A stretch of 64,000 nucleotides of DNA from a virus: the IMG/VR virus record IMGVR_UViG_3300020156_000448, positions 32,001 to 96,000 of that record, one strand, 5' to 3'. The notes below the pieces were generated by a model, which made no database searches, had not been told where the DNA came from, and saw only the letters and a list, made by a program, of their open reading frames with translations. Of this stretch, positions 1 to 64,000 are shown piece after piece; the first letter of the stretch is position 1; the number at the start of each line of letters is the position of its first letter. Both the position numbers and the translations under genes were made by a program.

Positions 1-97
1 ACTCTTCTTCTGTTAAATTAATAAAAGTCTGTTCAACTTCTGGAGCCTGTACAGCTTCCTCGACAATGTTTTCAATTTTGGTAGTTTTTTTCTTCAT
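1..97 (-). CDS. hypothetical protein, 5' part only (runs off the window edge)
   Basis: ATG at 97 preceded by GGAG; open frame MKKKTTKIENIVEEAVQAPEVEQTFINLTEEE reaches position 1. Confidence 0.6.
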   Translation of the reverse strand, partial: MKKKTTKIENIVEEAVQAPEVEQTFINLTEEE

Positions 98-154
98 TTT
101 ACTTAATTCTCCATAGACTAAAGGTTATGTATATAATATACGCAACAAGATTTA

Positions 155-892
155 TTAGGCAAGTTTTTTTAATTTTAAAACGTATTCTTTTTTTATTTCG
201 GAGTCCATCTTTTGTAATCTTTTTTGAGTACGGATACCTATGTTGAAATCTACTAGTGCCATTTCTGGATTATCACATAAATTATTATACGCTATATGCA
301 CTGCATCTAAGTCTTGAATATTATCCCAGTTCCATTCATCTAGGTACATATTTAAAATAAGAGTTAATTCTTCCTCATTAAACTCAGGAGTCTCGCCAAT
401 TTTATTGGCTGTAGAAGACCACCTTTGCTCATGCCTCGCTATAAAATAAGATACTGCTGCTTCATACGGGTCTCTTTCTAGCAATATGAATATTGATTTT
501 GGAAATAGATCAGACAATTTATCTTTTGTCTCTTGGCTAGACAGACTTCCATAAACCTTATTAAATTGCGACTTATGAACTATCGCTACTGATCCAGGCT
601 TCCAGACTCTTGCGAGCTTACTTTCTAGCATTTTTATATGCTTTGAGGGATAACCCATATTTTCTGATAATTTTAATGCAGAATAATACTTAAACTTATC
701 ATGTTTAAAATAGCTCATGATATGATTTTCGAAATAATCTCTTTCATCTTGTGGAATAATAGAGCTATATGTTCGTAAAATCTCATCATGCTTGACATAG
801 CCGTTTGCTACAAAGATTTCATGAAGCAAATGAGTGCCACATCTAAAATTTGATAAGATCACAACTGATTGCAGCATCTTAAGCCTTGCCAC
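155..892 (-). CDS. sulfotransferase (Stf0-like, PAPS-dependent)
   Basis: N-terminal 5'-PSB-like loop ILSNFRCGTHLL; 3'-PB-like LERDPYEAAVSYF..A...RW; C-terminal Y..L..NP. Confidence 0.72.
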   Translation of the reverse strand: MARLKMLQSVVILSNFRCGTHLLHEIFVANGYVKHDEILRTYSSIIPQDERDYFENHIMSYFKHDKFKYYSALKLSENMGYPSKHIKMLESKLARVWKPGSVAIVHKSQFNKVYGSLSSQETKDKLSDLFPKSIFILLERDPYEAAVSYFIARHEQRWSSTANKIGETPEFNEEELTLILNMYLDEWNWDNIQDLDAVHIAYNNLCDNPEMALVDFNIGIRTQKRLQKMDSEIKKEYVLKLKKLA

Positions 893-1601
893 CTTTGTTT
901 TTCTTTTCAGTCTTAAATCTTTGTATATATTCGTCTTTTAAAGGGTCGATCTGCTTTTCTACTTGATTTTGCTCAAATAAAGAAAGTCCTAGTCGTGCCA
1001 TAACGTCTTCAGGATTAATTAATAATTCCGAATAGTCAACTACATGGTCCGCTAATTCTTGAGACCAAAGCCAATCACCTTCATATTTAGATACCCATTT
1101 TTGAATTTCCTTCTCATTATATATAGGGGGTTCTTGACGACGCTTTGCCTGATGAGAAAAAAAGCTACGTTCATGACGAGCAAAAAACCATGAGACAGCA
1201 GCTTCGACAGGATCGCGGGTGAGAAGAATAAAAGTAGTATTAGGGAATAGCTCCTTAAGCTTAGCGAGTTCAGCTTCTGGACTAAGTTTTCCGTATAGCA
1301 ACCGACTTTGTATACGATGAAGAATTCCAACCGATCTAGGCTTCCAGACTTCCTGAACCTTTGCTTGCCTATGTTGACGGACGCCTAACTCAACCAGTTT
1401 TTCTTGAATTTGTTCAAAATTCAATCCAGCTTTACGTCCATTTCTGGCGGCTGCTCTTACCTCTTTTCTAACTTCAGGAGACAACAATCGCTGTATTTTG
1501 CCCGTAAACTCATCTTGCATCGTATAACCATTTGCGGCAATAAGTGCATGAAGATAATGAGTGCCACATCTAAAATTTGATAAAATTAAAAAGTTTTCCA
1601 T
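879..1601 (-). CDS. sulfotransferase (Stf0-like), tandem paralog of 155..892
   Basis: ILSNFRCGTHYL and LTRDPVEAAVSWFFARHE; co-linear similarity to the neighbouring ORF. Confidence 0.72.
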   Translation of the reverse strand: MENFLILSNFRCGTHYLHALIAANGYTMQDEFTGKIQRLLSPEVRKEVRAAARNGRKAGLNFEQIQEKLVELGVRQHRQAKVQEVWKPRSVGILHRIQSRLLYGKLSPEAELAKLKELFPNTTFILLTRDPVEAAVSWFFARHERSFFSHQAKRRQEPPIYNEKEIQKWVSKYEGDWLWSQELADHVVDYSELLINPEDVMARLGLSLFEQNQVEKQIDPLKDEYIQRFKTEKKNKGGKA

Positions 1602-4408
1602 TATGGATACACCTCGATTAGTCCTAATGCTTCTAAAGCTGCAAGTAAATCTTCCAGAACATCCATAACCTGTAAAGCTGACACACTTGAATATGTTCCG
1701 TAATGATTAACAACCTGTTGCTTGGTAACGGGAGTAGCGCCATAAAATCCTACGCTACTGCCAGATGTTCCAATTCTAGCAGAGCCGTTTACATCTAGTG
1801 TATATGATGGTGAATCAGTACCAATGCCTGTATTACCGTTTTTCATAACCAATGATGTGGGAGCAAAGTTAGTTGTTACAGATGGTGAAGAATAAGCCGT
1901 ATTGGTTGGAGTGATCGTAGTATTTTTAGTGTCTCCTCCAACCATAACTGTGATATGTGCAGTTCCCGCTGTTACTCCTGAAATACGACGAATACGAAAG
2001 TAAGCAGTTGCTAAATTGATTCTAACATCTATTTCAGCATCGTTTCCCGCGTAAGCACCTGTTGTTGATATTGGTAAGCACTTATGCCAAACGCCACTGG
2101 TCCCATTGTATTGAACAGGAACAATATATCTCTTAGATTGAGCAAAAGATGCTGAGTGAGTAGTGTACCAAATTTCAACATTGCTTGAGAAATCCGTATT
2201 TGTTACAGAGCAAAATTCTATAGCGTTAGTTCCTGATGGAACAGTTACTGAGAATGCTTTAGTGAGGAAGTTAGATGCTTTAATTTCTCCATCTGCCCAA
2301 ATAGAATAATGCCCAGTGCCAGGATCATCTACCTTGATTCCATAGCAAACATCTGCTAGGGTAGGAGAGATAACATTAAGAGCAGTTGCCTTAGCTACTG
2401 CTTCATTAGTAGGATAACCTGAGTTATAAGCATAAAAATCATCATCATTTAACTCAACCTGCATACCAATCAGATCAATATCACTGAGATAGTAGTAGTA
2501 TTGAGCCTGAGTATCAATCTTGAATTCTGCTCCTATTTGGATATGATCTCCATAAATAGAATTATAATTACCTTGATCTAAGTTTATAAGGGGATTGTAT
2601 TTAAGACCTGAGCTTAAATTTCCCGTTTCACTTGTCTTTATTAGAAATTCACCGTTTGCAGCACTTAATCCGCCGTTACCCATGTAAATCATGCCATTTG
2701 AGTTAGTATTTAAATGCAATGTAGACGCATCAATTTTCAATGGATTTCCGTATCCCCAAGTAACCAAGTTAGCTACAGCACTAGAAGCTGTAGCATGATA
2801 ATCCCATCTAAACTGTAATTGTCTTTGATTGGATTGTCCTACACCCAAACAGGAACTTGCTGATGTATGTCCGATGATTACAGTAGATGATCCTGTTCCT
2901 GTAGTCATACCAATATTTCCTAAATCATAACCAAATGCAGCAACATATGTAGGAGCAGGGTAAGTAGAGCCTACACCTAATGATGGCATTCTTTGAGGAC
3001 CGTTCGTAAAGGTATTGGCGGAATTTAATATTGCAACACCAGTTAAGCCTGTACCGCTTCCAACAAATGATGGAGCATGCACATCATTGGCAAACATCCA
3101 AGCATCATTATATACATCATCAAAATAAAAAGAACCGGCTAAGCCGCCATAAAAAAATCCGTTAGAAGATGTTATATCAATTCCAGTAATGCTTCCGCTT
3201 GAGATAATGCTAGTTGTTGTTAAAGTCCCTGTGCGTACCGCGCCGCCGAACCATCCTGAATAGTTGTTTGTTCCTATAGTCGGAGCAGCAACATATATAC
3301 CATACACATTTGTTATTGTCCCTGAGCCAGATTTTGCTGGAGCATTGATTAATATACCATAGGCATTTGTCATCGTTCCAAAAGATAGCGAAGCGTCTAT
3401 ATTTACCTCTAAGCCAGTTAGTAATGAAGGATATAATTGAGTTCCCCAGATTTTAATGTCATGATCTACTTCAAAAGGTGCGCCAGCAAGCCAAAACCCG
3501 CTACTGCTATACACTAAACGCTGGTTATCTGTAAAATCCAAGCTAACACTTAGAGCAAATCCGTCATCGCTATTTAATCTAAAGGAGTTGGATGTAGTTC
3601 CTGCATGATCATGAGCTGGAAGATCAGAAGCTTGTATTCCAGAAAATCCAGCCGCTGTAACTATCCCTGAAGTATTAAAATTACCAGTGGTATGATTTAA
3701 ATAAGCTTTTAACGTGTTTCCAGAATCTTGACCTGACCACCATTGAGTATGTAGATCAAATCCAGCACCTAAATAAGTATTTTTTCCAAAGTCAAACGTA
3801 CATTCGGCATCGTATGGAGCGCCAAAGTTTCTATTTAAATCAAATTCTAAAGTGGTTGCATTTGCGTTTATATCAGTGGTGTGCAGCAAACCTGTAATTT
3901 CTACATCAGAATCAATTTGAGTCAAACCCACACCAGTAGGCGATATAGTAATTCTATTACCGAATGAAGTTTCGTTAATAACAAATGATGTCCCTGAGCC
4001 TATTAGTCTCCATTGTTTATTACTGGAAGCGGTGTTTGTCAAATTTATTGTTGGAGTTGCTGCCTGAACCGTTAGTGCCCCACTTAATGTTGTGGCAGCA
4101 GCAGATAGAGAACCAGGAATAGATACGGACTGAGAAGATGTAGCGATTGTAACTGTGCTAGCTGAAAACGCGACTACAGGCACGTTTCCACTACCCATAT
4201 AGATCGTGCCTGAGCCGAGAGTATTTGCATTAATTTTAAATGAGCTATTGGTCGTTCCAGTAATATTTGTCAACCCAGCATTAATTTCCAAATCACCGCC
4301 AGTAATAGAAATATTTCTTGAAGGAGAGTCACCTCCTGCAATAGTATAGCCATCTGCGTTATTTGTATATACTAGATTTTGCCCAACGGCATTTTGTTTA
4401 GAAGCCAT
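1601..4408 (-). CDS. virion fibre / receptor-binding protein
   Basis: Gly/Ser/Thr-rich beta-fibre composition; GNTGIGTDSPSYTLDVNG fibre repeat; C-terminal VGFYGATPV..Q...L.ALGLI module; N-terminus shared with 4418..7297. Confidence 0.75.
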   Translation of the reverse strand: MASKQNAVGQNLVYTNNADGYTIAGGDSPSRNISITGGDLEINAGLTNITGTTNSSFKINANTLGSGTIYMGSGNVPVVAFSASTVTIATSSQSVSIPGSLSAAATTLSGALTVQAATPTINLTNTASSNKQWRLIGSGTSFVINETSFGNRITISPTGVGLTQIDSDVEITGLLHTTDINANATTLEFDLNRNFGAPYDAECTFDFGKNTYLGAGFDLHTQWWSGQDSGNTLKAYLNHTTGNFNTSGIVTAAGFSGIQASDLPAHDHAGTTSNSFRLNSDDGFALSVSLDFTDNQRLVYSSSGFWLAGAPFEVDHDIKIWGTQLYPSLLTGLEVNIDASLSFGTMTNAYGILINAPAKSGSGTITNVYGIYVAAPTIGTNNYSGWFGGAVRTGTLTTTSIISSGSITGIDITSSNGFFYGGLAGSFYFDDVYNDAWMFANDVHAPSFVGSGTGLTGVAILNSANTFTNGPQRMPSLGVGSTYPAPTYVAAFGYDLGNIGMTTGTGSSTVIIGHTSASSCLGVGQSNQRQLQFRWDYHATASSAVANLVTWGYGNPLKIDASTLHLNTNSNGMIYMGNGGLSAANGEFLIKTSETGNLSSGLKYNPLINLDQGNYNSIYGDHIQIGAEFKIDTQAQYYYYLSDIDLIGMQVELNDDDFYAYNSGYPTNEAVAKATALNVISPTLADVCYGIKVDDPGTGHYSIWADGEIKASNFLTKAFSVTVPSGTNAIEFCSVTNTDFSSNVEIWYTTHSASFAQSKRYIVPVQYNGTSGVWHKCLPISTTGAYAGNDAEIDVRINLATAYFRIRRISGVTAGTAHITVMVGGDTKNTTITPTNTAYSSPSVTTNFAPTSLVMKNGNTGIGTDSPSYTLDVNGSARIGTSGSSVGFYGATPVTKQQVVNHYGTYSSVSALQVMDVLEDLLAALEALGLIEVYP

Positions 4409-4417
4409 ATTTCACTC

Positions 4418-7297
4418 TTATACGAAAGTTATGTTACCAACTGAGCTAACTACTTGCCAAATGGTGTTAGCTCCAATGCATGTTACTTCAACACAGTCTC
4501 TTTGATGAGTAGAAGCAATATAGCCTGTAGCTCCTGTTGTAGTGTTAGACTCGCCAAAATATATTACCTGTCCTGCGTTCTGAGCAAGCCTCCATCCACC
4601 CGTGCCTTTACCTACAATTTTAATTACGCTCCCAAAAGCTGCGGTGCTTGGCAATGTCACTGTTACTTGTGCAACGTTATTAGTCACATAGGCAGTGTTG
4701 ATAGATGCTGCTTGAGTAGTCCCTGTGACTTCGGTCCATGTATTGACCCAAGTCATGGTTTTATACTCTAAAGCGTTGCCTGCGCTGTTTACTCCAAGTA
4801 CTTGATTGGCAGAACCAATTGAAGTTAGTCCAGTGCCGCCCTTTGCAGTTGTTATTGTATCGCCTGACCAAGTTCCGAAGTAGGCGCTAGCTGTTACTTC
4901 TCCATCATTTACAGAAGCTGAGTTAATATTCACTGTCGTAGCATTAATGTTAACAATATCATCAGAGCCTGGAGCAATAGTTACAGTTCCAGTAGAATTT
5001 ACAGAAACAGACCCATTCGCTACACCTAAACTTAACGTGGCAATATTAGAATCTGAAGAATCAGAATTGATTGTAAATGTATTACTTGGCGTTCCTGAAA
5101 TATTAGGAGCATCAGACCAAGTTGGAACGCCCGAAGAGACTGTCAGAACTTGCCCTGTTGTTCCAATCGCTCTTTTTGCTAATGTATTTGACCCAGATGC
5201 ATATAATAGATCACCTGTTGTCCATGTTGTCTGGTTTGTTCCACCATATGTAGGTCCAATAGCTGTACCATTCCAAGTTCCGTTTGTAACTACACCTGCA
5301 TTGATCTCAAAAGGATTAGAAGCATCATAAAAAAGAAATTTGCCATATGATGTTCCATTATGTTGATAAAAATTCATGGAGTTTGTAATTTGATCGCTTG
5401 TAATCTGAGCGCCATCAGTGCCGAATTCTAATTCAATTATAGAAGCAGCATTTCCAGAATCGATTGTAAATTTAGAGTTGGTTGTTCCTGTGATTCCAGT
5501 GGGGGTAGCAGGCGCAGCCCAAGTTGGAACGCCTCCAGAGACTGTCAGAACATCGCCAGAACTTCCTATTGCTCTCTTAGAGAGAGTATTAGAAGCAGAT
5601 GCATATAATAGATCACCTGTTGTCCATGTTGTCTGGTTTGTTCCACCATATGTAGGTCCAATAGCTGTACCATTCCAAGTACTGCCTGATCCTGCTGTTA
5701 ATGTAGCTGTGTGAGAAAGCTCGATTCTAGAAGTGGAAAAATTCCATCTGACATAATGAGTTGCGGCATTACCAAATAACAAAGTAGCAGTCTCCGAAGC
5801 AGGAGCGCCATCAGAGTTAATAGCGAAGCTCGCGCCTGTGGTTCCAGTATCTGCGCCTGGGCTATGGCTACTAATGCTTATGGAGTTTGCACCGTGAGTA
5901 ACAGTGGTTCCCCCTGAGCCGCTGACTGTTTTGTATTCTGGAGCAGTTGCTCCAGAATTCATTCCAATAACTTGATTGGCAGTTCCTTTCGCAAGCTTCG
6001 AGAGCGCTGTTCCTGAAGCATAATATAATATATCACCAGCCGTATAGGAAGTTACTCCCGTGCCGCCGTAGCCTGTCTTGACTGATGTTGCCTGCCAAGT
6101 ACCAGTTGCAACTGTCCCTAGCGTAGTTATATTGGTTGAACCAGCCCATGTAGATAAAGCTGTGTTTTCGACGTTTCCTAATCCTACATCTGATTTGGAA
6201 ACAGTAGACCAAGATGGAGCAGCAGAAACTGATCCAGTACCTGTCTGGCTTAAAAATTGTTTTGTCGTAGTTGTGTTACCTGCTAATTTAGCCAGAGTAT
6301 TAGAAGCTGACGAATATAAAAGATCACCAAGCGTGTAAGAGTTAATTCCAGTTCCGCCGTAGGTTGGTCCAACAGCACTGCCATTCCATGTTCCAGCCGT
6401 AATAGTTCCACCACTTAGAGTCAAGGAAGTAGTTCCATTCGTCAATGCCATGGAAGTAGTAGCGGTGATTGTCATTACATCGCCACTTGTATACGCAATG
6501 GAGCCGCCATGACCAAAGGCTAATGTTTCAGTAGCAGCATTTGCATCACTATCAATTGTAAACGTTGCTTGATCGGTCCCAGTATCAGTATTTTGAGCAT
6601 GACCGCCTGATAGAGTATGAGGAACCCATACACCTGATTGATACTTTAGTACCTGACCATCTAATACTCCAGAGACGCTAACATCACTTATCTCTTCCAA
6701 AGTTAAATCAACGTAAGCGCCATCAATTGTACCACCGTTCCACACACATCCAGAACCCATAGTTTTATTGCTTAAGCTTTGAGTTGAAGAGATATTCACA
6801 AGCTCTATTTCCGAACCGACAACGCCAGCTTTCCATACATCAGAAGCTTCGTCCCAAAGAAGAGATGCATTTATTATTGAACCGCGCTCTACCTCGATAC
6901 CGCCATTTTCTGAAGGTGTTCCCCCAGCATAGTTACTATTAAGAACGATTATATTATCTGCTAGGTTAATTGTTTCTGTATTAACTGTAGTTGTAGTTCC
7001 ATTTACAGTTAGATTACCTGCAATTATTACAGTATGAGAAGAAGTTCCAATTGTTAAATCAGTTCCAGATAAAGCCATACCAACTTCATCATCAAAATAA
7101 AGAATACCACCTGTTCCGCCACTATTAATAGAATAAGAATCTGCGGATGTTCCAGTAAGATTAGATACTAGTGATGAAAAACTTACACTACTACCTGTAA
7201 TGGTAATAGTTCTAGTTGAATTGCCACCTGAAATGGTATAACCATCTGTCTCATTAGTGTAGACAAGATTTTTACCTATAACGTTTTGTGTAGCCAT
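4418..7297 (-). CDS. virion fibre protein with internal repeats
   Basis: Repeated (T)WNG.AIGPTYGGT....T.GDLLYAS.SNTL.K.A.G modules; modules shared with both flanking fibre genes. Confidence 0.78.
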   Translation of the reverse strand: MATQNVIGKNLVYTNETDGYTISGGNSTRTITITGSSVSFSSLVSNLTGTSADSYSINSGGTGGILYFDDEVGMALSGTDLTIGTSSHTVIIAGNLTVNGTTTTVNTETINLADNIIVLNSNYAGGTPSENGGIEVERGSIINASLLWDEASDVWKAGVVGSEIELVNISSTQSLSNKTMGSGCVWNGGTIDGAYVDLTLEEISDVSVSGVLDGQVLKYQSGVWVPHTLSGGHAQNTDTGTDQATFTIDSDANAATETLAFGHGGSIAYTSGDVMTITATTSMALTNGTTSLTLSGGTITAGTWNGSAVGPTYGGTGINSYTLGDLLYSSASNTLAKLAGNTTTTKQFLSQTGTGSVSAAPSWSTVSKSDVGLGNVENTALSTWAGSTNITTLGTVATGTWQATSVKTGYGGTGVTSYTAGDILYYASGTALSKLAKGTANQVIGMNSGATAPEYKTVSGSGGTTVTHGANSISISSHSPGADTGTTGASFAINSDGAPASETATLLFGNAATHYVRWNFSTSRIELSHTATLTAGSGSTWNGTAIGPTYGGTNQTTWTTGDLLYASASNTLSKRAIGSSGDVLTVSGGVPTWAAPATPTGITGTTNSKFTIDSGNAASIIELEFGTDGAQITSDQITNSMNFYQHNGTSYGKFLFYDASNPFEINAGVVTNGTWNGTAIGPTYGGTNQTTWTTGDLLYASGSNTLAKRAIGTTGQVLTVSSGVPTWSDAPNISGTPSNTFTINSDSSDSNIATLSLGVANGSVSVNSTGTVTIAPGSDDIVNINATTVNINSASVNDGEVTASAYFGTWSGDTITTAKGGTGLTSIGSANQVLGVNSAGNALEYKTMTWVNTWTEVTGTTQAASINTAYVTNNVAQVTVTLPSTAAFGSVIKIVGKGTGGWRLAQNAGQVIYFGESNTTTGATGYIASTHQRDCVEVTCIGANTIWQVVSSVGNITFV
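5194..5680. repeat. 85-bp perfect direct repeat (5194-5278 and 5596-5680) inside the fibre gene
   Basis: cagatgcatataatagatcacc...gtaccattccaagt occurs twice, 402 bp apart (in frame); near-identical flanks at about 5118 and 5519. Confidence 0.92.
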
Positions 7298-7310
7298 TTA
7301 TCACCCCTTG

Positions 7311-9935
7311 TTAAACTGTTGCGACTGTTCCAACAGAGCCTATTACCTGCCATTGCGTGTTATTATTAATACATATAATTTCTACGCAATTCCTCTGGTG
7401 CGTAGATGATAAGTATCCTGTTGTGCCAGTGGATGTACTAGACTCACCGAAGTAGATTACTTGACCAGCGCCTTGCGCAATCTTCCATCCACCAGCACCT
7501 TTGCCAACTACTTTAATAATGTCTCCTGTATTGGCAGTTGCAGGCAGATTTATAGTTACCAGTGATGCATTATTAGCAATGTATCCATTATTCACTATTG
7601 CTGTCTCTGACGTAGTTGTTATTTCTGTAAAGCTAATAATACCCGTATTAATTGCAGCGATAGTATCATCTACATATTTTTTGGTTGTTGCATGATTATC
7701 AGTAGAAGGTAAGCCTGGAAGAGTTATGTTTCCAGAAGCGTCAACTGATGCTATTGGAGTTCCTGCATTGTTTTGCCACTCTTGAAGATTTGCAGATTGA
7801 CCAGCAGAACTTACTACTGTCAATACAGGAGCAGATGTAGTTGTTCCTATCACAGATAATGAAGCGTCTGCTGATGTTCCTGTTGCAAAACTTCGAGCCG
7901 AGCCGGACTGCCTATTACCAGATATTTCAATTCCGTAATAAGATTGCATAAGCATTCTATTGCCATAGAGCAATCCGATGGAATCCCACTCATTTCCAAA
8001 TTGAATGCTTGCGCCCTCTCCGCTAAGTAATCCAGAGAAGATTAATTTTCTCAGCGATGAAGAAGATGATCCAGTTGTAGATATTGTTTGATCCAAAGCA
8101 AATTGATTTGCGCTATCTAATCTGGCGACATTATTTGAAAGATAAGCATCATCTAATTCTCCACTAGTAATAGCCGATGCGTTAAGATTTGTTAAACTTG
8201 CGCCTGATCCAGAAAATGTTCCAGCAGTACAAGTGCCCGTTATAGATGCAGATGGAGCTTGTAGATACGCACCAGAAGAAGGCGGAGTTGTACTATTTAG
8301 TGATAGTCTAGAATTAATGGATACACCATTACTATTGTATCTAATTCTTTCCGTGGTATTGCTTTTAAAAACCATGTCGTATAGTGTGCCAGTACCAGCG
8401 CTAGTTGTACTCAACACAGCTACACCATCTATTATCCCAAACTGTAGATTACTATAGTTTACTGCATCTGTATCAAAATTAGTTCCAAATATGTCAATGT
8501 AATTTCTTGTTGTTCCTGTAGCAGGAATCAATCTAAATGCGTTATAAAGAGTCGTTCCAGGACGCAATCTAACAGAGCTTAAAGAACCAGAAATAACCTG
8601 AGATAACGTTGATGTTCCGATTGCAATTCCTTTGGTAGCGCCTGTTGTAAAAGTGTTTAGCTCTGCAAAGGTATTGGCAGAACCTTTTAATGCGACATTT
8701 CCAGATAATAAAGAATCAGATACGCTTCCAGTAGAAAGATTGCTTGCGTTAAGAGAAGTTAATGCCGCTCCTGAAATTGCAGGTAATGCCCCTTGCAGGT
8801 TTGCAGAAGGCACTAATACATCAGTATCTAACGTTCCTGCTGTTATATCTCCAGCAGCTACAGAGCCTGCCGAAACGCCTGTTAACTGACTTCCGTCGCC
8901 TATATAAACATTAGCTTGCATTGTGCCGCTAATTGTTACATCATTTGGTAATGAAAGAGTTATTCCGCCTGCACTATTAGCAATACTAATCTGATTTGCT
9001 GTTCCAGTGATATTTGATAGCGTGTATCCTGTTCCGTTTCCAATAAGTAATTGTCCGTTGGTTGGCGTTGTTGATATTCCAGTGCCCCCGTATCCAATTC
9101 CAATTGCGTTTCCTTGCCATGTGGAAGAAGTAAAAGTTTTATTTGAAATTGCTTGCGTGCTCGATGCATTCACTAAGACAATTTCAGAACCCAATAGCCC
9201 TGCTCTCCATGTTTGTGTTGTTTCATGCCAAAGCAATGAAGCATTTGGAGATGTTCCACGTTCAATTTCAATGCCTCCGTCTTCCGAAGGAGTTCCAGTA
9301 ACATTGCTATTTAGCACAATCACGTTATCTGATATTGTTAAGGTTTCTGTATCTATTACAGTTTGCGTTCCATCAACATTAAGGTTTCCCTTTAGTGTAA
9401 AGGTTCCAGACTCATATCTTAAGTATGCACCAGTAGTTTGATCGCCAAAGTACAGATTAAAAATTCCTGAGGCGTTAGAGGTTCCTGCGCCGATATAAAA
9501 ATTTGTAGAAGTGGTTCCATCATCATCTCCTGAATCGGCTTGAGAGGCAGAAAAGGCTGTATATATACTAGCACGAATTAAGCCACGTTCAATAGAATCA
9601 TAATCTTCTAACGCTATGCCTAAAATAGCTTGATCGCTAGCGGTTCTAGCTGTAGCGGTTCCATCCCCAGCAGAAGTAAGAAGATTTCCAGCAACGATAG
9701 TGCCAGTTACATAGATGTTGCCTTCCCCTAAAATAGTAACATAGGCTGGCTGACCTGACAAAGAAGTATTGTTAACAATGCCTGCAAAGATATCAGTCGC
9801 ATCGTGATTTGGAAAAATAACTTCGTCGGGATTATCGCGGTTATACACAACAACATCACCAGAATACATAACTTCATCACTTCCGTTTATGTATTTTCTT
9901 GTTATTTTATCTATGTTGATAGTGGAATTTGCCAT
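7311..9935 (-). CDS. virion fibre protein with an N-terminal capsid-cement (DUF2190-like) module
   Basis: N-terminal GDVVV...AGIV......GQPAYVTILG...I.AGNLLTS..DGTA...ILGIALED; fibre repeats; C-terminal domain shared with 4418..7297. Confidence 0.7.
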   Translation of the reverse strand: MANSTINIDKITRKYINGSDEVMYSGDVVVYNRDNPDEVIFPNHDATDIFAGIVNNTSLSGQPAYVTILGEGNIYVTGTIVAGNLLTSAGDGTATARTASDQAILGIALEDYDSIERGLIRASIYTAFSASQADSGDDDGTTSTNFYIGAGTSNASGIFNLYFGDQTTGAYLRYESGTFTLKGNLNVDGTQTVIDTETLTISDNVIVLNSNVTGTPSEDGGIEIERGTSPNASLLWHETTQTWRAGLLGSEIVLVNASSTQAISNKTFTSSTWQGNAIGIGYGGTGISTTPTNGQLLIGNGTGYTLSNITGTANQISIANSAGGITLSLPNDVTISGTMQANVYIGDGSQLTGVSAGSVAAGDITAGTLDTDVLVPSANLQGALPAISGAALTSLNASNLSTGSVSDSLLSGNVALKGSANTFAELNTFTTGATKGIAIGTSTLSQVISGSLSSVRLRPGTTLYNAFRLIPATGTTRNYIDIFGTNFDTDAVNYSNLQFGIIDGVAVLSTTSAGTGTLYDMVFKSNTTERIRYNSNGVSINSRLSLNSTTPPSSGAYLQAPSASITGTCTAGTFSGSGASLTNLNASAITSGELDDAYLSNNVARLDSANQFALDQTISTTGSSSSSLRKLIFSGLLSGEGASIQFGNEWDSIGLLYGNRMLMQSYYGIEISGNRQSGSARSFATGTSADASLSVIGTTTSAPVLTVVSSAGQSANLQEWQNNAGTPIASVDASGNITLPGLPSTDNHATTKKYVDDTIAAINTGIISFTEITTTSETAIVNNGYIANNASLVTINLPATANTGDIIKVVGKGAGGWKIAQGAGQVIYFGESSTSTGTTGYLSSTHQRNCVEIICINNNTQWQVIGSVGTVATV

Positions 9936-9937
9936 AG

Positions 9938-11446
9938 TTATCGTAAATTATCTATAATTTTTTCTGCACAAATTTGCATCTTTTGGTAAATTTCTTCTGT
10001 GCGTTGAGCAATGGTGTCAGAAGCCTCCACATAAGAAGGAAAATGCTTTTGAAAAGCATCAGAGTATACATCTTTATCTTGATCCTCATACATGTAAATT
10101 CCTTGCCCAATAAAATGATTAACAATTTGAACTTGGTCTCTAAGTCTCTCAATCATACTTTTAGTTTCTGGGTCATTCATATCTGCTCCATTTTCAAGTA
10201 AATGTCGCATAATGTATGTAGTTTCATCAATTTCTACGCTAGCCTCGAAGGTTGGGACTAAATCGATGTTGTTTTCTAGTTTGTAGGCTGCGTGCCCATC
10301 AAACGAACCATAAAATTCATAGTTCGCAATTTGATTAGCTAATGCGTGAGCCTCAATTTCATCTACAAAAGATTCATTTTTAATCGATTCAATACAACTA
10401 ACTACTCCCGCAATAAACTTAGAATTTACGCTCAGATGTGTCACTAGCTTTTCAATCTTGTCGTAATTAAAATTACCGTCCTCATATAGGTTGGTACTTA
10501 TATAACTTACTAGTATATTATCCTGATCAACTAGGTCATCTATAGAGAAGCCGCCCACATCGTTTTGCATAACAATATCTGCATCTGTTGTTTTAGCTAA
10601 AAGTTCTAGCCTTGATTTATAATGTTCTAGATTAACTTTATTTTGTTCCCATAATTGATTAATCACTTCTGCATCAAGAGGCATATTGGGATGCAAGCCT
10701 CTTGGGTTATTTTTTCTATAGTTAGCCCCCACCTCTTTGACCAAAGAGTTGTTTAAATCTACTCTAAATTCTAACTCCCCATCGTCTGATCTTTGAGTAT
10801 ATATATTGGAAGCTGCTAATTCGGCATCTTCTTCAATGGTTTCTTTCGTTGAAGAATAGTCTATAGCGCCCAATACGGTCTTTCCAAACCAACTTCCGAA
10901 TAAATTATGATCATGTTTAGCATCTATTGGCTCAGTGTTTGTGTTTAAAGAAATATCTATTAAGTTCTGATCATTATCATCTAAGAACGCTGTCTCTCCC
11001 TCTTCGAGTTCAGCAACATATTCACTCTTTTTGGCAACTCCGTCAATGATGACATCATCAAATAACTCATAAATTCCAAAGGCTCGCAACAACAATACTA
11101 CTGGCTGAGCGTCATCGGAAACACCCTGCTTATCGCTTGCAGAGACAATATATAGATTTTTACCCTTACTTTTTAAGGAAAGCAATTGCTCTTTAAAGCC
11201 TTTTTCTAATTTGACCTTGCTACCTTTTGAATCTTCAATTAAAGTGTTGCTAATGAGCTTATATGGCGCTTCTGTGGCAGCAGCATATGATAGACCACCT
11301 TCAGGATTAGTGACTTCCCAAATTGTGTCATCGGCGTCGAAGATGATTGTATCATATTCGTTCAAATCATAACCTGCTACCTCTGTAGGTTTCATGTTCA
11401 TCTGAGTTAGCAATTCACTAACATCATCATTTCTATTACTTGGCAT
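9938..11446 (-). CDS. HAD-superfamily (Mdp-1-like) phosphatase fused to an unknown C-terminal domain
   Basis: Motif I IIFDADDTIW, motif II VSAS, motif III KK, motif IV FLDDND; start moved to ATG 11446 (GGAG RBS) from the ORF-track start 11503. Confidence 0.7.
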   Translation of the reverse strand: MPSNRNDDVSELLTQMNMKPTEVAGYDLNEYDTIIFDADDTIWEVTNPEGGLSYAAATEAPYKLISNTLIEDSKGSKVKLEKGFKEQLLSLKSKGKNLYIVSASDKQGVSDDAQPVVLLLRAFGIYELFDDVIIDGVAKKSEYVAELEEGETAFLDDNDQNLIDISLNTNTEPIDAKHDHNLFGSWFGKTVLGAIDYSSTKETIEEDAELAASNIYTQRSDDGELEFRVDLNNSLVKEVGANYRKNNPRGLHPNMPLDAEVINQLWEQNKVNLEHYKSRLELLAKTTDADIVMQNDVGGFSIDDLVDQDNILVSYISTNLYEDGNFNYDKIEKLVTHLSVNSKFIAGVVSCIESIKNESFVDEIEAHALANQIANYEFYGSFDGHAAYKLENNIDLVPTFEASVEIDETTYIMRHLLENGADMNDPETKSMIERLRDQVQIVNHFIGQGIYMYEDQDKDVYSDAFQKHFPSYVEASDTIAQRTEEIYQKMQICAEKIIDNLR

Positions 11447-11912
11447 TGTATTTCTCCGATCCGCTATAAGCCTTTTCTTTAAGCTCCAATATGGCTTCTC
11501 CATGTTTCGTTACATCATGCTTTATTTCAAAAATTTTACCCTCTAAGCTCTCAATCGCCTTAGCATTATTATTAATCCTCACATCGTTGACGGTTGCTTT
11601 GGTCGATATTTCATGAATGTCTTTGCTAATTTCTTTATATTCTTCTTTGCCATTATAATTAAGGGTAATTAAAATACTCGCAATGCCAACAATAGCACAA
11701 ATGCCAGCAAATGCCAGATTTAGCCAACTATCGACACTAGGCTTCTGGGGCTTTTCATCAGCAGAGAGCATATTTTCTAATATTTTCTTAGCTAAATACT
11801 GATCGGTCATCTTACTAAAAAATTGTTTATTTCTAGTAATAGCCATGTCTAAGTCTTGGATATGCTCGTTAGCAGCCTCTAACTCTTCTATATTAATCTT
11901 CTTTTTATCCAC
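11436..11912 (-). CDS. single-pass membrane protein with coiled coil
   Basis: Hydrophobic segment WLNLAFAGICAIVGIASILITLNY followed by a heptad-rich tail. Confidence 0.55.
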   Translation of the reverse strand: MDKKKINIEELEAANEHIQDLDMAITRNKQFFSKMTDQYLAKKILENMLSADEKPQKPSVDSWLNLAFAGICAIVGIASILITLNYNGKEEYKEISKDIHEISTKATVNDVRINNNAKAIESLEGKIFEIKHDVTKHGEAILELKEKAYSGSEKYNAK

Positions 11913-11915
11913 GAC

Positions 11916-13139
11916 TTACCTCTGTTTGTTTATGCGATCACTGCCCTTTACAATCTTCTTGTCAACTGAAGCGAAAGTCTTCTGAAAGTCTTTCCATGAT
12001 TTAATTTTGCTAATTCTGTCTCTTCTTTGCTCCCGACGCTTACGGTTTCTGTATTCTTTACGTCGCTGGATTCTCTCGTACATATGAGTATTATTATAAG
12101 CTGTTTTATACCACGATTTAGTATCTTCAAGATACAAATGATCCTTAACTGTGGAGACAGTTCCCAACTGAGAATCTAGCAAATCAATTGCTGTAGTAGA
12201 ATCTATTAGGTCTTGTATATAAAGGCTTGCTAAAGCCTGCTGAAGATTATTCTTAATGTCAGTATTAAGTAAATCTTGATAAGCAAGACATAATTGCAAC
12301 TTGTTCGCTGTTTTATCCAAGCTACATAAAACATTAGAAGCAGCCATATACTTGATTCCCATTTGCCTCTTTATTGAATGATCAAATATTTCATGAGGAA
12401 TCGGAATAGTATCGTATAGCTTGTATTTTTTAAACATAGCATCCGCCTTCTCATTGTCTATATCAAAGATGTCTCTTACAAGATTTTCAACAAAGCGCTC
12501 ACTTCTATCTGCTGTAGCTTGTGGTAAAAGTCCTATGCCGTAAGGAATTTCCTTTTTAAGGTCTTCTGTTGGTTCTAGTTCAAACTCCAACTGAAAACGC
12601 ATCATTCTTAAAATAATAAATGGATTAAACTCAATGGCGCTTCTGGCTGGAATAGGAGTTCTAATAACCTTGTTCTTTATCAGGTCGTCATAGCCTTGAC
12701 CAGTAACATCCAAAAATTTCTCATTAATTACATCGTAGCACATGGTATCGATTGTAAAGTCTCTCTCATAAATATTCTTATAAAGAAAAGTAATCGGAAT
12801 TCCTAGGCGCTGCATTTCGCCTTCTATTGGAAAGTGCACATGAGGATTATCAATACTCTGAAATTCAAAGTTATAACCATTGCATACTATTTTTTTTGTA
12901 CCTGTGTACTCGTACACAATAGGCTCTCCAAGACCAAACCTCTTTGAAAAATCCTGCAAAATTGCTTCCATTTTTCCTTCACGCGAAATCACATCAAAAT
13001 CTTGAATATCTTCGACTGGAACACCAAGCAGCCAGTCGCGCACGAATCCACCAACAATCAATGGATAATCACCAACTGCCTTGCCTGACTGTGCCAGTTT
13101 TTGAAAAGCATCTACTAGATTTTGAGGTAAGTCGCGCAT
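11916..13139 (-). CDS. class II (CCA/poly(A)-polymerase family) nucleotidyltransferase with a divergent templating motif and basic C-terminal extension
   Basis: IVGGFVRDWLLG...QDFDV catalytic motif; ERDFTID; motif D reads EFNPFIILRMMRF instead of xEDPLRxLRxxRF; tail ERIQRRKEYRNRKRREQRR. Confidence 0.85.
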   Translation of the reverse strand: MRDLPQNLVDAFQKLAQSGKAVGDYPLIVGGFVRDWLLGVPVEDIQDFDVISREGKMEAILQDFSKRFGLGEPIVYEYTGTKKIVCNGYNFEFQSIDNPHVHFPIEGEMQRLGIPITFLYKNIYERDFTIDTMCYDVINEKFLDVTGQGYDDLIKNKVIRTPIPARSAIEFNPFIILRMMRFQLEFELEPTEDLKKEIPYGIGLLPQATADRSERFVENLVRDIFDIDNEKADAMFKKYKLYDTIPIPHEIFDHSIKRQMGIKYMAASNVLCSLDKTANKLQLCLAYQDLLNTDIKNNLQQALASLYIQDLIDSTTAIDLLDSQLGTVSTVKDHLYLEDTKSWYKTAYNNTHMYERIQRRKEYRNRKRREQRRDRISKIKSWKDFQKTFASVDKKIVKGSDRINKQR

Positions 13140-13140
13140 A

Positions 13141-13503
13141 TTATTTTCCTTTTAAGTGCGTAATATCAATCAAATCCCAAAATTTGGTTCCAATATGAAC
13201 ATTACGATCACTAAACCAATCTTTGCGTGTTTCAATAACATACTTAACATTATAGTCTTTTGAATTAACGGGCTGTTCCTGATTTGCTTCTAATTGAGCT
13301 ACGTGAACTAAAGAGCCACCCATGTCAAAGAAAGCCACATCAATAGGGAAAGAGACATTTTTATTCCAAAATGACTGCCTTGAAGGTCTATCAAAAACAA
13401 AAAGACCGCATTCATCATCGGGAAGAGGTTCACTAAACATTAACCCTTTTTCTCTATCTCTTTCATTAATTGCTAAAAGTGTTATTTTTAGTCTTCGTTC
13501 CAT
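13141..13503 (-). CDS. DUF192 family protein
   Basis: A.....REKGLMF...L..DE.GLFVF......FWNKNVSFPIDVAFFD...YVIE..WF signature. Confidence 0.85.
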   Translation of the reverse strand: MERRLKITLLAINERDREKGLMFSEPLPDDECGLFVFDRPSRQSFWNKNVSFPIDVAFFDMGGSLVHVAQLEANQEQPVNSKDYNVKYVIETRKDWFSDRNVHIGTKFWDLIDITHLKGK

Positions 13504-14165
13504 TCCTTAATAATTCTCCATTTTCCATTGTTATCTCTAACTATTTTTTCACCTTGATTTGGAGAAGGAAACTCCAAAGCTGGTGTATTTTGAGTGCTAC
13601 AAGTCTGAATAATATTCTTTAGGCAACGTGAAGTCTTAGATAAAGAAGAAGAATTATCAAGCATTAACTTAACCAATATTTCATGCCCTTTATCTGTCAA
13701 ACTTACGTCATGCCCAGCGCCCTTCAATAACCCCTGTGCCTTTAAGCGATTAAGCTCGTTATCTGAAAGGTTTGAAATCCTAAACACCTTCTCTGGGGCG
13801 TTACTTGAATCTTGGATAATGCTTGCACTATCCCACGCTTTAAAAAGTAAACTCTTATCCTCTTCGGCTGTTACTTGATGAAATCCATTTGATTTCATAA
13901 TTTGTTCAAGAAGAGGGGAAACATTAAAATACATGACCCCATCACCACTGGCTGTTGGCGCTGAGGAGTTATTAAGAACATAATCAACCAAGCTTCTTTG
14001 ACCCATATTAGACCACTGGAGCTTATCTGTTATATGTTGAGATGGACCCTGCATGGTATTTTGGTCAAAACCATGAGCAGGAAAGAAGTTTTGTGCAACC
14101 TTTACCATTCCGTTCTTTTGCGCAACACGTTGCTGATGTGCATTGGGAGTTCTAAAAAAACGCAT
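13488..14165 (-). CDS. hypothetical protein with a possible winged-helix segment
   Basis: ELNRLKAQGLLKG....VSLTDKGHEIL resembles a wHTH wing; N-terminal RVAQ and KVAQ motifs. Confidence 0.5.
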   Translation of the reverse strand: MRFFRTPNAHQQRVAQKNGMVKVAQNFFPAHGFDQNTMQGPSQHITDKLQWSNMGQRSLVDYVLNNSSAPTASGDGVMYFNVSPLLEQIMKSNGFHQVTAEEDKSLLFKAWDSASIIQDSSNAPEKVFRISNLSDNELNRLKAQGLLKGAGHDVSLTDKGHEILVKLMLDNSSSLSKTSRCLKNIIQTCSTQNTPALEFPSPNQGEKIVRDNNGKWRIIKEWNED

Positions 14166-14206
14166 AATTCACCGCCATTAAAATTGATCTTGTTCTTATT
14201 ATACTA

Positions 14207-14232
14207 TTTAATGTATACAAATACAAAATCCT
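14207..14232 (-). promoter_or_regulatory. candidate SigH-type late promoter (weak)
   Basis: Minus strand CAGGA-N18-TAAA followed by TAGTATAAT, in the only sizeable intergenic gap of the NTase cluster. Confidence 0.35.
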
Positions 14233-14247
14233 GCGGGAACATTGGCG

Positions 14248-14985
14248 CTATATGATAAATTGCTCAAAACCATACTCTTGCAGCAATCTCTTTCCATTGT
14301 CTGGATTGGGCTTTAGTATTTTCTCAATAGTTTTTGAAGCCTTATCAATATCTATTTCAGTTAGAATATGTTCTCTATGTTTTCTAATGGCTGCATCAAG
14401 CTCATTATCTATAGTGAAATCATATCTGTTAGCAAAAACTAATGCTCGAAGAGCAATTATGGAGTTTGTCTTAACTGATAAATCTGCATTGACAGGACAT
14501 CTAATAATCCCATCATCCAAATCTTTTTTTGCCGTACCTAATACGTCATAAATTTTACCGCTTCTCAAGCTCATGATTAATGTATTTATAGTAAAATCAC
14601 GAGAAATAATATCAAAACTTAAATTGTTTTGGGGAAGATTGGTTTTTCTTAACTCAGGAAGAAGATCAAAGTTTTTTAAATTAGCCTTACAATCAATGTC
14701 CAAGCCATTGACACTAAGTTTTCCTGTACCTGTTTTATGGCTATATTCAACAGGAACACCAAATCTCTCTGCTACCGCGCCTGCTAGATAAAGACCGTGA
14801 TAATTTTCCGCCATAAGGTCAATATCGCTTTCACGTGTATGTTCTTTGCCCCAGTATTCATCTCTGCAAAATCCACCTACTGCAAATGCAATGAATCCTA
14901 AAGAATGCGTAATTTCGTCTATTCCGTTTAGCACAGAATAAACAACTGCTTCCTCTTGGCTTTTTGGCTTTTTATTTATTGGCAT
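14248..14985 (-). CDS. minimal class II (CCA/poly(A)-polymerase family) nucleotidyltransferase with a divergent templating motif
   Basis: AVGGFCRDEYWG...SDIDL; SRDFTINT; motif D reads KTNSIIALRALVF; head and neck plus a short body only (245 aa). Confidence 0.82.
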   Translation of the reverse strand: MPINKKPKSQEEAVVYSVLNGIDEITHSLGFIAFAVGGFCRDEYWGKEHTRESDIDLMAENYHGLYLAGAVAERFGVPVEYSHKTGTGKLSVNGLDIDCKANLKNFDLLPELRKTNLPQNNLSFDIISRDFTINTLIMSLRSGKIYDVLGTAKKDLDDGIIRCPVNADLSVKTNSIIALRALVFANRYDFTIDNELDAAIRKHREHILTEIDIDKASKTIEKILKPNPDNGKRLLQEYGFEQFII

Positions 14986-14994
14986 TCATATCAC

Positions 14995-15417
14995 CTATTT
15001 AGAGCCTCTAACAATACCTTTTTTATCCAAAGCTTCGTTTGCCCAATCTCTAATAGTGCCATTGTTTAAATGATTTACAAGCTCCATTGCATTAAATCGT
15101 TTCATTACAAGTGGAACGTTACACATTAAAGCTTCTCTAAATATGTCGTCCTTCGGCTCGCATCCTGATATAAATACAGCCTTGTGACTCAAACCCATTT
15201 TATGTAATTCGTTATATACATCTATGCCACTTATTCCATTGAGATAGAGATCAATTATATAATAATCTACCAAAGGTTCGAATCTACCATCTTGAACTGT
15301 CTTCAATGCTTCTTGAGCACTGCTTACAAATTCAGTCTCATGACCCAGCGCTTTAAACATTTCGGACAATGTAAAAGCTGTCAGTTCGTGATCATCTATG
15401 ATGCATACTTTTAGCAC
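14995..15417 (-). CDS. single-domain (CheY-like) response regulator
   Basis: IIDDHE acidic pocket, phosphoacceptor in IIDLYLNGISG, FISG, conserved Lys in MKRF; no output domain. Confidence 0.9.
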   Translation of the reverse strand: MLKVCIIDDHELTAFTLSEMFKALGHETEFVSSAQEALKTVQDGRFEPLVDYYIIDLYLNGISGIDVYNELHKMGLSHKAVFISGCEPKDDIFREALMCNVPLVMKRFNAMELVNHLNNGTIRDWANEALDKKGIVRGSK

Positions 15418-15430
15418 AATTCACTCTCCA

Positions 15431-16957
15431 TTAATCCTTGTTAATCCTTATACTAAAGACTGTGTTTCCAGGCTCACTACTCTCTAGATTTAGTTCCATA
15501 TTGGCATTAGAAGCAAATACCTTGCTCAAATATAATCCTAAGCCTGTACCTGGAACTTCTCTAAAAGGTCTAAAAAAAGGATTAAACAAACGGTATTGAA
15601 GATTTGATGGGATGCCTCTACCATTATCCCTAACTTGAATTAAGTAATAATCTTCATTCTCTACAACATCAACTACTATCTTGCCTTCCTTTCTACTATA
15701 CGCCTTATCTTTATAGCTTGCAATAGCCTTTCTTGCATTGCTCAGCAAATTGATAACAACCTGTCTTAATATGTTATTTGCAGCAATTGCTCTAATTGAA
15801 GCAGGACCATTATATAATATCTTGATTTGGTTTTCTTTATAATCGGAACTTAGACAATATGTTTTAATAGTTTCCTGTAGTAAAACCGCTAAGTCTACTT
15901 CTTTTGTGTCACCTATTATAGCTTGTATTATATCTTCTTCAGTATTGTAACCCCGAATACTTCCAAAGCTCATAATGTTGCCTACAATTGTTTCAATAGA
16001 ATTTGCCGATTGTTTGATTGCTTGCAGGTATTCTAATTTCTTATCCGCTTCTAGGTCAATCAGTCCTTTGACATTACCTATTAAAAGATCAGCAGCGTTA
16101 TCTATTGCCTGAACTGGTGATCTTGTTTCATGAGTAATGCCAGAGATGAATGAATTAATAGCAGTAATTGTAAACTTTTGCATCTCTAAACCAAGAGTAT
16201 CCTTGAACTCGTTTAATTCTTGAACTGGATTTCTTATGGCTAATCCAGCAATATATATATCTCCTCTATAGCAATTAAAAGGGAATTTGAATACGAGCCA
16301 ACTAACCATGTCTCCTGTAGCATCTGGAACTTCTTCAAACAACTCTACGGGAACGTTTCCCTTAAGCATCATTTTGTCATGTTCTACTAATTCGGCTGCT
16401 ACACTTTTAGGGAATAAATCAAAATCGGTTTTACCAATTACTTCCTCTACTGAACTTCGTGCAAGTTCAGCAAATCTCTTATTGACATAAATGTACTCAC
16501 CTTTGCTATTTTTCATAAAAGCTATTGCTGGACTGTTTTCCATAAAGCTTTCAAACAAAGATTGACTTCTTCTTAATTCAAGATCGGCTTTAACTCGTTG
16601 TGTAATATCTTGGATAAAACGATAATGACCTTGAAAGACCATATCCTCATTATAGCATGCTACAATAACTAGGCGTTTATAATATACTTCACCGTCCTTT
16701 TTGACGCCCTTTAGTTCTAATTCGGTTTTACCATCTTGCAGCATCTTTTCAATAGCGCTATTGGCTTCATTATGACAATCTGGATGAATCGTGGTCGTCC
16801 ATGGCTTACCAATTAACTCATTCATATCATAACCACATATATTCGCGTAGGACATATTCAAGGAAATGTATTCTCCCTCAGCATTAATCAATGCTATTCC
16901 ATCCAATGCGTGCATCATAATATTATTGAATTGATAAAGACCCTCATTCTTATCCAT
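15431..16957 (-). CDS. cytoplasmic PAS-PAS sensor histidine kinase
   Basis: Two PAS/PAC repeats (…QDITQR…); H-box ITHETRSP; N-box QVVINLLSNARKA; G1 DNGRGI; F-box LFNPFF; G2 GTGLGL; no TM segment. Confidence 0.93.
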   Translation of the reverse strand: MDKNEGLYQFNNIMMHALDGIALINAEGEYISLNMSYANICGYDMNELIGKPWTTTIHPDCHNEANSAIEKMLQDGKTELELKGVKKDGEVYYKRLVIVACYNEDMVFQGHYRFIQDITQRVKADLELRRSQSLFESFMENSPAIAFMKNSKGEYIYVNKRFAELARSSVEEVIGKTDFDLFPKSVAAELVEHDKMMLKGNVPVELFEEVPDATGDMVSWLVFKFPFNCYRGDIYIAGLAIRNPVQELNEFKDTLGLEMQKFTITAINSFISGITHETRSPVQAIDNAADLLIGNVKGLIDLEADKKLEYLQAIKQSANSIETIVGNIMSFGSIRGYNTEEDIIQAIIGDTKEVDLAVLLQETIKTYCLSSDYKENQIKILYNGPASIRAIAANNILRQVVINLLSNARKAIASYKDKAYSRKEGKIVVDVVENEDYYLIQVRDNGRGIPSNLQYRLFNPFFRPFREVPGTGLGLYLSKVFASNANMELNLESSEPGNTVFSIRINKD

Positions 16958-16964
16958 TTTACTC

Positions 16965-17444
16965 TTAGTGTGGTCCTCCTGTATATCCAGTTACGTTTTC
17001 TCCACCAATGATGTCGCTTTCAACGTCTCTGTTGTGAGACCAACTTCCAGGATTACCCTTAGAATAATCTGTTTTAGGATTAAATCTAGGCTGTCTACGT
17101 ATGCGTCCATCATACTTAGGATTACCCTTGCTATGGACTTCTTCTTTTTCTATCTTTCCTGTGCCATCGCAAACTTCGCATTGTGGGTTCATTCCATAGC
17201 AGCGTTTGCATGGCTTTTCTACCTTGATTTTACGGGAGCCATTAGGCTTTGTGCCTTTATCTGTTCCGTGCTCTTCTGTCATAGAGGGTTGAAGTTTTTG
17301 TTTATAGTTAATTACTCTCTCAGTGTCATATTCTGGATCGCTGCCAAAAGTATTATTCTCAGACCAAGGCGTAGCAATGCCTTGCCCATTATATTGAGCT
17401 TCAATTTGGTTTGCTATTATTTGAAATGCTTTTTTAAGACCCAT
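16965..17444 (-). CDS. hypothetical protein with a DnaJ-type zinc finger
   Basis: CKRCYG...CEVCDGTGK (CxxCxGxG-type pair). Confidence 0.6.
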   Translation of the reverse strand: MGLKKAFQIIANQIEAQYNGQGIATPWSENNTFGSDPEYDTERVINYKQKLQPSMTEEHGTDKGTKPNGSRKIKVEKPCKRCYGMNPQCEVCDGTGKIEKEEVHSKGNPKYDGRIRRQPRFNPKTDYSKGNPGSWSHNRDVESDIIGGENVTGYTGGPH

Positions 17445-20400
17445 TTATTCCCCCATGAACATAGGCATACGGCTGGTGATATTGTTTTCATAACCAGTAA
17501 GGTTTACCCTATATTTTTCATTATGTCTCAAAAAGTCCATTACAGACATCAAGTTACCGAATTTAATTGGCTTATCTGGTCTATCATAAGCTCTCATCAT
17601 ATAATTTCCAGATTGTTCATCTTGATAAAAATACAACATTCTTCTATGACCTTTATCAATGTTTTCTGGACGCTCTCTGCCAGAGTCCATATCAATCTCA
17701 AATTTGAATTTATAATTCGGGTATTCCTTATCGTGTAATTGGTCCAAATTTTGATGATTATTATTTCCTGGGGTCAACCTACTTGGATCAGCATCAGGAA
17801 TTGGCTCAGGACTAATTGGATATAGAGAATTCATTAGCTGTGCTGATTTAACGCTTGCGTAATAATCTCTCATAGGTTCTGCTGGATTAATATTGCCATG
17901 CATAGAAGATGGATTAGGGGTAAGCACAATGGATTTACGTGGTCGGTCTTTTGGTTGATCTTTAACCTGACCTTTGCCGCCTCCAAGATTAACCTCATTA
18001 GCTTTATCATCAGAATTCCATCTATTTGATCTTGGCTGAGTTTTCATTACAGGATAAATATCTTTAGCAATCTTTCTAAACATAGAAGTCATAGACGCGA
18101 GAGTATTCTTAGATGCTTCTTGCTTAATAAAGCTGGCTGCTTCTTCTTTTGAATTAACTCTTTTTTGCATCTGCGCCCTCACAAGGTTACTAATAAGTGT
18201 GTTCATCCAAGCTCCAGGTTTAATGTCTGGATTTACTTCTTTAACGATATTAAGAATTTCGTTTCCATTTAATAATGGTGTAATTACTTGTTTTCCTTCA
18301 TCTTTAATATTGCGATAGTTAGAGTACAACACCTCTTCAACTGCGCCTTTATCTACAGCAATAGCAGGATTGACCAAGATAGGCAGAATAGACAGAAGCC
18401 AACTACCTGCTGGCTTGCCTGTAATTTCTGCTGCCAGCGCTAATTTCTTCACTATATCGAAAGCTTGATTTCTGCTTGTAATTTTCTGGTCAATTTGCAA
18501 ATCAACAAGCTGTTTGTTTAGTAACCCAATCCATCTCAAATCCTTCGAAATCATGCTTCCAAATAGGGTCATTATTTCATTGCCATTGATAAATGGAGTC
18601 AATCTGCCTTGAATTCTCTGGAGACCGCCATTCTCATCCTGCTGTAAATGCTGTAGTGCAGCAACAAGATAATCATCTGTATTTCCAGGCTCTTTATGAG
18701 CGCGTCTATCAGCCATAGCTAACATAAGAAGATCAAAGATTTCATCATTCATCTTTTTGCCATATGCGCCCTTCATTGTAATCAATAGTCTTCCAAGCTG
18801 CGACTCAAGTTGAGTAGGGTCATTGATGACTTTATCAAGTCCTAGAACCTCATCATGCATTTTTACCAATGTGCTAATATTGGTAATTTCTTCCGTTGAG
18901 AATTTTAAACGCTGCAAATTAGCAAGAGTCTGCTCTGTCGATATTTCAGGGTGCCCAAAGTATCTTCTTTTTGAGACATTGCCTTCGCCATCGAACTCTT
19001 CCTGATAGCCTTTATCACCTTTAAACAATTTGCCTACATCATGAAATAATGCAGCCATATTGAGAGTAAATAACTTTTGAGGGTCTTTCACTCCATGTTG
19101 TTGTACCACTTGCTGCAAATGACTCATAACAGTCATTGTATGATCCCAAATGGATTCGTAGTGGTGTGGGTTCAAATGATCCATATCCCAGTTCTGCTCT
19201 GCCTGAACGGGAAGCTTTAACACAAATTGAAGGAGTCCACATTCCTTCATGAGCTTCAGGCTTTGTGCTGCGTTCGGAAGACTCATAATTTTTCTGAATT
19301 CTTCAGCTACTCTTTCGGCAGAAAGCTTTGGAGTATAATCATATTTCCAAAATTCAGAGTCTAATTCGTCGCCTTTTACGCCAATTAGATGTGGATTTTG
19401 TTTTATATAATCTACAATTGGGCTATCGATTTTAAAATCATGCTGGGCTGCTTGCCTAATTGCACGTAAAATACGAAGCGGGTCATCTTGAAAAATAGTA
19501 TCAATGGCGCTTGGGTCAGTGATTCTGATTGTTTTTTCCTGCACGTCTTGTAGCCCATGTCCTGTTGGATCATGAAGCGCACCCTCTATATCGCCTTGAA
19601 TATATTTATCGAGATCAAGGAACATAGCATTCATGCCAAAATCTCTGCGATTGGCATCCTCTTGAAAATTACCCATCTCTGTTCTTGGTTTGCGGCTTCC
19701 AGGTTCATATCTTTCTGTGCGAGGATATGCAATTTCCACCTCTCCAATTGGAGTAGGGACAGCATAAATACCGAAGGCTTCGCCTCTAGGAATTTGCCTT
19801 CCAAATTGCTTTGCTAATAATAAGCTGGGATTTATCGATGTTTCGAATGGGGCATTAGATATTAGCTGTGGTTTCTTTTTAGAATTATCCATATAATCAA
19901 TATCGGCGGTAATTCTAAAAAACTCTGATCTATAGTCAGATTGTTCTAAATTAAAGCTATTAACACGAACGAGCTTCTTTGCGCCCTCAAGATTATTTTG
20001 TATAAAACTCATTGGATCGCGCTGTGCTTCATCAATGAATGGCTGAATCTGTCTCATGTAAGTCTCAGTATCAGCTACATCCACCATAATATCTAAATCT
20101 TTTGGAGATTTTTTGCCAACCAATAAATCACGAACAAATCCGCCAGTAGCATATGGAACTAGTCCAACGGCACGAGACTTCTCAACAATATCTGATATCA
20201 CCTCCATATACTCTTGAGGAATGCTTATTTGTCTATTGTAAGCCTGTGCAAAATTAAACAGGTATCTTGCAAATGATCCTGTTTTTTTCATGTTTTTTGC
20301 ACCAGCCATCCATACCCAATCAGGTCCATATTCTTGATCCATATCCGCTACAAACCCACCAAGCTCCTCTGCTTCTTCAGGAGTAACTGTGGGTTTTTTA

Positions 20401-23400
20401 TTTGGTAAGCCAACACTCAACGAAAGCTCTTTTTTAGCATAATCAATAATAAAATCATACATAGATTGTGGTATGACATCACTGAAAATTTCATTCTTAC
20501 TATATTCGCTCGCATTTGATAAGGAAGCTGGAGGATCAAACATATACATTAATAAATCTGGCAATGTAAAAATCTGCCTAGGAACATTGGAATTCTTATG
20601 CAAGTATATTGAGATAGAGTCTCGCATACCGCCTTGAACAAATTGATCCACTTTGACTTTAATCCCATTGACCATTTGCTGGAAATCAGGTCTTTTCTGA
20701 ACATTAGATATAAATTCATCCCTAGTATTAGGGAGAGTTAACATCGTATTTTCTTCTGGTGGGATAACCTTGTTTGGAAACGTTACGAGTTTTTTGCCTT
20801 GATCAAACTCTAGCCTTTCCTGAGTTTTAGACTTAAGATACTGCTGCATAAAATATTTAGCAAACATATGCGTTAGATTCTGAATTTGCTGTTCTCTAGG
20901 AACTTTTTTTCCTGATTCAAATACGCTCTGCTCATATTCTACAAGCATCTCTCCCACAGTTTCCATCGCTGCTTCTCTATTCATTCCTTGAAACTCGATA
21001 GGGAAATTTTCGATAAGTTCAGATTTTATTTGCTCATTCATTCCTGCCGTAATTCGTGCATCAAAAGGGAATTGAGAATTGAAGAAAGCATATAACCTTT
21101 GTTTCATATGCTGAAGATTACCGTATTGAAACGCTAAAAGCTCAGTTGGCTCCGTTATCCATCCTCCAGCGGTTTGATAGTTACTGCTATCATCAATACC
21201 CACTCCAGTTAAATGGTGACTAACCTCATGCCATAAAGTATTTTCTTCTGAAAACGAAATGGTTTTGTCTTCTGGCTTAATACCTAAAAATTTCTCAAGA
21301 TTTTCAGCAGCATTTACCATGTCGTTTTCAGTTACGTCGCCTTTGGTAAAAACGAAAATTGTTGGATTGTCAGCGATCCCATATGATGGAGAATAAAACC
21401 CATTCATTTGGTATGGGCTATATCCCGCGTTTGCTAAATCTTCTGCTCCGAAGTGGCTAATAAATTTTTGACTGTCAACTAGATAAATATCCAATTCTTC
21501 AAGCTTGTTCATAGCAATTTCATAAGCTTTCTTATAATTACGTTTCCCATCATCATCGCGCCCAGTAAATACTTCTTCAGTATTATCTGTATATCTTTGT
21601 AGAAATGTTTTACAATACTCCATCAATTCAGGGAAGTCACTTACTTTCTTTTTGACCACGCCATTTTCCGCTGCTAAATATGATTTCATTCCTTCTCGCA
21701 CATCGTTTTTTGCTTTGGCGGTTTGGTGTCTTATTTCAGCACGAAGAGTATTTAAAAACTCTTGATCATTCTCATCTCTAGTTGTAATTGCAGAAATGAC
21801 CTTTAGTGCATCTGTCATATATCTTTTGGTGGTCTCGTAGACTACTTCGGGTGAAAATAACCCTGAACACAAAACAAACCACACCTGAGAGGCTTTTGCC
21901 ATTGAGTCAATAATTTTAGGCGGAAATGCTGCCATGATTTCCATGGTTGCATTAAAATCACTATCTAGTGGTCTGCTCCAATGTGGTGGATTATCAGGAT
22001 CATAATCTTCTTCCTTGGTTGGATTATTGCCACTTATAATCATGGAAGCCAAGAAGCTGCCTGCACTCTGAGTATATTTCCGAATTATAGCATGCTTAGA
22101 CATGTCTATATAAAAATTTTCCACTGCCAAATACTCGCCAGCGGCTTCTCTTGCCTTCGCAGTATCCAACTCTTTATAAAACCACTCTTTAAATGCTTGA
22201 GCTTTTTGCGGACCTGGAGCAAGACTACTATCTATCATTCTAGAGGCGGCAGATGCTTCAATAGCACTAAAAAAATATCTATCGTTTTCGAGTTTGGAAT
22301 CATAAAAGTTAACATAATCTTCGTACATGTTTCCAAAAGGATGAATTTGCCTGTTGTCTTCATCAATTAAAACAAGATTACCCTTGTATTGTTGCGCCTC
22401 TTCAGTGCTCTTGGAGTATCTTTCAATCTCACTTTCAGAGCTAGTAATTGATAGGCTTGCATCCTCTGGATATACTGATACTGTTTCTTTTAATTTTGCA
22501 AGAGTTTCTTCCTTAAAATTTACGCCACAAACAATGAACATTTCCGCTTGGATTGTATTATTGACATCTTTGTAATAATGAGACTTTGTTTCAGGATCGT
22601 GGAATTCTACTAATCCCTGTTGCTTGGCATTAAATAACCCATCTATAATTGAAATTATTTCTTGTGGCGTTTTTGAATAGAAAGGATAGCCTGCGCCTAA
22701 TTTCTCTTCTCCAACTCTTTGAAGTACCTTATGTTCAAAAGAACCATAGTTATATATGGCAGGAAGAATACTAGAATGGAAATCTCGTATTTTTTTATTC
22801 TCTCCCTTGTCACGCTCGCCTATCGGATATCCATCACTGTGCTTATACCCGATTCTCAGAGATTCTGTAAGCTCCATCAGCGCTTCAGGAGTAGGGAAGC
22901 TGAAGACGCGCTGCATTAAATCATATTTGGAATTAGCATCAGTAGAAAATATGGAATTCCATATTTCAGGATGGCGTTGACTCAATTCATCAACCATCCA
23001 TTTTGGATATCTATTAATACTCGAAAATACTCCGATGGCTGACTTGGGAGAAATCTCTAGCGTCATTATGTCTTTATATATATCATCTGTAAGACTATTA
23101 GGTATATCGGTTTTCCATTTTCCATTCCTATACATCTTGGAGGCATCTTCGTCGTGCACTTTAAACAACGACCATAAAGTAAACGCTTCTTGTTCTGGCG
23201 TACCCTTAGTTCTTCCTAGATATTTTTGAGCCAAATCCCAGTAATACCAGCCACCAAGAACATCTCTTTCCATAGCCAAACTTAACTTGTACTGACTAAA
23301 ATAATAATGATTGGGATATTTTTGAAAAAGAATACAGTCTATAACAGTATTTGTATGGGAATCTAAACCGAACTTTGTCACTGTAGATAAAATCTCTGGT

Positions 23401-23522
23401 GGAGCAGTATTTTCATCATACTTCATATACTCTTCTGCATCAAACGACTGAACACCGCGAAAGAAATCATCCGCGCCTGCGAGCATGATCATTTTATTGA
23501 AAATATTATTAGATTTTCCCAT
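17445..23522 (-). CDS. giant multidomain protein: unknown N-terminus + HEXXH zincin-like domain + CCA-adding enzyme with HD domain and duplicated tail domain
   Basis: LWHEVSH (about 21216-21230) with downstream PTE; TGGFVRDLL...DLDI (about 20130); loop RTERYEPGSRKP; EDANRRDFGMNA; FQDDPLRILRAIR (about 19480); HD motifs HTM, FHDVGK, GHPE, MHD, ADRRAH; two [FL][IL]NGNEI tail repeats. Confidence 0.85.
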   Translation of the reverse strand: MGKSNNIFNKMIMLAGADDFFRGVQSFDAEEYMKYDENTAPPEILSTVTKFGLDSHTNTVIDCILFQKYPNHYYFSQYKLSLAMERDVLGGWYYWDLAQKYLGRTKGTPEQEAFTLWSLFKVHDEDASKMYRNGKWKTDIPNSLTDDIYKDIMTLEISPKSAIGVFSSINRYPKWMVDELSQRHPEIWNSIFSTDANSKYDLMQRVFSFPTPEALMELTESLRIGYKHSDGYPIGERDKGENKKIRDFHSSILPAIYNYGSFEHKVLQRVGEEKLGAGYPFYSKTPQEIISIIDGLFNAKQQGLVEFHDPETKSHYYKDVNNTIQAEMFIVCGVNFKEETLAKLKETVSVYPEDASLSITSSESEIERYSKSTEEAQQYKGNLVLIDEDNRQIHPFGNMYEDYVNFYDSKLENDRYFFSAIEASAASRMIDSSLAPGPQKAQAFKEWFYKELDTAKAREAAGEYLAVENFYIDMSKHAIIRKYTQSAGSFLASMIISGNNPTKEEDYDPDNPPHWSRPLDSDFNATMEIMAAFPPKIIDSMAKASQVWFVLCSGLFSPEVVYETTKRYMTDALKVISAITTRDENDQEFLNTLRAEIRHQTAKAKNDVREGMKSYLAAENGVVKKKVSDFPELMEYCKTFLQRYTDNTEEVFTGRDDDGKRNYKKAYEIAMNKLEELDIYLVDSQKFISHFGAEDLANAGYSPYQMNGFYSPSYGIADNPTIFVFTKGDVTENDMVNAAENLEKFLGIKPEDKTISFSEENTLWHEVSHHLTGVGIDDSSNYQTAGGWITEPTELLAFQYGNLQHMKQRLYAFFNSQFPFDARITAGMNEQIKSELIENFPIEFQGMNREAAMETVGEMLVEYEQSVFESGKKVPREQQIQNLTHMFAKYFMQQYLKSKTQERLEFDQGKKLVTFPNKVIPPEENTMLTLPNTRDEFISNVQKRPDFQQMVNGIKVKVDQFVQGGMRDSISIYLHKNSNVPRQIFTLPDLLMYMFDPPASLSNASEYSKNEIFSDVIPQSMYDFIIDYAKKELSLSVGLPNKKPTVTPEEAEELGGFVADMDQEYGPDWVWMAGAKNMKKTGSFARYLFNFAQAYNRQISIPQEYMEVISDIVEKSRAVGLVPYATGGFVRDLLVGKKSPKDLDIMVDVADTETYMRQIQPFIDEAQRDPMSFIQNNLEGAKKLVRVNSFNLEQSDYRSEFFRITADIDYMDNSKKKPQLISNAPFETSINPSLLLAKQFGRQIPRGEAFGIYAVPTPIGEVEIAYPRTERYEPGSRKPRTEMGNFQEDANRRDFGMNAMFLDLDKYIQGDIEGALHDPTGHGLQDVQEKTIRITDPSAIDTIFQDDPLRILRAIRQAAQHDFKIDSPIVDYIKQNPHLIGVKGDELDSEFWKYDYTPKLSAERVAEEFRKIMSLPNAAQSLKLMKECGLLQFVLKLPVQAEQNWDMDHLNPHHYESIWDHTMTVMSHLQQVVQQHGVKDPQKLFTLNMAALFHDVGKLFKGDKGYQEEFDGEGNVSKRRYFGHPEISTEQTLANLQRLKFSTEEITNISTLVKMHDEVLGLDKVINDPTQLESQLGRLLITMKGAYGKKMNDEIFDLLMLAMADRRAHKEPGNTDDYLVAALQHLQQDENGGLQRIQGRLTPFINGNEIMTLFGSMISKDLRWIGLLNKQLVDLQIDQKITSRNQAFDIVKKLALAAEITGKPAGSWLLSILPILVNPAIAVDKGAVEEVLYSNYRNIKDEGKQVITPLLNGNEILNIVKEVNPDIKPGAWMNTLISNLVRAQMQKRVNSKEEAASFIKQEASKNTLASMTSMFRKIAKDIYPVMKTQPRSNRWNSDDKANEVNLGGGKGQVKDQPKDRPRKSIVLTPNPSSMHGNINPAEPMRDYYASVKSAQLMNSLYPISPEPIPDADPSRLTPGNNNHQNLDQLHDKEYPNYKFKFEIDMDSGRERPENIDKGHRRMLYFYQDEQSGNYMMRAYDRPDKPIKFGNLMSVMDFLRHNEKYRVNLTGYENNITSRMPMFMGE

Positions 23523-23542
23523 GATGAATAAGTGTACCTCAA

Positions 23543-24205
23543 TTAATTTCCTTGTTCATTGTATACGAATCTTATCTTATTTTTCTTTAAAAGATTCTTG
23601 ATTGGATCAATTGCGATACCAACACTTATTCCTTGTGAGTCGGTGTTTTTAGAGTTAAGCACAGCTACAGCTATGCCTATAACAGCTTGCTTTTCTAGAG
23701 AATATATCAAACCACCAGAATTTCCAGGATTAGTTCTTAAATCCAGCAAGAAATAATTATCACTTTGACCATCTTGTGCCATGTTGGTGTTAGAAACAAT
23801 TCCATAAGAAACTGTATTCTTATAACCCAAAGGGCTTCCTACAGAAACTACTGCTTCTCCCTCTTGGATTGTTCCGCTATTACCAAGATTTAGAAAGTAA
23901 GTATTAACTTGAGAAGGAGCATTAACATATACAATTGCAACATCCATATTAAGATCATAGTCTACAACTTGGGCATAAAATCTCCCGCCATCAGTTGTGT
24001 TTACGACTATGGATTTAATATCAGGATTTGGTTGCTGTGGGGTTATTCCCAAAACATGAGCACATGTAATAACAATTCTAGGGGCGACAAAAAAGCCTGC
24101 CCCTATATCTCCTGCATTTGAAGCCATATGGACTTCAATCATTACACTGGAGCTTTTGATTTGACTTACATAGTCACTCATTTTTTGAGCGGTCTTTAAA
24201 GCCAT
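23543..24205 (-). CDS. trypsin-like (S1C/HtrA-type) serine protease, no PDZ domain or signal peptide
   Basis: Catalytic triad motifs ITCAHV, DVAI, NPGNSGG; VGSPLG..NTVS.GIVS. Confidence 0.9.
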   Translation of the reverse strand: MALKTAQKMSDYVSQIKSSSVMIEVHMASNAGDIGAGFFVAPRIVITCAHVLGITPQQPNPDIKSIVVNTTDGGRFYAQVVDYDLNMDVAIVYVNAPSQVNTYFLNLGNSGTIQEGEAVVSVGSPLGYKNTVSYGIVSNTNMAQDGQSDNYFLLDLRTNPGNSGGLIYSLEKQAVIGIAVAVLNSKNTDSQGISVGIAIDPIKNLLKKNKIRFVYNEQGN

Positions 24206-24783
24206 TATCTCTTTCCTTTGGACTTCCTAACTTTCATGGTATCCCATTCGTTTGGAGATTTTTCCTTACGCTTAGAGTCGTTAGTGACTTTGTAAGTAGT
24301 AGGAATTGGGGAGCCGCTATTGTTTTCTAATGAAGAGTTATTAATTTGCTGCATAATTGGACTGTTTTGATCAACAGGTAATGGCTGGGTTTTCCCGTGC
24401 ATTTGCTGTTCAATCGTAGGTGGATCGCCGCCCAAACTTTTACCCTCATCTCCAGGAGCAGGCTCAATAGCCTCATTTGTATCTTTGAATGTAGGCTGAA
24501 AGGTTGTTCTTTCAGTTGTTTCATTAAGAGGCTCGACATTGGGAGCAATAGGAGCAGGATTCTGAGGTTGATTTCTCTGCTTTGGTGGCAAAATGCTCTT
24601 AATATCGTGTTGCGCACTAAGATTTTCTTCAGTGCCTCTCAAGCCATCTGGCTGATTAATATAACCTGGGGTCTTGTCTGGAGTATAAGCAATAGTAATA
24701 TTCTTATCTTTAAGAGTCTTAAAGAATGCCTCTTTAGTCATTCCGATATAATCATCGTCGCCTGATGCGCCTTTAATAAACAT
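24205..24783 (-). CDS. hypothetical Pro/Gln-rich, probably disordered protein
   Basis: Translationally coupled ORF (stop/start overlaps at both ends); low-complexity composition. Confidence 0.6.
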   Translation of the reverse strand: MFIKGASGDDDYIGMTKEAFFKTLKDKNITIAYTPDKTPGYINQPDGLRGTEENLSAQHDIKSILPPKQRNQPQNPAPIAPNVEPLNETTERTTFQPTFKDTNEAIEPAPGDEGKSLGGDPPTIEQQMHGKTQPLPVDQNSPIMQQINNSSLENNSGSPIPTTYKVTNDSKRKEKSPNEWDTMKVRKSKGKR

Positions 24784-25586
24784 TAGTTTCCTCTTTTTGA
24801 TCTAAGATTATTTTTCCAAGAAGCACTCACAGTACCCTTTCCGCCTTCAGTTCTCTCTGGATTATCTTTATAAAATGCTAGATTAGCTCTTGCATTTTCT
24901 TTTTGGCGGTTGTTAATCTCACGATAAATCTTAATATCATCACCCTGCCACGTTCCTTCTTTGCGAGAACCTACGGAAGGGGCGGTGGCATCATCAAGCT
25001 GACCTTCAGTTAGAATCATTACTTCTTCATCAACCTGAGCTTCCGCTAGCTGGCGTTCCGTAATTTCTTCCACATCGCCTTCGCGATTGTTCTTACTCTT
25101 GTCCAATTGATTTTCTGTAAGCTCATTGCATTCATGATCCTTATGACCGACATCAACCACATCATGCTTTTTAACATCACTTAACTGCTTTTCAGTTAAA
25201 TCCAAAGCGCTATCATCAACCTTCTTATCGGCAATCGCTAGATTATACCAAGTCTTCTTATTCTTTTTTGTGGCATCAATGGCTGAGGCTGTAATAAGCA
25301 TAGCTTTTCCAGCGACTTTGCTAGGAAACAGTTTTTGCTTTCTTGTTAAGACTTCTTCACCTTTAATCTGCTTAATGTTGCGCACCAATTGTGCATAAGC
25401 AGCTTCAACATCCTTAAACATTTTGTAAGGCATGTTACCAGCAGCTAATGCTGCCTGTGCTCTCGATAGTAGATTTTTACCTGATTCAAGAAACTGATTC
25501 AAGTCATCTCCTTGCATCCAATTCTTATAAAGAGTATCTTCTTTATTGATTCTCTCTAGTTCGAAAAGTAATTGATTCGCATCCAT
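24783..25586 (-). CDS. hypothetical protein with four (L/I)TExQL repeats
   Basis: LTEKQL, LTENQL, ITERQL and LTEGQL in an acidic C-terminal half; GGAGG RBS. Confidence 0.65.
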   Translation of the reverse strand: MDANQLLFELERINKEDTLYKNWMQGDDLNQFLESGKNLLSRAQAALAAGNMPYKMFKDVEAAYAQLVRNIKQIKGEEVLTRKQKLFPSKVAGKAMLITASAIDATKKNKKTWYNLAIADKKVDDSALDLTEKQLSDVKKHDVVDVGHKDHECNELTENQLDKSKNNREGDVEEITERQLAEAQVDEEVMILTEGQLDDATAPSVGSRKEGTWQGDDIKIYREINNRQKENARANLAFYKDNPERTEGGKGTVSASWKNNLRSKRGN

Positions 25587-25597
25587 TTTGCCTCCTG

Positions 25598-27565
25598 TTA
25601 AGCGCCACCATTATATGAATTAAAGTTATTCATTCTCTGAAATATAGATTGCCCAGCTCCGCCGCGATTTCCTGCACCATTTCCAGAAATGCTTGGGAAT
25701 TGATTTCCACCCAAAGGAAGATTCATAACTCTAGATGTTAAAGCCTTTCTTGAGGTTCTTTCAGTACTTAAAAAACATGCTCCTGCAAAGCAGTCAGCGA
25801 CATCCTTAGTTTTAACTACTCCTGCATGATTCGCAACAATATTTGGTCCTCTAGCTGTTCGCTTAACTCTTAAGTTCTGCAATTCAACCTTTAATTGTAA
25901 ATCATTTTGACAAGCAATTACTCGCCCATCCAACATAATTGTTCTTAGGTTGTCATATATCTCACGAGCTTTATTACCATTGAATGATAGCAATCTTACA
26001 GGCAGTCCTCTTCTTCTAAAAAAGCTTATAGATTCAGTACTTTGCATACCATCATAAGAGAATGAAACTACTCTGAACTTCCTTGCTACATCAGCAATGT
26101 AATGAAGTATCTCATTAATTGTATACTCCTTACCTGTCTCATTATCCACAAAATGTTCTGGATTTCTTTTGGATGGAGTCCAGAAAAAACTATCATCCTC
26201 GATATAGAAATTTTCATATTGATTAGTTTTAGGATTAAATCTATACTCGTAATGGATAATACAATAAGCGTAATTACAAGTTTTAAAAGCGCAGTCGATA
26301 TGCATATAATATTTAATCATTGCATTTTCAGGACCAGGTTTCTTAGCGATATTTTCTGGATTAGCAAATGCGTATTCCACAGCAGTTTCTGGAAGATAAA
26401 CATCTGCACCTTCGTCTACAAACTGAGCACCAAATAGCTTATCGAATGATAAACCTTCAGCATCCTCTTCGTAGATCATATCGCTTTCTAAGAATTCCTT
26501 GGTCATGTCATTTCTCCACTCCCAAGTAGGCATCTGAATTACTAAAAAGTTATCAGCCTGAGGAAGTCTACCTTGATCAAAGTTCGTCCAAAACTTCCCT
26601 TCTTTTTTATTAGGCATTGATGTCATCATAACTCTACCAGCCTCTGGATGAAGAGCACGGTAGGTTGTCGTCTGCGCCAAGATAGCTTCCAAGAGCTTTG
26701 TATCGTTATCTTTTCCGTCTGTATTAAAAAGCGCAAACTCATCGAAATAAGCGAGAATGGTAGCAGTTCCGTGGAGGGCTGCTGAATTAGAGTGAATAGC
26801 TGCAACTTCAATAGAACCCTTCAGTTGAACGTTATGCATCCCCATTGCTTTTTGTCTTTTGTATCTCTGCTCATCAAATTCAGTCCTATAGAATACGGTT
26901 TCTTCTTCTGGAGTATATCTAGCTTCTAGCAAAGGACTTTCCATTGCACGTTCCTTGTGCATTTTAAGACCAGTGTTTTTAGCCTGCGTTAAACTCGTTG
27001 CTGCTATAAATATACGAAGTGGCTCTGCTCCGCGCACGCCCAAATATCCTTGAGGATGATTTAAGCATTTAGAACCACAATCAGGACAAAGCTCTCCGCT
27101 TTGCACCGGCTTCATGTCCTTACATTTAGGACATACTATCATAGTAATAAGTTTATATACCTCATAAGCTGTTATAGCGCTACTAAGGAAGGTCTTTCCT
27201 GAACGACGCCCTAGTGCCATAACTAAATACTGAAATGGTTTTGTGATCTCTCCGCTTTGTACCTTTTTAGCCTTAGCCAAAAGCCAAGGATTGCCTTGAC
27301 CATAATTATCAATCTTCTCAATAAGCTCAAGGTCTTCGTCAGTAATTTTTATACTTTCGTTGCCAGGAGTATTGATATAAAATAATTTAAGAATTAGTTT
27401 AGCGTATGGGAAAACACCAAAATCTAAACCTAAGTCTTCCACAAACTGCAATATACTCATCAAGCCTGATGACGATGAACTCTTTTTCTCGTATAGCTTT
27501 TTCTTTACCATGTCCGCAAGCATTTGATCTAAATCAATTACTTCGGACTTATTTTTAGCTGCCAT
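25598..27565 (-). CDS. terL: terminase large subunit with a zinc-ribbon insertion
   Basis: Walker A LGRRSGKT, Walker B AYFDEFA, coupling MTSMP, nuclease YMHIDCA ... KDVADCFAG; CPKC..CPDC insertion after Walker A. Confidence 0.88.
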   Translation of the reverse strand: MAAKNKSEVIDLDQMLADMVKKKLYEKKSSSSSGLMSILQFVEDLGLDFGVFPYAKLILKLFYINTPGNESIKITDEDLELIEKIDNYGQGNPWLLAKAKKVQSGEITKPFQYLVMALGRRSGKTFLSSAITAYEVYKLITMIVCPKCKDMKPVQSGELCPDCGSKCLNHPQGYLGVRGAEPLRIFIAATSLTQAKNTGLKMHKERAMESPLLEARYTPEEETVFYRTEFDEQRYKRQKAMGMHNVQLKGSIEVAAIHSNSAALHGTATILAYFDEFALFNTDGKDNDTKLLEAILAQTTTYRALHPEAGRVMMTSMPNKKEGKFWTNFDQGRLPQADNFLVIQMPTWEWRNDMTKEFLESDMIYEEDAEGLSFDKLFGAQFVDEGADVYLPETAVEYAFANPENIAKKPGPENAMIKYYMHIDCAFKTCNYAYCIIHYEYRFNPKTNQYENFYIEDDSFFWTPSKRNPEHFVDNETGKEYTINEILHYIADVARKFRVVSFSYDGMQSTESISFFRRRGLPVRLLSFNGNKAREIYDNLRTIMLDGRVIACQNDLQLKVELQNLRVKRTARGPNIVANHAGVVKTKDVADCFAGACFLSTERTSRKALTSRVMNLPLGGNQFPSISGNGAGNRGGAGQSIFQRMNNFNSYNGGA

Positions 27566-27584
27566 TTATATCACCCTTTTAAAT

Positions 27585-28433
27585 TTAACTATCCACTTCG
27601 TCGTCAGGATTGTTATTTACTGAATTAAACGCTTCTAGGAATTTGATCTGGTCTTCTGGAGATAACTTACTCAGCACCATTTCCAATTTCTTCTGGAATA
27701 TTTTGTTAAGTGTCTGTTTTGATTCTTCTGAAGACTGATCCATTCCAAGCATCTTTAATTTGAAATCTTGTATTTTAACAACGGCATCACTTAGGTTTTT
27801 TAAAACCTTAGATATTGCCAAATTCTGATCGATATTTTTAGGATTACTGTATACAACAAGCTCTTCTGCCTTTTGCATTAGAATTTCTTCCAACTCCATC
27901 AGTCTGTTAGGGAGTGTAGACTTCTCGCGCTCTCTGATGGCTTCCCGTAACTCTGTAAGTTTTTCTTTTCTCTTATAATCAACTTCTCTATAAATGGGCA
28001 TAAAGTGTTGATCCATATGGTTCTTAACCTGATCCCACCTAATTTCTTTTCCGTATTTCTCAAATATATACTTCTTGACTTCAGTAGGACTATATCTAGT
28101 CATTAAATAAATCTTATGGATTTGAGGATCATCAATTGCCAATTGACACACACGACAGTTAGACCTGAATGAAAAACCATGTTCTCCCTCTTCAGCCTTT
28201 TTTGTTCTAATGGTATCAATTTCTCGCTCTAAAGATTCAATCTCTCTAGTAGAGACCTTTTGTGGATTAAGATCAACATAGTCTTCATAATTCTTAACTA
28301 TATCTTCTCCCATACTTTCTCTAAGAACGTCTAAATCGTCATTATTAACCACTTTGTGGGGAGTGATTTCTCTTGGTTCAAATTCTTCTTTATTATCTTC
28401 AAATTCATTAAATTCGTCATCTAAATTTGGCAT
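27585..28433 (-). CDS. putative terminase small subunit / Zn-binding HTH protein
   Basis: Immediately upstream of terL; CRVC...NHMDQH metal/HTH module followed by helical coiled coil. Confidence 0.45.
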   Translation of the reverse strand: MPNLDDEFNEFEDNKEEFEPREITPHKVVNNDDLDVLRESMGEDIVKNYEDYVDLNPQKVSTREIESLEREIDTIRTKKAEEGEHGFSFRSNCRVCQLAIDDPQIHKIYLMTRYSPTEVKKYIFEKYGKEIRWDQVKNHMDQHFMPIYREVDYKRKEKLTELREAIREREKSTLPNRLMELEEILMQKAEELVVYSNPKNIDQNLAISKVLKNLSDAVVKIQDFKLKMLGMDQSSEESKQTLNKIFQKKLEMVLSKLSPEDQIKFLEAFNSVNNNPDDEVDS

Positions 28434-28468
28434 CGCAAAACTTTCTCCTGTTCAGGTCATTTCCATAT

Positions 28469-28494
28469 ATTGATATAACTTTGATTATTTACCT
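28469..28494 (-). promoter_or_regulatory. candidate SigH-type late promoter for the terminase operon
   Basis: Minus strand AAAGGT-N18-CAAT just upstream of the RBS of 27585..28433. Confidence 0.4.
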
Positions 28495-28610
28495 TTTTTG
28501 GAGCCTGACAACATAGCAAGAAAAGCAATATAGCCTAATGCATCTAGATATGCCAAATTAAAACCATGGTAAAAAGTAGCTACTATCTAAATTAAAAAGA
28601 AATTGGGTAT

Positions 28611-28645
28611 AAAAAATGGGGATCGTTTTCAAAGCGATCCCCATT
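28611..28645 (-). terminator. Rho-independent terminator
   Basis: AATGGGGATCG/CGATCCCCATT stem followed by a T-run on the minus strand, just after the stop of 28656..29414. Confidence 0.85.
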
Positions 28646-28655
28646 GGTAACTAAT

Positions 28656-29414
28656 TTATTTTTTAAATTTGCAAAACTTATGCGATTCGCCTGAAGCAGT
28701 TCTTATCTCATTATAAAATGGACATTTGGAAGCCCTGCAAACACTATGCACATTGATTTCTGTATCATATTTAGGACAATACGTGTATTCACTTCCATCT
28801 TCATATACTTCAGCTATAATCTCATTACCTTCAGTTGCTGCTTTTTTAGTAAAGGCTTTCTGAGTTTCAGGAAGCCAAATACCAAACCACTCATACCATT
28901 GATCCCAAGTTTGGCGTTCAAGCTCTGAAGAGGCGTAGGTAAATAAACTCTCTTCCTGTGCCGCTAATGAAAGATTTATAACCATATTCTCAACAAAAGG
29001 GGATAATGATTTATGAATCTCTTCGAGTACAGCTTCACTTCTTTGAGATTGTATATAAGCGATGCAAGCTTCTAATCCCAACTTATCAGCAGTAGATACT
29101 GGCATAATCTGACCAAGGCTTGTAGTGCATGTTAATGCTTTAACTACCTTCCTTGGGGGTTCACTGTACAGTGTTGCTTGTATAATGTGTCTAATATCAT
29201 CGTAGCTTTCTGGAGGTCGCTCGTCAGCTAAATTGCTATCAAAAGCCACCTTAATGGCAGCTTCAACAACATCATAATTGTGCCCCTCGGTTAGCAATCT
29301 ATGGGTAATTTGCTCAGCATTATAATCAACTTGTAGCTCTTTTACCTTAGCCACAACAGAGCGAACCATATCTTGCTTCCTTTTCGAGAGTACTTTCATT
29401 AATTGTTCGTACAT
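28656..29414 (-). CDS. hypothetical protein with a C-terminal Cys cluster
   Basis: CPKY...VCRASKCPFY...KFC. Confidence 0.6.
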   Translation of the reverse strand: MYEQLMKVLSKRKQDMVRSVVAKVKELQVDYNAEQITHRLLTEGHNYDVVEAAIKVAFDSNLADERPPESYDDIRHIIQATLYSEPPRKVVKALTCTTSLGQIMPVSTADKLGLEACIAYIQSQRSEAVLEEIHKSLSPFVENMVINLSLAAQEESLFTYASSELERQTWDQWYEWFGIWLPETQKAFTKKAATEGNEIIAEVYEDGSEYTYCPKYDTEINVHSVCRASKCPFYNEIRTASGESHKFCKFKK

Positions 29415-29440
29415 AGCAGTTTACGTCTTTAAGCTTCAGT

Positions 29441-30370
29441 TTAGTAAGCTTGGGCACCAAGTCCTATAATCTGATCTTGATTCAACTGCGCCTCATATAC
29501 AAACCCGCCTTTAGCTCTTCCAAGGCGATCTTGAGTAATACCCACAAGCAATCCGTTTCTGTTCGCTTTAACAACTGTGCCTCTTACAGGCATTCCATCT
29601 GCTTCGTACCATTCGAGGTTGCTACCAATAGTGATATCCAAGCCTCTAGCATCTTTATACGACAATTTAGATATATCTATGTAATCATCTTCTGTTTGCC
29701 ATTCAATTGAGCAATTTTCATTACGAGCAAACTTAATTAAGGGATCATTTGGATTAACTGTTGCCACTGTGCCAATTCCGCCTTCAGGTGTCCACTCATA
29801 CATGATGACATCATTTCTAGTAAAATTACCTGAAGCTGCAACTACAGCGTTCCAGGCGCTTCCATCCTCTAGATTGCCTTTAAGGGACGCATATACAGTT
29901 CCCTTATTATGCCAAATTCCGCCCTCTTCGCTAAGGTTCATACCTTTGTTTTTAATATATTCATATGTATTGGCAATGACATGCTGAAGCAATTCCTGAG
30001 AAACAAATCTGGAAGAACCACACTCGCAAGTAAATCCCTTTTGGAGATTTGCACGCTTGTAGTTATCTCCGCAACCTGCGCATTCAAACAATTTATCATT
30101 CTTATCTTCGTGAGCGCGTTTAATTTCATCTGTTGCAGTTACGGCAGTGCCACAATGATCGCATAGACCTTGACACTGATTAATTAAATAATCTTTAGTA
30201 AACATTTTACTGCAAGCTTCGCAAACGAAATCTGCATACTTAGACATCTCCGCTCTACTTTGCATCAAATTGGCTTCTCTGCGCTTATTAGCAAGCTTCT
30301 CGGTTAAGTCATTCAACCATGACCTGTCACCATCACGCTTATTTACAAGGCTATAATCATGGTGTTCCAT
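29441..30370 (-). CDS. hypothetical protein with two zinc ribbons
   Basis: CEAC..CDHC and CAGC..CEC; start moved to ATG 30370 (GGAGG RBS). Confidence 0.6.
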   Translation of the reverse strand: MEHHDYSLVNKRDGDRSWLNDLTEKLANKRREANLMQSRAEMSKYADFVCEACSKMFTKDYLINQCQGLCDHCGTAVTATDEIKRAHEDKNDKLFECAGCGDNYKRANLQKGFTCECGSSRFVSQELLQHVIANTYEYIKNKGMNLSEEGGIWHNKGTVYASLKGNLEDGSAWNAVVAASGNFTRNDVIMYEWTPEGGIGTVATVNPNDPLIKFARNENCSIEWQTEDDYIDISKLSYKDARGLDITIGSNLEWYEADGMPVRGTVVKANRNGLLVGITQDRLGRAKGGFVYEAQLNQDQIIGLGAQAY

Positions 30371-30402
30371 AGATTTTTCCTCCAGGTTTTTATGCAATAA
30401 AT

Positions 30403-30428
30403 CTTCAAATGATTTTTACTAAAGTCCT
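30403..30428 (-). promoter_or_regulatory. candidate SigH-type promoter at the start of the late block
   Basis: Minus strand AAAGGA-N18-GAAG, close to the sigma-H consensus AGGA-N17/18-GAAT. Confidence 0.5.
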
Positions 30429-30438
30429 TTTATTAGTA

Positions 30439-30759
30439 TTAAAATTCATTATCATACAATGCATTAGCTAAGTACTTATTTATAATCAACTTGGGCATTT
30501 CTGTTTCAATATGCCTTTTTATATTCTGTGAGAAGGTATAATTTCTAAGATCAGAGTTATATACACCGTCACAAAACAAAATATAGGAGTCATTTACCAA
30601 ATCTTCAAAATAAGATTCGACTTCGAACTTTACCACATTAATCATAATTATCTTTTTAATGATTGGAAAATAATGATCCCACAGCTTATTAATCGCATTA
30701 GTATCATTATCTTCTTGAGCTAAATATACAAGATAATTAAGATTCTTCTGGGAAAGCAT
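30439..30759 (-). CDS. truncated sigma-70 region-2-like protein
   Basis: LAQ..DTNAINKLWDHYFPIIKK...EDLVNDSYILF.....D....FSQ.I pattern; no region 4. Confidence 0.5.
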   Translation of the reverse strand: MLSQKNLNYLVYLAQEDNDTNAINKLWDHYFPIIKKIIMINVVKFEVESYFEDLVNDSYILFCDGVYNSDLRNYTFSQNIKRHIETEMPKLIINKYLANALYDNEF

Positions 30760-31279
30760 CCTTTACCACATCCTTAAGAGCTTGCAGGTCTATGGAGCCA
30801 TATCTCTTTATTCCCCAAAATAATAAGCCTAGTGCATCGGCTTCATCTTCGCTCTCAATTTTCTTATTAAAATTAGTCTTTGCAGCCGCAATCATATCTT
30901 GCTTAGAAGCGCCACCATCTCCTGTTGCAGACAATTTAATTGTTGTTGGAGATATTCCCTGATATAAAATATTATTAACTGTACAGAATCGTTTTACAAT
31001 CCCTTGAAGTTCACCTTGCACTATTAGTGCACGAGACTGGGTTTTACTTCCCTTACTTCGAGCGCATTCAAATAAAACCAGATCAATGCCTAGCTCCAGC
31101 ATTTCGTTAAGGTTAGCTTCCATTCTAAGAAGGCGCATGTCCTTACTTTCATCTAATTTTATCTTACCGCAATCCCACGCTCCGCTTTTGACTTTCTTAG
31201 GACTAGCTGAATCCCAATATGCCCAACCCGTGGTCGATGCAACATCTAAACATAGAAGCTTCAATATAATATCCCTCAC
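30737..31279 (-). CDS. ruvC: RuvC-like Holliday junction resolvase
   Basis: LCLDVASTTGWA, LFE, SPTTIK.SATG.G.ASKQDM, EDEADALG. Confidence 0.82.
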   Translation of the reverse strand: MRDIILKLLCLDVASTTGWAYWDSASPKKVKSGAWDCGKIKLDESKDMRLLRMEANLNEMLELGIDLVLFECARSKGSKTQSRALIVQGELQGIVKRFCTVNNILYQGISPTTIKLSATGDGGASKQDMIAAAKTNFNKKIESEDEADALGLLFWGIKRYGSIDLQALKDVVKDAFPEES

Positions 31280-31332
31280 TAATAGTGTATATAGATATTA
31301 TACTATATTTTTACTGCATTAGACCTATTTGA

Positions 31333-31620
31333 TTAATCTTCTGGCTCTTTAACTCTGAGTGTCCATTTATAAATCGAGCCATAATCACAGGTATCGCATC
31401 CATGACTATGTTCTCTATCAGGCTCTTCAAAATCGGCAGTTTTAAATAACTGCGATAATGCAATAATTGTTTTTGTCTTAAGCGGACAATATTCATACAT
31501 TCTTTGTGCAGATATTGTTACATAACCATTATCTCTAATAATTTTTAATTCGGTGGATTCAATGTCGTAACTATGTAAACCGTCAAAAATGATATTTTTT
31601 ATTTGTTCGTCAGTAATCAT
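31333..31620 (-). CDS. hypothetical protein
   Basis: ORF fills the gap in an operon; contains GCDTCDYG. Confidence 0.55.
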   Translation of the reverse strand: MITDEQIKNIIFDGLHSYDIESTELKIIRDNGYVTISAQRMYEYCPLKTKTIIALSQLFKTADFEEPDREHSHGCDTCDYGSIYKWTLRVKEPED

Positions 31621-31631
31621 CTTATTTCTTT

Positions 31632-32708
31632 CTAATTTAATAATAGAGAATGCTGTTGTTGACCATAAAACATAAACAAAAACTCAAGCAATAACTGATA
31701 TCGGCGTTCATTGGAAAGATTTTCTTTTCTTCCTAAAAGCTGAGCGTCACCCAAAAACCTATACATTAAGACAAGTTGATCCATTTGCTTTGATCTAGCC
31801 ACGTTGCACGCAATTTTTAACACAAAAGGGTGGGGTGGGGTGATTCCTTCCTGCCCATATTCAATTGCATCTTGCTTTATTGCATCTCTAATTGAAGTTG
31901 CGTCATGATATCCAATATCCATATACTTCTTCATTAAAATCCATGTTCTAGCCTTGATTAATAAATTATGAAATATTAACTCTGGATGGACTTCACGCTC
32001 TCGAATTAGAGCATTTAAAATTGTTAGACTTTTGTTGAAATTACCGTCCTCAAGAGAGGAGATGAAACTAAAAATAGAAACGTCAGAAACGTCAGGAATC
32101 AGAATTTCAACATCAGAAACTGAGATGGGTCTAGATACGGAATTATAACATAGCCTTAATTTTTCTAATTCTGAAACCAGTACGCCTATATTATATTTAC
32201 AGCGTCTCAATAAAAAAGATACAACTATATTACTCTCAAACACAATCCCTAAATTATTAATTCTGTCACCAACCCATGACTCGGCAAAATCGACAGCTTC
32301 TCCATTTAGTTTTCCATACTCATTTATTGGAGAAACACATTCTATAGATTGTCCTTCTTTATTGAAAGCCTTATAGAACTTCGTAGTTTTTTCAACTGAA
32401 TCAGAACTAACTATAAAATATAGATTCTTATTTTTAGAGATGGTTTCAAGCGCTTTTACTATTAGTTCTTTTTGAGAAGAAGTAGGATTGGAAAGAAGCA
32501 CAATCCTCTTTCCTCCCAATCCCATAGATCGAAATAAGTTGATTAATATTTCATCTTCTATTTCTTTACCTTCAATTCTTCTCTTTACAAGATTGTTATC
32601 TCCAGATAAATTTTTAATTAAATCATCCTTACAAACTTGCATCAACAGCGGATCGCCATGAACTAAAAAATAGTTTTTAGTTCCATGTTCCATATGGTTC
32701 AATACCAA
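31632..32708 (-). CDS. holA: DNA polymerase III delta subunit (clamp loader)
   Basis: YFLVHGD..L, ..SELEKL.L, I...DVE.L......SIF.F...L..G pattern typical of HolA; true start probably ATG near 32693. Confidence 0.72.
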   Translation of the reverse strand: MVLNHMEHGTKNYFLVHGDPLLMQVCKDDLIKNLSGDNNLVKRRIEGKEIEDEILINLFRSMGLGGKRIVLLSNPTSSQKELIVKALETISKNKNLYFIVSSDSVEKTTKFYKAFNKEGQSIECVSPINEYGKLNGEAVDFAESWVGDRINNLGIVFESNIVVSFLLRRCKYNIGVLVSELEKLRLCYNSVSRPISVSDVEILIPDVSDVSIFSFISSLEDGNFNKSLTILNALIREREVHPELIFHNLLIKARTWILMKKYMDIGYHDATSIRDAIKQDAIEYGQEGITPPHPFVLKIACNVARSKQMDQLVLMYRFLGDAQLLGRKENLSNERRYQLLLEFLFMFYGQQQHSLLLN

Positions 32709-33513
32709 CCTCTACTAACTTGCGGTGCTGAATCCAGCCACCTGAAAAGTTTCCTGATTTCGTATCTTCAGTATAAGCCATTGCTTGATGCTCAAATGGT
32801 GAAGCATGCTGGGGTTCACTAGCCATAAGGCGCTTGCAGATATTTAAGTCTTGTTCCCATTTAGAGCGTTGTCCGTCATGATAATAATAAGATACTCTAG
32901 CACATCTACCAGCACTGATTCTCACTTTCTCAATCACTTCTAATTCTTCTTCATCAGGCAAAATGTAAGGAATATGCCACTCTCCAGGATGAAGCACCTG
33001 AGGAACACTTTGATCATACAAGATATGCATTTTACGAGCAATATCACTTATCTCTGGCTGTGCATCAGCATGATCTCTTAGCTTAAAAAAGTTTTCAAAA
33101 TCAGTAGCAGTTACTACGACATTAGCTGCAAGCCAAGGTTCGATCAATCTATTGCATACTTGTTTATGCAATCCAATTTTCTCTAAAGTCCAATGACTTA
33201 AACATACTGCCCTAGAGGTTAGTTTCCAGATAAGCTTTGCAATAATTAAGTGGATTCCACTCAACTCTTCTTGCGCCTGCATACCCTTTTGGTTCTTACC
33301 CCAATGAACAGGCATAAAAGGCGTTTTAAGCACCATTTCTCGCATCTTCTTAGCTGGAACGGCTCTAGAGCTTGCTGCGTTTCTAGAAAACTGTCTATGC
33401 GTATTCCATTCAGCAAGTAAAAGCTTCCAAAGACTCACCTGAAAGGTGGTGATTCTTTTGCCAGTGACTGAATTAATTGAGTCACAAATAATTTTAACGT
33501 CATCAAAATCCAA
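32677..33513 (-). CDS. thyX: FAD-dependent thymidylate synthase (phage type)
   Basis: EWNTHRQFSRNAASSRAVP, HKQV.NRL.EP, FF.LRDH.DAQPEI, S.GRCARVSY, HASPFEHQA. Confidence 0.85.
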   Translation of the reverse strand: MDFDDVKIICDSINSVTGKRITTFQVSLWKLLLAEWNTHRQFSRNAASSRAVPAKKMREMVLKTPFMPVHWGKNQKGMQAQEELSGIHLIIAKLIWKLTSRAVCLSHWTLEKIGLHKQVCNRLIEPWLAANVVVTATDFENFFKLRDHADAQPEISDIARKMHILYDQSVPQVLHPGEWHIPYILPDEEELEVIEKVRISAGRCARVSYYYHDGQRSKWEQDLNICKRLMASEPQHASPFEHQAMAYTEDTKSGNFSGGWIQHRKLVEVGIEPYGTWN

Positions 33514-33530
33514 ACTAATATTCTCCTATC

Positions 33531-33547
33531 TTGTATACATGTATATA
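33531..33547. promoter_or_regulatory. tandem TGTATAYA boxes upstream of thyX
   Basis: TTGTATACATGTATATA in the intergenic gap; the same core occurs at 49762 and 63776. Confidence 0.45.
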
Positions 33548-33549
33548 AC

Positions 33550-35658
33550 TTATTTATTTGACATATCTTGCTTGAAGTCTTTTATTAAATTCAAAAAGCA
33601 ATCACCATAGCTAGGCTCTTTGTCATAATCATCGCCTTCGTGATTTGTAATATATGGTTCAATTTGAGAATCCTCGTACCATTCATTATAACTTGTTACG
33701 AGAAGAACCTTTTGGTTTCCATAAAAGAATTGTTTTGCCCATTGGTAGTAAGATTTAAAAAATTCACCATCTTCAGCGGCTATAGGATAATGATTTTTAA
33801 TGCTGCGGACAGCCGAATCATCATACCTCGGCATAATCGTAGGAGCTACAAGAGTCGCCGCATCTTTTGCCAATTGCAGAAAGTCTCTATATGGAGTATT
33901 TATAAATTCTAAATAGTTTTTACCAGTATAGAAATTATTTTCACAAACATCTCCAGGAATATACATATTATATCCATATATTGCATCTAGATTTAAAAGC
34001 CTGTTTAAGGCATTGGGTTTTTTGTCCCACCATATTTCATCTCCAAATATATATAAATCTGGTATTCCTGATTCTGCCGCTAGTTTTCTAATCGATACAA
34101 CTTCTTCTAAGCTTCCTTGGATTGCCCTTGATGCATAGAAAAATATCACAGGCTTCTCATCCATCCTAAACCATATGCTATCTCCCAAGAGAGGAGATAA
34201 AAATCTAAAGGCTTTCTTAAAATGTTCATAGAAATTATTATTAACGTTTACGGGATCGCCAAATACGTTTGTAAGTTCATAATGAACGCAAATTTTAAAA
34301 TCTTTTTTCTTGGCGGCAGCAGCCATGACACTTAAAAAGTAATTACTGTATTCTGAACCATCATATGATACAATAAAGAAGTTAATTCCAGAACTAGAAG
34401 CCTGATCAATATGAGCTTCAATCGTGCGCTCATCAAGACTGCGATACCAACCTAATTCTGGACTCCCTCCATACTTCTTATACCTTGCACACGAAGCTCT
34501 CCAATCATTTTCCTTATACCAGCCGTAGTAAAAAGCGCCAACAAGATTCCCTGTTGGCGCTTCACTAAAATCTTCACGTACTCGTCTGGTTCGATAGAGA
34601 TATTTTACTTTAACGCTTCGTTGCAAGGCGTCATTAAATACGCCTAAATGATTTTGTAGTACATTAATTCCATTTATATGCACACCATATACATCTATGT
34701 GAATTCTGTCAAAAGTAGAAGATTTAAAATGGGATAGTGGAATTTCACTCCAACTATTAGTTTCACGCATATGAATACCAATGTGATAACTATTTTTGTT
34801 AGATATATGCATCACAGGTTCGTTATGTTCGTTTAGAAGATATACTATTGGATCATCATGAGAAGTGTCCACAGTCTCATAAGCGAATCCAGAAAACATA
34901 TCAACTTCTTTATATGAGTTTTCCACTGGCAACTTGTATCCTTCCATGCCTCCCACATCTGCATGAGTTACTTTTAAATTCATTAACCCATACAACTTAA
35001 AACCTTTATCTCTTGCCGATTGAGAGAAAGCTATTCCATCTGGAATGTCTTCATCAGCTTCAAAATAATTACATCCTGCTTCGATTACTTCTCGCTTACA
35101 AAAGAAAGCTCCATCAACACAAGAAAGCTCTAAGATAGAATCATTTGGATTTTTTTCAGCAAGCTCTTTGAAATTCAAACCTTCATGTCCGCTGGTGAGG
35201 TCATATAGAACATCATTTGGAAGATAGGTAGGTGCCATCATAATATGCTTATCATGAGATAAAGCAACATTAATGAAATCTTGTGGAATTTCAGTAAAAT
35301 CACTATCTATAATCCAATAGTAATCTTCGTAGCCGTAATGATTACTCATTACATGCTGGCGCAACGTCTTAAACGCTTTGCATCTCTCTGCCTGAACCTC
35401 TGGAATATGGCGCTTCTCATGAAGAAGGTGAAAGCCGATGTCTTTCTTTTCAAATACAACTCGCTTATATCCCTTGAGAGAAGGTAATATATCTGAGACA
35501 ATATACTCATATGATCCATCAACGCTATCGTTTTCCAATATGGATAAAGATATTAATTGTCTTGGATAGTCAAGTTTATTAATTTGATCAAATAAATTAC
35601 GAAGATATTTTTTGGTATTCTTTACCTGAACACAAATAAATACTGTTTTGCCCGACAT
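33550..35658 (-). CDS. glycosyltransferase (GT-A/GT2, Anp1-like) fused to a GH99-like endo-mannosidase domain
   Basis: N-terminal LENDSVDGS and WIIDSD (DxD); C-terminal AFYYGWY, PELGWY.S.D, MPRYDDS.VR, VTSYNEWYEDSQIEP (GH99 ExxE catalytic pair). Confidence 0.8.
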   Translation of the reverse strand: MSGKTVFICVQVKNTKKYLRNLFDQINKLDYPRQLISLSILENDSVDGSYEYIVSDILPSLKGYKRVVFEKKDIGFHLLHEKRHIPEVQAERCKAFKTLRQHVMSNHYGYEDYYWIIDSDFTEIPQDFINVALSHDKHIMMAPTYLPNDVLYDLTSGHEGLNFKELAEKNPNDSILELSCVDGAFFCKREVIEAGCNYFEADEDIPDGIAFSQSARDKGFKLYGLMNLKVTHADVGGMEGYKLPVENSYKEVDMFSGFAYETVDTSHDDPIVYLLNEHNEPVMHISNKNSYHIGIHMRETNSWSEIPLSHFKSSTFDRIHIDVYGVHINGINVLQNHLGVFNDALQRSVKVKYLYRTRRVREDFSEAPTGNLVGAFYYGWYKENDWRASCARYKKYGGSPELGWYRSLDERTIEAHIDQASSSGINFFIVSYDGSEYSNYFLSVMAAAAKKKDFKICVHYELTNVFGDPVNVNNNFYEHFKKAFRFLSPLLGDSIWFRMDEKPVIFFYASRAIQGSLEEVVSIRKLAAESGIPDLYIFGDEIWWDKKPNALNRLLNLDAIYGYNMYIPGDVCENNFYTGKNYLEFINTPYRDFLQLAKDAATLVAPTIMPRYDDSAVRSIKNHYPIAAEDGEFFKSYYQWAKQFFYGNQKVLLVTSYNEWYEDSQIEPYITNHEGDDYDKEPSYGDCFLNLIKDFKQDMSNK

Positions 35659-35661
35659 TTA

Positions 35662-36816
35662 CTAAGCCTCGCTTAAAAGTCCTACTAAACTGGCGAATGA
35701 ATTATCCATAATGATTTTAAGAGGAGCTTCGCCATTTAAATCAAAGAATATTTCTACGTCTTCGCCTTCAACATTGTTTAACACATCAAGAATATATTGG
35801 GTATTAGTAGCAAAACTAGCTGTTCCGTTTATGCTCGCTGGAATCATCTCGTCGCCGCCTCCAACTGCTCCATAATCACCGAAACGAGCATCTGATCCAA
35901 GAGAAAGAGTTTGTTCATCTCCATTGAAAATCCATGAAGAAACAGGGGAAGAGTTCATGGTATTCTTTAGTGCAGATACAAGATCATCTTTGTTGACTGT
36001 AGCTCCGTTTGCGTACTCTCTATTGATATTAGTTTTCCAGTCAGGATAATTGGCAGCTAACTGGCGAGAATAAAACTTCATCATGGACTGCTTTACCATA
36101 ATAATTTTTCCATCAGTAGCTATTTCTAAAGGGTTAATATCATCAAGCAGAGATATCATTTCTTTTGCCCAAGCATTAAAGAAATAAAATACTCCATCTC
36201 CTTCCAAATAGCCAGGGGTGCCAATAGTGAAAGCAATTCTCTCTTCGTCACTTCCTACAGCGCATAATTCTCCATTAAAAGATTCAATTTTAATATTAGT
36301 TAACTCTAACTGATCTTGTTGCTTATAGGTAGCAAACTCGGTTTTCTTAATTACCTTTTTAAAAAAAGAAGGCTCCATCTTTACGACTTTAATTTCATCG
36401 GAGAATCTAAAATCCCCCATTAAGAAACCCTCTACATTACTGCAAGGAACCCAATAAGAAAGCTTCCTGCCATTACCTTTAGCAGCCTCAAGAACAAAGC
36501 GCTGGCTTATCAATTCCCCTTGTTGCTTCTCTTCAGCAAGAGAAACTTCAATGTTGGTATCGGGATAGCCTTTTATAAGATCAACCAGCTTTTGTCCCAA
36601 AACGCAACAAGAACCATTTTCCTCAATGGTAAGATAATTACCTATAGGTATAGTATAGTCTATCTTAATGTTCATATCGGTTGCTACCATGCGAAGACCT
36701 TCTGCGGTAGCTTCATGATAGATAAACCTGTAAATGCTATCTTCAGTACGGTGGAGTGCTCGACGCATTTTGTCGAGCACTCCACTATATACTGACTTAT
36801 CAATGATAAACCGCAT
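35662..36816 (-). CDS. dnaN: DNA polymerase III beta sliding clamp
   Basis: VATDM, I.KT.FA, GSDEERIA (ATDG.RLA-like), SRQLAANYPDWK, N.QYILDVL; about 380 aa. Confidence 0.85.
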   Translation of the reverse strand: MRFIIDKSVYSGVLDKMRRALHRTEDSIYRFIYHEATAEGLRMVATDMNIKIDYTIPIGNYLTIEENGSCCVLGQKLVDLIKGYPDTNIEVSLAEEKQQGELISQRFVLEAAKGNGRKLSYWVPCSNVEGFLMGDFRFSDEIKVVKMEPSFFKKVIKKTEFATYKQQDQLELTNIKIESFNGELCAVGSDEERIAFTIGTPGYLEGDGVFYFFNAWAKEMISLLDDINPLEIATDGKIIMVKQSMMKFYSRQLAANYPDWKTNINREYANGATVNKDDLVSALKNTMNSSPVSSWIFNGDEQTLSLGSDARFGDYGAVGGGDEMIPASINGTASFATNTQYILDVLNNVEGEDVEIFFDLNGEAPLKIIMDNSFASLVGLLSEA

Positions 36817-37316
36817 TACTCACCCACATCAATTTGAACACTTGCCATCTGGAAAACGTTCGTTAAGTATTCAATTCTATCCTCTACTGCACTAATGGTC
36901 TCATTAAGAACAGAGGGATCAAAGTTTGGTTCTATTTCAACATCATTAATAGGCTCATTGCTAAAAGAATCGTAATAATCATTTCGAACCCTCTTGAGGC
37001 GCGAAATAAAAGCAATATTAGCATCTAGCGTAAGCTTAACTTCTTTTAATGTTACTCTCTTAGCTTCACCATCGTTAGCATCTTCAATATCTACAAGGTT
37101 GGACAATAAGGCTCGCTCAGCAAGAACGAGTAAATCTGTCTTTTCTTTTGAAAGTTCTAAATACTCACCCTGTAAATCCTCAAAGCTAATTTCTGGATTG
37201 CTTCCCTTAGCTACAAACGCCAGTTTGTCTGCGACATAGGTATTATCTGCTATTTTATCTTCTATATTTTGCAGTCTAATATAAAGTTGATTTAAAGTCA
37301 TTTTACTGTTCACCAA
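36816..37316 (-). CDS. hypothetical coiled-coil protein (possibly DIP1984-like)
   Basis: MTL.Q...RLQ.IE.KI... helical pattern; family call tentative. Confidence 0.45.
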
Positions 37317-37896
37317 TTTTTGTAATTTGTTTATCGATGAGCTTGTATTCTACGGCGTCCAAACTACTTAACCAATAATCTCTTTCACAGTCGGCATGAA
37401 TTTTTTCATAAGGCTGACCGCTGTGATGAGACATAATCTGATAAAGACGTTCTTTAAGTCTAAGCATTTCTTTCAAATCAATTTCTGCATCTGTGGCAAC
37501 GCCTCTAAAGCCGCCGCGAGGCTGATGGATCATAATTCTGCTGTTCGGCATTCCGAACCTTTTGCCAGCAGCACCAGCCGATAGCAATACCGCAGCCATA
37601 GAAGCAGCCTGACCGATACATACAGTAGATACATCTGATTTAATAGCCTGCATTACATCATAAATAGCAAGACCTGCGGTAATCACACCACCTGGACTAT
37701 TAATGTATAGATAAATATCTTTTCCTGGAGCATCTGCATCTAAGAAAAGCAACTGTGCTACAATAGAATTTGCTAGATGATCATCGATAGGATCGCTTAA
37801 CATAATGATTCTATCTTTTAAAAGTCTGCTATAAATGTCATAGCTACGCTCAGAGCGTTCAGTTTTTTCAATTACGAAAGGAATTGCGTTTCTCAC
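37303..37896 (-). CDS. clpP: ATP-dependent Clp protease proteolytic subunit
   Basis: [25 protein letters not shown] (Ser), MIHQP (His), ERD (Asp). Confidence 0.97.
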
Positions 37897-37908
37897 TATA
37901 TCCCACTT

Positions 37909-38904
37909 CTATCTGTTTAAATAATCATGAACCTGTCTCTCGAAAGTAGAAAGCTCATATTGTTCTACCTCGTTCAGTGCTACTAAATTCAATTCTTTTC
38001 TCAAAGAATTAATAATATCAGCTAATTTGATATTTGTAGATTTAAAGCCAGCGGCTCCACGGTGTCCTCCACCGCCCATTCTAGTAGCGAATTTAGCTAA
38101 GTCCAGATCGTCGAGAGAAGTTTTTAGCGAAATATTACCACTTTTATGATAGTATATAATAGCAGAGCAATAGTTGGATAAAACGGAAACTAAATGTTGA
38201 CTATCTAACTTATAAGTTGGATCATAAGCCACACATATTTGACTATCATTATCCCAATAAACCTTCACGTTCTTAAATGCGTCCCATTCTTTTTTGGAAC
38301 CCTGAACAGCAGTTTGCGTTACCAAATATTGAAGGCGTTCGTTCGTTATATCAACTTGGGATATCGCTTGGGCTGATTCTAATCCCCAATATTGCAATCC
38401 AAGCGTATCTTTAATTATTCCTAATGCAAGTACATCATTTTTTAGTCTAAAGCTATTTACTAAAATAGAGCAGGTTGAGCCTGCTAATTCGAGATGCGTA
38501 GTGTGGTTAGGATTTCCCATTCTTATTACTGGGCTGGATGTGGTAACATCTGGGAAAGTTTCCCTAATCCTATGAATATGATGATCGATATTATATACGA
38601 AATGCCTATTTAAATCAATAGGGAAACCTGTCCTATTAGGAGAAGGCTCACAATCTACTACATACAACAACTTTACTGATTGACAAAATGGATGTTTAGG
38701 CGTGGTGATAATTAAATCTTTATTTTCATCAACTAAAAAAGCAAGGTTCTTAGGGTGGTTAGGAAGAAAAATATATGCTTTCTTGCCTTGGGATATTAGA
38801 TGTTTCGCAATTGCAATTGATGAACATAAGCAATCTGCATCAGGAGATAAATGACCCATGATTAGCGCATCATCTTCCTTTAAATCGTACTTATAAAAAC
38901 TCAT
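37909..38904 (-). CDS. DHH/DHHA1 phosphoesterase (NrnA-like)
   Basis: GH.SPDAD, VVDC, IDHH, GII.DT, GGGHRGAAG. Confidence 0.88.
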   Translation of the reverse strand: MSFYKYDLKEDDALIMGHLSPDADCLCSSIAIAKHLISQGKKAYIFLPNHPKNLAFLVDENKDLIITTPKHPFCQSVKLLYVVDCEPSPNRTGFPIDLNRHFVYNIDHHIHRIRETFPDVTTSSPVIRMGNPNHTTHLELAGSTCSILVNSFRLKNDVLALGIIKDTLGLQYWGLESAQAISQVDITNERLQYLVTQTAVQGSKKEWDAFKNVKVYWDNDSQICVAYDPTYKLDSQHLVSVLSNYCSAIIYYHKSGNISLKTSLDDLDLAKFATRMGGGGHRGAAGFKSTNIKLADIINSLRKELNLVALNEVEQYELSTFERQVHDYLNR

Positions 38905-38912
38905 TAAACTTC

Positions 38913-39275
38913 CTATTCTGGCAAGATCACCTGCATGCCGAATCGTAGCAACTTTTCATCAGAAATTCGATTACCTCCACAAACCCACTCGCCTTGGAGT
39001 CTGCCGCATTTATCACAATGGTTTCTCAATCCCATTTTCTGTCCACTGCTAGCCATCTTGCTCAAAAATTGAGATTGTTGAAATGTAAATTTTCTGGCTT
39101 CCAAATCTGCCGTAATTAAATTAGTGACCTTTTTAACAACTTCTCTAACATCAAAATCACCATCAAACTCATCCAGAGCGTCTGCTAAAGTGTATTCTTC
39201 GCCGTTGATATCGATGCTAATTTCAGCTAATTGATCTTCAATTATTTTACCAATCTGCTGGGATAAGCGCTTCAT
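38913..39275 (-). CDS. hypothetical protein
   Basis: Operonic ORF; CDKC near the C-terminus. Confidence 0.55.
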   Translation of the reverse strand: MKRLSQQIGKIIEDQLAEISIDINGEEYTLADALDEFDGDFDVREVVKKVTNLITADLEARKFTFQQSQFLSKMASSGQKMGLRNHCDKCGRLQGEWVCGGNRISDEKLLRFGMQVILPE

Positions 39276-39278
39276 GTA

Positions 39279-39656
39279 TTACAAGCCTCTAATATTAATT
39301 TTAAGCTTACCATCCTGGGCATCCCCAAGTAATCTGGTAAGATTAATAGGTTGCTTTCTGGCTTTTTCTTCTGCCTCTGCATCTCTAACAACTACTCTAT
39401 TAGTCGTCTCAGGAGCAACTGGATTACCTTCCATAGCCTGCTTTTCAAGCTCTGCTGTAATAGCGTCTTTCTTTACAACCACTACCGTTCCTGAACGGTT
39501 GCACTGACAACAGAAAATCTCTCTTCTTGGTCTCAAATTAACTGGTGTGCCGCCGCTATCTGTTTTAATGATGGTGTGAATTTCGAATTCCACGCTACCA
39601 TTCCCACAATGCTGGCAATAATATTCATCTTGGCTTCCGAGAATTGGAATAGACAT
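39279..39656 (-). CDS. hypothetical zinc-ribbon protein
   Basis: CQHC...CCQC; GGAG RBS. Confidence 0.55.
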   Translation of the reverse strand: MSIPILGSQDEYYCQHCGNGSVEFEIHTIIKTDSGGTPVNLRPRREIFCCQCNRSGTVVVVKKDAITAELEKQAMEGNPVAPETTNRVVVRDAEAEEKARKQPINLTRLLGDAQDGKLKINIRGL

Positions 39657-39672
39657 TTGTTGCTCCTATATA

Positions 39673-40449
39673 TTATTTCTTTGTCTTGCTTTGTTTTACT
39701 ACATCTTTTGTATACTCTTTTTTTAGTTGAGCAGCAGACTTTTTTGTTTTCTTTTTATCAATCTTAACTGGAGGAGGCGTTTCTATAATATTTCTACCGA
39801 CAAGTTCCTCTTTGACCTTATCTACTTTTTTCTTGGCTCTTTGAATAGCATTATCTACGCTTTTGTTTTCAATATTAAGAGTTTCGGAGATTTCGTCATA
39901 AGACATATTTTCCAAATATAATTCAAAGACTTCTTTTTCCATTTTGGTTAAATGATTAAAGAAAACTGCTTTGATATACTCAGCATATTGTCTATCTTCG
40001 ATCTTTTTAGCGACAGAAAAATCACTTCCAAATGACGCAATCTTCTCGTGCTTATCACACTCATTGCCATCTTCATCGTAAAGCAAACTATCAATTGAAG
40101 AGGCATCATTTAGCATTCTATGCTTTTGACGACGACTTTCGTCCATCAAAGAAATAACTCTACGTCTAAAGAATATAAAAGCGAAGTATCTAAAAGTGGT
40201 GTTTGGTCGATAGTCGAATTTCTCGATTGCCTTCATTAGCATGATGGAGCATTCACTTTTAATATCATCTTCATCATAGCCTCTAACCCACCATCTGTAC
40301 TGGGTGTGGATTTTCTTAATATCAGGCTCAACTAAATTAAGAAGAAATTCGAAGGCATCGCTATCTCCAGCTTTCGCTAGTGTAACGTACCTTCGAATTT
40401 CTTCTTCTTTCGCCGTCATTTTCGGCGCTTCATTAAAATCTGGTTCCAT
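39673..40449 (-). CDS. sigH: RNA polymerase sigma factor, SigH-like
   Basis: AK.GD..A...L, GYDEDD...E....L.KAI.KFD....TF..FA, RQKHRMLN.A.S.D, LTKME..V..LYL..MSY.EI...L....KSVDNAIQRAKKK. Confidence 0.88.
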   Translation of the reverse strand: MEPDFNEAPKMTAKEEEIRRYVTLAKAGDSDAFEFLLNLVEPDIKKIHTQYRWWVRGYDEDDIKSECSIMLMKAIEKFDYRPNTTFRYFAFIFFRRRVISLMDESRRQKHRMLNDASSIDSLLYDEDGNECDKHEKIASFGSDFSVAKKIEDRQYAEYIKAVFFNHLTKMEKEVFELYLENMSYDEISETLNIENKSVDNAIQRAKKKVDKVKEELVGRNIIETPPPVKIDKKKTKKSAAQLKKEYTKDVVKQSKTKK

Positions 40450-40474
40450 ACTATGGTATCATGTGAGTTTGCCT

Positions 40475-41575
40475 TTAGGTATGATACATAGTCATTGCCT
40501 TTTGCAGTGCAACATCTACAAATATTCTAGGGTTTTGGTTATATACCAAATCTTTTGTAGAGCTACTTAATGTATATATAGTTCCAGCTAATCGCTGACT
40601 ATCAAAACATTGGCTCAAAGTCATTAGTTCATTTGCTTGCTCTTCGGATTGGTAATTTGGCAACACATTTACATCACCAGTTACTTTATAAGCATAAATA
40701 CCATACAGGTTTTCAATTACTTCATCGAGTATATTGGCTGCATTTATTGACGCCTTTTCTAATCCGTTGGTTATTTTCAATACCTTGCCCATATCTCGCT
40801 CAAGCAAAGCATAGAGTATGTGAATGATAAATCTATAATCAAACGAGTTTGTGATACTTGAAGCTACCTCTTTTACTATCCTTCCAGAGCCTGCTAAAAT
40901 AGCCTTCTCTAGCAAGGATAGGGCATCCCTCATCCCTCCTTTAGCGTTTTTGCTTATCAGGCGTAGAGCGACTTCTTCATACTCTATTCCTTCAGTTTTA
41001 CATACGCTTTTTAGTCGGTCAAGTATTTGTTCTGAGGTAAACTTGCTAAATTCAAAAGAAATACATCTACTAAGGATGGTTTCTGGTATTCGATCTGATC
41101 CAGTAGTGCATAAAACTATATAAGTGTGAGGAGGAGGTTCCTCTAAAAACTTCAGCAAGGCACCAAAAGCGTCGTTTGAGAGGTTTTGAAACTCGTCAAT
41201 GATAAGAACCCTATTTCTAACACTAAAAGACGCATAATTGGCGCTCTGCTTTAGTTTCTTAATATCATCGATGCCTCTGTTTGAGGCAGCATCTATTTCT
41301 ATGACACCATCACAAGTACCACGCTCTATAGATATGCAAGCATTACACTGCAAACACGGACTGCTAGTGCTTGTTTTTACGGTCTCGCAATTAAGGCACT
41401 TGGCAATAATTCTTGCGGAACTAGTCTTACCTGTTCCTTTTGGACCTCTCAGCATAGTGCAAAACGGTACTTGGTTATTATCGGCGGCGTACACCAAAGA
41501 ACTCACATTTAAGTATTGCCCTATAATTTCTTTAAGAGTCCTTGGTCTGTACTTATTCGGTAGATTCAGTGCCAC
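40475..41575 (-). CDS. dnaX: DNA polymerase III gamma/tau clamp loader
   Basis: KYRP..L.E.IGQ, GPKGTGKTS, C..C Zn module, EIDAASNRGID, IIDE, ETILSRC, GGMRDA; likely GTG start at 41575. Confidence 0.93.
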   Translation of the reverse strand: MALNLPNKYRPRTLKEIIGQYLNVSSLVYAADNNQVPFCTMLRGPKGTGKTSSARIIAKCLNCETVKTSTSSPCLQCNACISIERGTCDGVIEIDAASNRGIDDIKKLKQSANYASFSVRNRVLIIDEFQNLSNDAFGALLKFLEEPPPHTYIVLCTTGSDRIPETILSRCISFEFSKFTSEQILDRLKSVCKTEGIEYEEVALRLISKNAKGGMRDALSLLEKAILAGSGRIVKEVASSITNSFDYRFIIHILYALLERDMGKVLKITNGLEKASINAANILDEVIENLYGIYAYKVTGDVNVLPNYQSEEQANELMTLSQCFDSQRLAGTIYTLSSSTKDLVYNQNPRIFVDVALQKAMTMYHT

Positions 41576-42188
41576 CTTTTTTCCTTTCAAGGAAGGCTTT
41601 ATATTCTTGGATTAAGCTTGAAGCACCTTCGTAATCCTTTTCTTGCAGCTTTGCTCTAATTAATGAAGAGTACGGCTGTGTATCTCCGATAATTTTAGCG
41701 CAACTCTGAGGATTTAGAGCTTTGTGAGCCTTGGCTTTTCTGCCTCTTACGTGATGATACTTAGCCTTTTCTTCAATAAACTGCCAGTAATCAAGATGTT
41801 CACGTAATTTAACGCAGTTCTGTGACCATGCTACTGTCATTTCAAGCATAAATTCCATCTTGCATACAAAGAAATCAATCAATTCTTCACAGCTTTTAAA
41901 AGAGGGGAAATTATCTTGTTTATATGCGTTTATAAAGTCATCCAACTCTTGCTCTTCTATAAATATAGAAGGGTCTTCTTCATTTTCTGAATTATCATCT
42001 ATTCCCTTATGCTCTTCGAACATCAAGGTGATTTTTGTCCATACCATCTCGTCTGCCAAAATATACAAACCTTCGTCAGTAAAGTTTGACAGACTGGTTA
42101 AAACGCGAGAAGGAATATTTTCTGTAGACAGATTGTTTATGTTGTCTATGAACCATTTTCCAGCCAACGTATTATACACACTTTTCAT
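41553..42188 (-). CDS. hypothetical protein
   Basis: 211-aa ORF in an operon; no motif recognised. Confidence 0.55.
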   Translation of the reverse strand: MKSVYNTLAGKWFIDNINNLSTENIPSRVLTSLSNFTDEGLYILADEMVWTKITLMFEEHKGIDDNSENEEDPSIFIEEQELDDFINAYKQDNFPSFKSCEELIDFFVCKMEFMLEMTVAWSQNCVKLREHLDYWQFIEEKAKYHHVRGRKAKAHKALNPQSCAKIIGDTQPYSSLIRAKLQEKDYEGASSLIQEYKAFLERKKGGTESTE

Positions 42189-42217
42189 AAGAGCCTCAAG
42201 AACTAGTTTTTATAGTG

Positions 42218-42925
42218 CTAAGCACTATCTTCTTTAAGAAAATTTCGTGCAAATTCCTTTGCATCCTCTTGTAAATCAACAATTGTGGAGTTGTTATCCA
42301 CACTATGATTAACACGAGAGTCTGAAATTAGCATGCCTGATTTTTCGCTTATATGACCATCAGTATTGGCTATTTCCGCTTCTTTTCTATATATGTCTAC
42401 CAAATAATCCAAAAAATTAGTCTCATTAGGATATCTAATATCAGGAACAAGAACTACCAATTTATGCTGTGGATACTTTTGACTTAACGTATTTAATTCT
42501 TTAATGGCGTTCATTCTCAAGGAATTGACCCATATATCAAAGTCAAATCCCTCTCTCATGACTTCAGTACCAAAATACTGAAGAATGTCTCTTGCTGTCA
42601 TTTTGCCTTGTTTGCCGTACTTATTATCGGCTTTCCAATCCCACAGTGTTGGGGATTCTTTTTGTGCTTGAGTACCATACATCTGTTCATCAGACAGACC
42701 AAATATGCACTTTGCAGCGGATTTTAATGGATCAGCTAGGGACATTTTAGTAGCATGAATACCATGTTCAAATCGATCTACATTATTGATCTCTTCAATA
42801 AAAGCATCAGCCCATGTATCTTTGCCACTGCGCTTGCCGCTCTTTCGAGCGGCAACCCCAATGTACGTAATTTCTTTATGCAACTTCACAACTTCTTTCT
42901 TGAGACGCAAACACAACTTTGTCAT
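42218..42925 (-). CDS. deoxynucleoside monophosphate kinase (T4 gp1-like)
   Basis: GKRSGKDT, LADPLK, R.ILQYFGTEV.R, DIWV, DIRYPNE, HISE, NNST; true start probably near 42880. Confidence 0.85.
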   Translation of the reverse strand: MTKLCLRLKKEVVKLHKEITYIGVAARKSGKRSGKDTWADAFIEEINNVDRFEHGIHATKMSLADPLKSAAKCIFGLSDEQMYGTQAQKESPTLWDWKADNKYGKQGKMTARDILQYFGTEVMREGFDFDIWVNSLRMNAIKELNTLSQKYPQHKLVVLVPDIRYPNETNFLDYLVDIYRKEAEIANTDGHISEKSGMLISDSRVNHSVDNNSTIVDLQEDAKEFARNFLKEDSA

Positions 42926-45398
42926 CTTCTAAGTCTGCGATCACTAGTCTCTTCTCTAAACTCTCATCCAAGTCCAAAAGGAATTCGGATAGAGGGTCCA
43001 ATACTACAGTTTGGAAAATTCTCTTTAAAGGTCTGAATCCATACTCTTCATCATAACCTTCTTTAATCAACTTATCTTTAATTGATTGAGTTAATTCAAG
43101 ATGAAGATTCTGTTCGCCAAGATTCTTGGAATTATACTTATTAATATGGATATCCAATATTTCGTAGCAATCTTCTTTGCTTAGATGACGGAATACGTGA
43201 ATTCCATCTAATCTGTTAAGAAATTCTGCTCTAAACTGCTTTTTAGCAGCTTCCATATAGCGCTCTTTTTCGCGTTCTGCATTTTCTTCAACGCCATTAT
43301 TTTGAACAAGACCAACTACTTTATTCTTAACCTTTTTCGAACCTACATTTGAGGTCATGATAATAACAGCGTTCTTGAATGAGATAACATTCTTTTTACT
43401 GTCAGTGATCCGACCTTCTTCTAGAATTTGAAGGAAAGCCATCAGTACATCAGGATGAGCTTTTTCAATTTCATCTACAAGAATAACTGTATATGGACGA
43501 CGACGAAGCGGTTCAAAGACACCAGCGTTATCATGACCAATATATCCTGGAGCAGCACCTGTAAGCCTTGCTGCATCATGACGTTCCTGGTATTCCGACA
43601 TATCAAGGGTGAGAAGTGCGTTTTCGTCACCGAATACATAATCAGCAAGAGCCTTTGCAAGTTCAGTCTTTCCGACGCCTGTTGGACCTAGGAATAAGAA
43701 GCTTCCCATAGGCTTGTTAGGCTCTTTTAGACCTGTGCGACTTCTCTTCATTGCTCTCGAAAGGGCAGCAATTGCCTCTTTCTGAGAAACGACGCGCTTG
43801 GCTAATTCTGCGTCCATATTTTTATACTTAGCTTTATCTTCTTCGCTACGAAGCTTTGTAAGAGGAACGCTGGTCATTGTAGATACTACTTGTAAAACTT
43901 CATCTGTTTCTACCAGATATGACTTTTCTTTAACTTTGTTAAGCCACTCTTTATTTTCTTTGCGCAGAATAATTTCCAAATCAGTTTTACGCTGATCAAG
44001 CTCTTCGCATTTTTCAAATGCTTCCTCTAGAACCAAAGCATTCCACTTGGTATCAAGTTCAGCAATTTCTTCTTCAATCTTGATAATATTTTCTGGCTTA
44101 TCAAGAATGCGAAGCTTAGCGCGTGCGCCTACTTCATCAATAATATCAATTGCTTTATCGGGGAAATTTCTATCTGGAATATACTTATCAGCAAGTCTAA
44201 CAGCTTCAAGAAGCGCGGAGTCCTGATATGTAACTCCGTGGAAATCCTCATACTTAGGTTTTAGACCTTTAAGAATTTCCAAAGTCTGATCACGATTAGT
44301 AGCATTCACAACGATTGGCTGAAATCTTCTATCTAGAGCACGATCTTTCTCGATAAACTTACGATATTCCTCAGTTGTTGTCAAACCGATGAGGCGGAGG
44401 GTTCCACGAGCCAACGGCTGCTTAATCATGTTAGAAGCGTCTATAGAACCTTCAGCAGCGCCAGCGCCAGCCAGTGTATGCATTTCATCTACAACAGCGA
44501 TGATATTAGGATCATCTTCTAACTCTTTAATAAGCTGCTTTAATCTCTCTTCAAACTGACCACGATATTTTGTACCAGCAACAAGAGAGCCTAAATCTAC
44601 CGAACATAGACGCTTATCTCTTAATGACTCAGGGGCATCCTGCGAAACAATTTTGAGAGCCAAACCTTCAACAATGGCACTCTTTCCTGTTCCTGATTCA
44701 CCAATCAAAACAGGGTTATTTTTGCTTTTGCGTGCAAGAATCTGTAGCAAACGTTGTAATTCTGCCTCTCTTCCAATCATTGGATCGAGCTTACCCTGTT
44801 TTGCTCTTTCGGTTAAATCAACACAGTATGCATCAATAGCACTTCCCTTAGGAGCCTTCTTATTAGAAGTGCGTGAATTCGCGGACGGTGTAGCAAGACC
44901 AGCTTCGCGGCTTGGAGTTTCAACTATTCTATCAGAAATAGTTCCCGCATTATTAATTATATCAATGTACTGCTGACGAGCAATCTCAAACGTTAGTCCA
45001 AATTTGGCTAAAATATCAGAAGCTCTGGAATCGCCCCGCAGTACTGCTAGTAAGAAGTGCCCAGTGCAAGTAAGGTCATGTTGTAAATCTCGTGAAATTT
45101 TCTCAGAATCTTCAAGAACAAAGATAAGCTCTTTGGTAAAAGCAGGCTGTGAAATAACAGCTTCCATTAATTCATTTTTGCTAATTTTGGCGAATGTTCC
45201 ATAAAGCTCTTTGCGAAGAGCCTTAATTGAGGTATCGCATTCTTGAAGAAGTGTATAACCAACACCAGCTTTCAAGTCAATCATTGCGACAAGAAAATGC
45301 TCAATCGTAATGTTATCACTGCTATTATTCTTTGCAAGCTTACTTGCCAAGATATTGCAGTCCATAAACTTATTCGAAGGTTCTCTTGGTTCTCTCAT
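42876..45398 (-). CDS. clpC: ATP-dependent Clp protease ATP-binding subunit
   Basis: Clp N-repeats, two AAA+ modules (GESGTGKS; GPTGVGKT), UVR-type middle coil, VGL ClpP-docking loop. Confidence 0.95.
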   Translation of the reverse strand: MREPREPSNKFMDCNILASKLAKNNSSDNITIEHFLVAMIDLKAGVGYTLLQECDTSIKALRKELYGTFAKISKNELMEAVISQPAFTKELIFVLEDSEKISRDLQHDLTCTGHFLLAVLRGDSRASDILAKFGLTFEIARQQYIDIINNAGTISDRIVETPSREAGLATPSANSRTSNKKAPKGSAIDAYCVDLTERAKQGKLDPMIGREAELQRLLQILARKSKNNPVLIGESGTGKSAIVEGLALKIVSQDAPESLRDKRLCSVDLGSLVAGTKYRGQFEERLKQLIKELEDDPNIIAVVDEMHTLAGAGAAEGSIDASNMIKQPLARGTLRLIGLTTTEEYRKFIEKDRALDRRFQPIVVNATNRDQTLEILKGLKPKYEDFHGVTYQDSALLEAVRLADKYIPDRNFPDKAIDIIDEVGARAKLRILDKPENIIKIEEEIAELDTKWNALVLEEAFEKCEELDQRKTDLEIILRKENKEWLNKVKEKSYLVETDEVLQVVSTMTSVPLTKLRSEEDKAKYKNMDAELAKRVVSQKEAIAALSRAMKRSRTGLKEPNKPMGSFLFLGPTGVGKTELAKALADYVFGDENALLTLDMSEYQERHDAARLTGAAPGYIGHDNAGVFEPLRRRPYTVILVDEIEKAHPDVLMAFLQILEEGRITDSKKNVISFKNAVIIMTSNVGSKKVKNKVVGLVQNNGVEENAEREKERYMEAAKKQFRAEFLNRLDGIHVFRHLSKEDCYEILDIHINKYNSKNLGEQNLHLELTQSIKDKLIKEGYDEEYGFRPLKRIFQTVVLDPLSEFLLDLDESLEKRLVIADLEDDKVVFASQERSCEVA

Positions 45399-45427
45399 AT
45401 ATTATGTTTCCCAATTACATATTTGGT

Positions 45428-45694
45428 TTAACTGCGTGAGCAAACTTGCTCAATGCGCTGTTCTGGTAAAACGGCTTGGGAACGATATACTTCTTTTCCA
45501 TTCTTCTGTATTACAAATAGTGGAACATCGTCTTCGTTTTTTACACCGTATGATTTGATTACATTTAAATGCTTGCTATTATTCACGTCATACAGTTCAT
45601 AATTGTATTTATCTGCTATTAAAAATATTTGCATCTTACAACGATGGCAATGACCGTTACTAATTATGATAATTTTAATATTTTCAGGGATCAT
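45428..45694 (-). CDS. thioredoxin/glutaredoxin-like protein
   Basis: CHRC active site; VP cis-Pro; ..NGKEV.R. Confidence 0.65.
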   Translation of the reverse strand: MIPENIKIIIISNGHCHRCKMQIFLIADKYNYELYDVNNSKHLNVIKSYGVKNEDDVPLFVIQKNGKEVYRSQAVLPEQRIEQVCSRS

Positions 45695-45696
45695 TA

Positions 45697-46497
45697 CTAA
45701 CCTCTTAAATATTTTAATTTGCTATTAAAAGTTTCGATTACATCAATAAAATCTTTTGGTAAATATTCTTTTACTTTATCTGTTGTCTCGGAATCAATAT
45801 CACCATAATATGCTTCTGCAATATTGCCTGCAATGCATGCCATAGTATCTGTATCGCCATTTAAACACACAGCCTTACGAATAGCATCTTCTACAGATTC
45901 AGATTCTAAAAACGCAATAATCGATTCAGGTACACTTTCTTGACAAGAAACTCTAAATCCATAGTTACCCTTAATATCATCATAACTTCTCGATAGATCA
46001 TATCCAATAACGTGCTCTATCACTTCTTTAATATGATCTTTAGGAACATGTTGCTTTGCTAAGAAGATTGCGCCAGCGGTAGCCTTTGCCCCCTTGATGC
46101 CCTCTGGGTGATTATGAGTAATGCTTGCGCTTGCTTCCGCTTCTATCATACAAAACTCCCAAGATTTAGCCGCATAACCAACAGCAGCCACCCTCATAGC
46201 AGAACCGTTACCATAACTATTATAAGGTTCTGAGCGTGATGCTTGAACCCATTTTACAAAGTTTCCACCGTAGCCTGCACTTGGATATTTATGAGCATAT
46301 TCTTTTGCCTTTTCAGCCCACGAATATTTATTATTAATACTATCTGCTTGGGCTACCATTAAAACTGTATCGTCTGTGAAAGTACATCCTTCTGCAAACA
46401 ATTCAAAATCATAAGGAATAGAGGCTGTCTTCTTCTGCCAAGCACTTCTTTCAAATCTGGAGCCTACGATATCTCCTAAAATCCCACCGTATAACAT
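45697..46497 (-). CDS. ADP-ribosylglycohydrolase (DraG/ARH family)
   Basis: GDI.GS.FE, TDDT, SYGNGSAMR, TH.HP, GDTDT. Confidence 0.92.
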   Translation of the reverse strand: MLYGGILGDIVGSRFERSAWQKKTASIPYDFELFAEGCTFTDDTVLMVAQADSINNKYSWAEKAKEYAHKYPSAGYGGNFVKWVQASRSEPYNSYGNGSAMRVAAVGYAAKSWEFCMIEAEASASITHNHPEGIKGAKATAGAIFLAKQHVPKDHIKEVIEHVIGYDLSRSYDDIKGNYGFRVSCQESVPESIIAFLESESVEDAIRKAVCLNGDTDTMACIAGNIAEAYYGDIDSETTDKVKEYLPKDFIDVIETFNSKLKYLRG

Positions 46498-46514
46498 ATA
46501 TTTTCCTTTAAAAT

Positions 46515-46545
46515 AAAAAAATGGCGCATACTTATGTATACGCCA
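46515..46545 (-). terminator. Rho-independent terminator
   Basis: TGGCGTATAC-ATAA-GTATGCGCCA followed by T7 on the minus strand. Confidence 0.8.
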
Positions 46546-46553
46546 AACTTTAA

Positions 46554-46850
46554 TTAATATTCTTCCTCACTATGTCTACCATCTAGTGCCGCTACATGAA
46601 ACCCAATCAATGGCTCTTCAGCCTCAACGTCTTCACTATACTCACATTCATGAGGATCATTCTCATATATATAATCCACTTGCTCTTGCGTTAATTCCAC
46701 ATTAGATGCAATAATCATATAGTATGCGCCTTTTGAATCAGCAGCGCCTGTATCAATAGCCGTTACAAACTTCTCCCCAAATGTCTGGAGCAATAGTTTT
46801 ATTTTTTCCACATCATGATGCAGAACATTTAAAACAAGTATTCTTTTCAT
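46554..46850 (-). CDS. hypothetical acidic protein
   Basis: ORF between two terminators. Confidence 0.55.
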   Translation of the reverse strand: MKRILVLNVLHHDVEKIKLLLQTFGEKFVTAIDTGAADSKGAYYMIIASNVELTQEQVDYIYENDPHECEYSEDVEAEEPLIGFHVAALDGRHSEEEY

Positions 46851-46864
46851 ATTTTTCTTTCTAT

Positions 46865-46904
46865 AAAAGAAAAGCCTCTCTCATCAAAAATAGTGAGAGA
46901 GGCT
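46865..46904 (-). terminator. Rho-independent terminator after nrdJ
   Basis: AGCCTCTCTCA/TGAGAGAGGCT stem plus TTTTCTTTT on the minus strand. Confidence 0.82.
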
Positions 46905-46912
46905 CTGTTAAT

Positions 46913-49378
46913 TTACATGCACTTAGAAGCACCGCAGTTTTTACAAACTTGACACCCGTTCTCACGAATAATAGCATCTTGCTTACATTCAGCGCAAGTG
47001 GTTCCACTTACTTCACTGCCATCAGCGATGTATTTCTTTAAGGTGCGAGCAAGCACCTTAGAAAAGCTCTGCAAATCACCGCGGGTTTTTTCAAGCTGCG
47101 CTACTACGAAATTACAATCAGCGCCATGACGAAGTGCTGTTGAAATCATACGTGTCAGAGCATCTTTTTCATCGTTATGTCTAGATGTTAAAGAATACGT
47201 TTGATCTCCAGAAACTAACTCATATCTGCCACGAGCACGTTTAACCACTACACCTTCGGTTACTGTCTTCGGAATAATAATTTCTCCCTCAGAATCGTGA
47301 TTCATATCTGCAAATATTTCATACGGATCGCCATCAAGCAAGCCAACTGCAACATAATAACGAATCCCTTTAGCTGTTGCATGATGCACTTCAGCAGGCA
47401 TTGACTCTTTACGCTTTGGAGCTTTTGTCTTAGTGATCTTGTCTTCGGAAACTACAGCAACAGCTTTGGAAGTGTCAACTAACACACCATCTCTACAGCC
47501 AGAACGATATACAGTTATACCCTTGAGACCCGATTTCCACGCTGCTTCATAAATCTCAGCAACCTTTTCTACAGTAACGTTATTAGGTAGATTAATAGTG
47601 CTTGAAATTGCGTGACAAACATGCTTTTGAGCAGCAGCTTGAAGTTTTACGCGATTTACCCAATCAATATCCTCTGCACAGCAGCCTGCCCATGGAGATT
47701 TGGATTCATCATCATTGCCCGTAATATCCATCCACATTTTAACTTTAGGATGATATACTTTAAACTCTTGCCAAGCATCACCAGTTTTATCAATAAAGTC
47801 AATTCTAACATTCTTATCGCTAGGATTAACCTTTTTGCGTCTGGTGTAGCCCATCATAAATACAGGCTCAATTCCAGAAGATGTCTGCGTCTCAATAGAA
47901 ACACTTCCAGCAGGAGCAGTTGTCAAAAGAGCGATATTGCGACGACCATATTTTTGCATGTCGGCAAATAACTCAGGGTCTTCTTCAGCAATTCTTTGTA
48001 TATATTCGCAATTCTTTTCAGCTTCAGCGCTATATACCTTAAATGATCCAAGCTCCATTGCCATATCAACAGATGAACGATAAGCGCCAAGCTTTAAGGT
48101 CTTATAAATCTTCTCCGTCATCTCAATACTATCATCAGAACCATATCTTACGCCACAGGCAGCAACAGCATCGCCTAGAGCGGTAATTCCAGTTCCAGTT
48201 CTACGACCTTCAACACAGAAACGAAGCACATCATGCCACATTCTTAGTTCACGATGTTTCGTGTCTGCATCTTCTGGATCGTTTTCAACTTTTTTGATAA
48301 TAGCTTCAATCTTTTCAGCTTCAAGATCAACCAGATCATCCATGAGTCTCTGAGCAATCTTGGAATCTTCATAGAAGCGCTCATAATCAAAATAAGCTTT
48401 TTCTGCGAATGGATTGACTACATAACTAAATAAATTTAGAAGAAGTAGACGACAGCTATCAAGAGGAGATAAGTTAATCTCGCTACAAGGATTAGTTCCA
48501 CGACTTCTGTATTCCTCATAATAATCAGCAGGGGTATTCTTGGTTACGTTATCCCAAAAAAGAAGACCTGGCTCTGCCATTTCATGAGCATTTTTAATTA
48601 TCTCAATCCATACTTCTCTTGCGCGTACCATCTGAGAAACTACTGGCTTTTCTCCTGGCTTTAAAACAACAGGAAAACGTAGTTCGTACTCTTCATCATT
48701 TTGAACAGCGTTTAAGAATTCATCAGTTAAACGTAATGAAATGTTAGCTCCTGTTACCTTAGTGCGATCATTCTTAATTCTAGTAAAATCTAAAACCTGA
48801 GGATGATGCACAGACAATGTGAGCATTAATGCGCCACGTCTTCCAGCCTGCCCAACTTCTCGAATGGAATTTGAATAACGCTCCATAAAAGGCAAAATGC
48901 CAGTACTCGTTCTTGAAGAGTTCTTGGTCGGCATGCCTGCTGGTCTGATTTCTGACAAATCAACACCTGTGCCGCCACGACGCTTTGAAATCTGAACAAG
49001 CTGCTCATCAACCTTCATCACGCCGCCATAAGAATCTTCTGGAACATCCAAAAGGTAACAGTTACTTAAGCTGATTGTTTGATATGTATTACCGATACCA
49101 TACATTGGGCTTCCCTGAGGAACAATGTATTTAAATCTATCCAAAAGATTAAATATATACTCTTCTGATAAGGGTTTTTTAAACTTACCCTTTTCGATTC
49201 TAGCAAATTCCTTCGCGATACGCCTGTGCATATCCGCAGGTGTTAATTCAACCAGATTTAACTCCGCGTCTCTTAAAGCATACTTATCCACAAATACTTT
49301 TGCAGCGAGTTCATCTCCGCCAAAGTATTCTAAAGATGCTTCAAACGCTTCTTGATCTGAGTAAATCTTCTTTTCCAT
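46913..49378 (-). CDS. nrdJ: ribonucleoside-diphosphate reductase class II (adenosylcobalamin-dependent)
   Basis: SNCY, GGTG, TNPCSEI, T.APAGS.S, SSGIEP, ISSTIN, KGITVYR.G.R; C-terminal TSCPD-like and Cys-cluster tail; no beta subunit nearby. Confidence 0.92.
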   Translation of the reverse strand: MEKKIYSDQEAFEASLEYFGGDELAAKVFVDKYALRDAELNLVELTPADMHRRIAKEFARIEKGKFKKPLSEEYIFNLLDRFKYIVPQGSPMYGIGNTYQTISLSNCYLLDVPEDSYGGVMKVDEQLVQISKRRGGTGVDLSEIRPAGMPTKNSSRTSTGILPFMERYSNSIREVGQAGRRGALMLTLSVHHPQVLDFTRIKNDRTKVTGANISLRLTDEFLNAVQNDEEYELRFPVVLKPGEKPVVSQMVRAREVWIEIIKNAHEMAEPGLLFWDNVTKNTPADYYEEYRSRGTNPCSEINLSPLDSCRLLLLNLFSYVVNPFAEKAYFDYERFYEDSKIAQRLMDDLVDLEAEKIEAIIKKVENDPEDADTKHRELRMWHDVLRFCVEGRRTGTGITALGDAVAACGVRYGSDDSIEMTEKIYKTLKLGAYRSSVDMAMELGSFKVYSAEAEKNCEYIQRIAEEDPELFADMQKYGRRNIALLTTAPAGSVSIETQTSSGIEPVFMMGYTRRKKVNPSDKNVRIDFIDKTGDAWQEFKVYHPKVKMWMDITGNDDESKSPWAGCCAEDIDWVNRVKLQAAAQKHVCHAISSTINLPNNVTVEKVAEIYEAAWKSGLKGITVYRSGCRDGVLVDTSKAVAVVSEDKITKTKAPKRKESMPAEVHHATAKGIRYYVAVGLLDGDPYEIFADMNHDSEGEIIIPKTVTEGVVVKRARGRYELVSGDQTYSLTSRHNDEKDALTRMISTALRHGADCNFVVAQLEKTRGDLQSFSKVLARTLKKYIADGSEVSGTTCAECKQDAIIRENGCQVCKNCGASKCM

Positions 49379-49395
49379 TCTTATATTTCTCCTAC

Positions 49396-49749
49396 TTATT
49401 CCGCATACTTAAACTTATTATCATCAAAAAACTTTCCATCTTTATAATTCTCATCAAAGGGATTAATACCACTATCCTGTTGTGGAATAGCACCTTCGTA
49501 GTTTTGAAGAGTTAATTTAAAACCTCTTCCACTAACTACTCTGCCATTCATTAATGCCGCTGTACGAGACATTTCTTCTGCTATGTCCATACCTGTCTCA
49601 AACTTAAAGACCTCGGCGGTCAATGGAACTCTAACCTTCTTTTGGTTTTGTTCACAAATTCCGTCAATTAAAATAACTGGATTCCCAGTGTTATCAAACT
49701 GCGCATTTTCAACAATAATTGTATAAGTATTGTAGCCTTTCATATTCAT
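49396..49749 (-). CDS. hypothetical protein
   Basis: GAGGTG RBS; first gene of the nrdJ unit. Confidence 0.6.
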   Translation of the reverse strand: MNMKGYNTYTIIVENAQFDNTGNPVILIDGICEQNQKKVRVPLTAEVFKFETGMDIAEEMSRTAALMNGRVVSGRGFKLTLQNYEGAIPQQDSGINPFDENYKDGKFFDDNKFKYAE

Positions 49750-49761
49750 AATTCACCTCTA

Positions 49762-49792
49762 TTGTATACATCTGTGCAATGTATATATTTAC
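49762..49792. promoter_or_regulatory. conserved element TTGTATACA-N7-AATGTATATATTTAC
   Basis: Same 9+15 bp arms and spacing as 63776-63806; intergenic. Confidence 0.7.
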
Positions 49793-49813
49793 ATATAAAA
49801 ACAAGATAGAAGA

Positions 49814-50767
49814 TTATCCATCTACTATCTTGTCTAGATTCTTCTTAATGATATTTTCCAAGAAATCCTGCTTCTGATCATCGGTCCATTTGGTTCTTGC
49901 TCTCACCAAAAATTCCACAGCCTCTTCTCCTACGATAAACAAAAGCACGTAAATATGAAAAGCCAAATAACTAGAATTCTGCTCGTCTTTAGTGATGTCA
50001 TATTCTAGAAAATTTGATTCGATTCTAGCTAACTTCTTGTAAATTGAATTAAGATCAATATTGTTGCTCTCAACAGCTAGATTTTTACACTGTTTATAAA
50101 TAAGGTTCTTAATATCAAAATCTTGCGCTAAACGTGCATTAATTTTTTCAGGGTTAAAATCTGTACCGAACAGTTCATCAATATAAGCGTTCTGCTTTTC
50201 CTGATCGACAGCATCTTTCTCAACTTCAATTTCACGCATAATTGGTGTTCCGTCAATGCCTTTAAGACCTGTCTCAACCTTTTCTTTCACCACTTGTTTA
50301 GAAATAAAACGCTCTGCGGTTACTTCTGCAACCCACGTCTTAGCACGATCTATCCATTCATCATCAGGAATCATGCCGTAAGTACGGCAATTTGTCCATC
50401 TGTGACTATAGATGCTGCATGCATTAGTTTCCTGATCTAAAAGGACGCATGGCTTGGAATGATTATTATTTAGCACAGCTTCGTAGCACTTAAAAATCAT
50501 TTCTTTTACGCGATCCTTCTTCCACGTTTGAAGGATGTGCTGATATGCATGAATAAATTCTACGAAGTATAGCGGGGGCGATGCCTTACGACAGCATTCA
50601 GCCACGACTTCATGACCGACACCACCTTTAATGGGACACCCAAGACACTTACTAAGAGGCACCTTTTCGTGTACCTGAGTTTTTAATGCAGCAGAATGAG
50701 ACATAAGCCTCATTTCTTGCATATTTACTTTATTGATATCAAACAAGTCTTTAATTCCTTTGCGCAT
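49814..50767 (-). CDS. YkgJ-family cysteine-cluster (Fe-S/Zn) protein
   Basis: C..C.........CC, PCVLLD....CSIY..R...CRTYG. Confidence 0.75.
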   Translation of the reverse strand: MRKGIKDLFDINKVNMQEMRLMSHSAALKTQVHEKVPLSKCLGCPIKGGVGHEVVAECCRKASPPLYFVEFIHAYQHILQTWKKDRVKEMIFKCYEAVLNNNHSKPCVLLDQETNACSIYSHRWTNCRTYGMIPDDEWIDRAKTWVAEVTAERFISKQVVKEKVETGLKGIDGTPIMREIEVEKDAVDQEKQNAYIDELFGTDFNPEKINARLAQDFDIKNLIYKQCKNLAVESNNIDLNSIYKKLARIESNFLEYDITKDEQNSSYLAFHIYVLLFIVGEEAVEFLVRARTKWTDDQKQDFLENIIKKNLDKIVDG

Positions 50768-50849
50768 TTTTGGTTAATAAAGCTATATGTAATATATGCG
50801 TCTATACTTCTTATAGTAGCATAGTAGCATTTTTATGCTAATAAAAATT

Positions 50850-50885
50850 AAAAAAAACCAAGAGTATATATTATACCCTTGGTTT
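50850..50885 (-). terminator. Rho-independent terminator
   Basis: AAACCAAGGGTATA/TATACTCTTGGTTT stem plus T-run on the minus strand. Confidence 0.78.
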
Positions 50886-50906
50886 CAATCTAATAACTAA
50901 GTGTTA

Positions 50907-51149
50907 TTAATAGTTTCTGTTGCTAGAACGATCAGCACGAAACTTAGGCACAAATGAGATTTTATCTCTATTGAACCCAATAACAGGAATGCCGTTAAGA
51001 CGACACATATTAATCGTTTCCTTGCCAAGAGGAGTTTCTACAGGCTTTGGGCGTAGACGATCCTTTAGACGATCTAGACGATCCTTCTTAGGTCTCTTTT
51101 TAGGAACCGACTTTTCACGTTCATTCCAGTTTAAATTATCCTTACTCAT
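50907..51149 (-). CDS. small basic hypothetical protein
   Basis: GGAG RBS; Lys/Arg-rich. Confidence 0.55.
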   Translation of the reverse strand: MSKDNLNWNEREKSVPKKRPKKDRLDRLKDRLRPKPVETPLGKETINMCRLNGIPVIGFNRDKISFVPKFRADRSSNRNY

Positions 51150-51193
51150 ATAAGAACTTTCTCCATTATGGATGTAATACTATTATTATACGC

Positions 51194-51227
51194 AAAAATA
51201 GACACCCAAATATAAGGTGTCTATTTT
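51194..51227. terminator. Rho-independent terminator (potentially bidirectional)
   Basis: AAAATAGACACC-N9-GGTGTCTATTTT. Confidence 0.8.
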
Positions 51228-51245
51228 CTTTTAAATTTATTAATT

Positions 51246-51887
51246 TTATTCATCAAGTGGAAGAATTCTCACTTGTGAACCCCTAATTGATTGCTTAAGC
51301 AATTTTATCTCACGACGCTGATACATAAACGCAATTAAACCAAAAGCTGCCAAAATGACGACAACGTATCCTATAGGATTATTATAGCTTGTAACTTGCT
51401 TAGAATTATTATCTCTGCCAGCGTTACTTTCCATTTTTGTTTCAATATTTCTTTGGAGCGCCGAAAAATTATTCTCCATTGTACTTACGACATTAGCGGT
51501 ATTGTTGATTGCAACTGTTAATGTGGTTAAAACTTCAGCTTGGGCTGTGGCAGTTGCGTTTAAATGTTTTATGGCATTTGCTTGCACGTCCATATTTGCT
51601 TGCACATTAGCTTCCATTCCTGTTAATCTGCCATTGATTCCGATCAATCCGTTTTGCTGCGCCTGAAAAGCCTCTTGCGTGTTCTTTAAAGCCTTTTTAA
51701 TGCTTCCAATGTCTTCACTATAGTCAGTGGTATCAATTCCGTTTGTTGGGGCTTCTGTGAAGATTGGCGGGGTGGGCTGAAAATTGTTTGTCTGCTCTTT
51801 GGGAGCCATAGTAGCGCAAGCGGTCATACTAAGAAGACCTAGTATGACCGCTGCATTTTTAACTATTTGTTTAATGTTGATTCTCAT
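51246..51887 (-). CDS. lipoprotein with coiled coil and C-terminal TM helix (unimolecular-spanin-like topology)
   Basis: Lipobox LSMTAC after a basic/hydrophobic signal; Ala/Gln/Asn heptads; TM IGYVVVILAAFGLIAFMY followed by QRREIK. Confidence 0.6.
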   Translation of the reverse strand: MRINIKQIVKNAAVILGLLSMTACATMAPKEQTNNFQPTPPIFTEAPTNGIDTTDYSEDIGSIKKALKNTQEAFQAQQNGLIGINGRLTGMEANVQANMDVQANAIKHLNATATAQAEVLTTLTVAINNTANVVSTMENNFSALQRNIETKMESNAGRDNNSKQVTSYNNPIGYVVVILAAFGLIAFMYQRREIKLLKQSIRGSQVRILPLDE

Positions 51888-51892
51888 GGTTG

Positions 51893-52165
51893 TTAGCGGA
51901 TGATAAAATCCGCCTGCTTTCCACCAGGAATATTTACAACAGAGCCTTCGATCTGAGGCATAGGTGCACCATCTTTAGCAATAACAACAGCGCGAAAATG
52001 CTGTGTGTCAGTTGTTGCTGTATCTACTTTTGATAGAGTTGTTGCATACTTTTCGGTTTCATAGCTTACAGAATTGTAGCCAAATTTTGCTCCCTTTGCA
52101 TACTGGCAACCTGCAACAGCCAAAACAGTAATAGCAAGAGTAATTGCGCAAAAAATCTTTTTCAT
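51893..52165 (-). CDS. small lipoprotein
   Basis: Start moved to ATG 52165 (AAGGAG RBS): MKKIFCAITLAITVLAVAGC lipobox. Confidence 0.75.
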   Translation of the reverse strand: MKKIFCAITLAITVLAVAGCQYAKGAKFGYNSVSYETEKYATTLSKVDTATTDTQHFRAVVIAKDGAPMPQIEGSVVNIPGGKQADFIIR

Positions 52166-52175
52166 ATAATTCTCC

Positions 52176-52574
52176 TTAATATGTTTTTGGTTCGGGGTTA
52201 GGTGTAGGTGTAGGAGTGGGAATTGGAGCAGGGGTTGGAATAGGCTCTGCAACAGGAACGGGCTTCTGGGATTGAGTCTGAAATACAGCATCTCCAGTAT
52301 TATTAACCACTTTGCCTAGACCGTCTCCAATAGAATCAGCACCAGCCACCACAGCAGGTGCCCACATGTTGCCTGTGACTATACCAGCGGAAGTTGATCC
52401 AATAACTTTTATCGACCTTATATCAGGCTTACTAACGTTAGAAATTTCAACACCATCTTGCTTTAAAGTACTAGTATTCTCTACAAGAAAATATACACCG
52501 CCACCTTTCGATGTTTGAAAGGCACATCCTGTAAACAATACACTTATCAAAATAAGCGCTGAGAATTTTTTCAT
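52176..52574 (-). CDS. lipoprotein with a Pro/Thr-rich tail
   Basis: MKKFSALILISVLFTGC lipobox; C-terminal PIPTPAPIPTPTPTPNPEP. Confidence 0.78.
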   Translation of the reverse strand: MKKFSALILISVLFTGCAFQTSKGGGVYFLVENTSTLKQDGVEISNVSKPDIRSIKVIGSTSAGIVTGNMWAPAVVAGADSIGDGLGKVVNNTGDAVFQTQSQKPVPVAEPIPTPAPIPTPTPTPNPEPKTY

Positions 52575-52801
52575 TAGTCCCCTCGTTCACGATAGATTGA
52601 ATCAACTACATCTTGGTAAGTTTTATCCTCATAGCGACGAGCACGCTTTTCTTCTTCCAATGCTCGCTCTGCTATAGTTTTTCTTACCGATTCACCACGA
52701 CAGCTTGTGCAAGTCTGGATTTTCTTTCCTTGAGAATTCATACCGCTAACCTCATGGAGAGTAATTGTGTTGCACTTGGAACAGCTTGTATAATGTGTCA
52801 T
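52574..52801 (-). CDS. small zinc-ribbon protein
   Basis: CSKC...H...CTSC. Confidence 0.6.
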   Translation of the reverse strand: MTHYTSCSKCNTITLHEVSGMNSQGKKIQTCTSCRGESVRKTIAERALEEEKRARRYEDKTYQDVVDSIYRERGD

Positions 52802-52835
52802 TTTTTCACCGCCTTTTCATAATCATAAATATTGT

Positions 52836-52860
52836 CTTCTTTATAGCGTTAATTTTTCCT
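52836..52860 (-). promoter_or_regulatory. candidate SigH-type promoter upstream of the lipoprotein unit
   Basis: Minus strand GAGGA-N17-GAAG in the intergenic gap. Confidence 0.45.
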
Positions 52861-53097
52861 CTACAAAGAGTACCAATATCTTTGATCTTTTGTTGTTATT
52901 TTAACTGAGCATTTTTGTTTATGACTGTTGCATAAATAAACTTCCGCCTTAAGAACATCTTTAATTAAAGGCAAGCTAGAACTACAGCCTGCGGATATGA
53001 TTCCAGAGAATAACTGCTCTAAATTAGAGACAGGTAATGCTCTAAGCATCTGTTCGCCGCATTCTAGGCAGGAAGGATTTGCAGTATAATTTTTCAT
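52861..53097 (-). CDS. small Cys-containing hypothetical protein
   Basis: CLEC...C..H; coupled start/stop. Confidence 0.5.
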   Translation of the reverse strand: MKNYTANPSCLECGEQMLRALPVSNLEQLFSGIISAGCSSSLPLIKDVLKAEVYLCNSHKQKCSVKITTKDQRYWYSL

Positions 53098-53513
53098 TAG
53101 AATCTTCTATGCTTGTGCTTTTGACTATAAAGAATATTATTCCAATGATCTACCATTGTTTCGACGAAACATAAATTTCTAATATAATCTAAAGGGGTAT
53201 ATCCAGCGTAAATCATGTTTTCTATATGACTATCATCAAAAAACTTACCTGCGCCTTTGCGATCAAGTGACCTCATTCCAGTATCTATAACTTCTCCAAC
53301 GGTTGCCTCTCCTGTTTTTATCGCCAAAACTTTTTCACGAAGCTTCCAATTGAGGAGATAGTCATAATTATTGAATGTAAGATGACAATCTGGACATACA
53401 TAAGTAACGGTTGTGTACTCTTCATCTACATTATGTGATTCTATATTAAAACTAAAACATTTAGGACACATTAAAACACTTGGCTTGTTATTAATCTTCT
53501 TCATTATATTCAA
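53097..53513 (-). CDS. zinc-ribbon hypothetical protein
   Basis: CPKC.S.NI...Y.CPDC. Confidence 0.6.
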   Translation of the reverse strand: MNIMKKINNKPSVLMCPKCFSFNIESHNVDEEYTTVTYVCPDCHLTFNNYDYLLNWKLREKVLAIKTGEATVGEVIDTGMRSLDRKGAGKFFDDSHIENMIYAGYTPLDYIRNLCFVETMVDHWNNILYSQKHKHRRF

Positions 53514-53901
53514 TCCTTATAATTGTATCGTAAATTACTTTTAGTAATCTTTCTAGTTTCACTCTGCTTCTTAGGTTTCTTCCAGTGGCTCTGAATCTCG
53601 CTGCGTCTTGCGCACCAATGCCAGGAAAGTCGGCTGAAGATATAATTCCCATATCACTTAAATTGATATGCAAAAATGTAGGACCATCTGGATCAAGCAA
53701 ATAACTGGCTGGATTTTCTTCCGTTTCAGGGGTATAGCCAAAATGAATTGGAGATGTAAACGCATCAATCAAGTCAAATCTTCTGTTCCGAAGAGCTTCT
53801 TCAATTGTATATTCTTGATCAGCCACAATTAGCTTGGTGTTTTCTCCATGCAAGTTGTTTATATATGCTAATGCTCTGGAAATTATAACTGCTTCATCCA
53901 T
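53491..53901 (-). CDS. hypothetical protein
   Basis: Operonic ORF. Confidence 0.55.
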   Translation of the reverse strand: MDEAVIISRALAYINNLHGENTKLIVADQEYTIEEALRNRRFDLIDAFTSPIHFGYTPETEENPASYLLDPDGPTFLHINLSDMGIISSADFPGIGAQDAARFRATGRNLRSRVKLERLLKVIYDTIIRIEYNEED

Positions 53902-54140
53902 TAGAGTTTCCTCATTTTAGGAAGTGTATTAAACTTCTTTATATTATCTGCATCAATCCAATCCATTCGGTTCAACTGTTTACACTCAGGACAAGCATAA
54001 GTGATTGACCCTTCTTTAAAGGAAAGTCTTACTGGCACTATGTTGGTGTTATTTTCATCGCCAACAAGACCTGTATCCATTGTGGAAAAGCTATGATTAC
54101 ATTCGGCGCACTCAAATACGAAAGCAGCTATATATGCCAT
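53901..54140 (-). CDS. small zinc-ribbon protein
   Basis: CAEC...CPEC. Confidence 0.6.
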   Translation of the reverse strand: MAYIAAFVFECAECNHSFSTMDTGLVGDENNTNIVPVRLSFKEGSITYACPECKQLNRMDWIDADNIKKFNTLPKMRKL

Positions 54141-54143
54141 AAA

Positions 54144-54653
54144 TTAACTCCTAAAGTCTCTTGATGGTCTTAGTCCGAAATTACGCGCCTTACTTTGATC
54201 ACTGGCGCTCATTCCATCCCACTGTGCGTTAGGAACAACAGTTCCTCCTCGTGACTGGACGCCAACTTGATCAGCAGCTTCTTTAGTGCTGAGACCCATG
54301 CTACGCCTCTTGGCTCGGTCTTCACGCATCTTTTCCATCATCTTCTTATGCTTGCCCTGATACTTCATTCCTTTATTATCTTTGGTAAACCATCCCTGAC
54401 CTTTAAAGATAATCTGTGGAGCATAAATAACCCTTTCTATTTCGCCGCAATCATCCTTCAGACAATCTTCAGAAAAAGACTGTGCACCGTCTTCAAATAA
54501 CAGATGTTCTCCACCAGCTATTTGTAAATCGGAAGCATCTTCATTGGCTAAATGATATTCAATTAACTCTTTCATTTCATTAAACTTAACAGCCATGGGA
54601 TGATCTATCTGATAGATATTACCATGCTTTTTGCAGCAGTATGCATATTTCAT
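54144..54653 (-). CDS. FmdB-family zinc-ribbon protein with an insertion
   Basis: Y.Y.C..HG, C...C.G.IERVI.AP.IIFKG.GWF..D. Confidence 0.65.
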   Translation of the reverse strand: MKYAYCCKKHGNIYQIDHPMAVKFNEMKELIEYHLANEDASDLQIAGGEHLLFEDGAQSFSEDCLKDDCGEIERVIYAPQIIFKGQGWFTKDNKGMKYQGKHKKMMEKMREDRAKRRSMGLSTKEAADQVGVQSRGGTVVPNAQWDGMSASDQSKARNFGLRPSRDFRS

Positions 54654-55051
54654 TTGTTTTCTTCTCCTAATATGAATCCTGTAGAGAAAGGGCGTCTAGG
54701 TTGATATTGACCACACCACTTTACCTCTGTGCCAATCACTACATTTGTATCTAGAAACTTTAATATTACATCATCTAGGGCATCCAGTATTGGACAATCA
54801 TCCTTATGTATGCATTCGTGCTGAGTACCTACGCCACAATGAGAAGTAACAATCACTGCCGAGGGCTGAGAGTTATCATGACGCATATGTGCTTCAGTAG
54901 CATCAGGCATTGTTTCTGTCTTGATAACAATCTCTTTCTCAGGAGCCACAGTTGGCTCTAAAGCAGGAGGAAGTGGAACAGATTCTTCAATTAATGAAGA
55001 ATCATTTTCCGAATAAACTTTTATTGGCTTATAATTATTGCGCTTCGCCAT
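54650..55051 (-). CDS. hypothetical protein
   Basis: C-terminal ECIH...C...WC..Y Cys/His cluster. Confidence 0.55.
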   Translation of the reverse strand: MAKRNNYKPIKVYSENDSSLIEESVPLPPALEPTVAPEKEIVIKTETMPDATEAHMRHDNSQPSAVIVTSHCGVGTQHECIHKDDCPILDALDDVILKFLDTNVVIGTEVKWCGQYQPRRPFSTGFILGEENK

Positions 55052-55736
55052 TTTCTACACTTCCCGCTTTGATGTTTCTTATTTCATCTCTGATCTGAGC
55101 AGCCAACTTATAATCTTTGTGGTAAATAGCTTCTTTTTTATCTTTTTCCAGCTTTGTCAAAATATCTTCTGTTGTCAATCCAGAAGACGCCTTTGCCCTT
55201 TGGTCGGAAATATTCTTCCTCTTCTCTTGAAGAATATTTATATACTGTGAAATCTCATCTCTAAATTCATAAAAGCAAAATGCGCAACCTTGCATATCTT
55301 GTCTTAGAAATCTATCTAGTAAGATTCCACAACACCGACATCTTCCAGAGAGGACGTGAACCGAAAAAACATGCTCTGGATCAATTAGGATATCCATTTC
55401 CGAATCAAGCCCAGTATCATTGATTGAACTACGAACAAAAGATGGAAGCTGATCATATAAAAAGCTGTCCCTACGTGGAGATAGAGAAGTGATATTATCT
55501 ACTTTGTTTCTGGTGACATACTCAATATCATCATATGATACTGAATTCTTTTCCATAACATCCCTTAACCAGTCCACCAATTCTCTGGAATCGGCTTTAA
55601 AGCCTTCTCTCATACTACCAAAACAAGCCTTACATAATGGAACAAAAGATATACGGCAGTCATCTTTAGCTGCATAGCTAATTTCTGCCGTTTTCTTATT
55701 GCATTTTGCACACATTGGTCGCTGCTTCTTATCCAT
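55035..55736 (-). CDS. mcsA: McsA-like protein (CxxC repeats plus UvrB/UvrC coil)
   Basis: CAKC...A....LCKAC, CRCCG....F....GCAFC...F, EAI...DY..AAQIRDEI. Confidence 0.8.
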   Translation of the reverse strand: MDKKQRPMCAKCNKKTAEISYAAKDDCRISFVPLCKACFGSMREGFKADSRELVDWLRDVMEKNSVSYDDIEYVTRNKVDNITSLSPRRDSFLYDQLPSFVRSSINDTGLDSEMDILIDPEHVFSVHVLSGRCRCCGILLDRFLRQDMQGCAFCFYEFRDEISQYINILQEKRKNISDQRAKASSGLTTEDILTKLEKDKKEAIYHKDYKLAAQIRDEIRNIKAGSVENGEAQ

Positions 55737-55749
55737 TAACTAATCTCCA

Positions 55750-57846
55750 TTATTTGTTTAAACTATTATACAGCTTTTCTGCTCTTTTTAAACCCAGAAT
55801 ACTGATAACTTTCTCTTTATTGTTTAATATATCTTGTTTATTACATATGCCTTCAGCATACAATCTTTCTGCGAACACTCTTCCAATTTCAGGCAAACTA
55901 ACCAATGGGACATATTTTCTTTGAACGCCATATTGTAGTCTTAGGCGTAGAACATCCCACTCCATAGGGTCGTACTTCCAGCCAACCACTTGGCTAGATT
56001 TTGCTGCCATTGGTCTGCCGTACTTAATATGCATCAATTTCAACGTAGCAAATACACGCTCTAAATCAGATAATAACGCGAAGTGCAAGCTACGCAAACA
56101 ATCGTCTGGATCAATGCCTTTCAGCATATACCAATAAACAGCAGCTACCTTAGTTTGCGGACCCATAAATCCAAGCCTTTTGGCAATGTCTGTCACCATA
56201 GAAGATTCTTTTTCAGCGTTTGATAAAAAGGCACCCGATTCAGGTTTATAACCAAAAACGTTTGCTAATGCCCAGCAAACCTTAATGTCATTTTCTTCCA
56301 TACGATAATGATTATCACCAGTGGCTTTTATCCCAATATTTACTATTTCGGAGAAATTCGTAAACCAATCTGCCACATCAAGAGGGTCCATATACATTGC
56401 GCTTGTGATCGCTCCAAGCTGCGTGGTTTCCCACTTGTTCTCTTCTTCATTAAAGCGAATCATTCTCTTGTGACGCAAGAAGTTCAGAACCTGTTCGCAA
56501 GTCTCTTCTGTCAAAAGGTCATTTTGAACAGCAGCCAGAGAACGTTCATACCAAGTATAAAGGTCTTCCTTATTGCAAATCTTGCCTGAGTTAATTTCAT
56601 TAACTACATGAAACATCAGTGTCTTTGGGTCATTGAGCTTTGATCTAATCTCAAAGCCGCCAGTAATTCTCTTTATCTCGTTAAATGATTTACTTGCAGG
56701 AATTAAGATATATGCATCGCCTTCCGTGTGGAACTTAATACGTCCTGCACGTCCGCATGCCTGTTCTATATCAGCAGTATCCATTTCTTCTAAGCCATAT
56801 GAGGTATGCGCTAAAATGACTCTTCTAGCGTTTACGTTTACACCCCAAGCCAAAGTACTTGATGCTACTAATACTTGAATCTTTCCGCTATCAAAGTCAT
56901 CTTGAATTTCTTTCTTTTTCGCTGGTGTAAGATCGGCGTTATGAAAATCTGAAGTAAAGCCTCTTCTATTGAGAATTTCTGCAAATTTCTTTCCCCAGTT
57001 TTTATTTCCAGCAAACACCAAAAATTGATCATTGGGAAAACGAGACACAATATCCAATGCTGCTTGCATCCGCATTACTTCCAAATCCTGATAGCGCTTC
57101 TTTTTATTTTCAGCCATGTCATTAAACTCAATAAAATGCTTATTAAGTTTACATGGTCTATAATCGGATTTAACGAGCACTGCATTACGGCGCGTCATTC
57201 TTTTTAGCCATACAACATAATCATTGGCATTTGGAACCGTCGCGCTCATTAATACAATTCTGCACTTTGGATTGTTTTCATTAAAGCGCATTAAAGCAGT
57301 CTCTAAGCGAGGACCGCGACCTTTGGAGCCAATTAGGTGTGATTCATCAACTACAAGAACTCCAACGTCATGAAGCCACTTATTACTATGATAATTGCGG
57401 GTTTTGCTATCAAGCATTTCAGAAGTACATACAACAATATGAGAATCATGCAGTTGCGCAGCTTTTTGCGCATTCATCTGATGATCTCCAGTCAGTACCG
57501 CAATTTTAAGATTACCAAAAGAATGGCGCTCTTCTGACCAATCATGAAGCTTTTCTTCAGCCAAAGCCTTCATTGGAGCAAGGTATATGGCTCTCTTCTT
57601 ATATTCTCCAGAACGTATATTTTGAGCAATAGCTAATTCTGCCACTACAGTCTTGCCTGCGCAAGTTGGAGCAAGAACAACCACATGATTATCTTCTTTA
57701 TCTACTTCTGCCGCAAATTTGCTTTGAAATGGATTAAGGTGACTAAAATCATACTTAACCAAATGGGATACGCAAGAAGTTCTAACGCATTCCGATTGCG
57801 GATTATGTGCTCCTAAAGGCTGTATTTTATCTGTAATAATTTCCAT
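55750..57846 (-). CDS. Ski2/Hel308-like SF2 DExH helicase
   Basis: APTCAGKT, YLAPMKALA.EK, VDESH, MSAT, RP..L, FHNADL, SSTLAWGVN, Q.CGRAGR, C-terminal HhH (LPEIG...A..LY..GI). Confidence 0.9.
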   Translation of the reverse strand: MEIITDKIQPLGAHNPQSECVRTSCVSHLVKYDFSHLNPFQSKFAAEVDKEDNHVVVLAPTCAGKTVVAELAIAQNIRSGEYKKRAIYLAPMKALAEEKLHDWSEERHSFGNLKIAVLTGDHQMNAQKAAQLHDSHIVVCTSEMLDSKTRNYHSNKWLHDVGVLVVDESHLIGSKGRGPRLETALMRFNENNPKCRIVLMSATVPNANDYVVWLKRMTRRNAVLVKSDYRPCKLNKHFIEFNDMAENKKKRYQDLEVMRMQAALDIVSRFPNDQFLVFAGNKNWGKKFAEILNRRGFTSDFHNADLTPAKKKEIQDDFDSGKIQVLVASSTLAWGVNVNARRVILAHTSYGLEEMDTADIEQACGRAGRIKFHTEGDAYILIPASKSFNEIKRITGGFEIRSKLNDPKTLMFHVVNEINSGKICNKEDLYTWYERSLAAVQNDLLTEETCEQVLNFLRHKRMIRFNEEENKWETTQLGAITSAMYMDPLDVADWFTNFSEIVNIGIKATGDNHYRMEENDIKVCWALANVFGYKPESGAFLSNAEKESSMVTDIAKRLGFMGPQTKVAAVYWYMLKGIDPDDCLRSLHFALLSDLERVFATLKLMHIKYGRPMAAKSSQVVGWKYDPMEWDVLRLRLQYGVQRKYVPLVSLPEIGRVFAERLYAEGICNKQDILNNKEKVISILGLKRAEKLYNSLNK

Positions 57847-57863
57847 TTATACTCACATAATAC

Positions 57864-57905
57864 GCTTGAAATTAGAAAGAAAATCATTTCTCTCTAATTT
57901 CAAGC
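57864..57905. repeat. 13-bp inverted repeat / stem-loop (terminator or operator)
   Basis: GCTTGAAATTAGA...TCTAATTTCAAGC; no clear poly-T on the minus strand. Confidence 0.65.
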
Positions 57906-57912
57906 ACAAGAT

Positions 57913-58320
57913 TTAAACCTGAATAATTCCCTGGGATTCTAAGTCATCTGTTATAACCGAAATAGAATCATCAACAGTAGGATAAATAGAAATAATAATA
58001 CCAGTTCTTGTAATGCCTGCAATAATGGGTCTTGGCTCCATAAACACAGCATCAAAATGAACCTTTATACCGTCTTGCTCAAGAATATCAGTAGCGCAGA
58101 TCAGCCCCTTCATTCCTTGCCAAGTTGGACCATGCAGAACACAATGCAATTCGCAGTATCCGAATTCTTTTATATTCCCCACGATAGTCTTTGCTAATCT
58201 CTTAGGCGGAGTGTCTGCGGCGACCATTAACTTGGGACTGTCGGGTTTGGTTCTTTTAAAACCTTCCTCATCAAGCTTTATAGTATCCAATTCGATGGTA
58301 TTTTTCTTTATGTCTTCCAT
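57913..58320 (-). CDS. spoVS: SpoVS-like protein
   Basis: L.VAA.T.P..LA..I.G..KE.G..EL..V..G...Q..K....A...L...GI......F.......RT.I matches the SpoVS pattern. Confidence 0.65.
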   Translation of the reverse strand: MEDIKKNTIELDTIKLDEEGFKRTKPDSPKLMVAADTPPKRLAKTIVGNIKEFGYCELHCVLHGPTWQGMKGLICATDILEQDGIKVHFDAVFMEPRPIIAGITRTGIIISIYPTVDDSISVITDDLESQGIIQV

Positions 58321-58343
58321 TTTATATTTACCTTTCTTTAAGG

Positions 58344-58360
58344 ATGTATATATGTATATA
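58344..58360. promoter_or_regulatory. tandem ATGTATATA boxes
   Basis: ATGTATATATGTATATA upstream of the spoVS-like gene. Confidence 0.4.
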
Positions 58361-58392
58361 TCATGCTACTAATTTTGGTACAAATTATATGG

Positions 58393-59559
58393 TTATATAT
58401 TCAAGTGGAGCTTTATCTCTTTGCAGCTTTTCAACTTACTTAACCAAAACTTAACTTCGTCTTCTTCATAATTAAAAAATTTACTTAAATCAGCAGAAGT
58501 ATATCCACTAAATACAAGAGGAAGAATGTTTTCGAAGAACTTAATTAAGCCTGCTTTATCCTTGGTATGCTTGAAAAACTTTCTCTTTCTGTACCCCAAA
58601 TATTTAGAGTGCAATACTTCTGAGAATTTAGCCGAGTATTCCTTGCACATATCTGTTAAAGCTAGACTCATGCTCTCTGGAACAAAACAAGAAGTGTCTT
58701 CCCCGATATCAGAGATATAATATCCTTTCATCATTAGAGATGGCTGTCTTTTATCTATGATGATATTTGCGTAATCCTCTCCAGTAGTAGCATCTACATC
58801 ATAAATATAAATATTAGGAGAAGCAATATCAGCGTTAGGAAACATATGCCTATAGGAGTTTACGATTACGGATTTAATTGCCGCTCTCTGTCTCGTACTA
58901 TATTCATTGCCTTCCCAAGCAAACTTGCCTTTTTCAGCAGGCTCTTCCCAAGAGTCAAATTCTTCTTTGCCTATTTCGCCAATAATGTGATTATGAAGAT
59001 GAGAATGTCCTGGAAATCCTGGCAGGGCTTTAGACTTATTTTGAAGCAAATGAATTCGAGTAATTGCCCCAACGTATCTCCCGCAAAGTTGGCATTGAAC
59101 GCCATTGGCTTTACTAGCTCTAGAGTTTTTTCTTTCAAAATCTTCAAATCTACACTTAACATTATTGGTTAAGTATGTATGAAACTTACTGTCTTCTCCA
59201 TTATATGTCATTACAGATACAAAGAATCTGTGCAGAAGATCGGCATACATATCATCGGTATCTTCAATATGAAAATTACAACATTGTTTATAAAGCCAAT
59301 CTTCATATTTAAAGAACAACTCATTAAACTCTACTGTGTCAAAGCGACCTTTATCAGTCACAAAGTTTTCAATAAACTTATTACATGTGGGACATTTGAT
59401 CTTTAGTACTATTTTGCCTCTTGGGTCTTTTGGATGATCATCATACAGCATTTCATAATTACATACTGTGCACTGCCATTTTCCTCCTGACCTGTATTCT
59501 TCATACTGTTGCTTGACCTTAGCTATTAATTGTTTTTCATATACATTTTTTTTAGTCAT
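58393..59559 (-). CDS. sigma-70-like factor with zinc-finger insertions
   Basis: N-terminal CTVC..CPTC; region-2-like EDTDDMYADL...F..SV.TY......FHTYL...V; CQLC...HL...H finger; C-terminal HTH GYTSADLSKFFN.....VK..L.K. Confidence 0.6.
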   Translation of the reverse strand: MTKKNVYEKQLIAKVKQQYEEYRSGGKWQCTVCNYEMLYDDHPKDPRGKIVLKIKCPTCNKFIENFVTDKGRFDTVEFNELFFKYEDWLYKQCCNFHIEDTDDMYADLLHRFFVSVMTYNGEDSKFHTYLTNNVKCRFEDFERKNSRASKANGVQCQLCGRYVGAITRIHLLQNKSKALPGFPGHSHLHNHIIGEIGKEEFDSWEEPAEKGKFAWEGNEYSTRQRAAIKSVIVNSYRHMFPNADIASPNIYIYDVDATTGEDYANIIIDKRQPSLMMKGYYISDIGEDTSCFVPESMSLALTDMCKEYSAKFSEVLHSKYLGYRKRKFFKHTKDKAGLIKFFENILPLVFSGYTSADLSKFFNYEEDEVKFWLSKLKSCKEIKLHLNI

Positions 59560-60547
59560 CGTAATCTAACCTCTTGTCAATCTTAATATACAACTTGTTC
59601 ATTCTTTCATCTCCACCCATCTCTTCATATTGTTCAGGAAAGCAATTGTGCATAAAAGGGCAAGGTGGAAACTTTACGCTCCCTTGTGGGGCTGGGTAGC
59701 CTTGGCAGCTAAACTTCAAATCCCTATAACCGTAGGGTAATATTTCTGGAATCATAGACTCAGGGATATCTGGAACAGTGCCTTCCCTATAACACTTAAT
59801 TCCCAATGCTGCTCTTTTCTTAACTTCTTCAATGATTTCATTATCTTGAACAAGTAGAAATTCTTTAATTTCCATGCTGTTCTTATTTTCATAGAACAAG
59901 AAGGCGGCAGGCACACCTAAAATATACATGTAGATATTGACCTGAAACACATGAGCTTCCAATGGCTCATTTCTGCGATTAAGCTCATCATATACTGATT
60001 TACTGCATGTTTTAAAATCGATAACAAAAAGATTACCATTTAATGCCAAAACGCCATCAGTATGACCATGAAGTTCCATTTCTTCATCATCTACAGATAG
60101 CTCTTTATATTCAAAAATAGACTTAGGACCAGCAACAATATTTCCAACATCATCAACTACGGCAGATGTCTTTTTAGCATTGTTGCAATTGGGACATTCA
60201 GAAGGCTTTAGTACGCCAATCTTTGAGTCGTTTCCGATTACAAATTCACAATTAGAGCAAATCCAACGACCATAAAGGAAGCCCATATCACCAAAATGGG
60301 ATTGAAGTCTAGCATGAGTGCTATGACCATTTTCAAACGTTCTCTGCATCTTAGGAATTGTATAGAATTTGCCTTCATGCCCTAGACGCATTTTTACCGC
60401 TTTACGTATGCAGTAACCCATATCTGAGGGATGGAATTTTCTATACGATCTAAACTGAGAATTAACATGATCGTGGGTCAACCAATCATCATACTTCTTG
60501 GTTATCACGTCAGTTACTCTCACATTTTTATAAATATCAAGGCTCAT
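59552..60547 (-). CDS. Cas4-like PD-(D/E)XK exonuclease
   Basis: HPS..G.C.R, G...H, GHTDG, IDFKT, Q..IYM, C-terminal C...CP....C; internal Zn ribbon. Confidence 0.82.
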   Translation of the reverse strand: MSLDIYKNVRVTDVITKKYDDWLTHDHVNSQFRSYRKFHPSDMGYCIRKAVKMRLGHEGKFYTIPKMQRTFENGHSTHARLQSHFGDMGFLYGRWICSNCEFVIGNDSKIGVLKPSECPNCNNAKKTSAVVDDVGNIVAGPKSIFEYKELSVDDEEMELHGHTDGVLALNGNLFVIDFKTCSKSVYDELNRRNEPLEAHVFQVNIYMYILGVPAAFLFYENKNSMEIKEFLLVQDNEIIEEVKKRAALGIKCYREGTVPDIPESMIPEILPYGYRDLKFSCQGYPAPQGSVKFPPCPFMHNCFPEQYEEMGGDERMNKLYIKIDKRLDYDD

Positions 60548-60548
60548 T

Positions 60549-61364
60549 TTAATTCGTCACTTTCAACAAAGAACTTAATCTTTGTCTTTGTCTTTCTTCG
60601 AAGCTGGTGCTTTTATCCTTTAAAATTTGATCAATTCTGTCTTTTATTGGTTGTGCGCCGTATTGCATTACAAATTGATGAGGATCGTATCCATCTGGTA
60701 ATAAAACATAATCGGAGTCAAAAGTTATGTCATGTTTTGCCCTATTTAAAAACTTCAGTCCGGCTGAATCATGATCAAAAAGAAAGATTGCCAGATCACA
60801 ATATCTCAATAATTTATTAACGTGATGTTCAGTAAGTGCTGATCCCAGTACTCCCACGACATTTTTAATACCGTGCTGGTATAAAATAGCAACGTCAAAT
60901 TGACCTTCCGCTATGATTACATAGTTTTCTTTGATGATGTGCTTTTTAGCCACGTTAAGTCCGAATAAGAAGCTACTCTTAATAAATGAGCTATGAAGTT
61001 TGGATTTATGATAGTCTTTCTTTTCAGAACCGTCTGCCGACCTCCAAGAAACAATTCTGTTTGTCTCTGTTTCTAGAACGTATTTATTACCTATTGCGTC
61101 TTGGTAATCATAAGTTATCATTCTTCCAGAAAGAGCCACAGGAACATTGTATTCATCTATGAGAGGAAATATAATCCTGCGCTCCCATCTCTTATCCTTA
61201 TAACCGTCTTCTCCTGTAATAGGACCAAGACACCATCCCACTCTATAATCTGAGATGGTGTCTTGACTAATACCGCGAGAAGCTAGATAATCTCTTGCTA
61301 CTAAGCCATCTTCCGACTGAAGTTGATATTGAAAAGATTCAACTAATTTAGCAAGATTTTCCAT
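60549..61364 (-). CDS. dnaG: DnaG-type primase catalytic core (no Zn-binding domain)
   Basis: YL.SRGI, RIIFP, .GR, F.KS..LFGL, EGQFD, LGSALT..H, FDHDSAG, DP. Confidence 0.87.
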   Translation of the reverse strand: MENLAKLVESFQYQLQSEDGLVARDYLASRGISQDTISDYRVGWCLGPITGEDGYKDKRWERRIIFPLIDEYNVPVALSGRMITYDYQDAIGNKYVLETETNRIVSWRSADGSEKKDYHKSKLHSSFIKSSFLFGLNVAKKHIIKENYVIIAEGQFDVAILYQHGIKNVVGVLGSALTEHHVNKLLRYCDLAIFLFDHDSAGLKFLNRAKHDITFDSDYVLLPDGYDPHQFVMQYGAQPIKDRIDQILKDKSTSFEERQRQRLSSLLKVTN

Positions 61365-61367
61365 TTA

Positions 61368-62573
61368 CTATTCTTCAATTCCTAGAAGTCTATTTCTTTC
61401 TTTTTCAATAATTACTTCCAGCTTATCCATAGAAAATGTCTCTGGAAGCAATTCTTCTTTAAGCTCTTGTGCAGCTTGCATCAGAAAGATACGACTTGCC
61501 ATTTCGCCAACTAAGTCACCAAGGGTTGCTTGCTTAACAAAGTCTTCAAATGATGGATAAGTCAGTTTATCATCATCTAATGTCTTGTAGATGATTTCAC
61601 CCTTATATATTCTCCAAATACCAGCTTTTTTAGCTTTCCCTATTACTTCCATAATCATATCAGGATCATCGAAGTACAACTCAAACACGCCTGCTCTCAT
61701 TGGGGGTGCGAATTTATTTTTGATAAACTTTACAACTACATATTGACCAATAACATTTTCTTGAGTATCGTATATATTGTAAGATTTTTCTTTTTCGTCG
61801 TAATGCTTACGAACGTCACAGCGAACCTGAGCAAAGAACTTAAGTGCACGTCCGCCTGGAGTATCGTCAGGGTTAGCAAACTTAGAAGCATTCATCTTGG
61901 TTCTTAACTGATTAATCAACACTACCGCTGTCTGGAATTGGCGGCAAAGTGGAGCCAATTTAGAAAGTGCACGTGTCAGAAGTTTAGCAATAGGAGCATA
62001 GTTCTGATCTTCTAAGCTGGATTCCATTTCAACCTTAGGCTGCAAGGCGGCTACGGAGTCGATAACCACAATAGAGATTAAACCTTGCTTGATAAGCTCA
62101 TATATCTTTTCAAATAGGTCTTCTCCCATACAAGGCTCAATCTTAATTAATTGTGCCGTATCGATACCAATTTTTTGCATGCGCTCATTGGTTGTTCCAC
62201 CTTCCAAGTCGCAATACACTGCGTACTTATCAGGAAATACTCTTTGCGCCATTGCTACCAAGCGCTGAGCCATATAAGATTTACCAGAGCTTTCTGGACC
62301 ATACAATTCGATGATAGCATTATTAGGATAACCTCCAATGCCTGCCGCTGTATCCACCATTGGGAATCCACTTGGGATTGGAACAGTAGGATACCAACTT
62401 TCATCTGCAAAGCCAGCGCCTACACCAACCATTTCTTCATCTTTGTATGCTGTGTTTAATTTGGATAATACCTTCTTAATTTTTGCTTCTGTAGCTTTAT
62501 CCTTAGAAGGTACAGGATCGCTAACTGAAAAAGAGGAGCCAGGAAGACCTGGCTCCTTATTAATATTTGTCAT
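61368..62573 (-). CDS. recA: RecA recombinase
   Basis: G.GGYP...I.ELYGPESSGKS, IDSVAAL.PK.E, INQLR.K, TPGGRALKF.A..R, KNK.APP. Confidence 0.95.
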   Translation of the reverse strand: MTNINKEPGLPGSSFSVSDPVPSKDKATEAKIKKVLSKLNTAYKDEEMVGVGAGFADESWYPTVPIPSGFPMVDTAAGIGGYPNNAIIELYGPESSGKSYMAQRLVAMAQRVFPDKYAVYCDLEGGTTNERMQKIGIDTAQLIKIEPCMGEDLFEKIYELIKQGLISIVVIDSVAALQPKVEMESSLEDQNYAPIAKLLTRALSKLAPLCRQFQTAVVLINQLRTKMNASKFANPDDTPGGRALKFFAQVRCDVRKHYDEKEKSYNIYDTQENVIGQYVVVKFIKNKFAPPMRAGVFELYFDDPDMIMEVIGKAKKAGIWRIYKGEIIYKTLDDDKLTYPSFEDFVKQATLGDLVGEMASRIFLMQAAQELKEELLPETFSMDKLEVIIEKERNRLLGIEE

Positions 62574-62586
62574 TTTACTACCTCAA

Positions 62587-63693
62587 TTATTTAACTACTT
62601 GCTGCAAGCTTGCTAGCATGTCATCAACACTAGGAACGGCTGTATTTGCCATTGGAGCGGCTGCTTGTGGGGCGGCTGCTTGCTGAGGCTCATATACAGG
62701 TGTGATGGGAGCAGTCGGCTGAGATACATATGCGCCAGCGGCTGGCTCAGCTTGCATTGAAGCCTGAGGTGCCTGTTGTGGCTGATATATTGGCTGCTGT
62801 TGAACTACTTGAGCAGGTGCTTGCGGCTGAAAGGCTGGCTGTGCAGGAGCTACAGGTGCCTGTGGTTGGTAAGCTGGCTGTTGCTGTGGAATAACCACAT
62901 TCGGAGCAGGAGCAGCGCTACCAGTGCGGAAACCACCAGCATTGCCGCCAAAACCACCAGCGGTATTGCCTCCGCTAGCAGCAGGAGCTTCAGGATTTAA
63001 CACTGAGTTCTTGTTGATTAGCGGATTGTATTCATCAACTAGATTGTATACAAGGGGCTTATTTGTTCCACCACCGTTAAAGAGCATTTCATACTCTTGT
63101 TGAGAAATCGGCGCAGTGCCTGGATCACTCCAAGATGCTTCATAAATGATTTCTCTAGGCTCTGGCTTCTGACCAGCAGGCTTACGAGGATACTTAACTT
63201 CGATTGTGAAAACTGGACCATAAGTAGGGTCACTTGGATAATAGCCTGTCTGGTTATAGAAGTCTTCCAGCCATTTGTATACAGCGTAAGGAAATTCCAT
63301 TACGCGAACATTTGGTGGGCTACCAGCGGCTTTAAGCTGATCGTTCTCATTCTGTTCGAGAACGTTAATCACAAATCGCTTACGGGATTCATCTGATTCG
63401 CACTTGTAGCAGTAAGTCTGCTCTGAAGTATAATCTACTAGATTTCCAGCGGCGTCGCGCTGCTTGTAGATATAGTCACCGCGCCTAATTGACCCATCTT
63501 CTGCGGTATAATCTGGATTGCGAATCTCTAGGGTCTTTGCGCAAATCTTACGCCCATCGGGATTCCAATGGAAGAGAAATGCGTGATATTCTCCAAGTAG
63601 TCTAACTCTATAGACTCCTGGTTCACTAATTTTAAGATACTTATCGTTCTTTCTTGCAGCACTAGCTGCTCTTACGCCTGTTCCAAACAACAT
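62587..63693 (-). CDS. single-stranded DNA-binding protein (gp32-like) with a long Pro/Gln/Ala tail
   Basis: YLK......VRLLG.....H, C...C..C, RF.INV, Y.PSD...G..F.I; located next to recA; start moved to ATG 63693 (GGAGG RBS). Confidence 0.65.
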   Translation of the reverse strand: MLFGTGVRAASAARKNDKYLKISEPGVYRVRLLGEYHAFLFHWNPDGRKICAKTLEIRNPDYTAEDGSIRRGDYIYKQRDAAGNLVDYTSEQTYCYKCESDESRKRFVINVLEQNENDQLKAAGSPPNVRVMEFPYAVYKWLEDFYNQTGYYPSDPTYGPVFTIEVKYPRKPAGQKPEPREIIYEASWSDPGTAPISQQEYEMLFNGGGTNKPLVYNLVDEYNPLINKNSVLNPEAPAASGGNTAGGFGGNAGGFRTGSAAPAPNVVIPQQQPAYQPQAPVAPAQPAFQPQAPAQVVQQQPIYQPQQAPQASMQAEPAAGAYVSQPTAPITPVYEPQQAAAPQAAAPMANTAVPSVDDMLASLQQVVK

Positions 63694-63775
63694 TTTGTTG
63701 TCCTCCGTATGTTTAACTATATGATTTACGTTATTTAACACTCTTTGAGTGAAACGTTCGAAACATATATACAAT

Positions 63776-63806
63776 TTGTATACAATTAACTAATGTATAT
63801 ATTTAC
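63776..63806. promoter_or_regulatory. conserved element TTGTATACA-N7-AATGTATATATTTAC (extra inverted box at about 63766-63774)
   Basis: Same arms and spacing as 49762-49792; upstream of the SSB-recA-dnaG unit. Confidence 0.7.
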
Positions 63807-63814
63807 TAACAATC

Positions 63815-64000
63815 CTATCTTTTTCTATCTACTTGAATAGAACGCCCAGGACTGAGATTCTCTCGATTTTGCCAGTAACCTAACACACGTGATAAGTCAT
63901 CTCTAGCAGCTTCGACAGCCTCGCGTTTACCTTGCACATTAAAAAGCAAATCTTCATACACTTGCTTTTTAAAGTAAATGTCTTGAAGCTTAACTACGAC
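63815..64000 (-). CDS. 3' end of a helical protein (possibly a UvsY-like recombination mediator)
   Basis: Open frame ...YEDLLFNVQGKREAVEAARDDLSRVLGYWQ...KR* ending at TAG 63815; upstream of SSB and recA; family call is inferred from context. Confidence 0.45.
   Translation of the reverse strand, partial: VVVKLQDIYFKKQVYEDLLFNVQGKREAVEAARDDLSRVLGYWQNRENLSPGRSIQVDRKR

What the first reader, a model, noticed from the sequence alone, without database searches (positions are those of the whole stretch)
9938..24205. Candidate undescribed phage RNA-end editing/repair and signalling system: three class II nucleotidyltransferases, a HAD phosphatase, a two-component pair and a protease in the late region
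Seen: between terL and the fibre genes lie, in transcription order, a trypsin-like protease, a 2025-aa zincin/CCA/HD protein, a Zn-finger protein, a PAS-PAS kinase, a receiver protein, a short NTase, a wHTH-like protein, DUF192, a second short NTase, a membrane protein and a HAD phosphatase. They are almost all tightly coupled. Established: single CCA-adding enzymes occur in large phages, and HD and HAD domains heal 3'-phosphate or cyclic-phosphate RNA ends (the HD domain of E. coli CCA enzyme, the HAD domain of T4 Pnkp). Inference: this is a dedicated and possibly virion-delivered module that restores or re-labels tRNA 3' ends damaged by host defences (CCA-end cleavage, toxSAS pyrophosphorylation, MenT-type additions), perhaps gated by the kinase. 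I know of no described system with three paralogous NTases in this context.
Basis: partly seen in the sequence, partly recalled or inferred. Interest (0 to 1): 0.92.

Follow-up and report, generated by a model that had tools for sequence, protein, structure and literature searches.

The report
Phage RNA-end enzyme cluster, partly conserved
An uncultured soil phage carries a tight block of genes, including a giant protease-like protein fused to a tRNA-tail-building enzyme and two stripped-down relatives of that enzyme, whose core is kept in the same order in very distant phages, so it is probably a working unit acting on RNA ends, though no activity has been measured.

Summary
In detail: eleven co-directional, tightly packed genes at 9938-24205 carry the named domains. 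The record is a 125-kb soil phage piece with no tRNA genes.

Two very distant relatives (terL 27-29% identical) keep, in the same order, the HtrA-like protease, the zincin-like giant with its CCA/HD enzyme (fused or adjacent), a wHTH-like protein, DUF192 and a short nucleotidyltransferase (NTase); one of them also keeps a Zn-ribbon and an HAD protein. They lack the kinase and the receiver.

The three NTases are not equivalent.
- The giant carries a complete CCA-type enzyme with the templating motif (DDPLR).
- The two short ones belong to a separate phage clade. It has lost the templating Asp and Arg (NPxI) and the tRNA-binding body and tail.

DUF192 also sits beside terL in unrelated phages.

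My reading, at 0.4: an RNA 3'-end repair and tailing unit built round a polyvalent-type giant protein. Virion delivery and kinase gating are untested.

Earlier notes of this scan describe template-less phage NTases and an NTase-DUF192 fusion on other DNA.

Verdict: a new variant of a known kind.

The parts
25598..27565 (-). Terminase large subunit (655 aa), upstream anchor of the block
   Evidence: phrog_2, 7.9e-14. Relatives in G001 and G002 at 27-29% identity.
23543..24205 (-). HtrA/DegP-like serine protease domain (220 aa), no PDZ domain
   Evidence: Trypsin_2, 81.4 bits. degP_htrA_DO, 93.3 bits, below the cut-off. Triad H50, D88, S163 invariant in the 3 relatives aligned.
20223..23522 (-). 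Giant protein, residues 1-1100: zincin-like N-domain with invariant HExxH (765) and Glu (794)
   Evidence: About 31 relatives, mostly standalone proteins of 1000-1270 aa. Invariant columns in A2. No Pfam or PHROG family. Gluzincins are the top structural rows, but only at Z 5.4-6.1.
17445..20222 (-). Giant protein, residues 1101-2025: complete class II CCA-type NTase (head, neck, HD body, duplicated tail) plus about 300 aa of unknown tail
   Evidence: PolyA_pol, PolyA_pol_RNAbd and HD. PDB 3wfo aligned through the HD and tail. TIGR02692, 128.8 bits. phrog_2244, 5.7e-42. Motif D is DDPLR.
16965..17444 (-). 159-aa protein with a CxxCxG...CxxCxGxG zinc-finger motif
   Evidence: Sequence. phrog_4517, 2.8e-5. 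Weak relative in G001 at the same position (7.4e-6).
15431..16957 (-). Soluble PAS-PAS-HisKA-HATPase_c histidine kinase (508 aa), specific to this lineage
   Evidence: Pfam. H, N, G1 and G2 boxes readable in the sequence. No relative in G001 or G002.
14995..15417 (-). Stand-alone receiver domain (140 aa), no output domain, specific to this lineage
   Evidence: Response_reg, 48.8 bits. No relative in G001 or G002.
14248..14985 (-). Short class II NTase 'N245': head and neck only, template motif lost (KTNSI)
   Evidence: PolyA_pol, 46.4 bits. 9 close relatives at 45-81% identity. Motifs. Clade support 1.0.
13488..14165 (-). 225-aa wHTH-like protein, always just upstream of DUF192
   Evidence: Relatives in G001 and G002 next to DUF192. 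Weak winged-helix likeness only.
13141..13503 (-). DUF192 protein (120 aa)
   Evidence: PF02643, 73.6 bits. PDB 3m7a and 3pjy, both of unknown function. Relatives in G001 and G002. Weak support for contact with N407.
11916..13139 (-). Short class II NTase 'N407': head and neck, a small alpha/beta domain, and a 60-aa Arg/Lys-rich C-terminal helix. Template motif is EFNPFI.
   Evidence: PolyA_pol, 44.0 bits. 16 close relatives. Alignment A1. Model pLDDT 81. Foldseek 4wby 5e-13 over 276 columns.
11436..11912 (-). 158-aa protein with one predicted membrane segment; no relative found
   Evidence: Sequence. No family hit.
9938..11503 (-). 521-aa protein: N-terminal MDP-1/HAD-IIIC-like DxDxT phosphatase domain and an unknown C-terminal 320 aa
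   Evidence: Sub-threshold Pfam and NCBIfam hits. The G001 relative (889 aa) reaches Acid_PPase 28.6 against a cut-off of 27. Motif DADDT read in the sequence.

Best explanation
The block is a conserved phage unit of enzymes that act on RNA 3' ends, with lineage-specific additions.

Shown:
- A core is inherited together, and in one order, across phages that share almost nothing else. It comprises the HtrA-like protease, the zincin-like giant with a CCA/HD enzyme, a wHTH-like protein, DUF192 and one or more short NTases in both relatives, plus a Zn-ribbon protein and an MDP-1-like HAD protein in one of them.
- The zincin-like N-domain and a complete CCA-type enzyme are fused in several lineages and are neighbouring genes in another.
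- The phages encode no tRNAs.

Inferred:
1. The giant is a polyvalent-type protein. Its CCA/HD part rebuilds or heals the 3' ends of host tRNAs when they are trimmed or blocked. It may act after release by the zincin domain or by the neighbouring serine protease.
2. The short NTases have intact catalytic carboxylates but no Asp and Arg template and no tRNA-binding body or tail. They are RNA-end tailing enzymes of another nucleotide or substrate specificity. They work with DUF192 and perhaps the wHTH-like protein as partners. In N407 the Arg-rich helix would hold the nucleic acid.
3. The PAS kinase and the receiver are a recent insertion that may tune the unit in this lineage only.

Delivery in the virion is possible but not shown.
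For: Synteny:
- G001 order: terL, trypsin-like, Zn-ribbon, 251-aa wHTH-like, DUF192, NTase349, HAD889.
- G002 order: terL, trypsin-like, NTase813, 154-aa wHTH-like, DUF192.
- These genes make up most of the few genes shared with G000.

Fusion evidence:
- The N-domain is fused to PolyA_pol and HD in G000, in P0137/G001 (3703 aa), in P0134 (3064 aa), and in fragment P0146, which spans the junction at 58% identity. A fifth protein, P0155 (1653 aa), carries PolyA_pol and HD, but the query matched it only over its NTase start, so an N-domain was not shown there.
- In G002 the N-domain gene (1045 aa) and the CCA/HD gene (711 aa) are convergent neighbours about 650 bp apart.

The giant's enzyme is complete: motifs A and B, DDPLR, and the HD histidines and aspartates are present. 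The alignment to the A. aeolicus CC-adding enzyme 3wfo runs over residues 167-593 of the query.

Other points:
- No tRNA genes in G000, G001 (CheckV 100%) or G002. No Rfam hit in the window.
- RtcB lies 4.5 kb downstream of the giant in G001.
- The short NTases form one clade (support 0.925) apart from the giant-type clade (0.87), and all share NPxI(I/L)LR.
- N245 and N407 relatives lie on contigs of identical lengths in 4 cases: 15961, 20393, 9967 and 31248.
- Complex prediction with DUF192 as partner gave weak support. ipSAE was 0.34 (runs 0.34, 0.42, 0.34) against a best control of 0.01, including the control with the NTase replaced. The runs agreed in at least 49% of contacts and partner pLDDT was at least 81. 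In calibration, 58 of 80 solved complexes and 2 of 110 mismatched pairs reached the mark, but only 7 of the 80 at 0.60 or under.

Literature:
- CCA-adding enzymes are listed among jumbo-phage RNA-repair genes (PMC7824862, passages).
- Host defences that cut tRNA 3' tails exist (PMC12851939, title and abstract listing, reference passage; bioRxiv 10.64898/2026.08.25.746378, passages).
- Zincin-like peptidases are the hub of injected polyvalent proteins (PMC5512222, passages).
Against: - No activity, expression or virion datum exists.
- Only 2 distant relatives could be examined as DNA.
- Order kept by descent in one long operon does not prove a shared function.
- The kinase and receiver are absent from both relatives.
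- G000 itself has no RtcB or Rnl2 ligase in 125 kb.
- DUF192 lies directly beside terL in Kyanoviridae phages (S-SM2, Bellamy) and one gene from the terminase in Eggerthella phage LE2-3. Their DUF192 proteins have no class II NTase. This points to packaging rather than RNA repair.
- The HAD domain scores as MDP-1/HAD-IIIC, not as a polynucleotide 3'-phosphatase.
- The zincin fold is backed only by sequence motifs and by Z values of 6.1 or less.
- Loss of the template Arg does not by itself exclude CCA synthesis. CCA enzymes with that Arg replaced by Ala still make CCA (PMC2532741, passages).
- The G002 NTase813 has a degenerate motif A and may be inactive.
Confidence: 0.4

Rival explanations
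1. The block is not one system. It is a run of separate accessory and core genes that stay together only because they sit in one long co-directional transcription unit inherited vertically. On this view the CCA/HD enzyme, the short NTases, DUF192, the HAD protein, the protease and the two-component pair each serve unrelated ends.
For: - The whole 64-kb window is transcribed in one direction with few gaps, so tight spacing is not specific to this block.
- The kinase and receiver are missing in G001 and G002.
- In G001 a helicase and other genes lie between the protease and the Zn-ribbon gene. In G002 the giant lies 30 kb away from the DUF192 group.
- Promoter-like and terminator-like sites are no more frequent than in shuffles.
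Against: - The block's genes form most of the very few genes shared by phages with 27-29% terL identity, and they keep their order.
- The N-domain and CCA/HD are fused in several lineages.
- The 225-aa protein, DUF192 and a short NTase are adjacent in 3 of 3 records.
Confidence: 0.27
2. The core genes are packaging-linked or virion-carried proteins. They would be loaded into the head near the time of DNA packaging and ejected with the DNA. DUF192 and the short NTases would then serve the packaged genome or the first minutes of infection, not tRNA repair as such.
For: - DUF192 lies beside terL in unrelated phages.
- The block follows terL in all three records.
- The giant has the architecture of polyvalent proteins (PMC5512222).
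- A short motif W[YF][KR]xA is enriched in G002 (7 against 0.29 expected; 0 of 500 shuffles reach it) and in G001 (3 against 0.13; 0 of 500).
- The motif marks N-termini of small proteins, a lysozyme-domain protein (phrog_13211, phrog_2083), the C-ends of 9 of 17 standalone N-domain proteins, and 8 of 15 N407 relatives.
Against: - There is no proteomic evidence, and no capsid, portal or scaffold gene was identified in the block.
- The motif occurs once in G000 itself, which is not above chance (146 of 500 shuffles).
- The giant of G000 lacks the motif at the junction.
Confidence: 0.18
3. The NTases are host-takeover enzymes. They would tail host RNAs with poly(A)-like or mixed tails to speed their decay, as bacterial poly(A) polymerase I does, rather than repair tRNA.
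For: - Class II poly(A) polymerases and CCA enzymes are hard to tell apart by sequence (PMC2532741).
- PcnB models match all three proteins. For N407 the match covers residues 124-403, including the basic C-terminus.
- A PAP lacking the template Arg makes mixed tails (PMC2532741).
Against: - The best NCBIfam and PDB matches of the giant are CCA, CC and A-adding enzymes, not PcnB.
- An HD domain is typical of CCA repair enzymes.
- RtcB lies near the giant in G001.
Confidence: 0.1
4. The CCA-type enzymes mature the phage's own tRNAs that lack an encoded CCA.
For: This is the usual explanation for a single CCA enzyme in large phages with many tRNA genes (PMC7824862).
Against: ARAGORN finds 0 tRNA genes in G000 (125 kb), in G001 (complete by CheckV) and in G002. 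There is no Rfam hit in the window. About a quarter of G000 and most of G002 were not seen.
Confidence: 0.03

Closest known systems
Class II tRNA nucleotidyltransferases with an HD domain (bacterial Cca; A. aeolicus CC-adding enzyme 3wfo; T. maritima 3h37 and 5hc9)
   Same: The giant's residues 1101-1700 have head, neck, HD body and tail, motif A GGFVRD..DLD, motif B RRDF and template DDPLR. The short NTases share the head and neck fold (Foldseek 4wby 5e-13, 5hc9 5.7e-13).
   Different: The giant's enzyme is the C-terminal part of a 2025-aa protein behind a zincin-like domain. It has an insertion of about 80 aa in the head and a duplicated tail. No NCBIfam equivalog cut-off is reached. The short ones lack the Asp and Arg template and the body and tail.
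Polyvalent proteins of phages and conjugative elements (Iyer, Burroughs, Anand, de Souza, Aravind 2017, PMC5512222)
   Same: It is a very large multidomain phage protein with an HExxH...E zincin-like module joined to enzymatic domains. A relative adds a Peptidase_C39-like domain.
   Different: The paper's main text has no occurrence of 'CCA' (its supplements could not be seen). The N-domain matches no Pfam or PHROG family. Injection with the DNA is not shown here.
Phage RNA-repair sets (T4 Pnkp with Rnl1/Rnl2; jumbo-phage RtcB, CCA enzyme, RlaP; PMC7824862)
   Same: A CCA-type enzyme with an HD phosphoesterase, a DxDxT phosphatase-fold protein, and in G001 an RtcB ligase close to the giant.
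   Different: G000 has no ligase and no polynucleotide kinase. The HAD domain is MDP-1-like. Two extra template-less NTases, DUF192, a wHTH-like protein, a protease and a two-component pair are not part of any described set.
Bacterial poly(A) polymerase I (PcnB)
   Same: Same class II head and neck. A basic C-terminal region in N407 aligns to the PcnB model over residues 124-403 (33.5 bits).
   Different: PcnB keeps EDxxR (PMC2532741), and the short NTases do not. The score is far below the PcnB cut-off of 305.65.

Membership tests
Class II CCA-adding tRNA nucleotidyltransferase (giant, residues 1101-1700) | Head domain with motif A GGxVRD...DxD and a third carboxylate | tested here: met
   PolyA_pol, 62.8 bits. 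GGFVRDLLVGKKSPKDLDIMV and VEIAY in the alignment.
Class II CCA-adding tRNA nucleotidyltransferase (giant, residues 1101-1700) | Motif D amino-acid template (E/D)DxxR | tested here: met
   DDPLRILRAIRQ. The role of the motif is taken from PMC2532741.
Class II CCA-adding tRNA nucleotidyltransferase (giant, residues 1101-1700) | Neck, body (HD) and tail domains | tested here: met
   PolyA_pol_RNAbd 35.2, HD 22.5 against a cut-off of 22. 3wfo aligned over query 167-593 and chain 106-501.
Class II CCA-adding tRNA nucleotidyltransferase (giant, residues 1101-1700) | Score above a curated equivalog cut-off | tested here: not met
   The best is TIGR02692, 128.8 bits against 438.8.
Class II CCA-adding tRNA nucleotidyltransferase (giant, residues 1101-1700) | Addition of C, C, A to tRNA 3' ends | not testable with these tools
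   This needs an enzyme assay.
Class II CCA-adding tRNA nucleotidyltransferase (short N245 and N407) | Head domain and catalytic carboxylates | tested here: met
   PolyA_pol 46.4 and 44.0 bits. D47 and D49 are invariant in A1. Foldseek 4wby 5e-13.
Class II CCA-adding tRNA nucleotidyltransferase (short N245 and N407) | Motif D template Asp and Arg | tested here: not met
   N407 family has E(F/Y)NP(L/F)I, with N172 and P173 invariant. N245 family has (T/N)(N/D)PxI. G001 N349 has VNPKN and G002 N813 has NNPVI. In 35 other phage NTases whose motif could be parsed, 35 keep the Arg (11 of 46 could not be parsed).
Class II CCA-adding tRNA nucleotidyltransferase (short N245 and N407) | Body and tail domains that hold the tRNA elbow | tested here: not met
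   N245 ends after the neck (245 aa). The N407 model aligns to solved enzymes over only 222-287 columns, and its residues 270-406 form a small alpha/beta domain plus one long basic helix.
Polyvalent proteins (PMC5512222) | Large multidomain protein of a phage or conjugative element | tested here: met
   2025 aa with at least three modules. Relatives have 3064 and 3703 aa.
Polyvalent proteins (PMC5512222) | Zincin-like metallopeptidase module (HExxH helix plus a downstream Glu helix) | tested here: inconclusive
   H336, E337, H340 and E365 of the fragment are invariant in 23 sequences. Foldseek found nothing at E <= 0.001. VIA-align gave gluzincins (3zuk Z 6.1, rmsd 5.3, 184 aligned; 3dwb 5.8; 4iuw 5.7), all under Z 8.
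Polyvalent proteins (PMC5512222) | Carried in the virion and delivered with the DNA | not testable with these tools
   No proteome is available. No RNA run was listed either.
T4 Pnkp-type end-healing enzyme | DxDxT acyl-phosphatase motifs | tested here: met
   FDADDT, LYIVSAS and FLDDND read in the sequence. The naming of these motifs is recalled.
T4 Pnkp-type end-healing enzyme | Family-level match to a polynucleotide 3'-phosphatase, and a P-loop kinase domain | tested here: not met
   The only hits are Acid_PPase and Hydrolase (Pfam) and MDP-1 and HAD-IIIC (NCBIfam). There is no kinase family hit.
Two-component system | HisKA, HATPase_c and a receiver with the acidic pocket | tested here: met
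   Pfam. THETRSP, DNGRGI, GTGLGL and the receiver DD...D...S...K read. The box names are recalled.
Two-component system | Part of the conserved unit (present in relatives) | tested here: not met
   No BLASTP or phmmer match in G001 or G002.
HtrA/DegP serine proteases | Chymotrypsin-fold domain with a His-Asp-Ser triad | tested here: met
   Trypsin_2, 81.4 bits. H50, D88 and S163 invariant.
HtrA/DegP serine proteases | C-terminal PDZ domain or domains | tested here: not met
   The protein has 220 aa and no PDZ hit. All HtrA models score below their cut-offs.
DUF192 (PF02643) | Score above Pfam's gathering cut-off | tested here: met
   73.6 bits against 27. G002 relative 102.9.

The most novel reading that the evidence does not exclude
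The short template-less NTases, DUF192 and the wHTH-like protein form an undescribed holoenzyme. It would add nucleotides other than C and A to a specific RNA or DNA end. It would travel together with a protease-processed, virion-loaded giant tRNA-repair protein. The whole would be a packaged 'first-minutes' kit that a deep-branching group of soil phages injects to keep translation running against defences that attack tRNA ends. In this lineage the kit would be tuned by a phage-borne PAS kinase.
Probability: 0.15. Interest if true: 0.85.

Novelty: new variant of a known kind. Interest (0 to 1): 0.6.

Why it matters
Defences that cut or block tRNA 3' tails have only recently been described (Cas12a3, Cas13-CASK). 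Phage answers to them are largely unknown.

This block offers testable candidates:
- a giant zincin-CCA/HD fusion that recurs in several phage lineages;
- a phage-only clade of minimal class II nucleotidyltransferases with a rewritten nucleotide pocket;
- a first functional context for DUF192, a family with two solved structures and no known role.

If the short enzymes have a new nucleotide or substrate specificity, they would also be of use as RNA-end labelling tools. The two-component pair is a rare case of a complete sensor and receiver in a phage, though here it looks like a lineage-specific add-on.

Tried and rejected
Searches that found nothing close:
- Near-identical DNA and relatives in GenBank phages: no match for the block. 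terL and the giant gave only distant hits.
- IMG/VR scans with the giant and with terL as single proteins: nothing.
- IMG/VR scan with the N407 alignment: 47 loci, all ordinary single phage CCA enzymes at 23-32% identity.
It gave 3 loci, only one close, and that one is 1968 bp.
- GTDB scan with A1: 60 loci, all cellular-type CCA enzymes, and 0 with DUF192, 225-aa, trypsin, HAD or Zn-ribbon relatives nearby.

Contig-length comparison for 20 N-domain relatives: no length was shared with the short-NTase contigs. This says nothing either way, as most contigs are short.

Fold and feature searches without a usable result:
- Foldseek of the N-domain model against the PDB and BFVD: no match at E <= 0.001.
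- Atlas look-ups for the 225-aa protein and the HAD C-terminal part: no usable feature hit, and structural rows under TM 0.6.

Other negative checks:
- PADLOC: only the protease domain hits protease modules of defence proteins, so a known defence system is not indicated.
- hhalign of the 225-aa family against Bellamy gp123: no likeness.
- Local profile search for a class II NTase in S-SM2 SSM2_109 and Bellamy gp123: none. The NTase-DUF192 fusion reported in note e1-5902102 could therefore not be checked on these records.
- Promoter and terminator scan: not above shuffles.
- Sequencing runs: one DNA soil run, which may be the source; no RNA holder listed.
- Fecal phage locus L078 has almost no ORFs under code 11, and I did not pursue it.
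- Literature searches for DUF192 (22 papers, none functional in the 15 listings seen) and for phage CCA enzymes gave no description of this cluster. Supplements were not seen.

Full report
WHAT IS THERE

The window is bases 32001-96000 of a 125,053-base IMG/VR record. The record is classed as a provirus and judged 76% complete. The same genes stand on a 160,387-base contig.

Every gene of 100 aa or more in the window that has a family hit lies on the minus strand. In the order of transcription the stretch holds:
- terL (27565-25598; phrog_2);
- two ORFs with no family hit;
- an HtrA-like serine protease domain;
- a 2025-aa protein;
- a 159-aa CxxCxG...CxxCxGxG protein;
- a PAS-PAS histidine kinase;
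- a bare receiver;
- a 245-aa PolyA_pol-head protein (N245);
- a 225-aa protein;
- DUF192;
- a 407-aa PolyA_pol-head protein (N407);
- a 158-aa protein with one membrane segment;
- a 521-aa protein with a weak HAD signature.

Gaps between genes run from -68 to 82 nt.

Upstream of terL lie replication genes: UvsX-like recombinase, helicase, ribonucleotide reductase, a Lon-like protease, clamp loader and clamp. The 'fibre' label rests on one weak PHROG hit.

THE GIANT PROTEIN

Residues 1101-1700 are a complete class II CCA-type enzyme. The head, the RNA-binding neck and the HD domain are found by Pfam. The best solved relative is the Aquifex CC-adding enzyme 3wfo, aligned from the head through the HD body to the tail. 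The best NCBIfam model is the actinobacterial CCA enzyme, at 128.8 bits, far below its cut-off. Motifs A and B and the template DDPLR are present.

Residues 1-1100 match no Pfam or PHROG family. An exhaustive HMMER search of 1.84 billion representatives gave 41 hits. About 31 of them cover this N-domain, and most are standalone proteins of 1000-1270 aa. In an alignment of 23 sequences, HExxH and a Glu 25 residues later are invariant.

A model of the conserved core (pLDDT 75.7) found nothing by Foldseek. By VIA-align the rows that cover residues 172-658 are gluzincin peptidases: Zmp1, ECE-1, PepO, neprilysin, LTA4 hydrolase, lugdulysin and BepA. All score only Z 5.4-6.1. I therefore call the domain zincin-like from the motifs and leave the fold open.

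The fusion is not a one-off. PolyA_pol with HD follows the N-domain in a 3064-aa and a 3703-aa protein, and a 153-aa fragment at 58% identity spans the junction. A 1653-aa protein (P0155) also carries PolyA_pol and HD, but the query matched it only over the start of the NTase head, so an N-domain was not shown in it. The 3703-aa protein begins with a Peptidase_C39-like domain.

RELATIVES AND SYNTENY

No close relative is in GenBank phages or IMG/VR.

The N-domain alignment brought in two distant IMG/VR records. G001 has 96,846 bases and is judged 100% complete. G002 has 93,875 bases and is judged 20% complete. I fetched both whole.

BLASTP and phmmer of all G000 ORFs against them show very few shared genes, and most of those belong to this block.
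- G001, reading down the minus strand: two small genes shared with G000, terL, two genes, the trypsin-like protease, three genes, a helicase, a Zn-ribbon protein (a weak relative of the 159-aa protein), a 115-aa gene, a 251-aa relative of the 225-aa protein, DUF192, a 349-aa NTase, and further on an 889-aa protein whose HAD part reaches Pfam's Acid_PPase cut-off. The 3703-aa giant lies at the other end of the record.
- G002: terL, two genes, the trypsin-like protease, one gene, an 813-aa protein ending in an NTase head, a 126-aa gene, a 154-aa relative of the 225-aa protein, and DUF192. Its N-domain protein (1045 aa) and a 711-aa CCA/HD enzyme are convergent neighbours 30 kb away.
- Neither record has a relative of the kinase or of the receiver.

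There are 16 relatives of N407 (44-72% identity) and 9 of N245 (45-81%). Four N245 relatives lie on contigs whose lengths equal those of contigs carrying an N407 relative. I take this as co-occurrence. Contigs of 107,662, 54,119 and 27,841 bases have an N407 relative and no detected N245 relative.

THE SHORT NTases

N245, N407, G001 N349 and G002 N813 form one clade (support 0.925). It stands apart from the giant-type enzymes of the three phages (0.87), which sit with cellular CCA enzymes. The tree is FastTree on 25 sequences with a midpoint root.

All short members keep motif A and an acidic third residue, with one exception. G002 N813 reads GM for GG and Gln for the first Asp. All replace the template (E/D)DxxR by NPxI. 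In the N407 family the Asn and Pro are invariant.

Among 46 other phage NTase ORFs from IMG/VR, the motif could be parsed in 35. All 35 keep the Arg, and none of the 46 loci has a second NTase.

The N407 model (pLDDT 81.2) matches A-adding and CCA-adding enzymes strongly, but only over the head and neck. The rest is a small alpha/beta domain and a 60-residue Arg/Lys-rich helix. N245 stops after the neck.

The paper on these motifs (PMC2532741, passages read) says that the template sets nucleotide choice. A poly(A) polymerase without the Arg makes mixed tails. A CCA enzyme without it can still make CCA with the help of the tRNA. The short enzymes are therefore unlikely to be ordinary CCA enzymes, mainly because they also lack the tRNA-holding domains. 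The motif alone does not settle it.

DUF192 AND PARTNERS

The 225-aa protein, DUF192 and a short NTase are adjacent in all three records, with overlaps or 1-nt gaps in G000 and G001.

A three-chain complex prediction with DUF192 as the scored partner gave weak support. The score was 0.34 against a best control of 0.01. The score fell to 0.01 when the NTase was replaced. The tool's caveat on passes of this size applies.

DUF192 has two solved structures with no assigned function. No functional paper appeared among the 15 listings I saw.

Against a purely RNA-centred reading:
- In cyanophages S-SM2 and Bellamy the DUF192 domain lies inside a Lys-rich protein directly upstream of terL.
- In Eggerthella phage LE2-3 a small DUF192 gene sits one gene from the terminase.
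- Those cyanophage proteins show no class II NTase.

RNA-REPAIR CONTEXT

None of the three records has a tRNA gene, and the window has no Rfam match. Maturation of phage tRNAs is therefore out.

G001 has an RtcB ligase 4.5 kb downstream of its giant. Its match is split, as by an inserted element. G000 and G002 have none, and no Rnl2-type ligase is found in any of the three.

The HAD domain has the DxDxT motifs but scores as MDP-1/HAD-IIIC. It has no kinase partner.

CCA enzymes are listed among jumbo-phage RNA-repair genes (PMC7824862). Defences that cut tRNA 3' tails are in print. The polyvalent-protein paper describes zincin hubs in injected giant proteins but never mentions CCA in its main text.

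A MOTIF SEEN IN PASSING

W[YF][KR]xA is far above chance in G002 and G001. It marks:
- N-termini of small proteins;
- a lysozyme-domain protein;
- the C-ends of 9 of 17 standalone N-domain proteins;
- the linker before the basic helix in 8 of 15 N407 relatives, including G000's own.

It could be a docking or cleavage signal. In G000 as a whole it is not enriched.

VERDICT

The block is real and unusual, and its core is conserved over a great evolutionary distance. That supports a functional unit.

The giant is best read as a polyvalent-type protein carrying a true tRNA 3'-end repair enzyme. The short NTases with DUF192 are a separate, undescribed sub-module of unknown substrate. The kinase pair is an add-on. 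Virion delivery, gating and every activity remain inference.

Earlier notes of this scan on other genomes report template-less phage NTases, an NTase-DUF192 fusion and CCA enzymes near packaging genes. They are unchecked leads that agree with what I saw.

Noticed in passing
G002 (L066, L069, L070, L072), G001 (L061, L062, L065); window 12091-12111 (N407 residues 343-349): The short motif W[YF][KR]xA, typically (S/N)WYKxA(Q), is strongly enriched in G002 (7 against 0.29 expected) and in G001 (3 against 0.13). It sits at N-termini of small proteins, on a lysozyme-domain protein, at the C-ends of 9 of 17 standalone zincin-like N-domain proteins, and in 8 of 15 N407 relatives. It is a candidate docking, cleavage or capsid-targeting signal.
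   Followed up: partly
L075 8245-10101 (Bellamy gp123); L077 2969-5095 (S-SM2 SSM2_109); L076 8962-9309 (Eggerthella phage LE2-3 LE23_64): DUF192 lies directly beside the large terminase gene in unrelated phages. In the cyanophages it is embedded in a Lys-rich protein of 618-708 aa that ends in DUF6321.
   Followed up: partly
G001:C1:16010-18319 (L073, L074) and G001 92171-95476: The RtcB match in G001 is split in one 875-aa frame. The terL of G001 is 1101 aa with two separate matching parts. Both look like hosts of inserted elements such as inteins.
   Followed up: no
L071 4487-6928 (G002 NTase813): The C-terminal NTase head of this 813-aa protein has GM for GG and Gln for the first catalytic Asp, so it may be an inactive copy.
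   Followed up: no
window 155-1601: Two adjacent paralogous sulfotransferase-family genes (Sulfotransfer_3, 42.7 and 37.7 bits) lie downstream of the large fibre-like genes.
   Followed up: no
window 42876-45398: An 840-aa Lon-like ATP-dependent protease (phrog_4871, 6.8e-221) lies inside the replication block.
   Followed up: no
G000 17192-17440 (outside the window); G001 48757-49623; G002 37961-38827: An 82-aa ORF of G000 matches 288-aa proteins of G001 and G002 at 67-73% identity over 49 residues. No full-length counterpart was seen in the 125-kb record.
   Followed up: no
L078 (MT835492.1 89281-105508): A fecal phage stretch with a DUF192 match has almost no ORFs of 80 aa or more under code 11. 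This suggests another genetic code.
   Followed up: no
window 17900-18600 (giant residues about 1640-1810): The C-terminal tail module of the CCA-type enzyme (TP(F/L)(I/L)NGNEI...) occurs twice in tandem in the giant.
   Followed up: no

Follow-up and report, generated by a model that had tools for sequence, protein, structure and literature searches.

What does a class II nucleotidyltransferase do when the residue pair that selects its nucleotides has been replaced? Two genes in the 64,000-nucleotide viral stretch analyzed here (the window) raise this question: ORF A (407 amino acids; positions 11916 to 13139) and ORF B (245 amino acids; 14248 to 14985), both, like every feature described below, on the minus strand. 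In class II CCA enzymes, the Asp and Arg of the EDxxR motif (motif D) choose C and A without a nucleic acid template, and to our knowledge changes of specificity at this pair are known only from engineered mutants. Asp-to-Asn engineering in EDxxR, credited to Cho et al. 2007, reportedly shifted specificity towards U/G.

ORF A is a PolyA_pol-head (class II) nucleotidyltransferase, matching PF01743 with 44 bits (E 3.4e-11; gathering cutoff, 23). An AF2 model (pLDDT 81.4) and a 17-member family alignment give a class II head and neck at about residues 1 to 250, then a small beta domain, and at the C terminus a long basic helix, and Foldseek aligned about 245 columns to the class II CCA enzymes 5hc9, 4wby, 1vfg, and 1miv. 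The catalytic motifs read GGFVRD (13035 to 13052), DFDV (12990 to 13001), and ERDFT (12753 to 12767). Motif D reads FNPFIILR (12606 to 12629) in place of EDxxRxLR; in a HMMER alignment with the Aquifex A-adding enzyme 4wby, N172 and I175 correspond to the templating Asp and Arg, respectively. Among the 17 homologs, with identity down to 41%, N172, P173, L177, and R178 are invariant, while position 175 is Ile in 16 and Leu in one; G30, G31, R34, D35, D47, D49, E92, and E125 to T129 are also invariant. Motif B reads ERD, not RRD, and the R-x-E (BxA) positions of 4wby, a comparison that covers ORF A only, face residues that are neither basic nor acidic. The C-terminal helix (residues 343 to 407; 11919 to 12113) has Lys or Arg at 23 of 65 residues, and its RRKEYRxRKRRE core is kept in 15 of the 17 homologs, the shorter P0016 and P0017 having no helix.

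ORF B consists of a head and neck only (PF01743, 46.4 bits against the cutoff of 23, E 6.1e-12). It carries GGFCRD (14860 to 14877), DIDL (14815 to 14826), and SRDFT (14590 to 14604), again with the first Arg of RRD replaced, and its motif D, TNSIIALR (14446 to 14469), places N174 at the Asp position and I177 at the Arg position. In its 10-member family alignment the Asp position is Asn in six, Asp in two, and Ser in two, and the Arg position is Ile in eight and Val in two but never Arg; GGFCR, D54, D56, and RDFTINTL are invariant. Besides the GGxxRD, DxD, and RDFT motifs, both ORFs have the third carboxylate, and they share 25% identity over 204 residues (E 5e-17). An internal comparison is provided by a giant ORF of 2,025 amino acids (17445 to 23522), a canonical CCA-type enzyme with head, RNA-binding, and HD domains (Pfam PolyA_pol, 5.1e-17; PolyA_pol_RNAbd, 1.1e-8; HD, 1.5e-4), where motif D reads DDPLRILR (19464 to 19487). 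Recomputation thus reproduced the initial annotation's description of kept catalytic motifs, rewritten motif D, and an intact motif in the giant paralog. Its claim that A and B share a substitute for the flexible loop holds weakly, as the two segments, each conserved among its own homologs, have few identities with each other.

Other marks of CCA and poly(A) enzymes are missing as well. At E≤0.01, neither ORF A nor ORF B contains the body/tail domains PF12627 and PF13735, while PF12627 occurs in the giant ORF; the two also lack the Pfam PolyA_pol_RNAbd and HD domains that the giant ORF carries. The NCBIfam CCA and A-adding models (PRK13299, TIGR02692, PRK10885, and A-tRNAntase) score at best 37.3 bits for A (cutoff, 290) and 60.4 bits for B (cutoff, 1440). 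TIGR01942 gives 33.5 and 31.1 bits for A and B, respectively, against a cutoff of 305.65, and PRK11623 is also far below its cutoff. The poly(A) polymerase signature [LIV][LIV]G[RK][RK]Fx[LIV]h[HQL][LIV], placed between motif A and the loop in the available text of PMC2910056, is absent from ORF A, ORF B, and the giant ORF by regular expression. As several hallmarks of CCA enzymes beyond motif D are missing, a natural non-CCA transferase, proposed at the outset, is the likeliest reading of these sequences.

Searching 1.84 billion representatives with a profile returned 133 proteins at E≤1e-30, and the sample for alignment and phylogeny comprised 239 head-plus-neck domains. Asn with a hydrophobic residue at the Arg position (N+hydrophobic) is found in 85 of the 239, all inside one clade of 111 (support 0.881) that is nested in a clade of 135 (support 0.981). 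When the motif D columns are removed, 65 sampled clade rows still stand apart from 35 canonical rows (SH-aLRT 93.8). On a subsampled tree the N+hydrophobic state needs 9 changes, implying that it has no single clean origin, and the D..R pair persists in close relatives whose gene context is the same. Among control loci, D..R is kept in 42 of 47 viral (IMG/VR), 80 of 80 metagenome, and 37 of 37 prokaryote (GTDB-genome) loci. Of the 85 N+hydrophobic sequences, 84 lack the first Arg of RRD, which 95 of 115 D..R sequences have; in the A and B families the second Arg and the Asp of RRD do not vary, nor does any residue of RDFTIN. The apparent tendency of the motif D Asp and Arg positions to switch together is not significant once relatedness is corrected for (11 independent pairs, about 3.4 in the same direction and 0 in the opposite one, p about 0.25). 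Judged by sequence, the clade is a large, phage-only group of cut-down class II nucleotidyltransferases of the CCA/poly(A) polymerase family. The expectations that NxxI would mark a phage clade and that the substitutions would be conserved among homologs (Asn in 17/17 and Ile/Leu in 17/17 for A; Ile/Val in 10/10 for B) are both borne out, which makes the motif D changes more than chance. The view of A and B as one subfamily proved too narrow, since the tree places them in two different subclades of this much larger clade.

The surroundings of the two genes are also conserved. A DUF192 (UPF0127) protein of 120 amino acids (13141 to 13503; PF02643, E 1.5e-20) ends 1 nucleotide from the ORF A start codon, and a DUF192 gene adjoins the enzyme at 18 of the 21 divergent loci and at 0 of the 54 canonical ones, counted over related phages that are not phylogenetically independent. 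The family is widespread and has two solved structures, neither depositor giving a function; no nucleotidyltransferase-DUF192 fusion is present among 277 proteins or among the 120 listed of 284 longer DUF192 proteins. Next lies a 225-amino-acid protein (13488 to 14165) with homologs in 7 related loci and no Pfam or PHROG match. Its AF2 model has a mean pLDDT of 62, exceeding 80 in a winged-helix-like core (residues 97 to 180) with modest structural matches to MarR- and Rio2-type winged helices (Z up to 6.5). A 521-amino-acid protein (9938 to 11503) has an N-terminal HAD/acid-phosphatase-like domain (Acid_PPase E 9e-5, below the curated cutoff), and loci L152 and L174 have its homologs downstream of their A-type enzyme. 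Three PF01743 genes are packed within 12 kb here, with this HAD-like gene adjoining.

Upstream of the block are a trypsin-like serine peptidase (23543 to 24205; Trypsin_2, E 1.4e-22), with homologs upstream of the nucleotidyltransferase in 9 related loci, and a terminase large subunit (25598 to 27565; phrog_2, E 7.9e-14), which marks the packaging/head module and has homologs upstream of the enzyme in 13 related loci. The clade keeps its position in this terminase-protease module, between the terminase and downstream head genes. Some relatives are fused, P0137 to SLT and P0143 to ART-PolyVal, and others form the C terminus of proteins of 800 to 1,170 amino acids; ORF A and ORF B are single-domain, stand-alone genes in the head module and not polyvalent fusions. 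Among 21 viral loci with a divergent enzyme, only L152 has a second clade-like gene (a 953-amino-acid ORF resembling B), the second enzyme in L151 and L156 being of canonical type; an obligatory form of the A-B heteromer suggested at the outset is not favored by this gene content.

We propose, with a probability of roughly 0.55, that A and B, both members of the clade, are catalytically competent, are not CCA enzymes, tail 3' ends without a C/A template, and are perhaps loaded into the capsid. In the clade, the EDxxR residues Asp and Arg that serve as a protein template for C and A, the first Arg of the ribose-sensing RRD, and the tRNA-holding body and tail are replaced or lost, as the primer-positioning BxA element appears to be in ORF A, which argues that A and B are not CCA-adding enzymes. 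They would instead add nucleotides to 3' ends with a base choice that is either relaxed or altered, and the acceptor would not be held like tRNA; as the residues that select C and A are replaced, it probably differs from a normal tRNA end. Partners of the two enzymes would be the DUF192 protein conserved alongside them and the small winged-helix protein. As the genes sit in the terminase-protease head module, the capsid may carry the enzymes, which may then act early in infection, and they are probably capsid-associated tailing enzymes. A bolder version is speculative and, on balance, doubtful: the clade would comprise capsid-loaded, host-injected RNA 3'-end tailing effectors with a non-C/A choice (e.g., U/G or promiscuous), a pocket toggling with the ancestral D..R between close phages, and DUF192 as a cofactor, whose tailing of host tRNA or other RNA would shut off the host or disarm RNA-based defense at DNA entry.

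A more conservative reading is that A and B are partial-activity tRNA 3'-end repair enzymes that work beside the giant CCA and HD enzyme and the HAD-like phosphatase and choose nucleotides through a primer-assisted backup. The close packing of the three PF01743 genes with the HAD-like gene, a possible end-healing partner with homologs beside A-type enzymes elsewhere, fits such a role. According to the accessible portion of PMC2532741, moreover, CCA-adding enzymes that carry Ala in place of the templating Arg continue to make CCA by primer-assisted backup, so loss of the Arg alone is compatible with CCA-type addition. We nevertheless consider tRNA repair unlikely, given the missing body and tail (ORF B has just 245 residues), the BxA positions of A, the far-below-cutoff scores of the CCA, A-adding, and PcnB models, and the absence of any tRNA gene from the 125-kb record; in a randomized human CCA enzyme library, as described in the part of PMC11784652 available, selection in vivo for CCA or A repair never yielded variants with another residue in place of the Asp or the Arg. 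A different departure from CCA addition would make the acceptor or donor something other than the RNA type, with nucleotidylylation of a protein or small molecule, or tailing of DNA 3' ends with dNTPs, whose use would be made possible by loss of the first RRD Arg. That loss is nearly universal in N+hydrophobic sequences, RRD is involved in ribose recognition (PMC2910056), the genes lie beside terminase and head genes, and the Pol-beta nucleotidyltransferases of polyvalent proteins are predicted protein modifiers in the text seen of PMC5512222. However, the rest of RRD and the RDFTIN block are invariant, the neck, which supplies the pocket for the NTP base, is still present and conserved, and the literature searched holds no protein-modifying member of class II, all of which leaves this alternative improbable.

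It is also conceivable that A and B play a structural or assembly role in the head and retain a nucleotidyltransferase fold without catalysis. DxD or GG is indeed lost in some clade members (L145, L146, L179, P0241, P0260, P0262, P0265, and P0266), certain DxD-less lineages may need no catalysis to judge from their motifs, and the conserved place between terminase and head genes would suit a structural part. For A and B themselves we find this very unlikely, as every catalytic residue is invariant in their families at 41 to 81% pairwise identity and DxD is missing no more often from N+hydrophobic sequences (6/85) than from canonical ones (6/115). Simple decay of duplicated CCA genes, which a canonical copy in the same operon might have permitted, is hardly credible, being already contradicted by the conservation data: four motif D residues of A are unchanged down to 41% identity, and 85 of the 239 domains share the same motif type.

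The clade represents a natural group in which the EDxxR Asp/Arg pair has been replaced and the replacement kept, and its N..hydrophobic members together with their D..R relatives form a natural series for studying how the pocket sets nucleotide choice. Its neighborhood is the first contextual lead for DUF192/UPF0127, and if the enzymes are capsid cargo, RNA-end tailing would join the repertoire of injected phage effectors.

Among known systems, ORF A shares its head-and-neck fold with class II CCA-adding (Thermotoga 3h37/5hc9 and Geobacillus 1miv) and A-adding (Aquifex 4wby/1vfg) enzymes (Foldseek E 1.8e-12 to 1.6e-11), and GGxxRD, DxD, the third carboxylate, and RDFTxN are common to A, B, and class II tRNA nucleotidyltransferases. 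The two differ from these enzymes in having N..I for the EDxxR Asp and Arg, a replaced first Arg of RRD, and no body/tail, PolyA_pol_RNAbd, or HD domain; ORF A differs further in its private beta domain, basic helix, and BxA positions. The MenT-type tRNA-tailing toxins belong to a different nucleotidyltransferase family and offer a possible working analogy, in which addition to an RNA 3' end blocks its use.

PcnB (3aqk/3aql/3aqm) has the catalytic core in common with ORF A (Foldseek E 6.6e-9 to 6.2e-7). It keeps EDxxR, which A and B lack, and the nearest experimental analog of their Arg-less pocket is PcnB R215A, in which base selectivity is lost: with the templating Arg changed to Ala, the E. 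coli poly(A) polymerase incorporates A, C, and U at random, and for GTP use the EDxxR positions must become residues that hydrogen bond GTP (all from the available sections of PMC2532741). Gp22 of Klebsiella phage fHe-Kpn01, a 182-amino-acid nucleotidyltransferase toxic on expression in E. coli (PMC7291057, as far as its text was available), is likewise a cut-down phage enzyme resembling CCA enzymes with motif A kept. Unlike A and B, it has a head only, with neither RDFTIN nor a neck, and is encoded beside a DNA polymerase and not in a head module; its membership in the clade is not demonstrable (hhalign with the clade profile gives a 21% probability across 28 columns). The literature searched, covering abstracts and the available main texts of PMC5512222, PMC7824862, and PMC7291057, holds no description of the clade. 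In the part of PMC5512222 available, "CCA" does not occur, and the Pol-beta nucleotidyltransferases are minimal domains of firmicute conjugative elements. With the polyvalent, capsid-delivered phage proteins treated there (Iyer et al. 2017; T4 Alt is the prototype), A and B share a packaging/head-module location beside a peptidase. A and B are stand-alone genes whose products would be putative capsid cargo, whereas their clade relatives P0137 and P0143 are fused to SLT and ART-PolyVal, respectively, which are domains of virion-delivered proteins.

ORF A (11916-13139) and ORF B (14248-14985), the two divergent minus-strand enzymes, each score above the Pfam cut-off for the PolyA_pol head domain. 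The 2025-aa giant ORF (17445-23522, minus strand), which contains a canonical CCA+HD enzyme at residues ~1127-1560, also matches PolyA_pol_RNAbd and HD. The initial annotation had read motif D, the nucleotide-templating EDxxR, as rewritten in A and B, and its coordinates agree with our recomputation: FNPFIILR in A (12606-12629), TNSIIALR in B (14446-14469), and DDPLRILR in the giant ORF (19464-19487). When A is aligned by HMMER to 4wby, the A-adding enzyme of Aquifex (E 4.9e-11), N172 faces the templating Asp and I175 the templating Arg. A and B share 25% identity across 204 residues. The common replacement of the flexible loop proposed for the pair is weak between A and B, although each segment is conserved inside its own family.

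Sixteen proteins are close homologues of A (E ≤1.7e-59, 41 to 72% identity), and the next match comes only at E 2.9e-12. Throughout this 17-member family the catalytic residues and N172, P173, L177, and R178 are invariant, and position 175 is Ile in 16 sequences and Leu in one. The nine close homologues of B are 44 to 81% identical to it, and the 10-member family keeps GGFCR, D54, D56, and RDFTINTL without exception. Here the Arg position is always Ile (8/10) or Val (2/10), and the Asp position is Asn in six, Asp in two, and Ser in two. Because the Asn and the hydrophobic residue of A are found in 17/17 sequences and the hydrophobic residue of B in 10/10, simple decay, the outcome that poor conservation would have indicated, is ruled out. 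From the identical sizes of their longest contigs (15961, 20393, 9967, and 31248) we infer that A and B may also co-occur among the homologues P0002-P0017 and P0122-P0130.

To establish the reach of this template change, an A plus B profile was searched against 1.84 billion representative proteins, yielding 31,640 matches at E ≤0.001, 133 of them at E ≤1e-30. In a first alignment of 173 sequences, comprising 150 listed of the 31,640 matches together with the A and B families, the template pair is D/R in 66, N/I in 43, N/V in 18, and N/L, N/M, N/N, or D/I in 5 each. Addition of viral loci, with retention of domains having at least 170 filled columns, gave 239 domains, divided into D..R (115), Asn plus hydrophobic (85), another residue plus hydrophobic (24), x..R (12), and other types (3). 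In the FastTree phylogeny, all 85 Asn-plus-hydrophobic domains fall in a single clade of 111 (support 0.881) with only four D..R members, which is united with a sister group of 24 keeping D/x..R in a wider clade of 135 (support 0.981). The subclade containing B has 70 members (support 0.909), and A belongs to a different one of 24, inside one of 41 (support 0.942). The suggestion that the altered motif might mark a clade is thus borne out. With the motif D columns taken out, an IQ-TREE rerun on 100 sampled rows again places 65 clade rows apart from 35 canonical rows (SH-aLRT 93.8); the Asn-plus-hydrophobic label requires nine changes on that tree.

The first Arg of RRD is missing in 84 of the 85 Asn-plus-hydrophobic domains, whereas 95 of the 115 D..R domains keep it, indicating that a second pocket element changes together with the template. 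As DxD is lost in 6/85 of the former versus 6/115 of the latter, the clade is not enriched in dead enzymes. Three stand-alone members (L145 9953-10756, L146 9442-10290, and L179 9938-10750, in related viral loci) have lost the aspartates of DxD along with parts of GGxxR. These candidate pseudoenzymes retain both the neck motif and a DUF192 neighbor.

Within the clade, the template appears to toggle. In a 12-member subclade (support 1.0) of enzymes encoded directly after DUF192, some members read DPKR or EPKR and their close relatives NPKI, NPKN, SPKN, or NSKN, and the sister pairs L169/L174 (support 0.932) and L152/P0145 (support 0.911) differ in motif. The acidic residue and Arg of this subclade would tend to be gained or lost jointly, which we treat as a lead rather than a result; an independent-pairs test of a coupled switch was not significant (11 pairs, ~3.4 in the same direction, 0 in the opposite, P about 0.25).

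Among distant relatives, D..R is present in 42 of 47 from IMG/VR (S..R in four, one truncated), in 80/80 from metagenomes, and in 37/37 from prokaryotes sampled at one genome per species, where DUF192 is a neighbor in 0/37. When A, B, and the representatives P0155 and P0150 were compared by tblastn with 50,697 phage records, every match listed was a canonical enzyme of at most 32.2% identity, and the four examined all read DDPLR. The metagenome scan (at least 593 stretches) likewise gave only distant canonical relatives among the matches listed and is uninformative on the frequency of the close family. No homologue was detectable in Klebsiella phage KP34, and fHe-Kpn01 Gp22 was rejected as a clade member.

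The genes surrounding A and B are densely packed and all on the minus strand. In transcription order they are the terminase large subunit (25598-27565; phrog_2), two small ORFs, a trypsin-like peptidase (23543-24205; Trypsin_2, E 1.4e-22), the giant ORF, a 159-aa ORF, a soluble PAS-HisKA-HATPase kinase with a stand-alone receiver (14995-16957), B, an unnamed 225-aa ORF (13488-14165), the DUF192 protein (13141-13503), A, a 158-aa ORF, a 521-aa HAD-like ORF (9938-11503), and three tail-fiber-sized ORFs. The kinase and receiver have no homologue in 75 related viral loci, which makes them a private addition of this phage. No phage terminase in the 50,697 records is more than 23.5% identical to the one encoded here, implying an uncultured lineage, and blastn of the region against the same records gave no match. 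Promoter-like and terminator-like sites occur at chance level (48 seen versus 52.9 expected and 8 versus 9.2). GC content is 0.435 at 62001-64000 versus about 0.36 to 0.39 across the remaining window, which may mark the edge of a module or a junction with host DNA.

When the 75 loci were surveyed with single window proteins, 18 had a DUF192 homologue no more than ~2 kb from the enzyme. All 18 belong to the 21 loci with a divergent enzyme, and none to the 54 with a canonical one, a count over related phages and not over independent events. The other three divergent loci are L144, which stops 0.9 kb past the enzyme, and L192 and L199, which retain RRD and the Arg. The linkage holds in two arrangements. 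B-type loci run terL, protease, enzyme, unnamed winged-helix protein, and DUF192, the enzyme being stand-alone or the C-terminal end of an 811- to 1,164-aa protein. A-type loci run protease, an ORF like the 159-aa one, the unnamed protein, DUF192, and enzyme, followed in L152 and L174 by a homologue of the 521-aa protein. The window carries both back to back, as B, unnamed protein, DUF192, and A, with 1 nt between the DUF192 stop and the A start codon. In two A-type loci, a second nucleotidyltransferase ORF of canonical type (DDPLR/EDPLR; L151 11563-12315 and L156 11469-12635) lies ~0.6 kb downstream of the divergent one, a combination that echoes the window.

No nucleotidyltransferase-DUF192 fusion occurs among 277 proteins or among the 120 listed of 284 longer DUF192 proteins; a WYL domain (PF13280) is fused to some of the latter (P0286, P0288, P0306, P0324, P0346, and P0373). 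A complex prediction for A(1-255) with DUF192 scored 0.00 against a mark of 0.32, which says nothing for or against binding, and the literature listed for DUF192 contained no functional account. The AF2 model of the unnamed 225-aa protein has a pLDDT of 62 overall, with a confident core at residues 97-180 that resembles winged helices at Z up to 6.5, a range that may reflect only a common arrangement. Its homologues (L138, L143, L144, L148, L149, L151, L152, L156, L169, and L174) all start MP[LIV]PI or MSPLPI, and most of the B family starts MP[IV]x[KR]xP[KR]; this common N-terminal peptide might act in targeting or processing. Since the aligned motif begins only at residue 38 of the window copy, that start codon may be mis-set.

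How the pocket would behave can be gauged from studied enzymes. As PMC2532741 describes, EDxxR makes Watson-Crick-like bonds to CTP and ATP. E. coli poly(A) polymerase incorporates A, C, and U randomly when R215 is replaced by Ala, while D212A changes little, and in CCA enzymes a primer-assisted backup tolerates Arg loss. PMC11784652 reports that Asp and Arg were never replaced in a randomized human enzyme selected for CCA or A repair, and that CC-adding enzymes vary at the first position only. RRD serves ribose recognition and BxA primer positioning, and no residue of the flexible loop is conserved universally (PMC2910056). The AF2 model of A (pLDDT 81.4) begins with a head and neck, for which Foldseek gives alignments of ~245 columns with class II enzymes of the CCA, A-adding, and poly(A) kinds; a small beta domain and a basic helix of 64 residues come after it.

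Judged by four hallmarks of CCA-adding enzymes (EDxxR, full RRD, body/tail, and equivalog scores), A and B do not belong with them, and they lack the poly(A) polymerase signature too, yet they appear to retain all that nucleotidyl transfer needs. Most likely, judging from sequence, they would add nucleotides to a 3' end without a C/A protein template, on an acceptor not gripped like tRNA. In the main rival, which we consider unlikely, A and B would repair tRNA ends jointly with the giant ORF's canonical enzyme and the HAD-like phosphatase. The N terminus of the 521-aa protein is HAD/acid-phosphatase-like but scores under the Pfam cut-off, with a visible DADDT motif, and homologues of the protein downstream of A-type enzymes (L152 8651-9883 and L174 16738-19401) suggest a possible end-healing phosphatase. 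The 125,053-base record, of which the window is bases 32001-96000, has no tRNA genes, which speaks against this rival, and Rfam gives no match in the window. Equally doubtful is the use of non-RNA acceptors or of dNTPs, the latter made conceivable by loss of the first Arg of the ribose-recognizing RRD. A structural role, against which the conserved catalytic residues of both families speak, is less probable still.

For untemplated 3'-end addition, A and B would work alongside DUF192 and the winged-helix protein, and might do so from inside the capsid. The giant ORF also has an HEVSH motif (21216-21230); apart from chance-level ones, its first 1,100 and last 451 residues have no Pfam matches at E ≤0.1. 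Hints of capsid association come from fusions: in P0137, whose PHROG matches include "internal virion protein with endolysin domain," the enzyme is fused to an SLT transglycosylase, and in P0143 to ART-PolyVal. In many clade members the enzyme makes up the C-terminal 240 residues of an 800- to 1,170-aa protein with no other recognizable domain. The N-terminal 880 residues of one such fusion, P0150, gave no Atlas lead, nor any PHROG or Pfam match beyond the nucleotidyltransferase domain, and tblastn of 144 representatives against the whole record revealed no N-terminal module in common with window proteins. The paper defining polyvalent proteins (PMC5512222) does not mention CCA-type domains; the Pol-beta nucleotidyltransferases it describes are a different, minimal family, distinct from this clade.

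Follow-up and report, generated by a model that had tools for sequence, protein, structure and literature searches.

A phage protein of 2025 residues joins a zincin-like HEXXH module to a complete CCA-adding/HD enzyme

A single gene in the analyzed window (64,000 nucleotides of a viral record of 125 kb that is only 76% complete) codes for a chain of 2025 residues, which the evidence supports as a fusion: a zincin-like domain with HEXXH is joined to a complete CCA-adding/HD enzyme, and a tail element is present twice (Table 1). We favor, with a probability of about 0.55, the reading that this is a polyvalent-type single phage protein formed by the end-to-end joining of two complete genes, the first specifying a module of an unnamed family and the second the CCA-adding/HD enzyme. 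We observe directly the domains, how well they are conserved and that the architecture is modular; peptidase activity and tRNA repair in vivo are what we infer from them. The open reading frame proposed in the earlier note is real, and a GAGG lies 14 nt ahead of its first ATG; the public gene call for the same gene (P0002) starts 10 codons downstream and yields 2015 residues.

Table 1. Features of the giant gene and of its upstream neighbors (window coordinates; residues of the 2025-residue protein)
Feature	Residues	Window position	Strand	Basis or remark
Whole gene, 2025 aa (P0001)	1-2025	17445..23522	minus	ATG start, frame without internal stop
Module of the unnamed family	1-1072	20307..23522	minus	Exhaustive search, alignment, AlphaFold model
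Zincin-like domain (predicted)	618-910	20793..21671	minus	Predicted structure and fold searches
HEXXH (H765-E766-V-S-H769)	765-769	21216..21230	minus	Family alignment
Glu794, candidate third zinc ligand, invariant	794	21141..21143	minus	Family alignment
Conserved family C-terminus (GPDW-x-W...) and joint to the CCA enzyme	1066-1096	20235..20327	minus
Class II nucleotidyltransferase head, neck and body	1097-1440	19203..20234	minus	GGFVRD...DLD, RRDF, DDPLR
Insertion of ~70 aa splitting the PolyA_pol head	1166-1235	19818..20027	minus	Two separate Pfam stretches
HD phosphohydrolase domain (H...HD)	1459-1556	18855..19148	minus
Tail element, copy 1	1641-1700	18423..18602	minus	Alignment to the natural C-terminus of 3wfo_A, up to its residue 502 of 525
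Tail element, copy 2 (extra copy)	1747-1806	18105..18284	minus
Low-complexity stretch, then last block of ~90 aa	1807-2025	17448..18104	minus
Trypsin-like serine peptidase, 220 aa; upstream neighbor, 20 bp before the giant gene		23543..24205	minus	Trypsin_2, E 1.4e-22
Large terminase subunit; 2 kb upstream, same tight array		25598..27565	minus	phrog_2, E 7.9e-14

A search with residues 1-1090 against 1.84 billion cluster representatives retrieved 33 proteins at E<=1e-3 and 32 at E<=1e-10, the query itself included. The family formed by these 32 clusters comes from metagenomes only, and it was not found in 50,697 phage records, 72,556 plasmids or 185,579 prokaryote species searched with one genome each; its proteins are mostly 1000-1100 residues long, the usual form being a stand-alone one. 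The analysis brings to light a family that is nameless in Pfam, PHROGs and NCBIfam: no family of these collections matches the module of the 2025-residue protein, and none of their peptidase models falls on the module in any of the 32 members scanned, the sole peptidase-type matches being unrelated C39-like and TPPII_C domains that lie outside the module in two giant members. Likewise, no peptidase family matches the 2025-residue protein at E<=1 in Pfam and NCBIfam or at E<=0.01 in PHROGs, and a profile of the module family run against PDB sequences retrieves no solved peptidase.

We predict that the conserved core of residues 1-1072 is a zincin-like metallopeptidase domain, a prediction with which the fold matches are consistent but weak (Z at most 5.3). 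The LWHEVSH picked out in the earlier note starts at residue 763, and the downstream Glu named with it is Glu794. HExxH occurs once in the whole protein, with 0.06 occurrences expected by composition; W764, H765, E766, H769 and E794 are invariant in 22 family sequences, and WHExxH, like the pairing of HEXXH with a downstream Glu, is kept in all 27 family rows that cover the site. Within the AlphaFold model of the N-terminal module (pLDDT 78.6, pTM 0.63), and in a separate model of the zincin-like domain (pLDDT 79, pTM 0.77), the latter shows a five-strand β region followed by a helix bearing the HEXXH (757-772) and a second one bearing Glu794 (792-817). A wide fold search returned nine rows spanning both the sheet and the HEXXH helix, eight of which are zincins (ERAP1, the VgrG2b effector, lugdulysin, LTA4H, Wss1, AQ_1354 and two aminopeptidases N) at Z scores of 4.9-5.3, which, like every fold score obtained, fall short of the Z of 8 under which the tool itself counts matches as noise. 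Among the first 35 rows of a second fold search, 28 are zinc peptidases, as counted by their entry titles, drawn from families M1, M2, M3, M9, M30, M34, M48, M49 and M78. The best Foldseek row is a putative zinc metallopeptidase (4l7a, E 0.09), and the weak rows of that search also include Pol-β nucleotidyltransferases. The earlier note had made its proposal depend on a conserved HEXXH within a zincin fold; retention in 27 of 27 rows bears out the first, and the placement on the first of two successive helices behind a β-sheet and the mostly zincin, low-scoring fold rows are weakly consistent with the second. The closest comparison is with the gluzincins, namely M1 (ERAP1, IRAP, LTA4H), M30 lugdulysin, the catalytic domain of M34 anthrax lethal factor and M78 PprI/IrrE, whose chains align where the module model has its HEXXH helix, the Glu-bearing helix and the sheet in front of them. 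Unlike these, the module is linked to them only at Z 4.4-5.3 and 9-18% identity, without a sequence-profile match; its Glu stands 25 residues past the second His.

Residues 1097-1700 comprise, by domains, a complete class II CCA-adding/HD enzyme with head, neck/body, HD and tail element, which bears out the claim of an intact CCA enzyme with its HD domain. The Pfam models for the PolyA_pol head (PF01743; 62.8 bits, cut-off 23) and for PolyA_pol_RNAbd (35.2 bits, cut-off 22) match clearly, and that for HD (PF01966) stands barely above its threshold (22.5 bits, cut-off 22); the PHROG tRNA nucleotidyltransferase match has an E-value of 5.7e-42. Solved CCA-, CC- and A-adding enzymes match this part of the protein, with residue 1 of the 4wby chain aligned to residue 1097 and 3wfo_A aligned through the HD domain to the tail. 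The motifs seen are GGFVRD at 1127 followed by DLD (motif A), RRDF at 1292, aligned to the RDF of solved enzymes (motif B), and HDVGK at 1494, aligned with the HD region of 3wfo_A. Motif D, of which the EDxxR form is the amino-acid template for CTP and ATP, reads DDPLR, its Asp and Arg being kept and its leading Glu replaced by Asp. Relative to the class II enzymes compared here, which are 3wfo_A (deposited as ‘Poly A polymerase’, 525 aa), the actinobacterial-type TIGR02692 and the phage family phrog_2244, the four parts come in the same order, and the GG...DxD, RRD and D-x-x-R residues are present. Unlike them, the phage chain has 1096 residues of other protein in front, a head insertion that is missing from its relatives P0014 and P0017, where the PolyA_pol head is uninterrupted, the altered start of motif D, and a second tail copy with 220 more residues behind it. 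It also scores far under the equivalog cut-offs: TIGR02692 covers profile positions 75-459 of 466 at 125 bits, against 438.8, and NF009814 reaches 77.4 bits, against 290. By its sequence the CCA part is a divergent member of the superfamily and not an equivalog. CCA addition is its predicted activity, though the activity may instead be CC-adding, A-adding or poly(A).

The duplication of the C-terminal tail noticed from the letters is a repeat of ~58 residues, with 17 of 58 positions identical between its copies (29%, E 1e-8). The earlier note's idea that the doubling could change how the enzyme measures tRNAs is a conjecture. Behind the second copy, the MFRKIAK that the earlier note took for a second linker is present at residue 1814. 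Residues 1807-2025 have no relative in the paralogue search, the Atlas search or the related loci. By eye, residues ~1830-1930 are rich in P, N and K, and the final ~90 residues appear ordered.

The junction of the two halves is best understood from the family. The stretch WVWMAGAK..., described previously as a linker, does start at residue 1069 (window 20318), and it is not a special linker: it is part of the native, conserved C-terminus of module-family proteins. Among the 30 members that reach this end, 19 have no more than 25 residues beyond it. Ten run further: four have a CCA/HD enzyme there, P0030 a GNAT domain and five other or unidentified tails. The module is, then, the constant part, and what stands beyond its conserved C-terminus, if anything, differs from member to member. 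The CCA/HD enzyme is fused in four of the 32 clusters, at three different distances past the module; P0014 and P0017 have PolyA_pol, HD and NucTran2_2 behind it, and in the fragment P0028 an identity of 57% extends through the joint into GGFVRD. In L006, another locus, the gene for a stand-alone module and one for a 711-residue CCA/HD protein are two genes apart. Counting fused and adjacent cases, CCA occurs with the module in only four lineages (the window, L005, L018/L020 and L006); it was not found in the examined flanks of L010/L011, L014 and L016, nor in the whole frame of at least 4783 residues of L015.

In the proposed mechanism, the CCA-adding/HD half would restore damaged 3' ends of tRNAs, and these would be the host's, because the 125-kb record encodes no tRNA gene. 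The HD domain would clear blocked ends, after which the transferase would rebuild the CCA, and the effect may be to counter nucleases or toxins that the host directs at tRNA ends. The putative peptidase half might cut the chain at the flexible joint (1073-1096; pLDDT below 50 over residues 1073-1090 in the module model) and so free the enzyme, or it might attack host proteins. Self-cleavage we regard as conceivable, at odds a little short of even, and delivery inside the virion as rather doubtful. Elsewhere in the family, a gene for a CCA/HD enzyme or for an RtcB ligase lies beside the module. The most far-reaching version of this scheme casts the ~1000-residue HEXXH module as an undescribed carrier-and-processing unit of large uncultured phages, whose CCA/HD tRNA 3'-end repair enzyme would enter with the DNA, be freed by self-cleavage and serve in counter-defense where the host strips tRNAs of their CCA ends or blocks these; we put it forward as a speculation with the odds well against it.

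The gene neighborhood bears on two alternatives. Just downstream of the giant gene lie two further class II-type nucleotidyltransferase genes (11916-13139 and 14248-14985), a gene for a HAD-type phosphatase and a histidine kinase and receiver pair, and L018/L020 shares the kinase, a small nucleotidyltransferase, a 120-residue protein and the phosphatase around its own giant gene for module and CCA enzyme; in L005, an RtcB-type ligase gene is 4.5 kb from the giant gene. These associations would suit an uncut cytoplasmic multi-enzyme acting within a gene set for RNA-end repair and modification, its module being a scaffold or a peptidase directed, without self-processing, at host proteins such as tRNA-targeting defense nucleases, and host-protein targets are allowed for such peptidases in the text of PMC5512222. 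Against this, the 19 of 30 members consisting of the module alone indicate that it has a function needing no fused enzyme, and the varied C-terminal additions resemble swappable cargo and not a fixed machine; we rate the uncut enzyme as the stronger of the alternatives, though an unlikely one.

The same region has another side, in that the giant gene belongs to a closely packed array of genes on one strand, none of whose gaps exceeds 82 bp; the array runs from the large terminase gene to tail-fibre-like genes (7311-9935) and has no intergenic terminator-like sites on its strand. Such a setting, together with the adjacent trypsin-like peptidase gene and the flexibly modelled joint, would agree with the proposal of a capsid-packaged polyprotein whose K-x-A-like linkers are cleaved by its zincin or a capsid protease, separate metallopeptidase and CCA enzymes being injected with the DNA. 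Packaged and processed polyvalent proteins are a documented theme in the text of PMC5512222, and in the complete related record G001 (96.8 kb) only a circular genome would bring the giant gene, at 0.3-11.4 kb, close to the terminase matches, at 91.2-95.1 kb. The linkers' resemblance to the K-x-A motifs of neighboring proteins, on which this idea was built, is at chance level, however: the 2025-residue protein has 9 K-x-A for 9.0 expected, and shuffling gives 33.1 for the 17 late-block proteins, which have 30, and 42.1 for the 19 early-block proteins, which have 45. Moreover, portal (PF04860), HK97-type capsid (PF05065) and MuF (PF04233) families were not found in the 125-kb record, itself 76% complete; a search of 16 related loci gave no match to the upstream peptidase at E<=1e-4; the module is 33 kb from the terminase in record G002; and, of the neighbors of related modules, the sole one with a match in known phages (in L010) is not structural, two others having no match there. 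We judge the packaged polyprotein improbable.

Least probable by far is that the HEXXH domain is a metal-dependent RNA or nucleotide hydrolase, YbeY-like in fold class, which acts with the nucleotidyltransferase on RNA ends and is not a peptidase, for although the module recurs with nucleotidyltransferases, fused and adjacent, and has weak fold matches to 1oz9 (Z 5.0) and 1tvi (Z 4.0), which we take to be YbeY-type chains (entry titles: hypothetical protein, TM1509), its invariant HEXXH with a Glu 25 residues on is a gluzincin peptidase signature that differs from the HxxxHxxxxxH motif of YbeY, and most of the matching fold chains are peptidases.

The preferred reading, a polyvalent-type protein, rests on comparison with the polyvalent proteins of phages and conjugative elements and their zincin hub, as described by Iyer, Burroughs, Anand, de Souza and Aravind in 2017 (PMC5512222). 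The present protein has several unrelated catalytic domains on one phage polypeptide, and the architecture varies among its homologs. As in the main text of that work, we see a very long phage chain of unrelated enzyme domains, a zincin-like metallopeptidase with HEXXH and Glu as the constant element, and variable architectures, the partners there including GNAT and Pol-β-superfamily nucleotidyltransferases. It differs from the proteins described there in that its module matches no Pfam model, that neither MuF nor another virion-anchoring domain was found here, and that the peptidase is part of a conserved unit of ~1000 residues that also stands alone. The main text of PMC5512222 does not name a class II CCA-adding/HD component (‘cca’ occurs 0 times), and its supplements may list one. 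The protein thus fits the polyvalent class, what is new being the carrier module and a cargo that the main text leaves unnamed.

Here a complete CCA enzyme is joined to a conserved protease-like module, and three more clusters of the family carry one. Phage CCA-adding enzymes are usually taken as free RNA-repair enzymes. That zincin domains cut such chains to release their enzymes has, to our knowledge, long been assumed and rarely been measured, and the protein offers a clean test case for self-release, having a single putative peptidase, a single flexible joint and a single cargo enzyme that is easy to assay. CCA-adding enzymes are among the common RNA-repair genes of jumbo phages, as presented in PMC7824862; their fusion to the module would link tRNA-end repair to the polyvalent-protein strategy of phage counter-defense.

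The giant protein P0001 is encoded by an uninterrupted minus-strand frame of 2025 codons, counted from its first ATG; a GAGG lies 14 nt ahead of this ATG, and the public gene call (P0002) starts ten codons later to give a product of 2015 aa. The sequence elements that the earlier note had quoted from this protein are all present where it had placed them. On sequence comparison, residues 1097-1700 are, as that note had claimed, a CCA-adding enzyme with an HD domain, complete and with both of its natural termini. The case for completeness is made by several matches taken together. Pfam recovers, above cut-off, the PolyA_pol head (in two stretches), the PolyA_pol RNA-binding region and the HD domain, the last of these barely so (22.5 against 22 bits), and PHROGs recovers a tRNA nucleotidyltransferase over residues 1245-1626 (E 5.7e-42). 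Positions 75-459 of the 466 in the NCBIfam actinobacterial CCA model align with residues 1247-1689, with a score of 125 bits that lies below the cut-off of 438.8. Among solved chains, residue 1 of 4wby pairs with residue 1097. Chain 3wfo_A, which we take to be an Aquifex CC-adding enzyme, can be aligned over the head and the HD domain and onward as far as its residue 502 (of 525), where the first tail element ends. The unit contains GGFVRD...DLD and RRDF, and its motif D reads DDPLR instead of EDxxR.

Two features set this unit apart from the related ones. An insertion, placed after the DxD strand and before the strands that follow, splits the head; the CCA units of the related proteins P0014 and P0017 lack it. 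Further, the tail element does occur twice, as had been proposed, at residues 1641-1700 and 1747-1806 (17 of 58 positions identical, E 1e-8); with a profile of the two copies, the four further CCA units compared show just one weak copy apiece, namely those of P0014, P0017, the giant protein of locus L018 and the separate gene of locus L006. For the last 220 residues, neither a paralogue in the record nor a relative in the related loci was found. ESM Atlas searches reached a best score of 0.82, under the lead level of 0.9, and residues 1821-2025 gave no hit there.

No Pfam, PHROG or NCBIfam model matches residues 1-1090. Searching 1.84 billion representatives exhaustively with HMMER nevertheless defines a family for the N-terminal module (residues 1-1072), with 33 proteins at E<=1e-3, of which 32 also pass E<=1e-10, self included; its members are mostly 1000-1100 residues long and align over their full length or across the C-terminal 600 residues. 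The HEXXH motif and downstream glutamate pointed out earlier prove to be conserved: WHExxH is found in 27 of the 27 rows that cover the motif in a 32-row alignment, and W764, H765, E766, H769 and E794 are invariant in an alignment of 22 sequences. The composition of the giant protein gives an expectation of 0.06 for one HExxH, and the weight of the motif rests on its conservation, not on its occurrence. In AlphaFold models built from the family alignments (residues 1-1090, pLDDT 78.6 and pTM 0.63; residues 618-910, pLDDT 79 and pTM 0.77), the HEXXH is carried by helix 757-772 and Glu794 by the long helix that comes next (792-817), both following five β-strands. This is the helix and sheet arrangement that Iyer et al. 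2017 (PMC5512222) give for zincin-like metallopeptidases.

The best Foldseek row for the domain model is 4l7a, a putative zinc metallopeptidase (E 0.09), and Pol-β nucleotidyltransferases are also among its weak rows. In a wide VIA search, zincins make up eight of the nine rows that span the sheet and the HEXXH helix, at Z scores (4.9-5.3) below the noise level of the tool. A second look at the fold placed zinc peptidases of nine MEROPS families, going by entry titles, in 28 of the first 35 rows (Z 3.9-5.1), a count biased by the Foldseek prefilter, which uses amino-acid identity, and again below the stated noise level. With the whole module as query, Foldseek returned solely long helical repeat proteins from the PDB and BFVD (TM about 0.1); the M13 peptidases from the wide VIA search (Z 5.5-6.5) appeared amid such helical noise and were discounted. 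The family sequence profile retrieved no solved peptidase, and none of the 32 members has a Pfam peptidase over the module. We call the predicted domain at residues 618-910 "zincin-like" because the features of the motif are present, while the fold matches are weak and no peptidase sequence model matches. The N-terminal 440 residues were considered as a portal, which no search supported.

The module ends in a conserved C-terminal signature, VTPxEAEExGxF...GPDWxW...NWYK, and it is this stretch that the earlier note had read as a first linker. Among the 30 members that reach the signature, 19 end within 25 residues of it, one ends after 39 and ten continue. The supposed likeness of the linkers to K-x-A motifs likewise dissolves on counting: K-x-A occurs 9 times in the giant protein against 9.0 expected, 30 times in the late block against 33.1 and 45 times in the early block against 42.1, and for the stricter [KR]-x-A-[SAT] the counts in these two blocks are 7 against 9.5 and 16 against 12.3. 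We reject K-x-A as a signal on these chance-level counts. The joint between the module and the CCA unit is probably flexible, since residues 1073-1090 are modeled with pLDDT under 50; the gap here is ~25 residues, whereas P0017 has about 260-300 and both P0014 and the giant protein of L018 have about 800-1000.

Features of the giant protein, its gene array and related proteins and loci
Feature	Location	Strand	Description
Giant gene, P0001	window 17445-23522	-	itself one of the ten continuing family members
Insertion in PolyA_pol head	residues 1166-1235; window 19818-20027	-	~70 residues; between two Pfam stretches
Trypsin_2 peptidase gene	window 23543-24205	-	chymotrypsin fold
Gene order	window	-	large terminase, two genes of no known type, trypsin-like peptidase, giant gene, 159-aa gene, PAS histidine kinase, receiver, two cut-down class II nucleotidyltransferases, HAD-type phosphatase, tail-fibre-like genes
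P0028 (fragment)			57% identical across the joint; runs into GGFVRD
P0014, P0017			PolyA_pol, RNA-binding region, HD and NucTran2_2 further downstream of module
P0030			GNAT after module
P0024			tail G-S...D-L-D pattern aligned by BLAST to motif A of the giant protein; by eye
P0004, P0012, P0013, P0019			tails of 111-169 residues, no listed family
L005			3703-aa P0017; RtcB-type ligase gene 4.5 kb downstream
L005 ligase gene	L005:15896-18508	+	870 aa; RtcB tRNA-ligase region at residues 528-864
L006			stand-alone 1045-aa module; 711-aa CCA/HD gene two genes off, on opposite strand
L018, L020			3631-codon frame with module and CCA
L015, also L009	L015:4845-19193; L009:6122-13135	+ (L015)	open frame of at least 4783 codons, off contig end; module mid-frame
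L014 collagen-repeat gene	L014:6914-14440	+	2509 aa, collagen triple-helix repeats (Pfam Collagen, E 2.5e-196)
L010 neighbour ORF	L010:14189-15754	+	522 aa

Pattern scans yielded two viral and fourteen metagenomic related loci. The association of module and CCA enzyme across them is recurrent but not universal, as the enzyme was not found in the examined flanks of L010/L011, L014 and L016 or anywhere in the L015 frame, which matches no Pfam family at E<=0.01. P0017 additionally has an N-terminal C39-like peptidase, and the ligase encoded near it carries a 500-residue N-terminal extension. The giant frames of L015, L018 and L005 each have a second HExxH outside the shared module (residues 3125, 282 and 838, respectively), which may mark further peptidase domains. 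At L014, the collagen-repeat gene lies downstream of a stand-alone module with one small gene between them. The L010 ORF, which has another stand-alone module nearby, shares 45% identity with a protein of the Lak-A1 megaphage; its relatives are annotated inconsistently, as nucleotidyltransferase or thymidylate synthase, it contains a segment resembling the intein endonuclease PI-PkoII, and the other neighbouring ORFs examined at L010 and L016 have no match. None of these ORFs is counted here as a nucleotidyltransferase association.

Megablast found no close DNA relative among GenBank phages; in a tblastn search of 50,697 such records, the matches listed (40 of 89 matching records) all fall within residues 1191-1693, and the module is absent among them. 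It was not found among 72,556 plasmids, and a pattern scan of one genome each of 185,579 prokaryote species gave 190 pattern hits with none confirmed. A word-index protein search, with either the whole protein or the family alignment as query, returned the giant protein alone. The record, 125,053 bases long with the window at bases 32001-96000, carries the classification of provirus (estimated completeness 76%), yet the module is without a relative in those prokaryote genomes, and the record is without a tRNA gene or a Pfam portal, HK97-type capsid or MuF family. PHROG scans of ten large ORFs outside the window identified an endolysin, a dehydrogenase, a metallo-phosphoesterase, replication genes and a glycosyltransferase, with no head genes among them. 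As the record lacks a tRNA gene, host tRNAs are the likely substrates of the CCA unit.

Every minus-strand ORF in the window that reaches 120 aa, 53 in all, belongs to one co-directional array. From terminase to tail-fibre genes its intergenic gaps are at most 82 bp, no intergenic site on its strand resembles a terminator, and promoter and terminator scans of the DNA gave no excess over shuffles. The Trypsin_2 gene ends 20 bp ahead of the giant gene; its fold would be unusual among the head proteases of phages, and none of the 16 related loci searched contains a relative. Placement of the giant gene in a head locus is suggestive in the window but not general, because its distance from the terminase differs elsewhere: the complete, related 96.8-kb virus record G001 has its own giant gene at 0.3-11.4 kb and terminase matches at 91-95 kb, and in the virus record G002 module and terminase are 33 kb apart. 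The flanks of L018 and L020 have relatives of the window's histidine kinase, small nucleotidyltransferase, 120-aa protein and HAD-type phosphatase; L018 3849-7133 and 20276-21286 share this gene set, with its class II-type nucleotidyltransferase, with window 9938-16957 in a different order. The main rival interpretation draws on such neighbours—here the giant protein would remain uncut in the cytoplasm as a multi-enzyme acting with the neighbouring nucleotidyltransferases, the phosphatase and the two-component pair.

The fusion protein of the earlier note thus stands and its interpretation is supported in part, the linker reading having fallen away. The giant protein fits the polyvalent-protein class of Iyer et al. 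2017 (PMC5512222), which comprises long phage and plasmid proteins in which enzymes of unrelated kinds are combined, with a zincin-like peptidase as the hub; by their proposal, this peptidase processes the chain or attacks proteins of the host. CCA-adding enzymes are common as free genes in jumbo phages (PMC7824862), and the main text of PMC5512222 nowhere uses the word "CCA". What is new is the carrier, an unnamed family of ~1000 residues that is usually stand-alone; the cargo, a complete CCA-adding/HD enzyme; and the doubled tail and split head of the latter. Delivery of the protein in the virion seems unlikely, and self-cleavage, though better placed, is a tentative proposal at somewhat less than even odds. 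A two-part working model appears most likely, wherein the enzyme half would repair the 3' ends of host tRNAs and the peptidase half would either cut the flexible joint to free the enzyme or act on host proteins.
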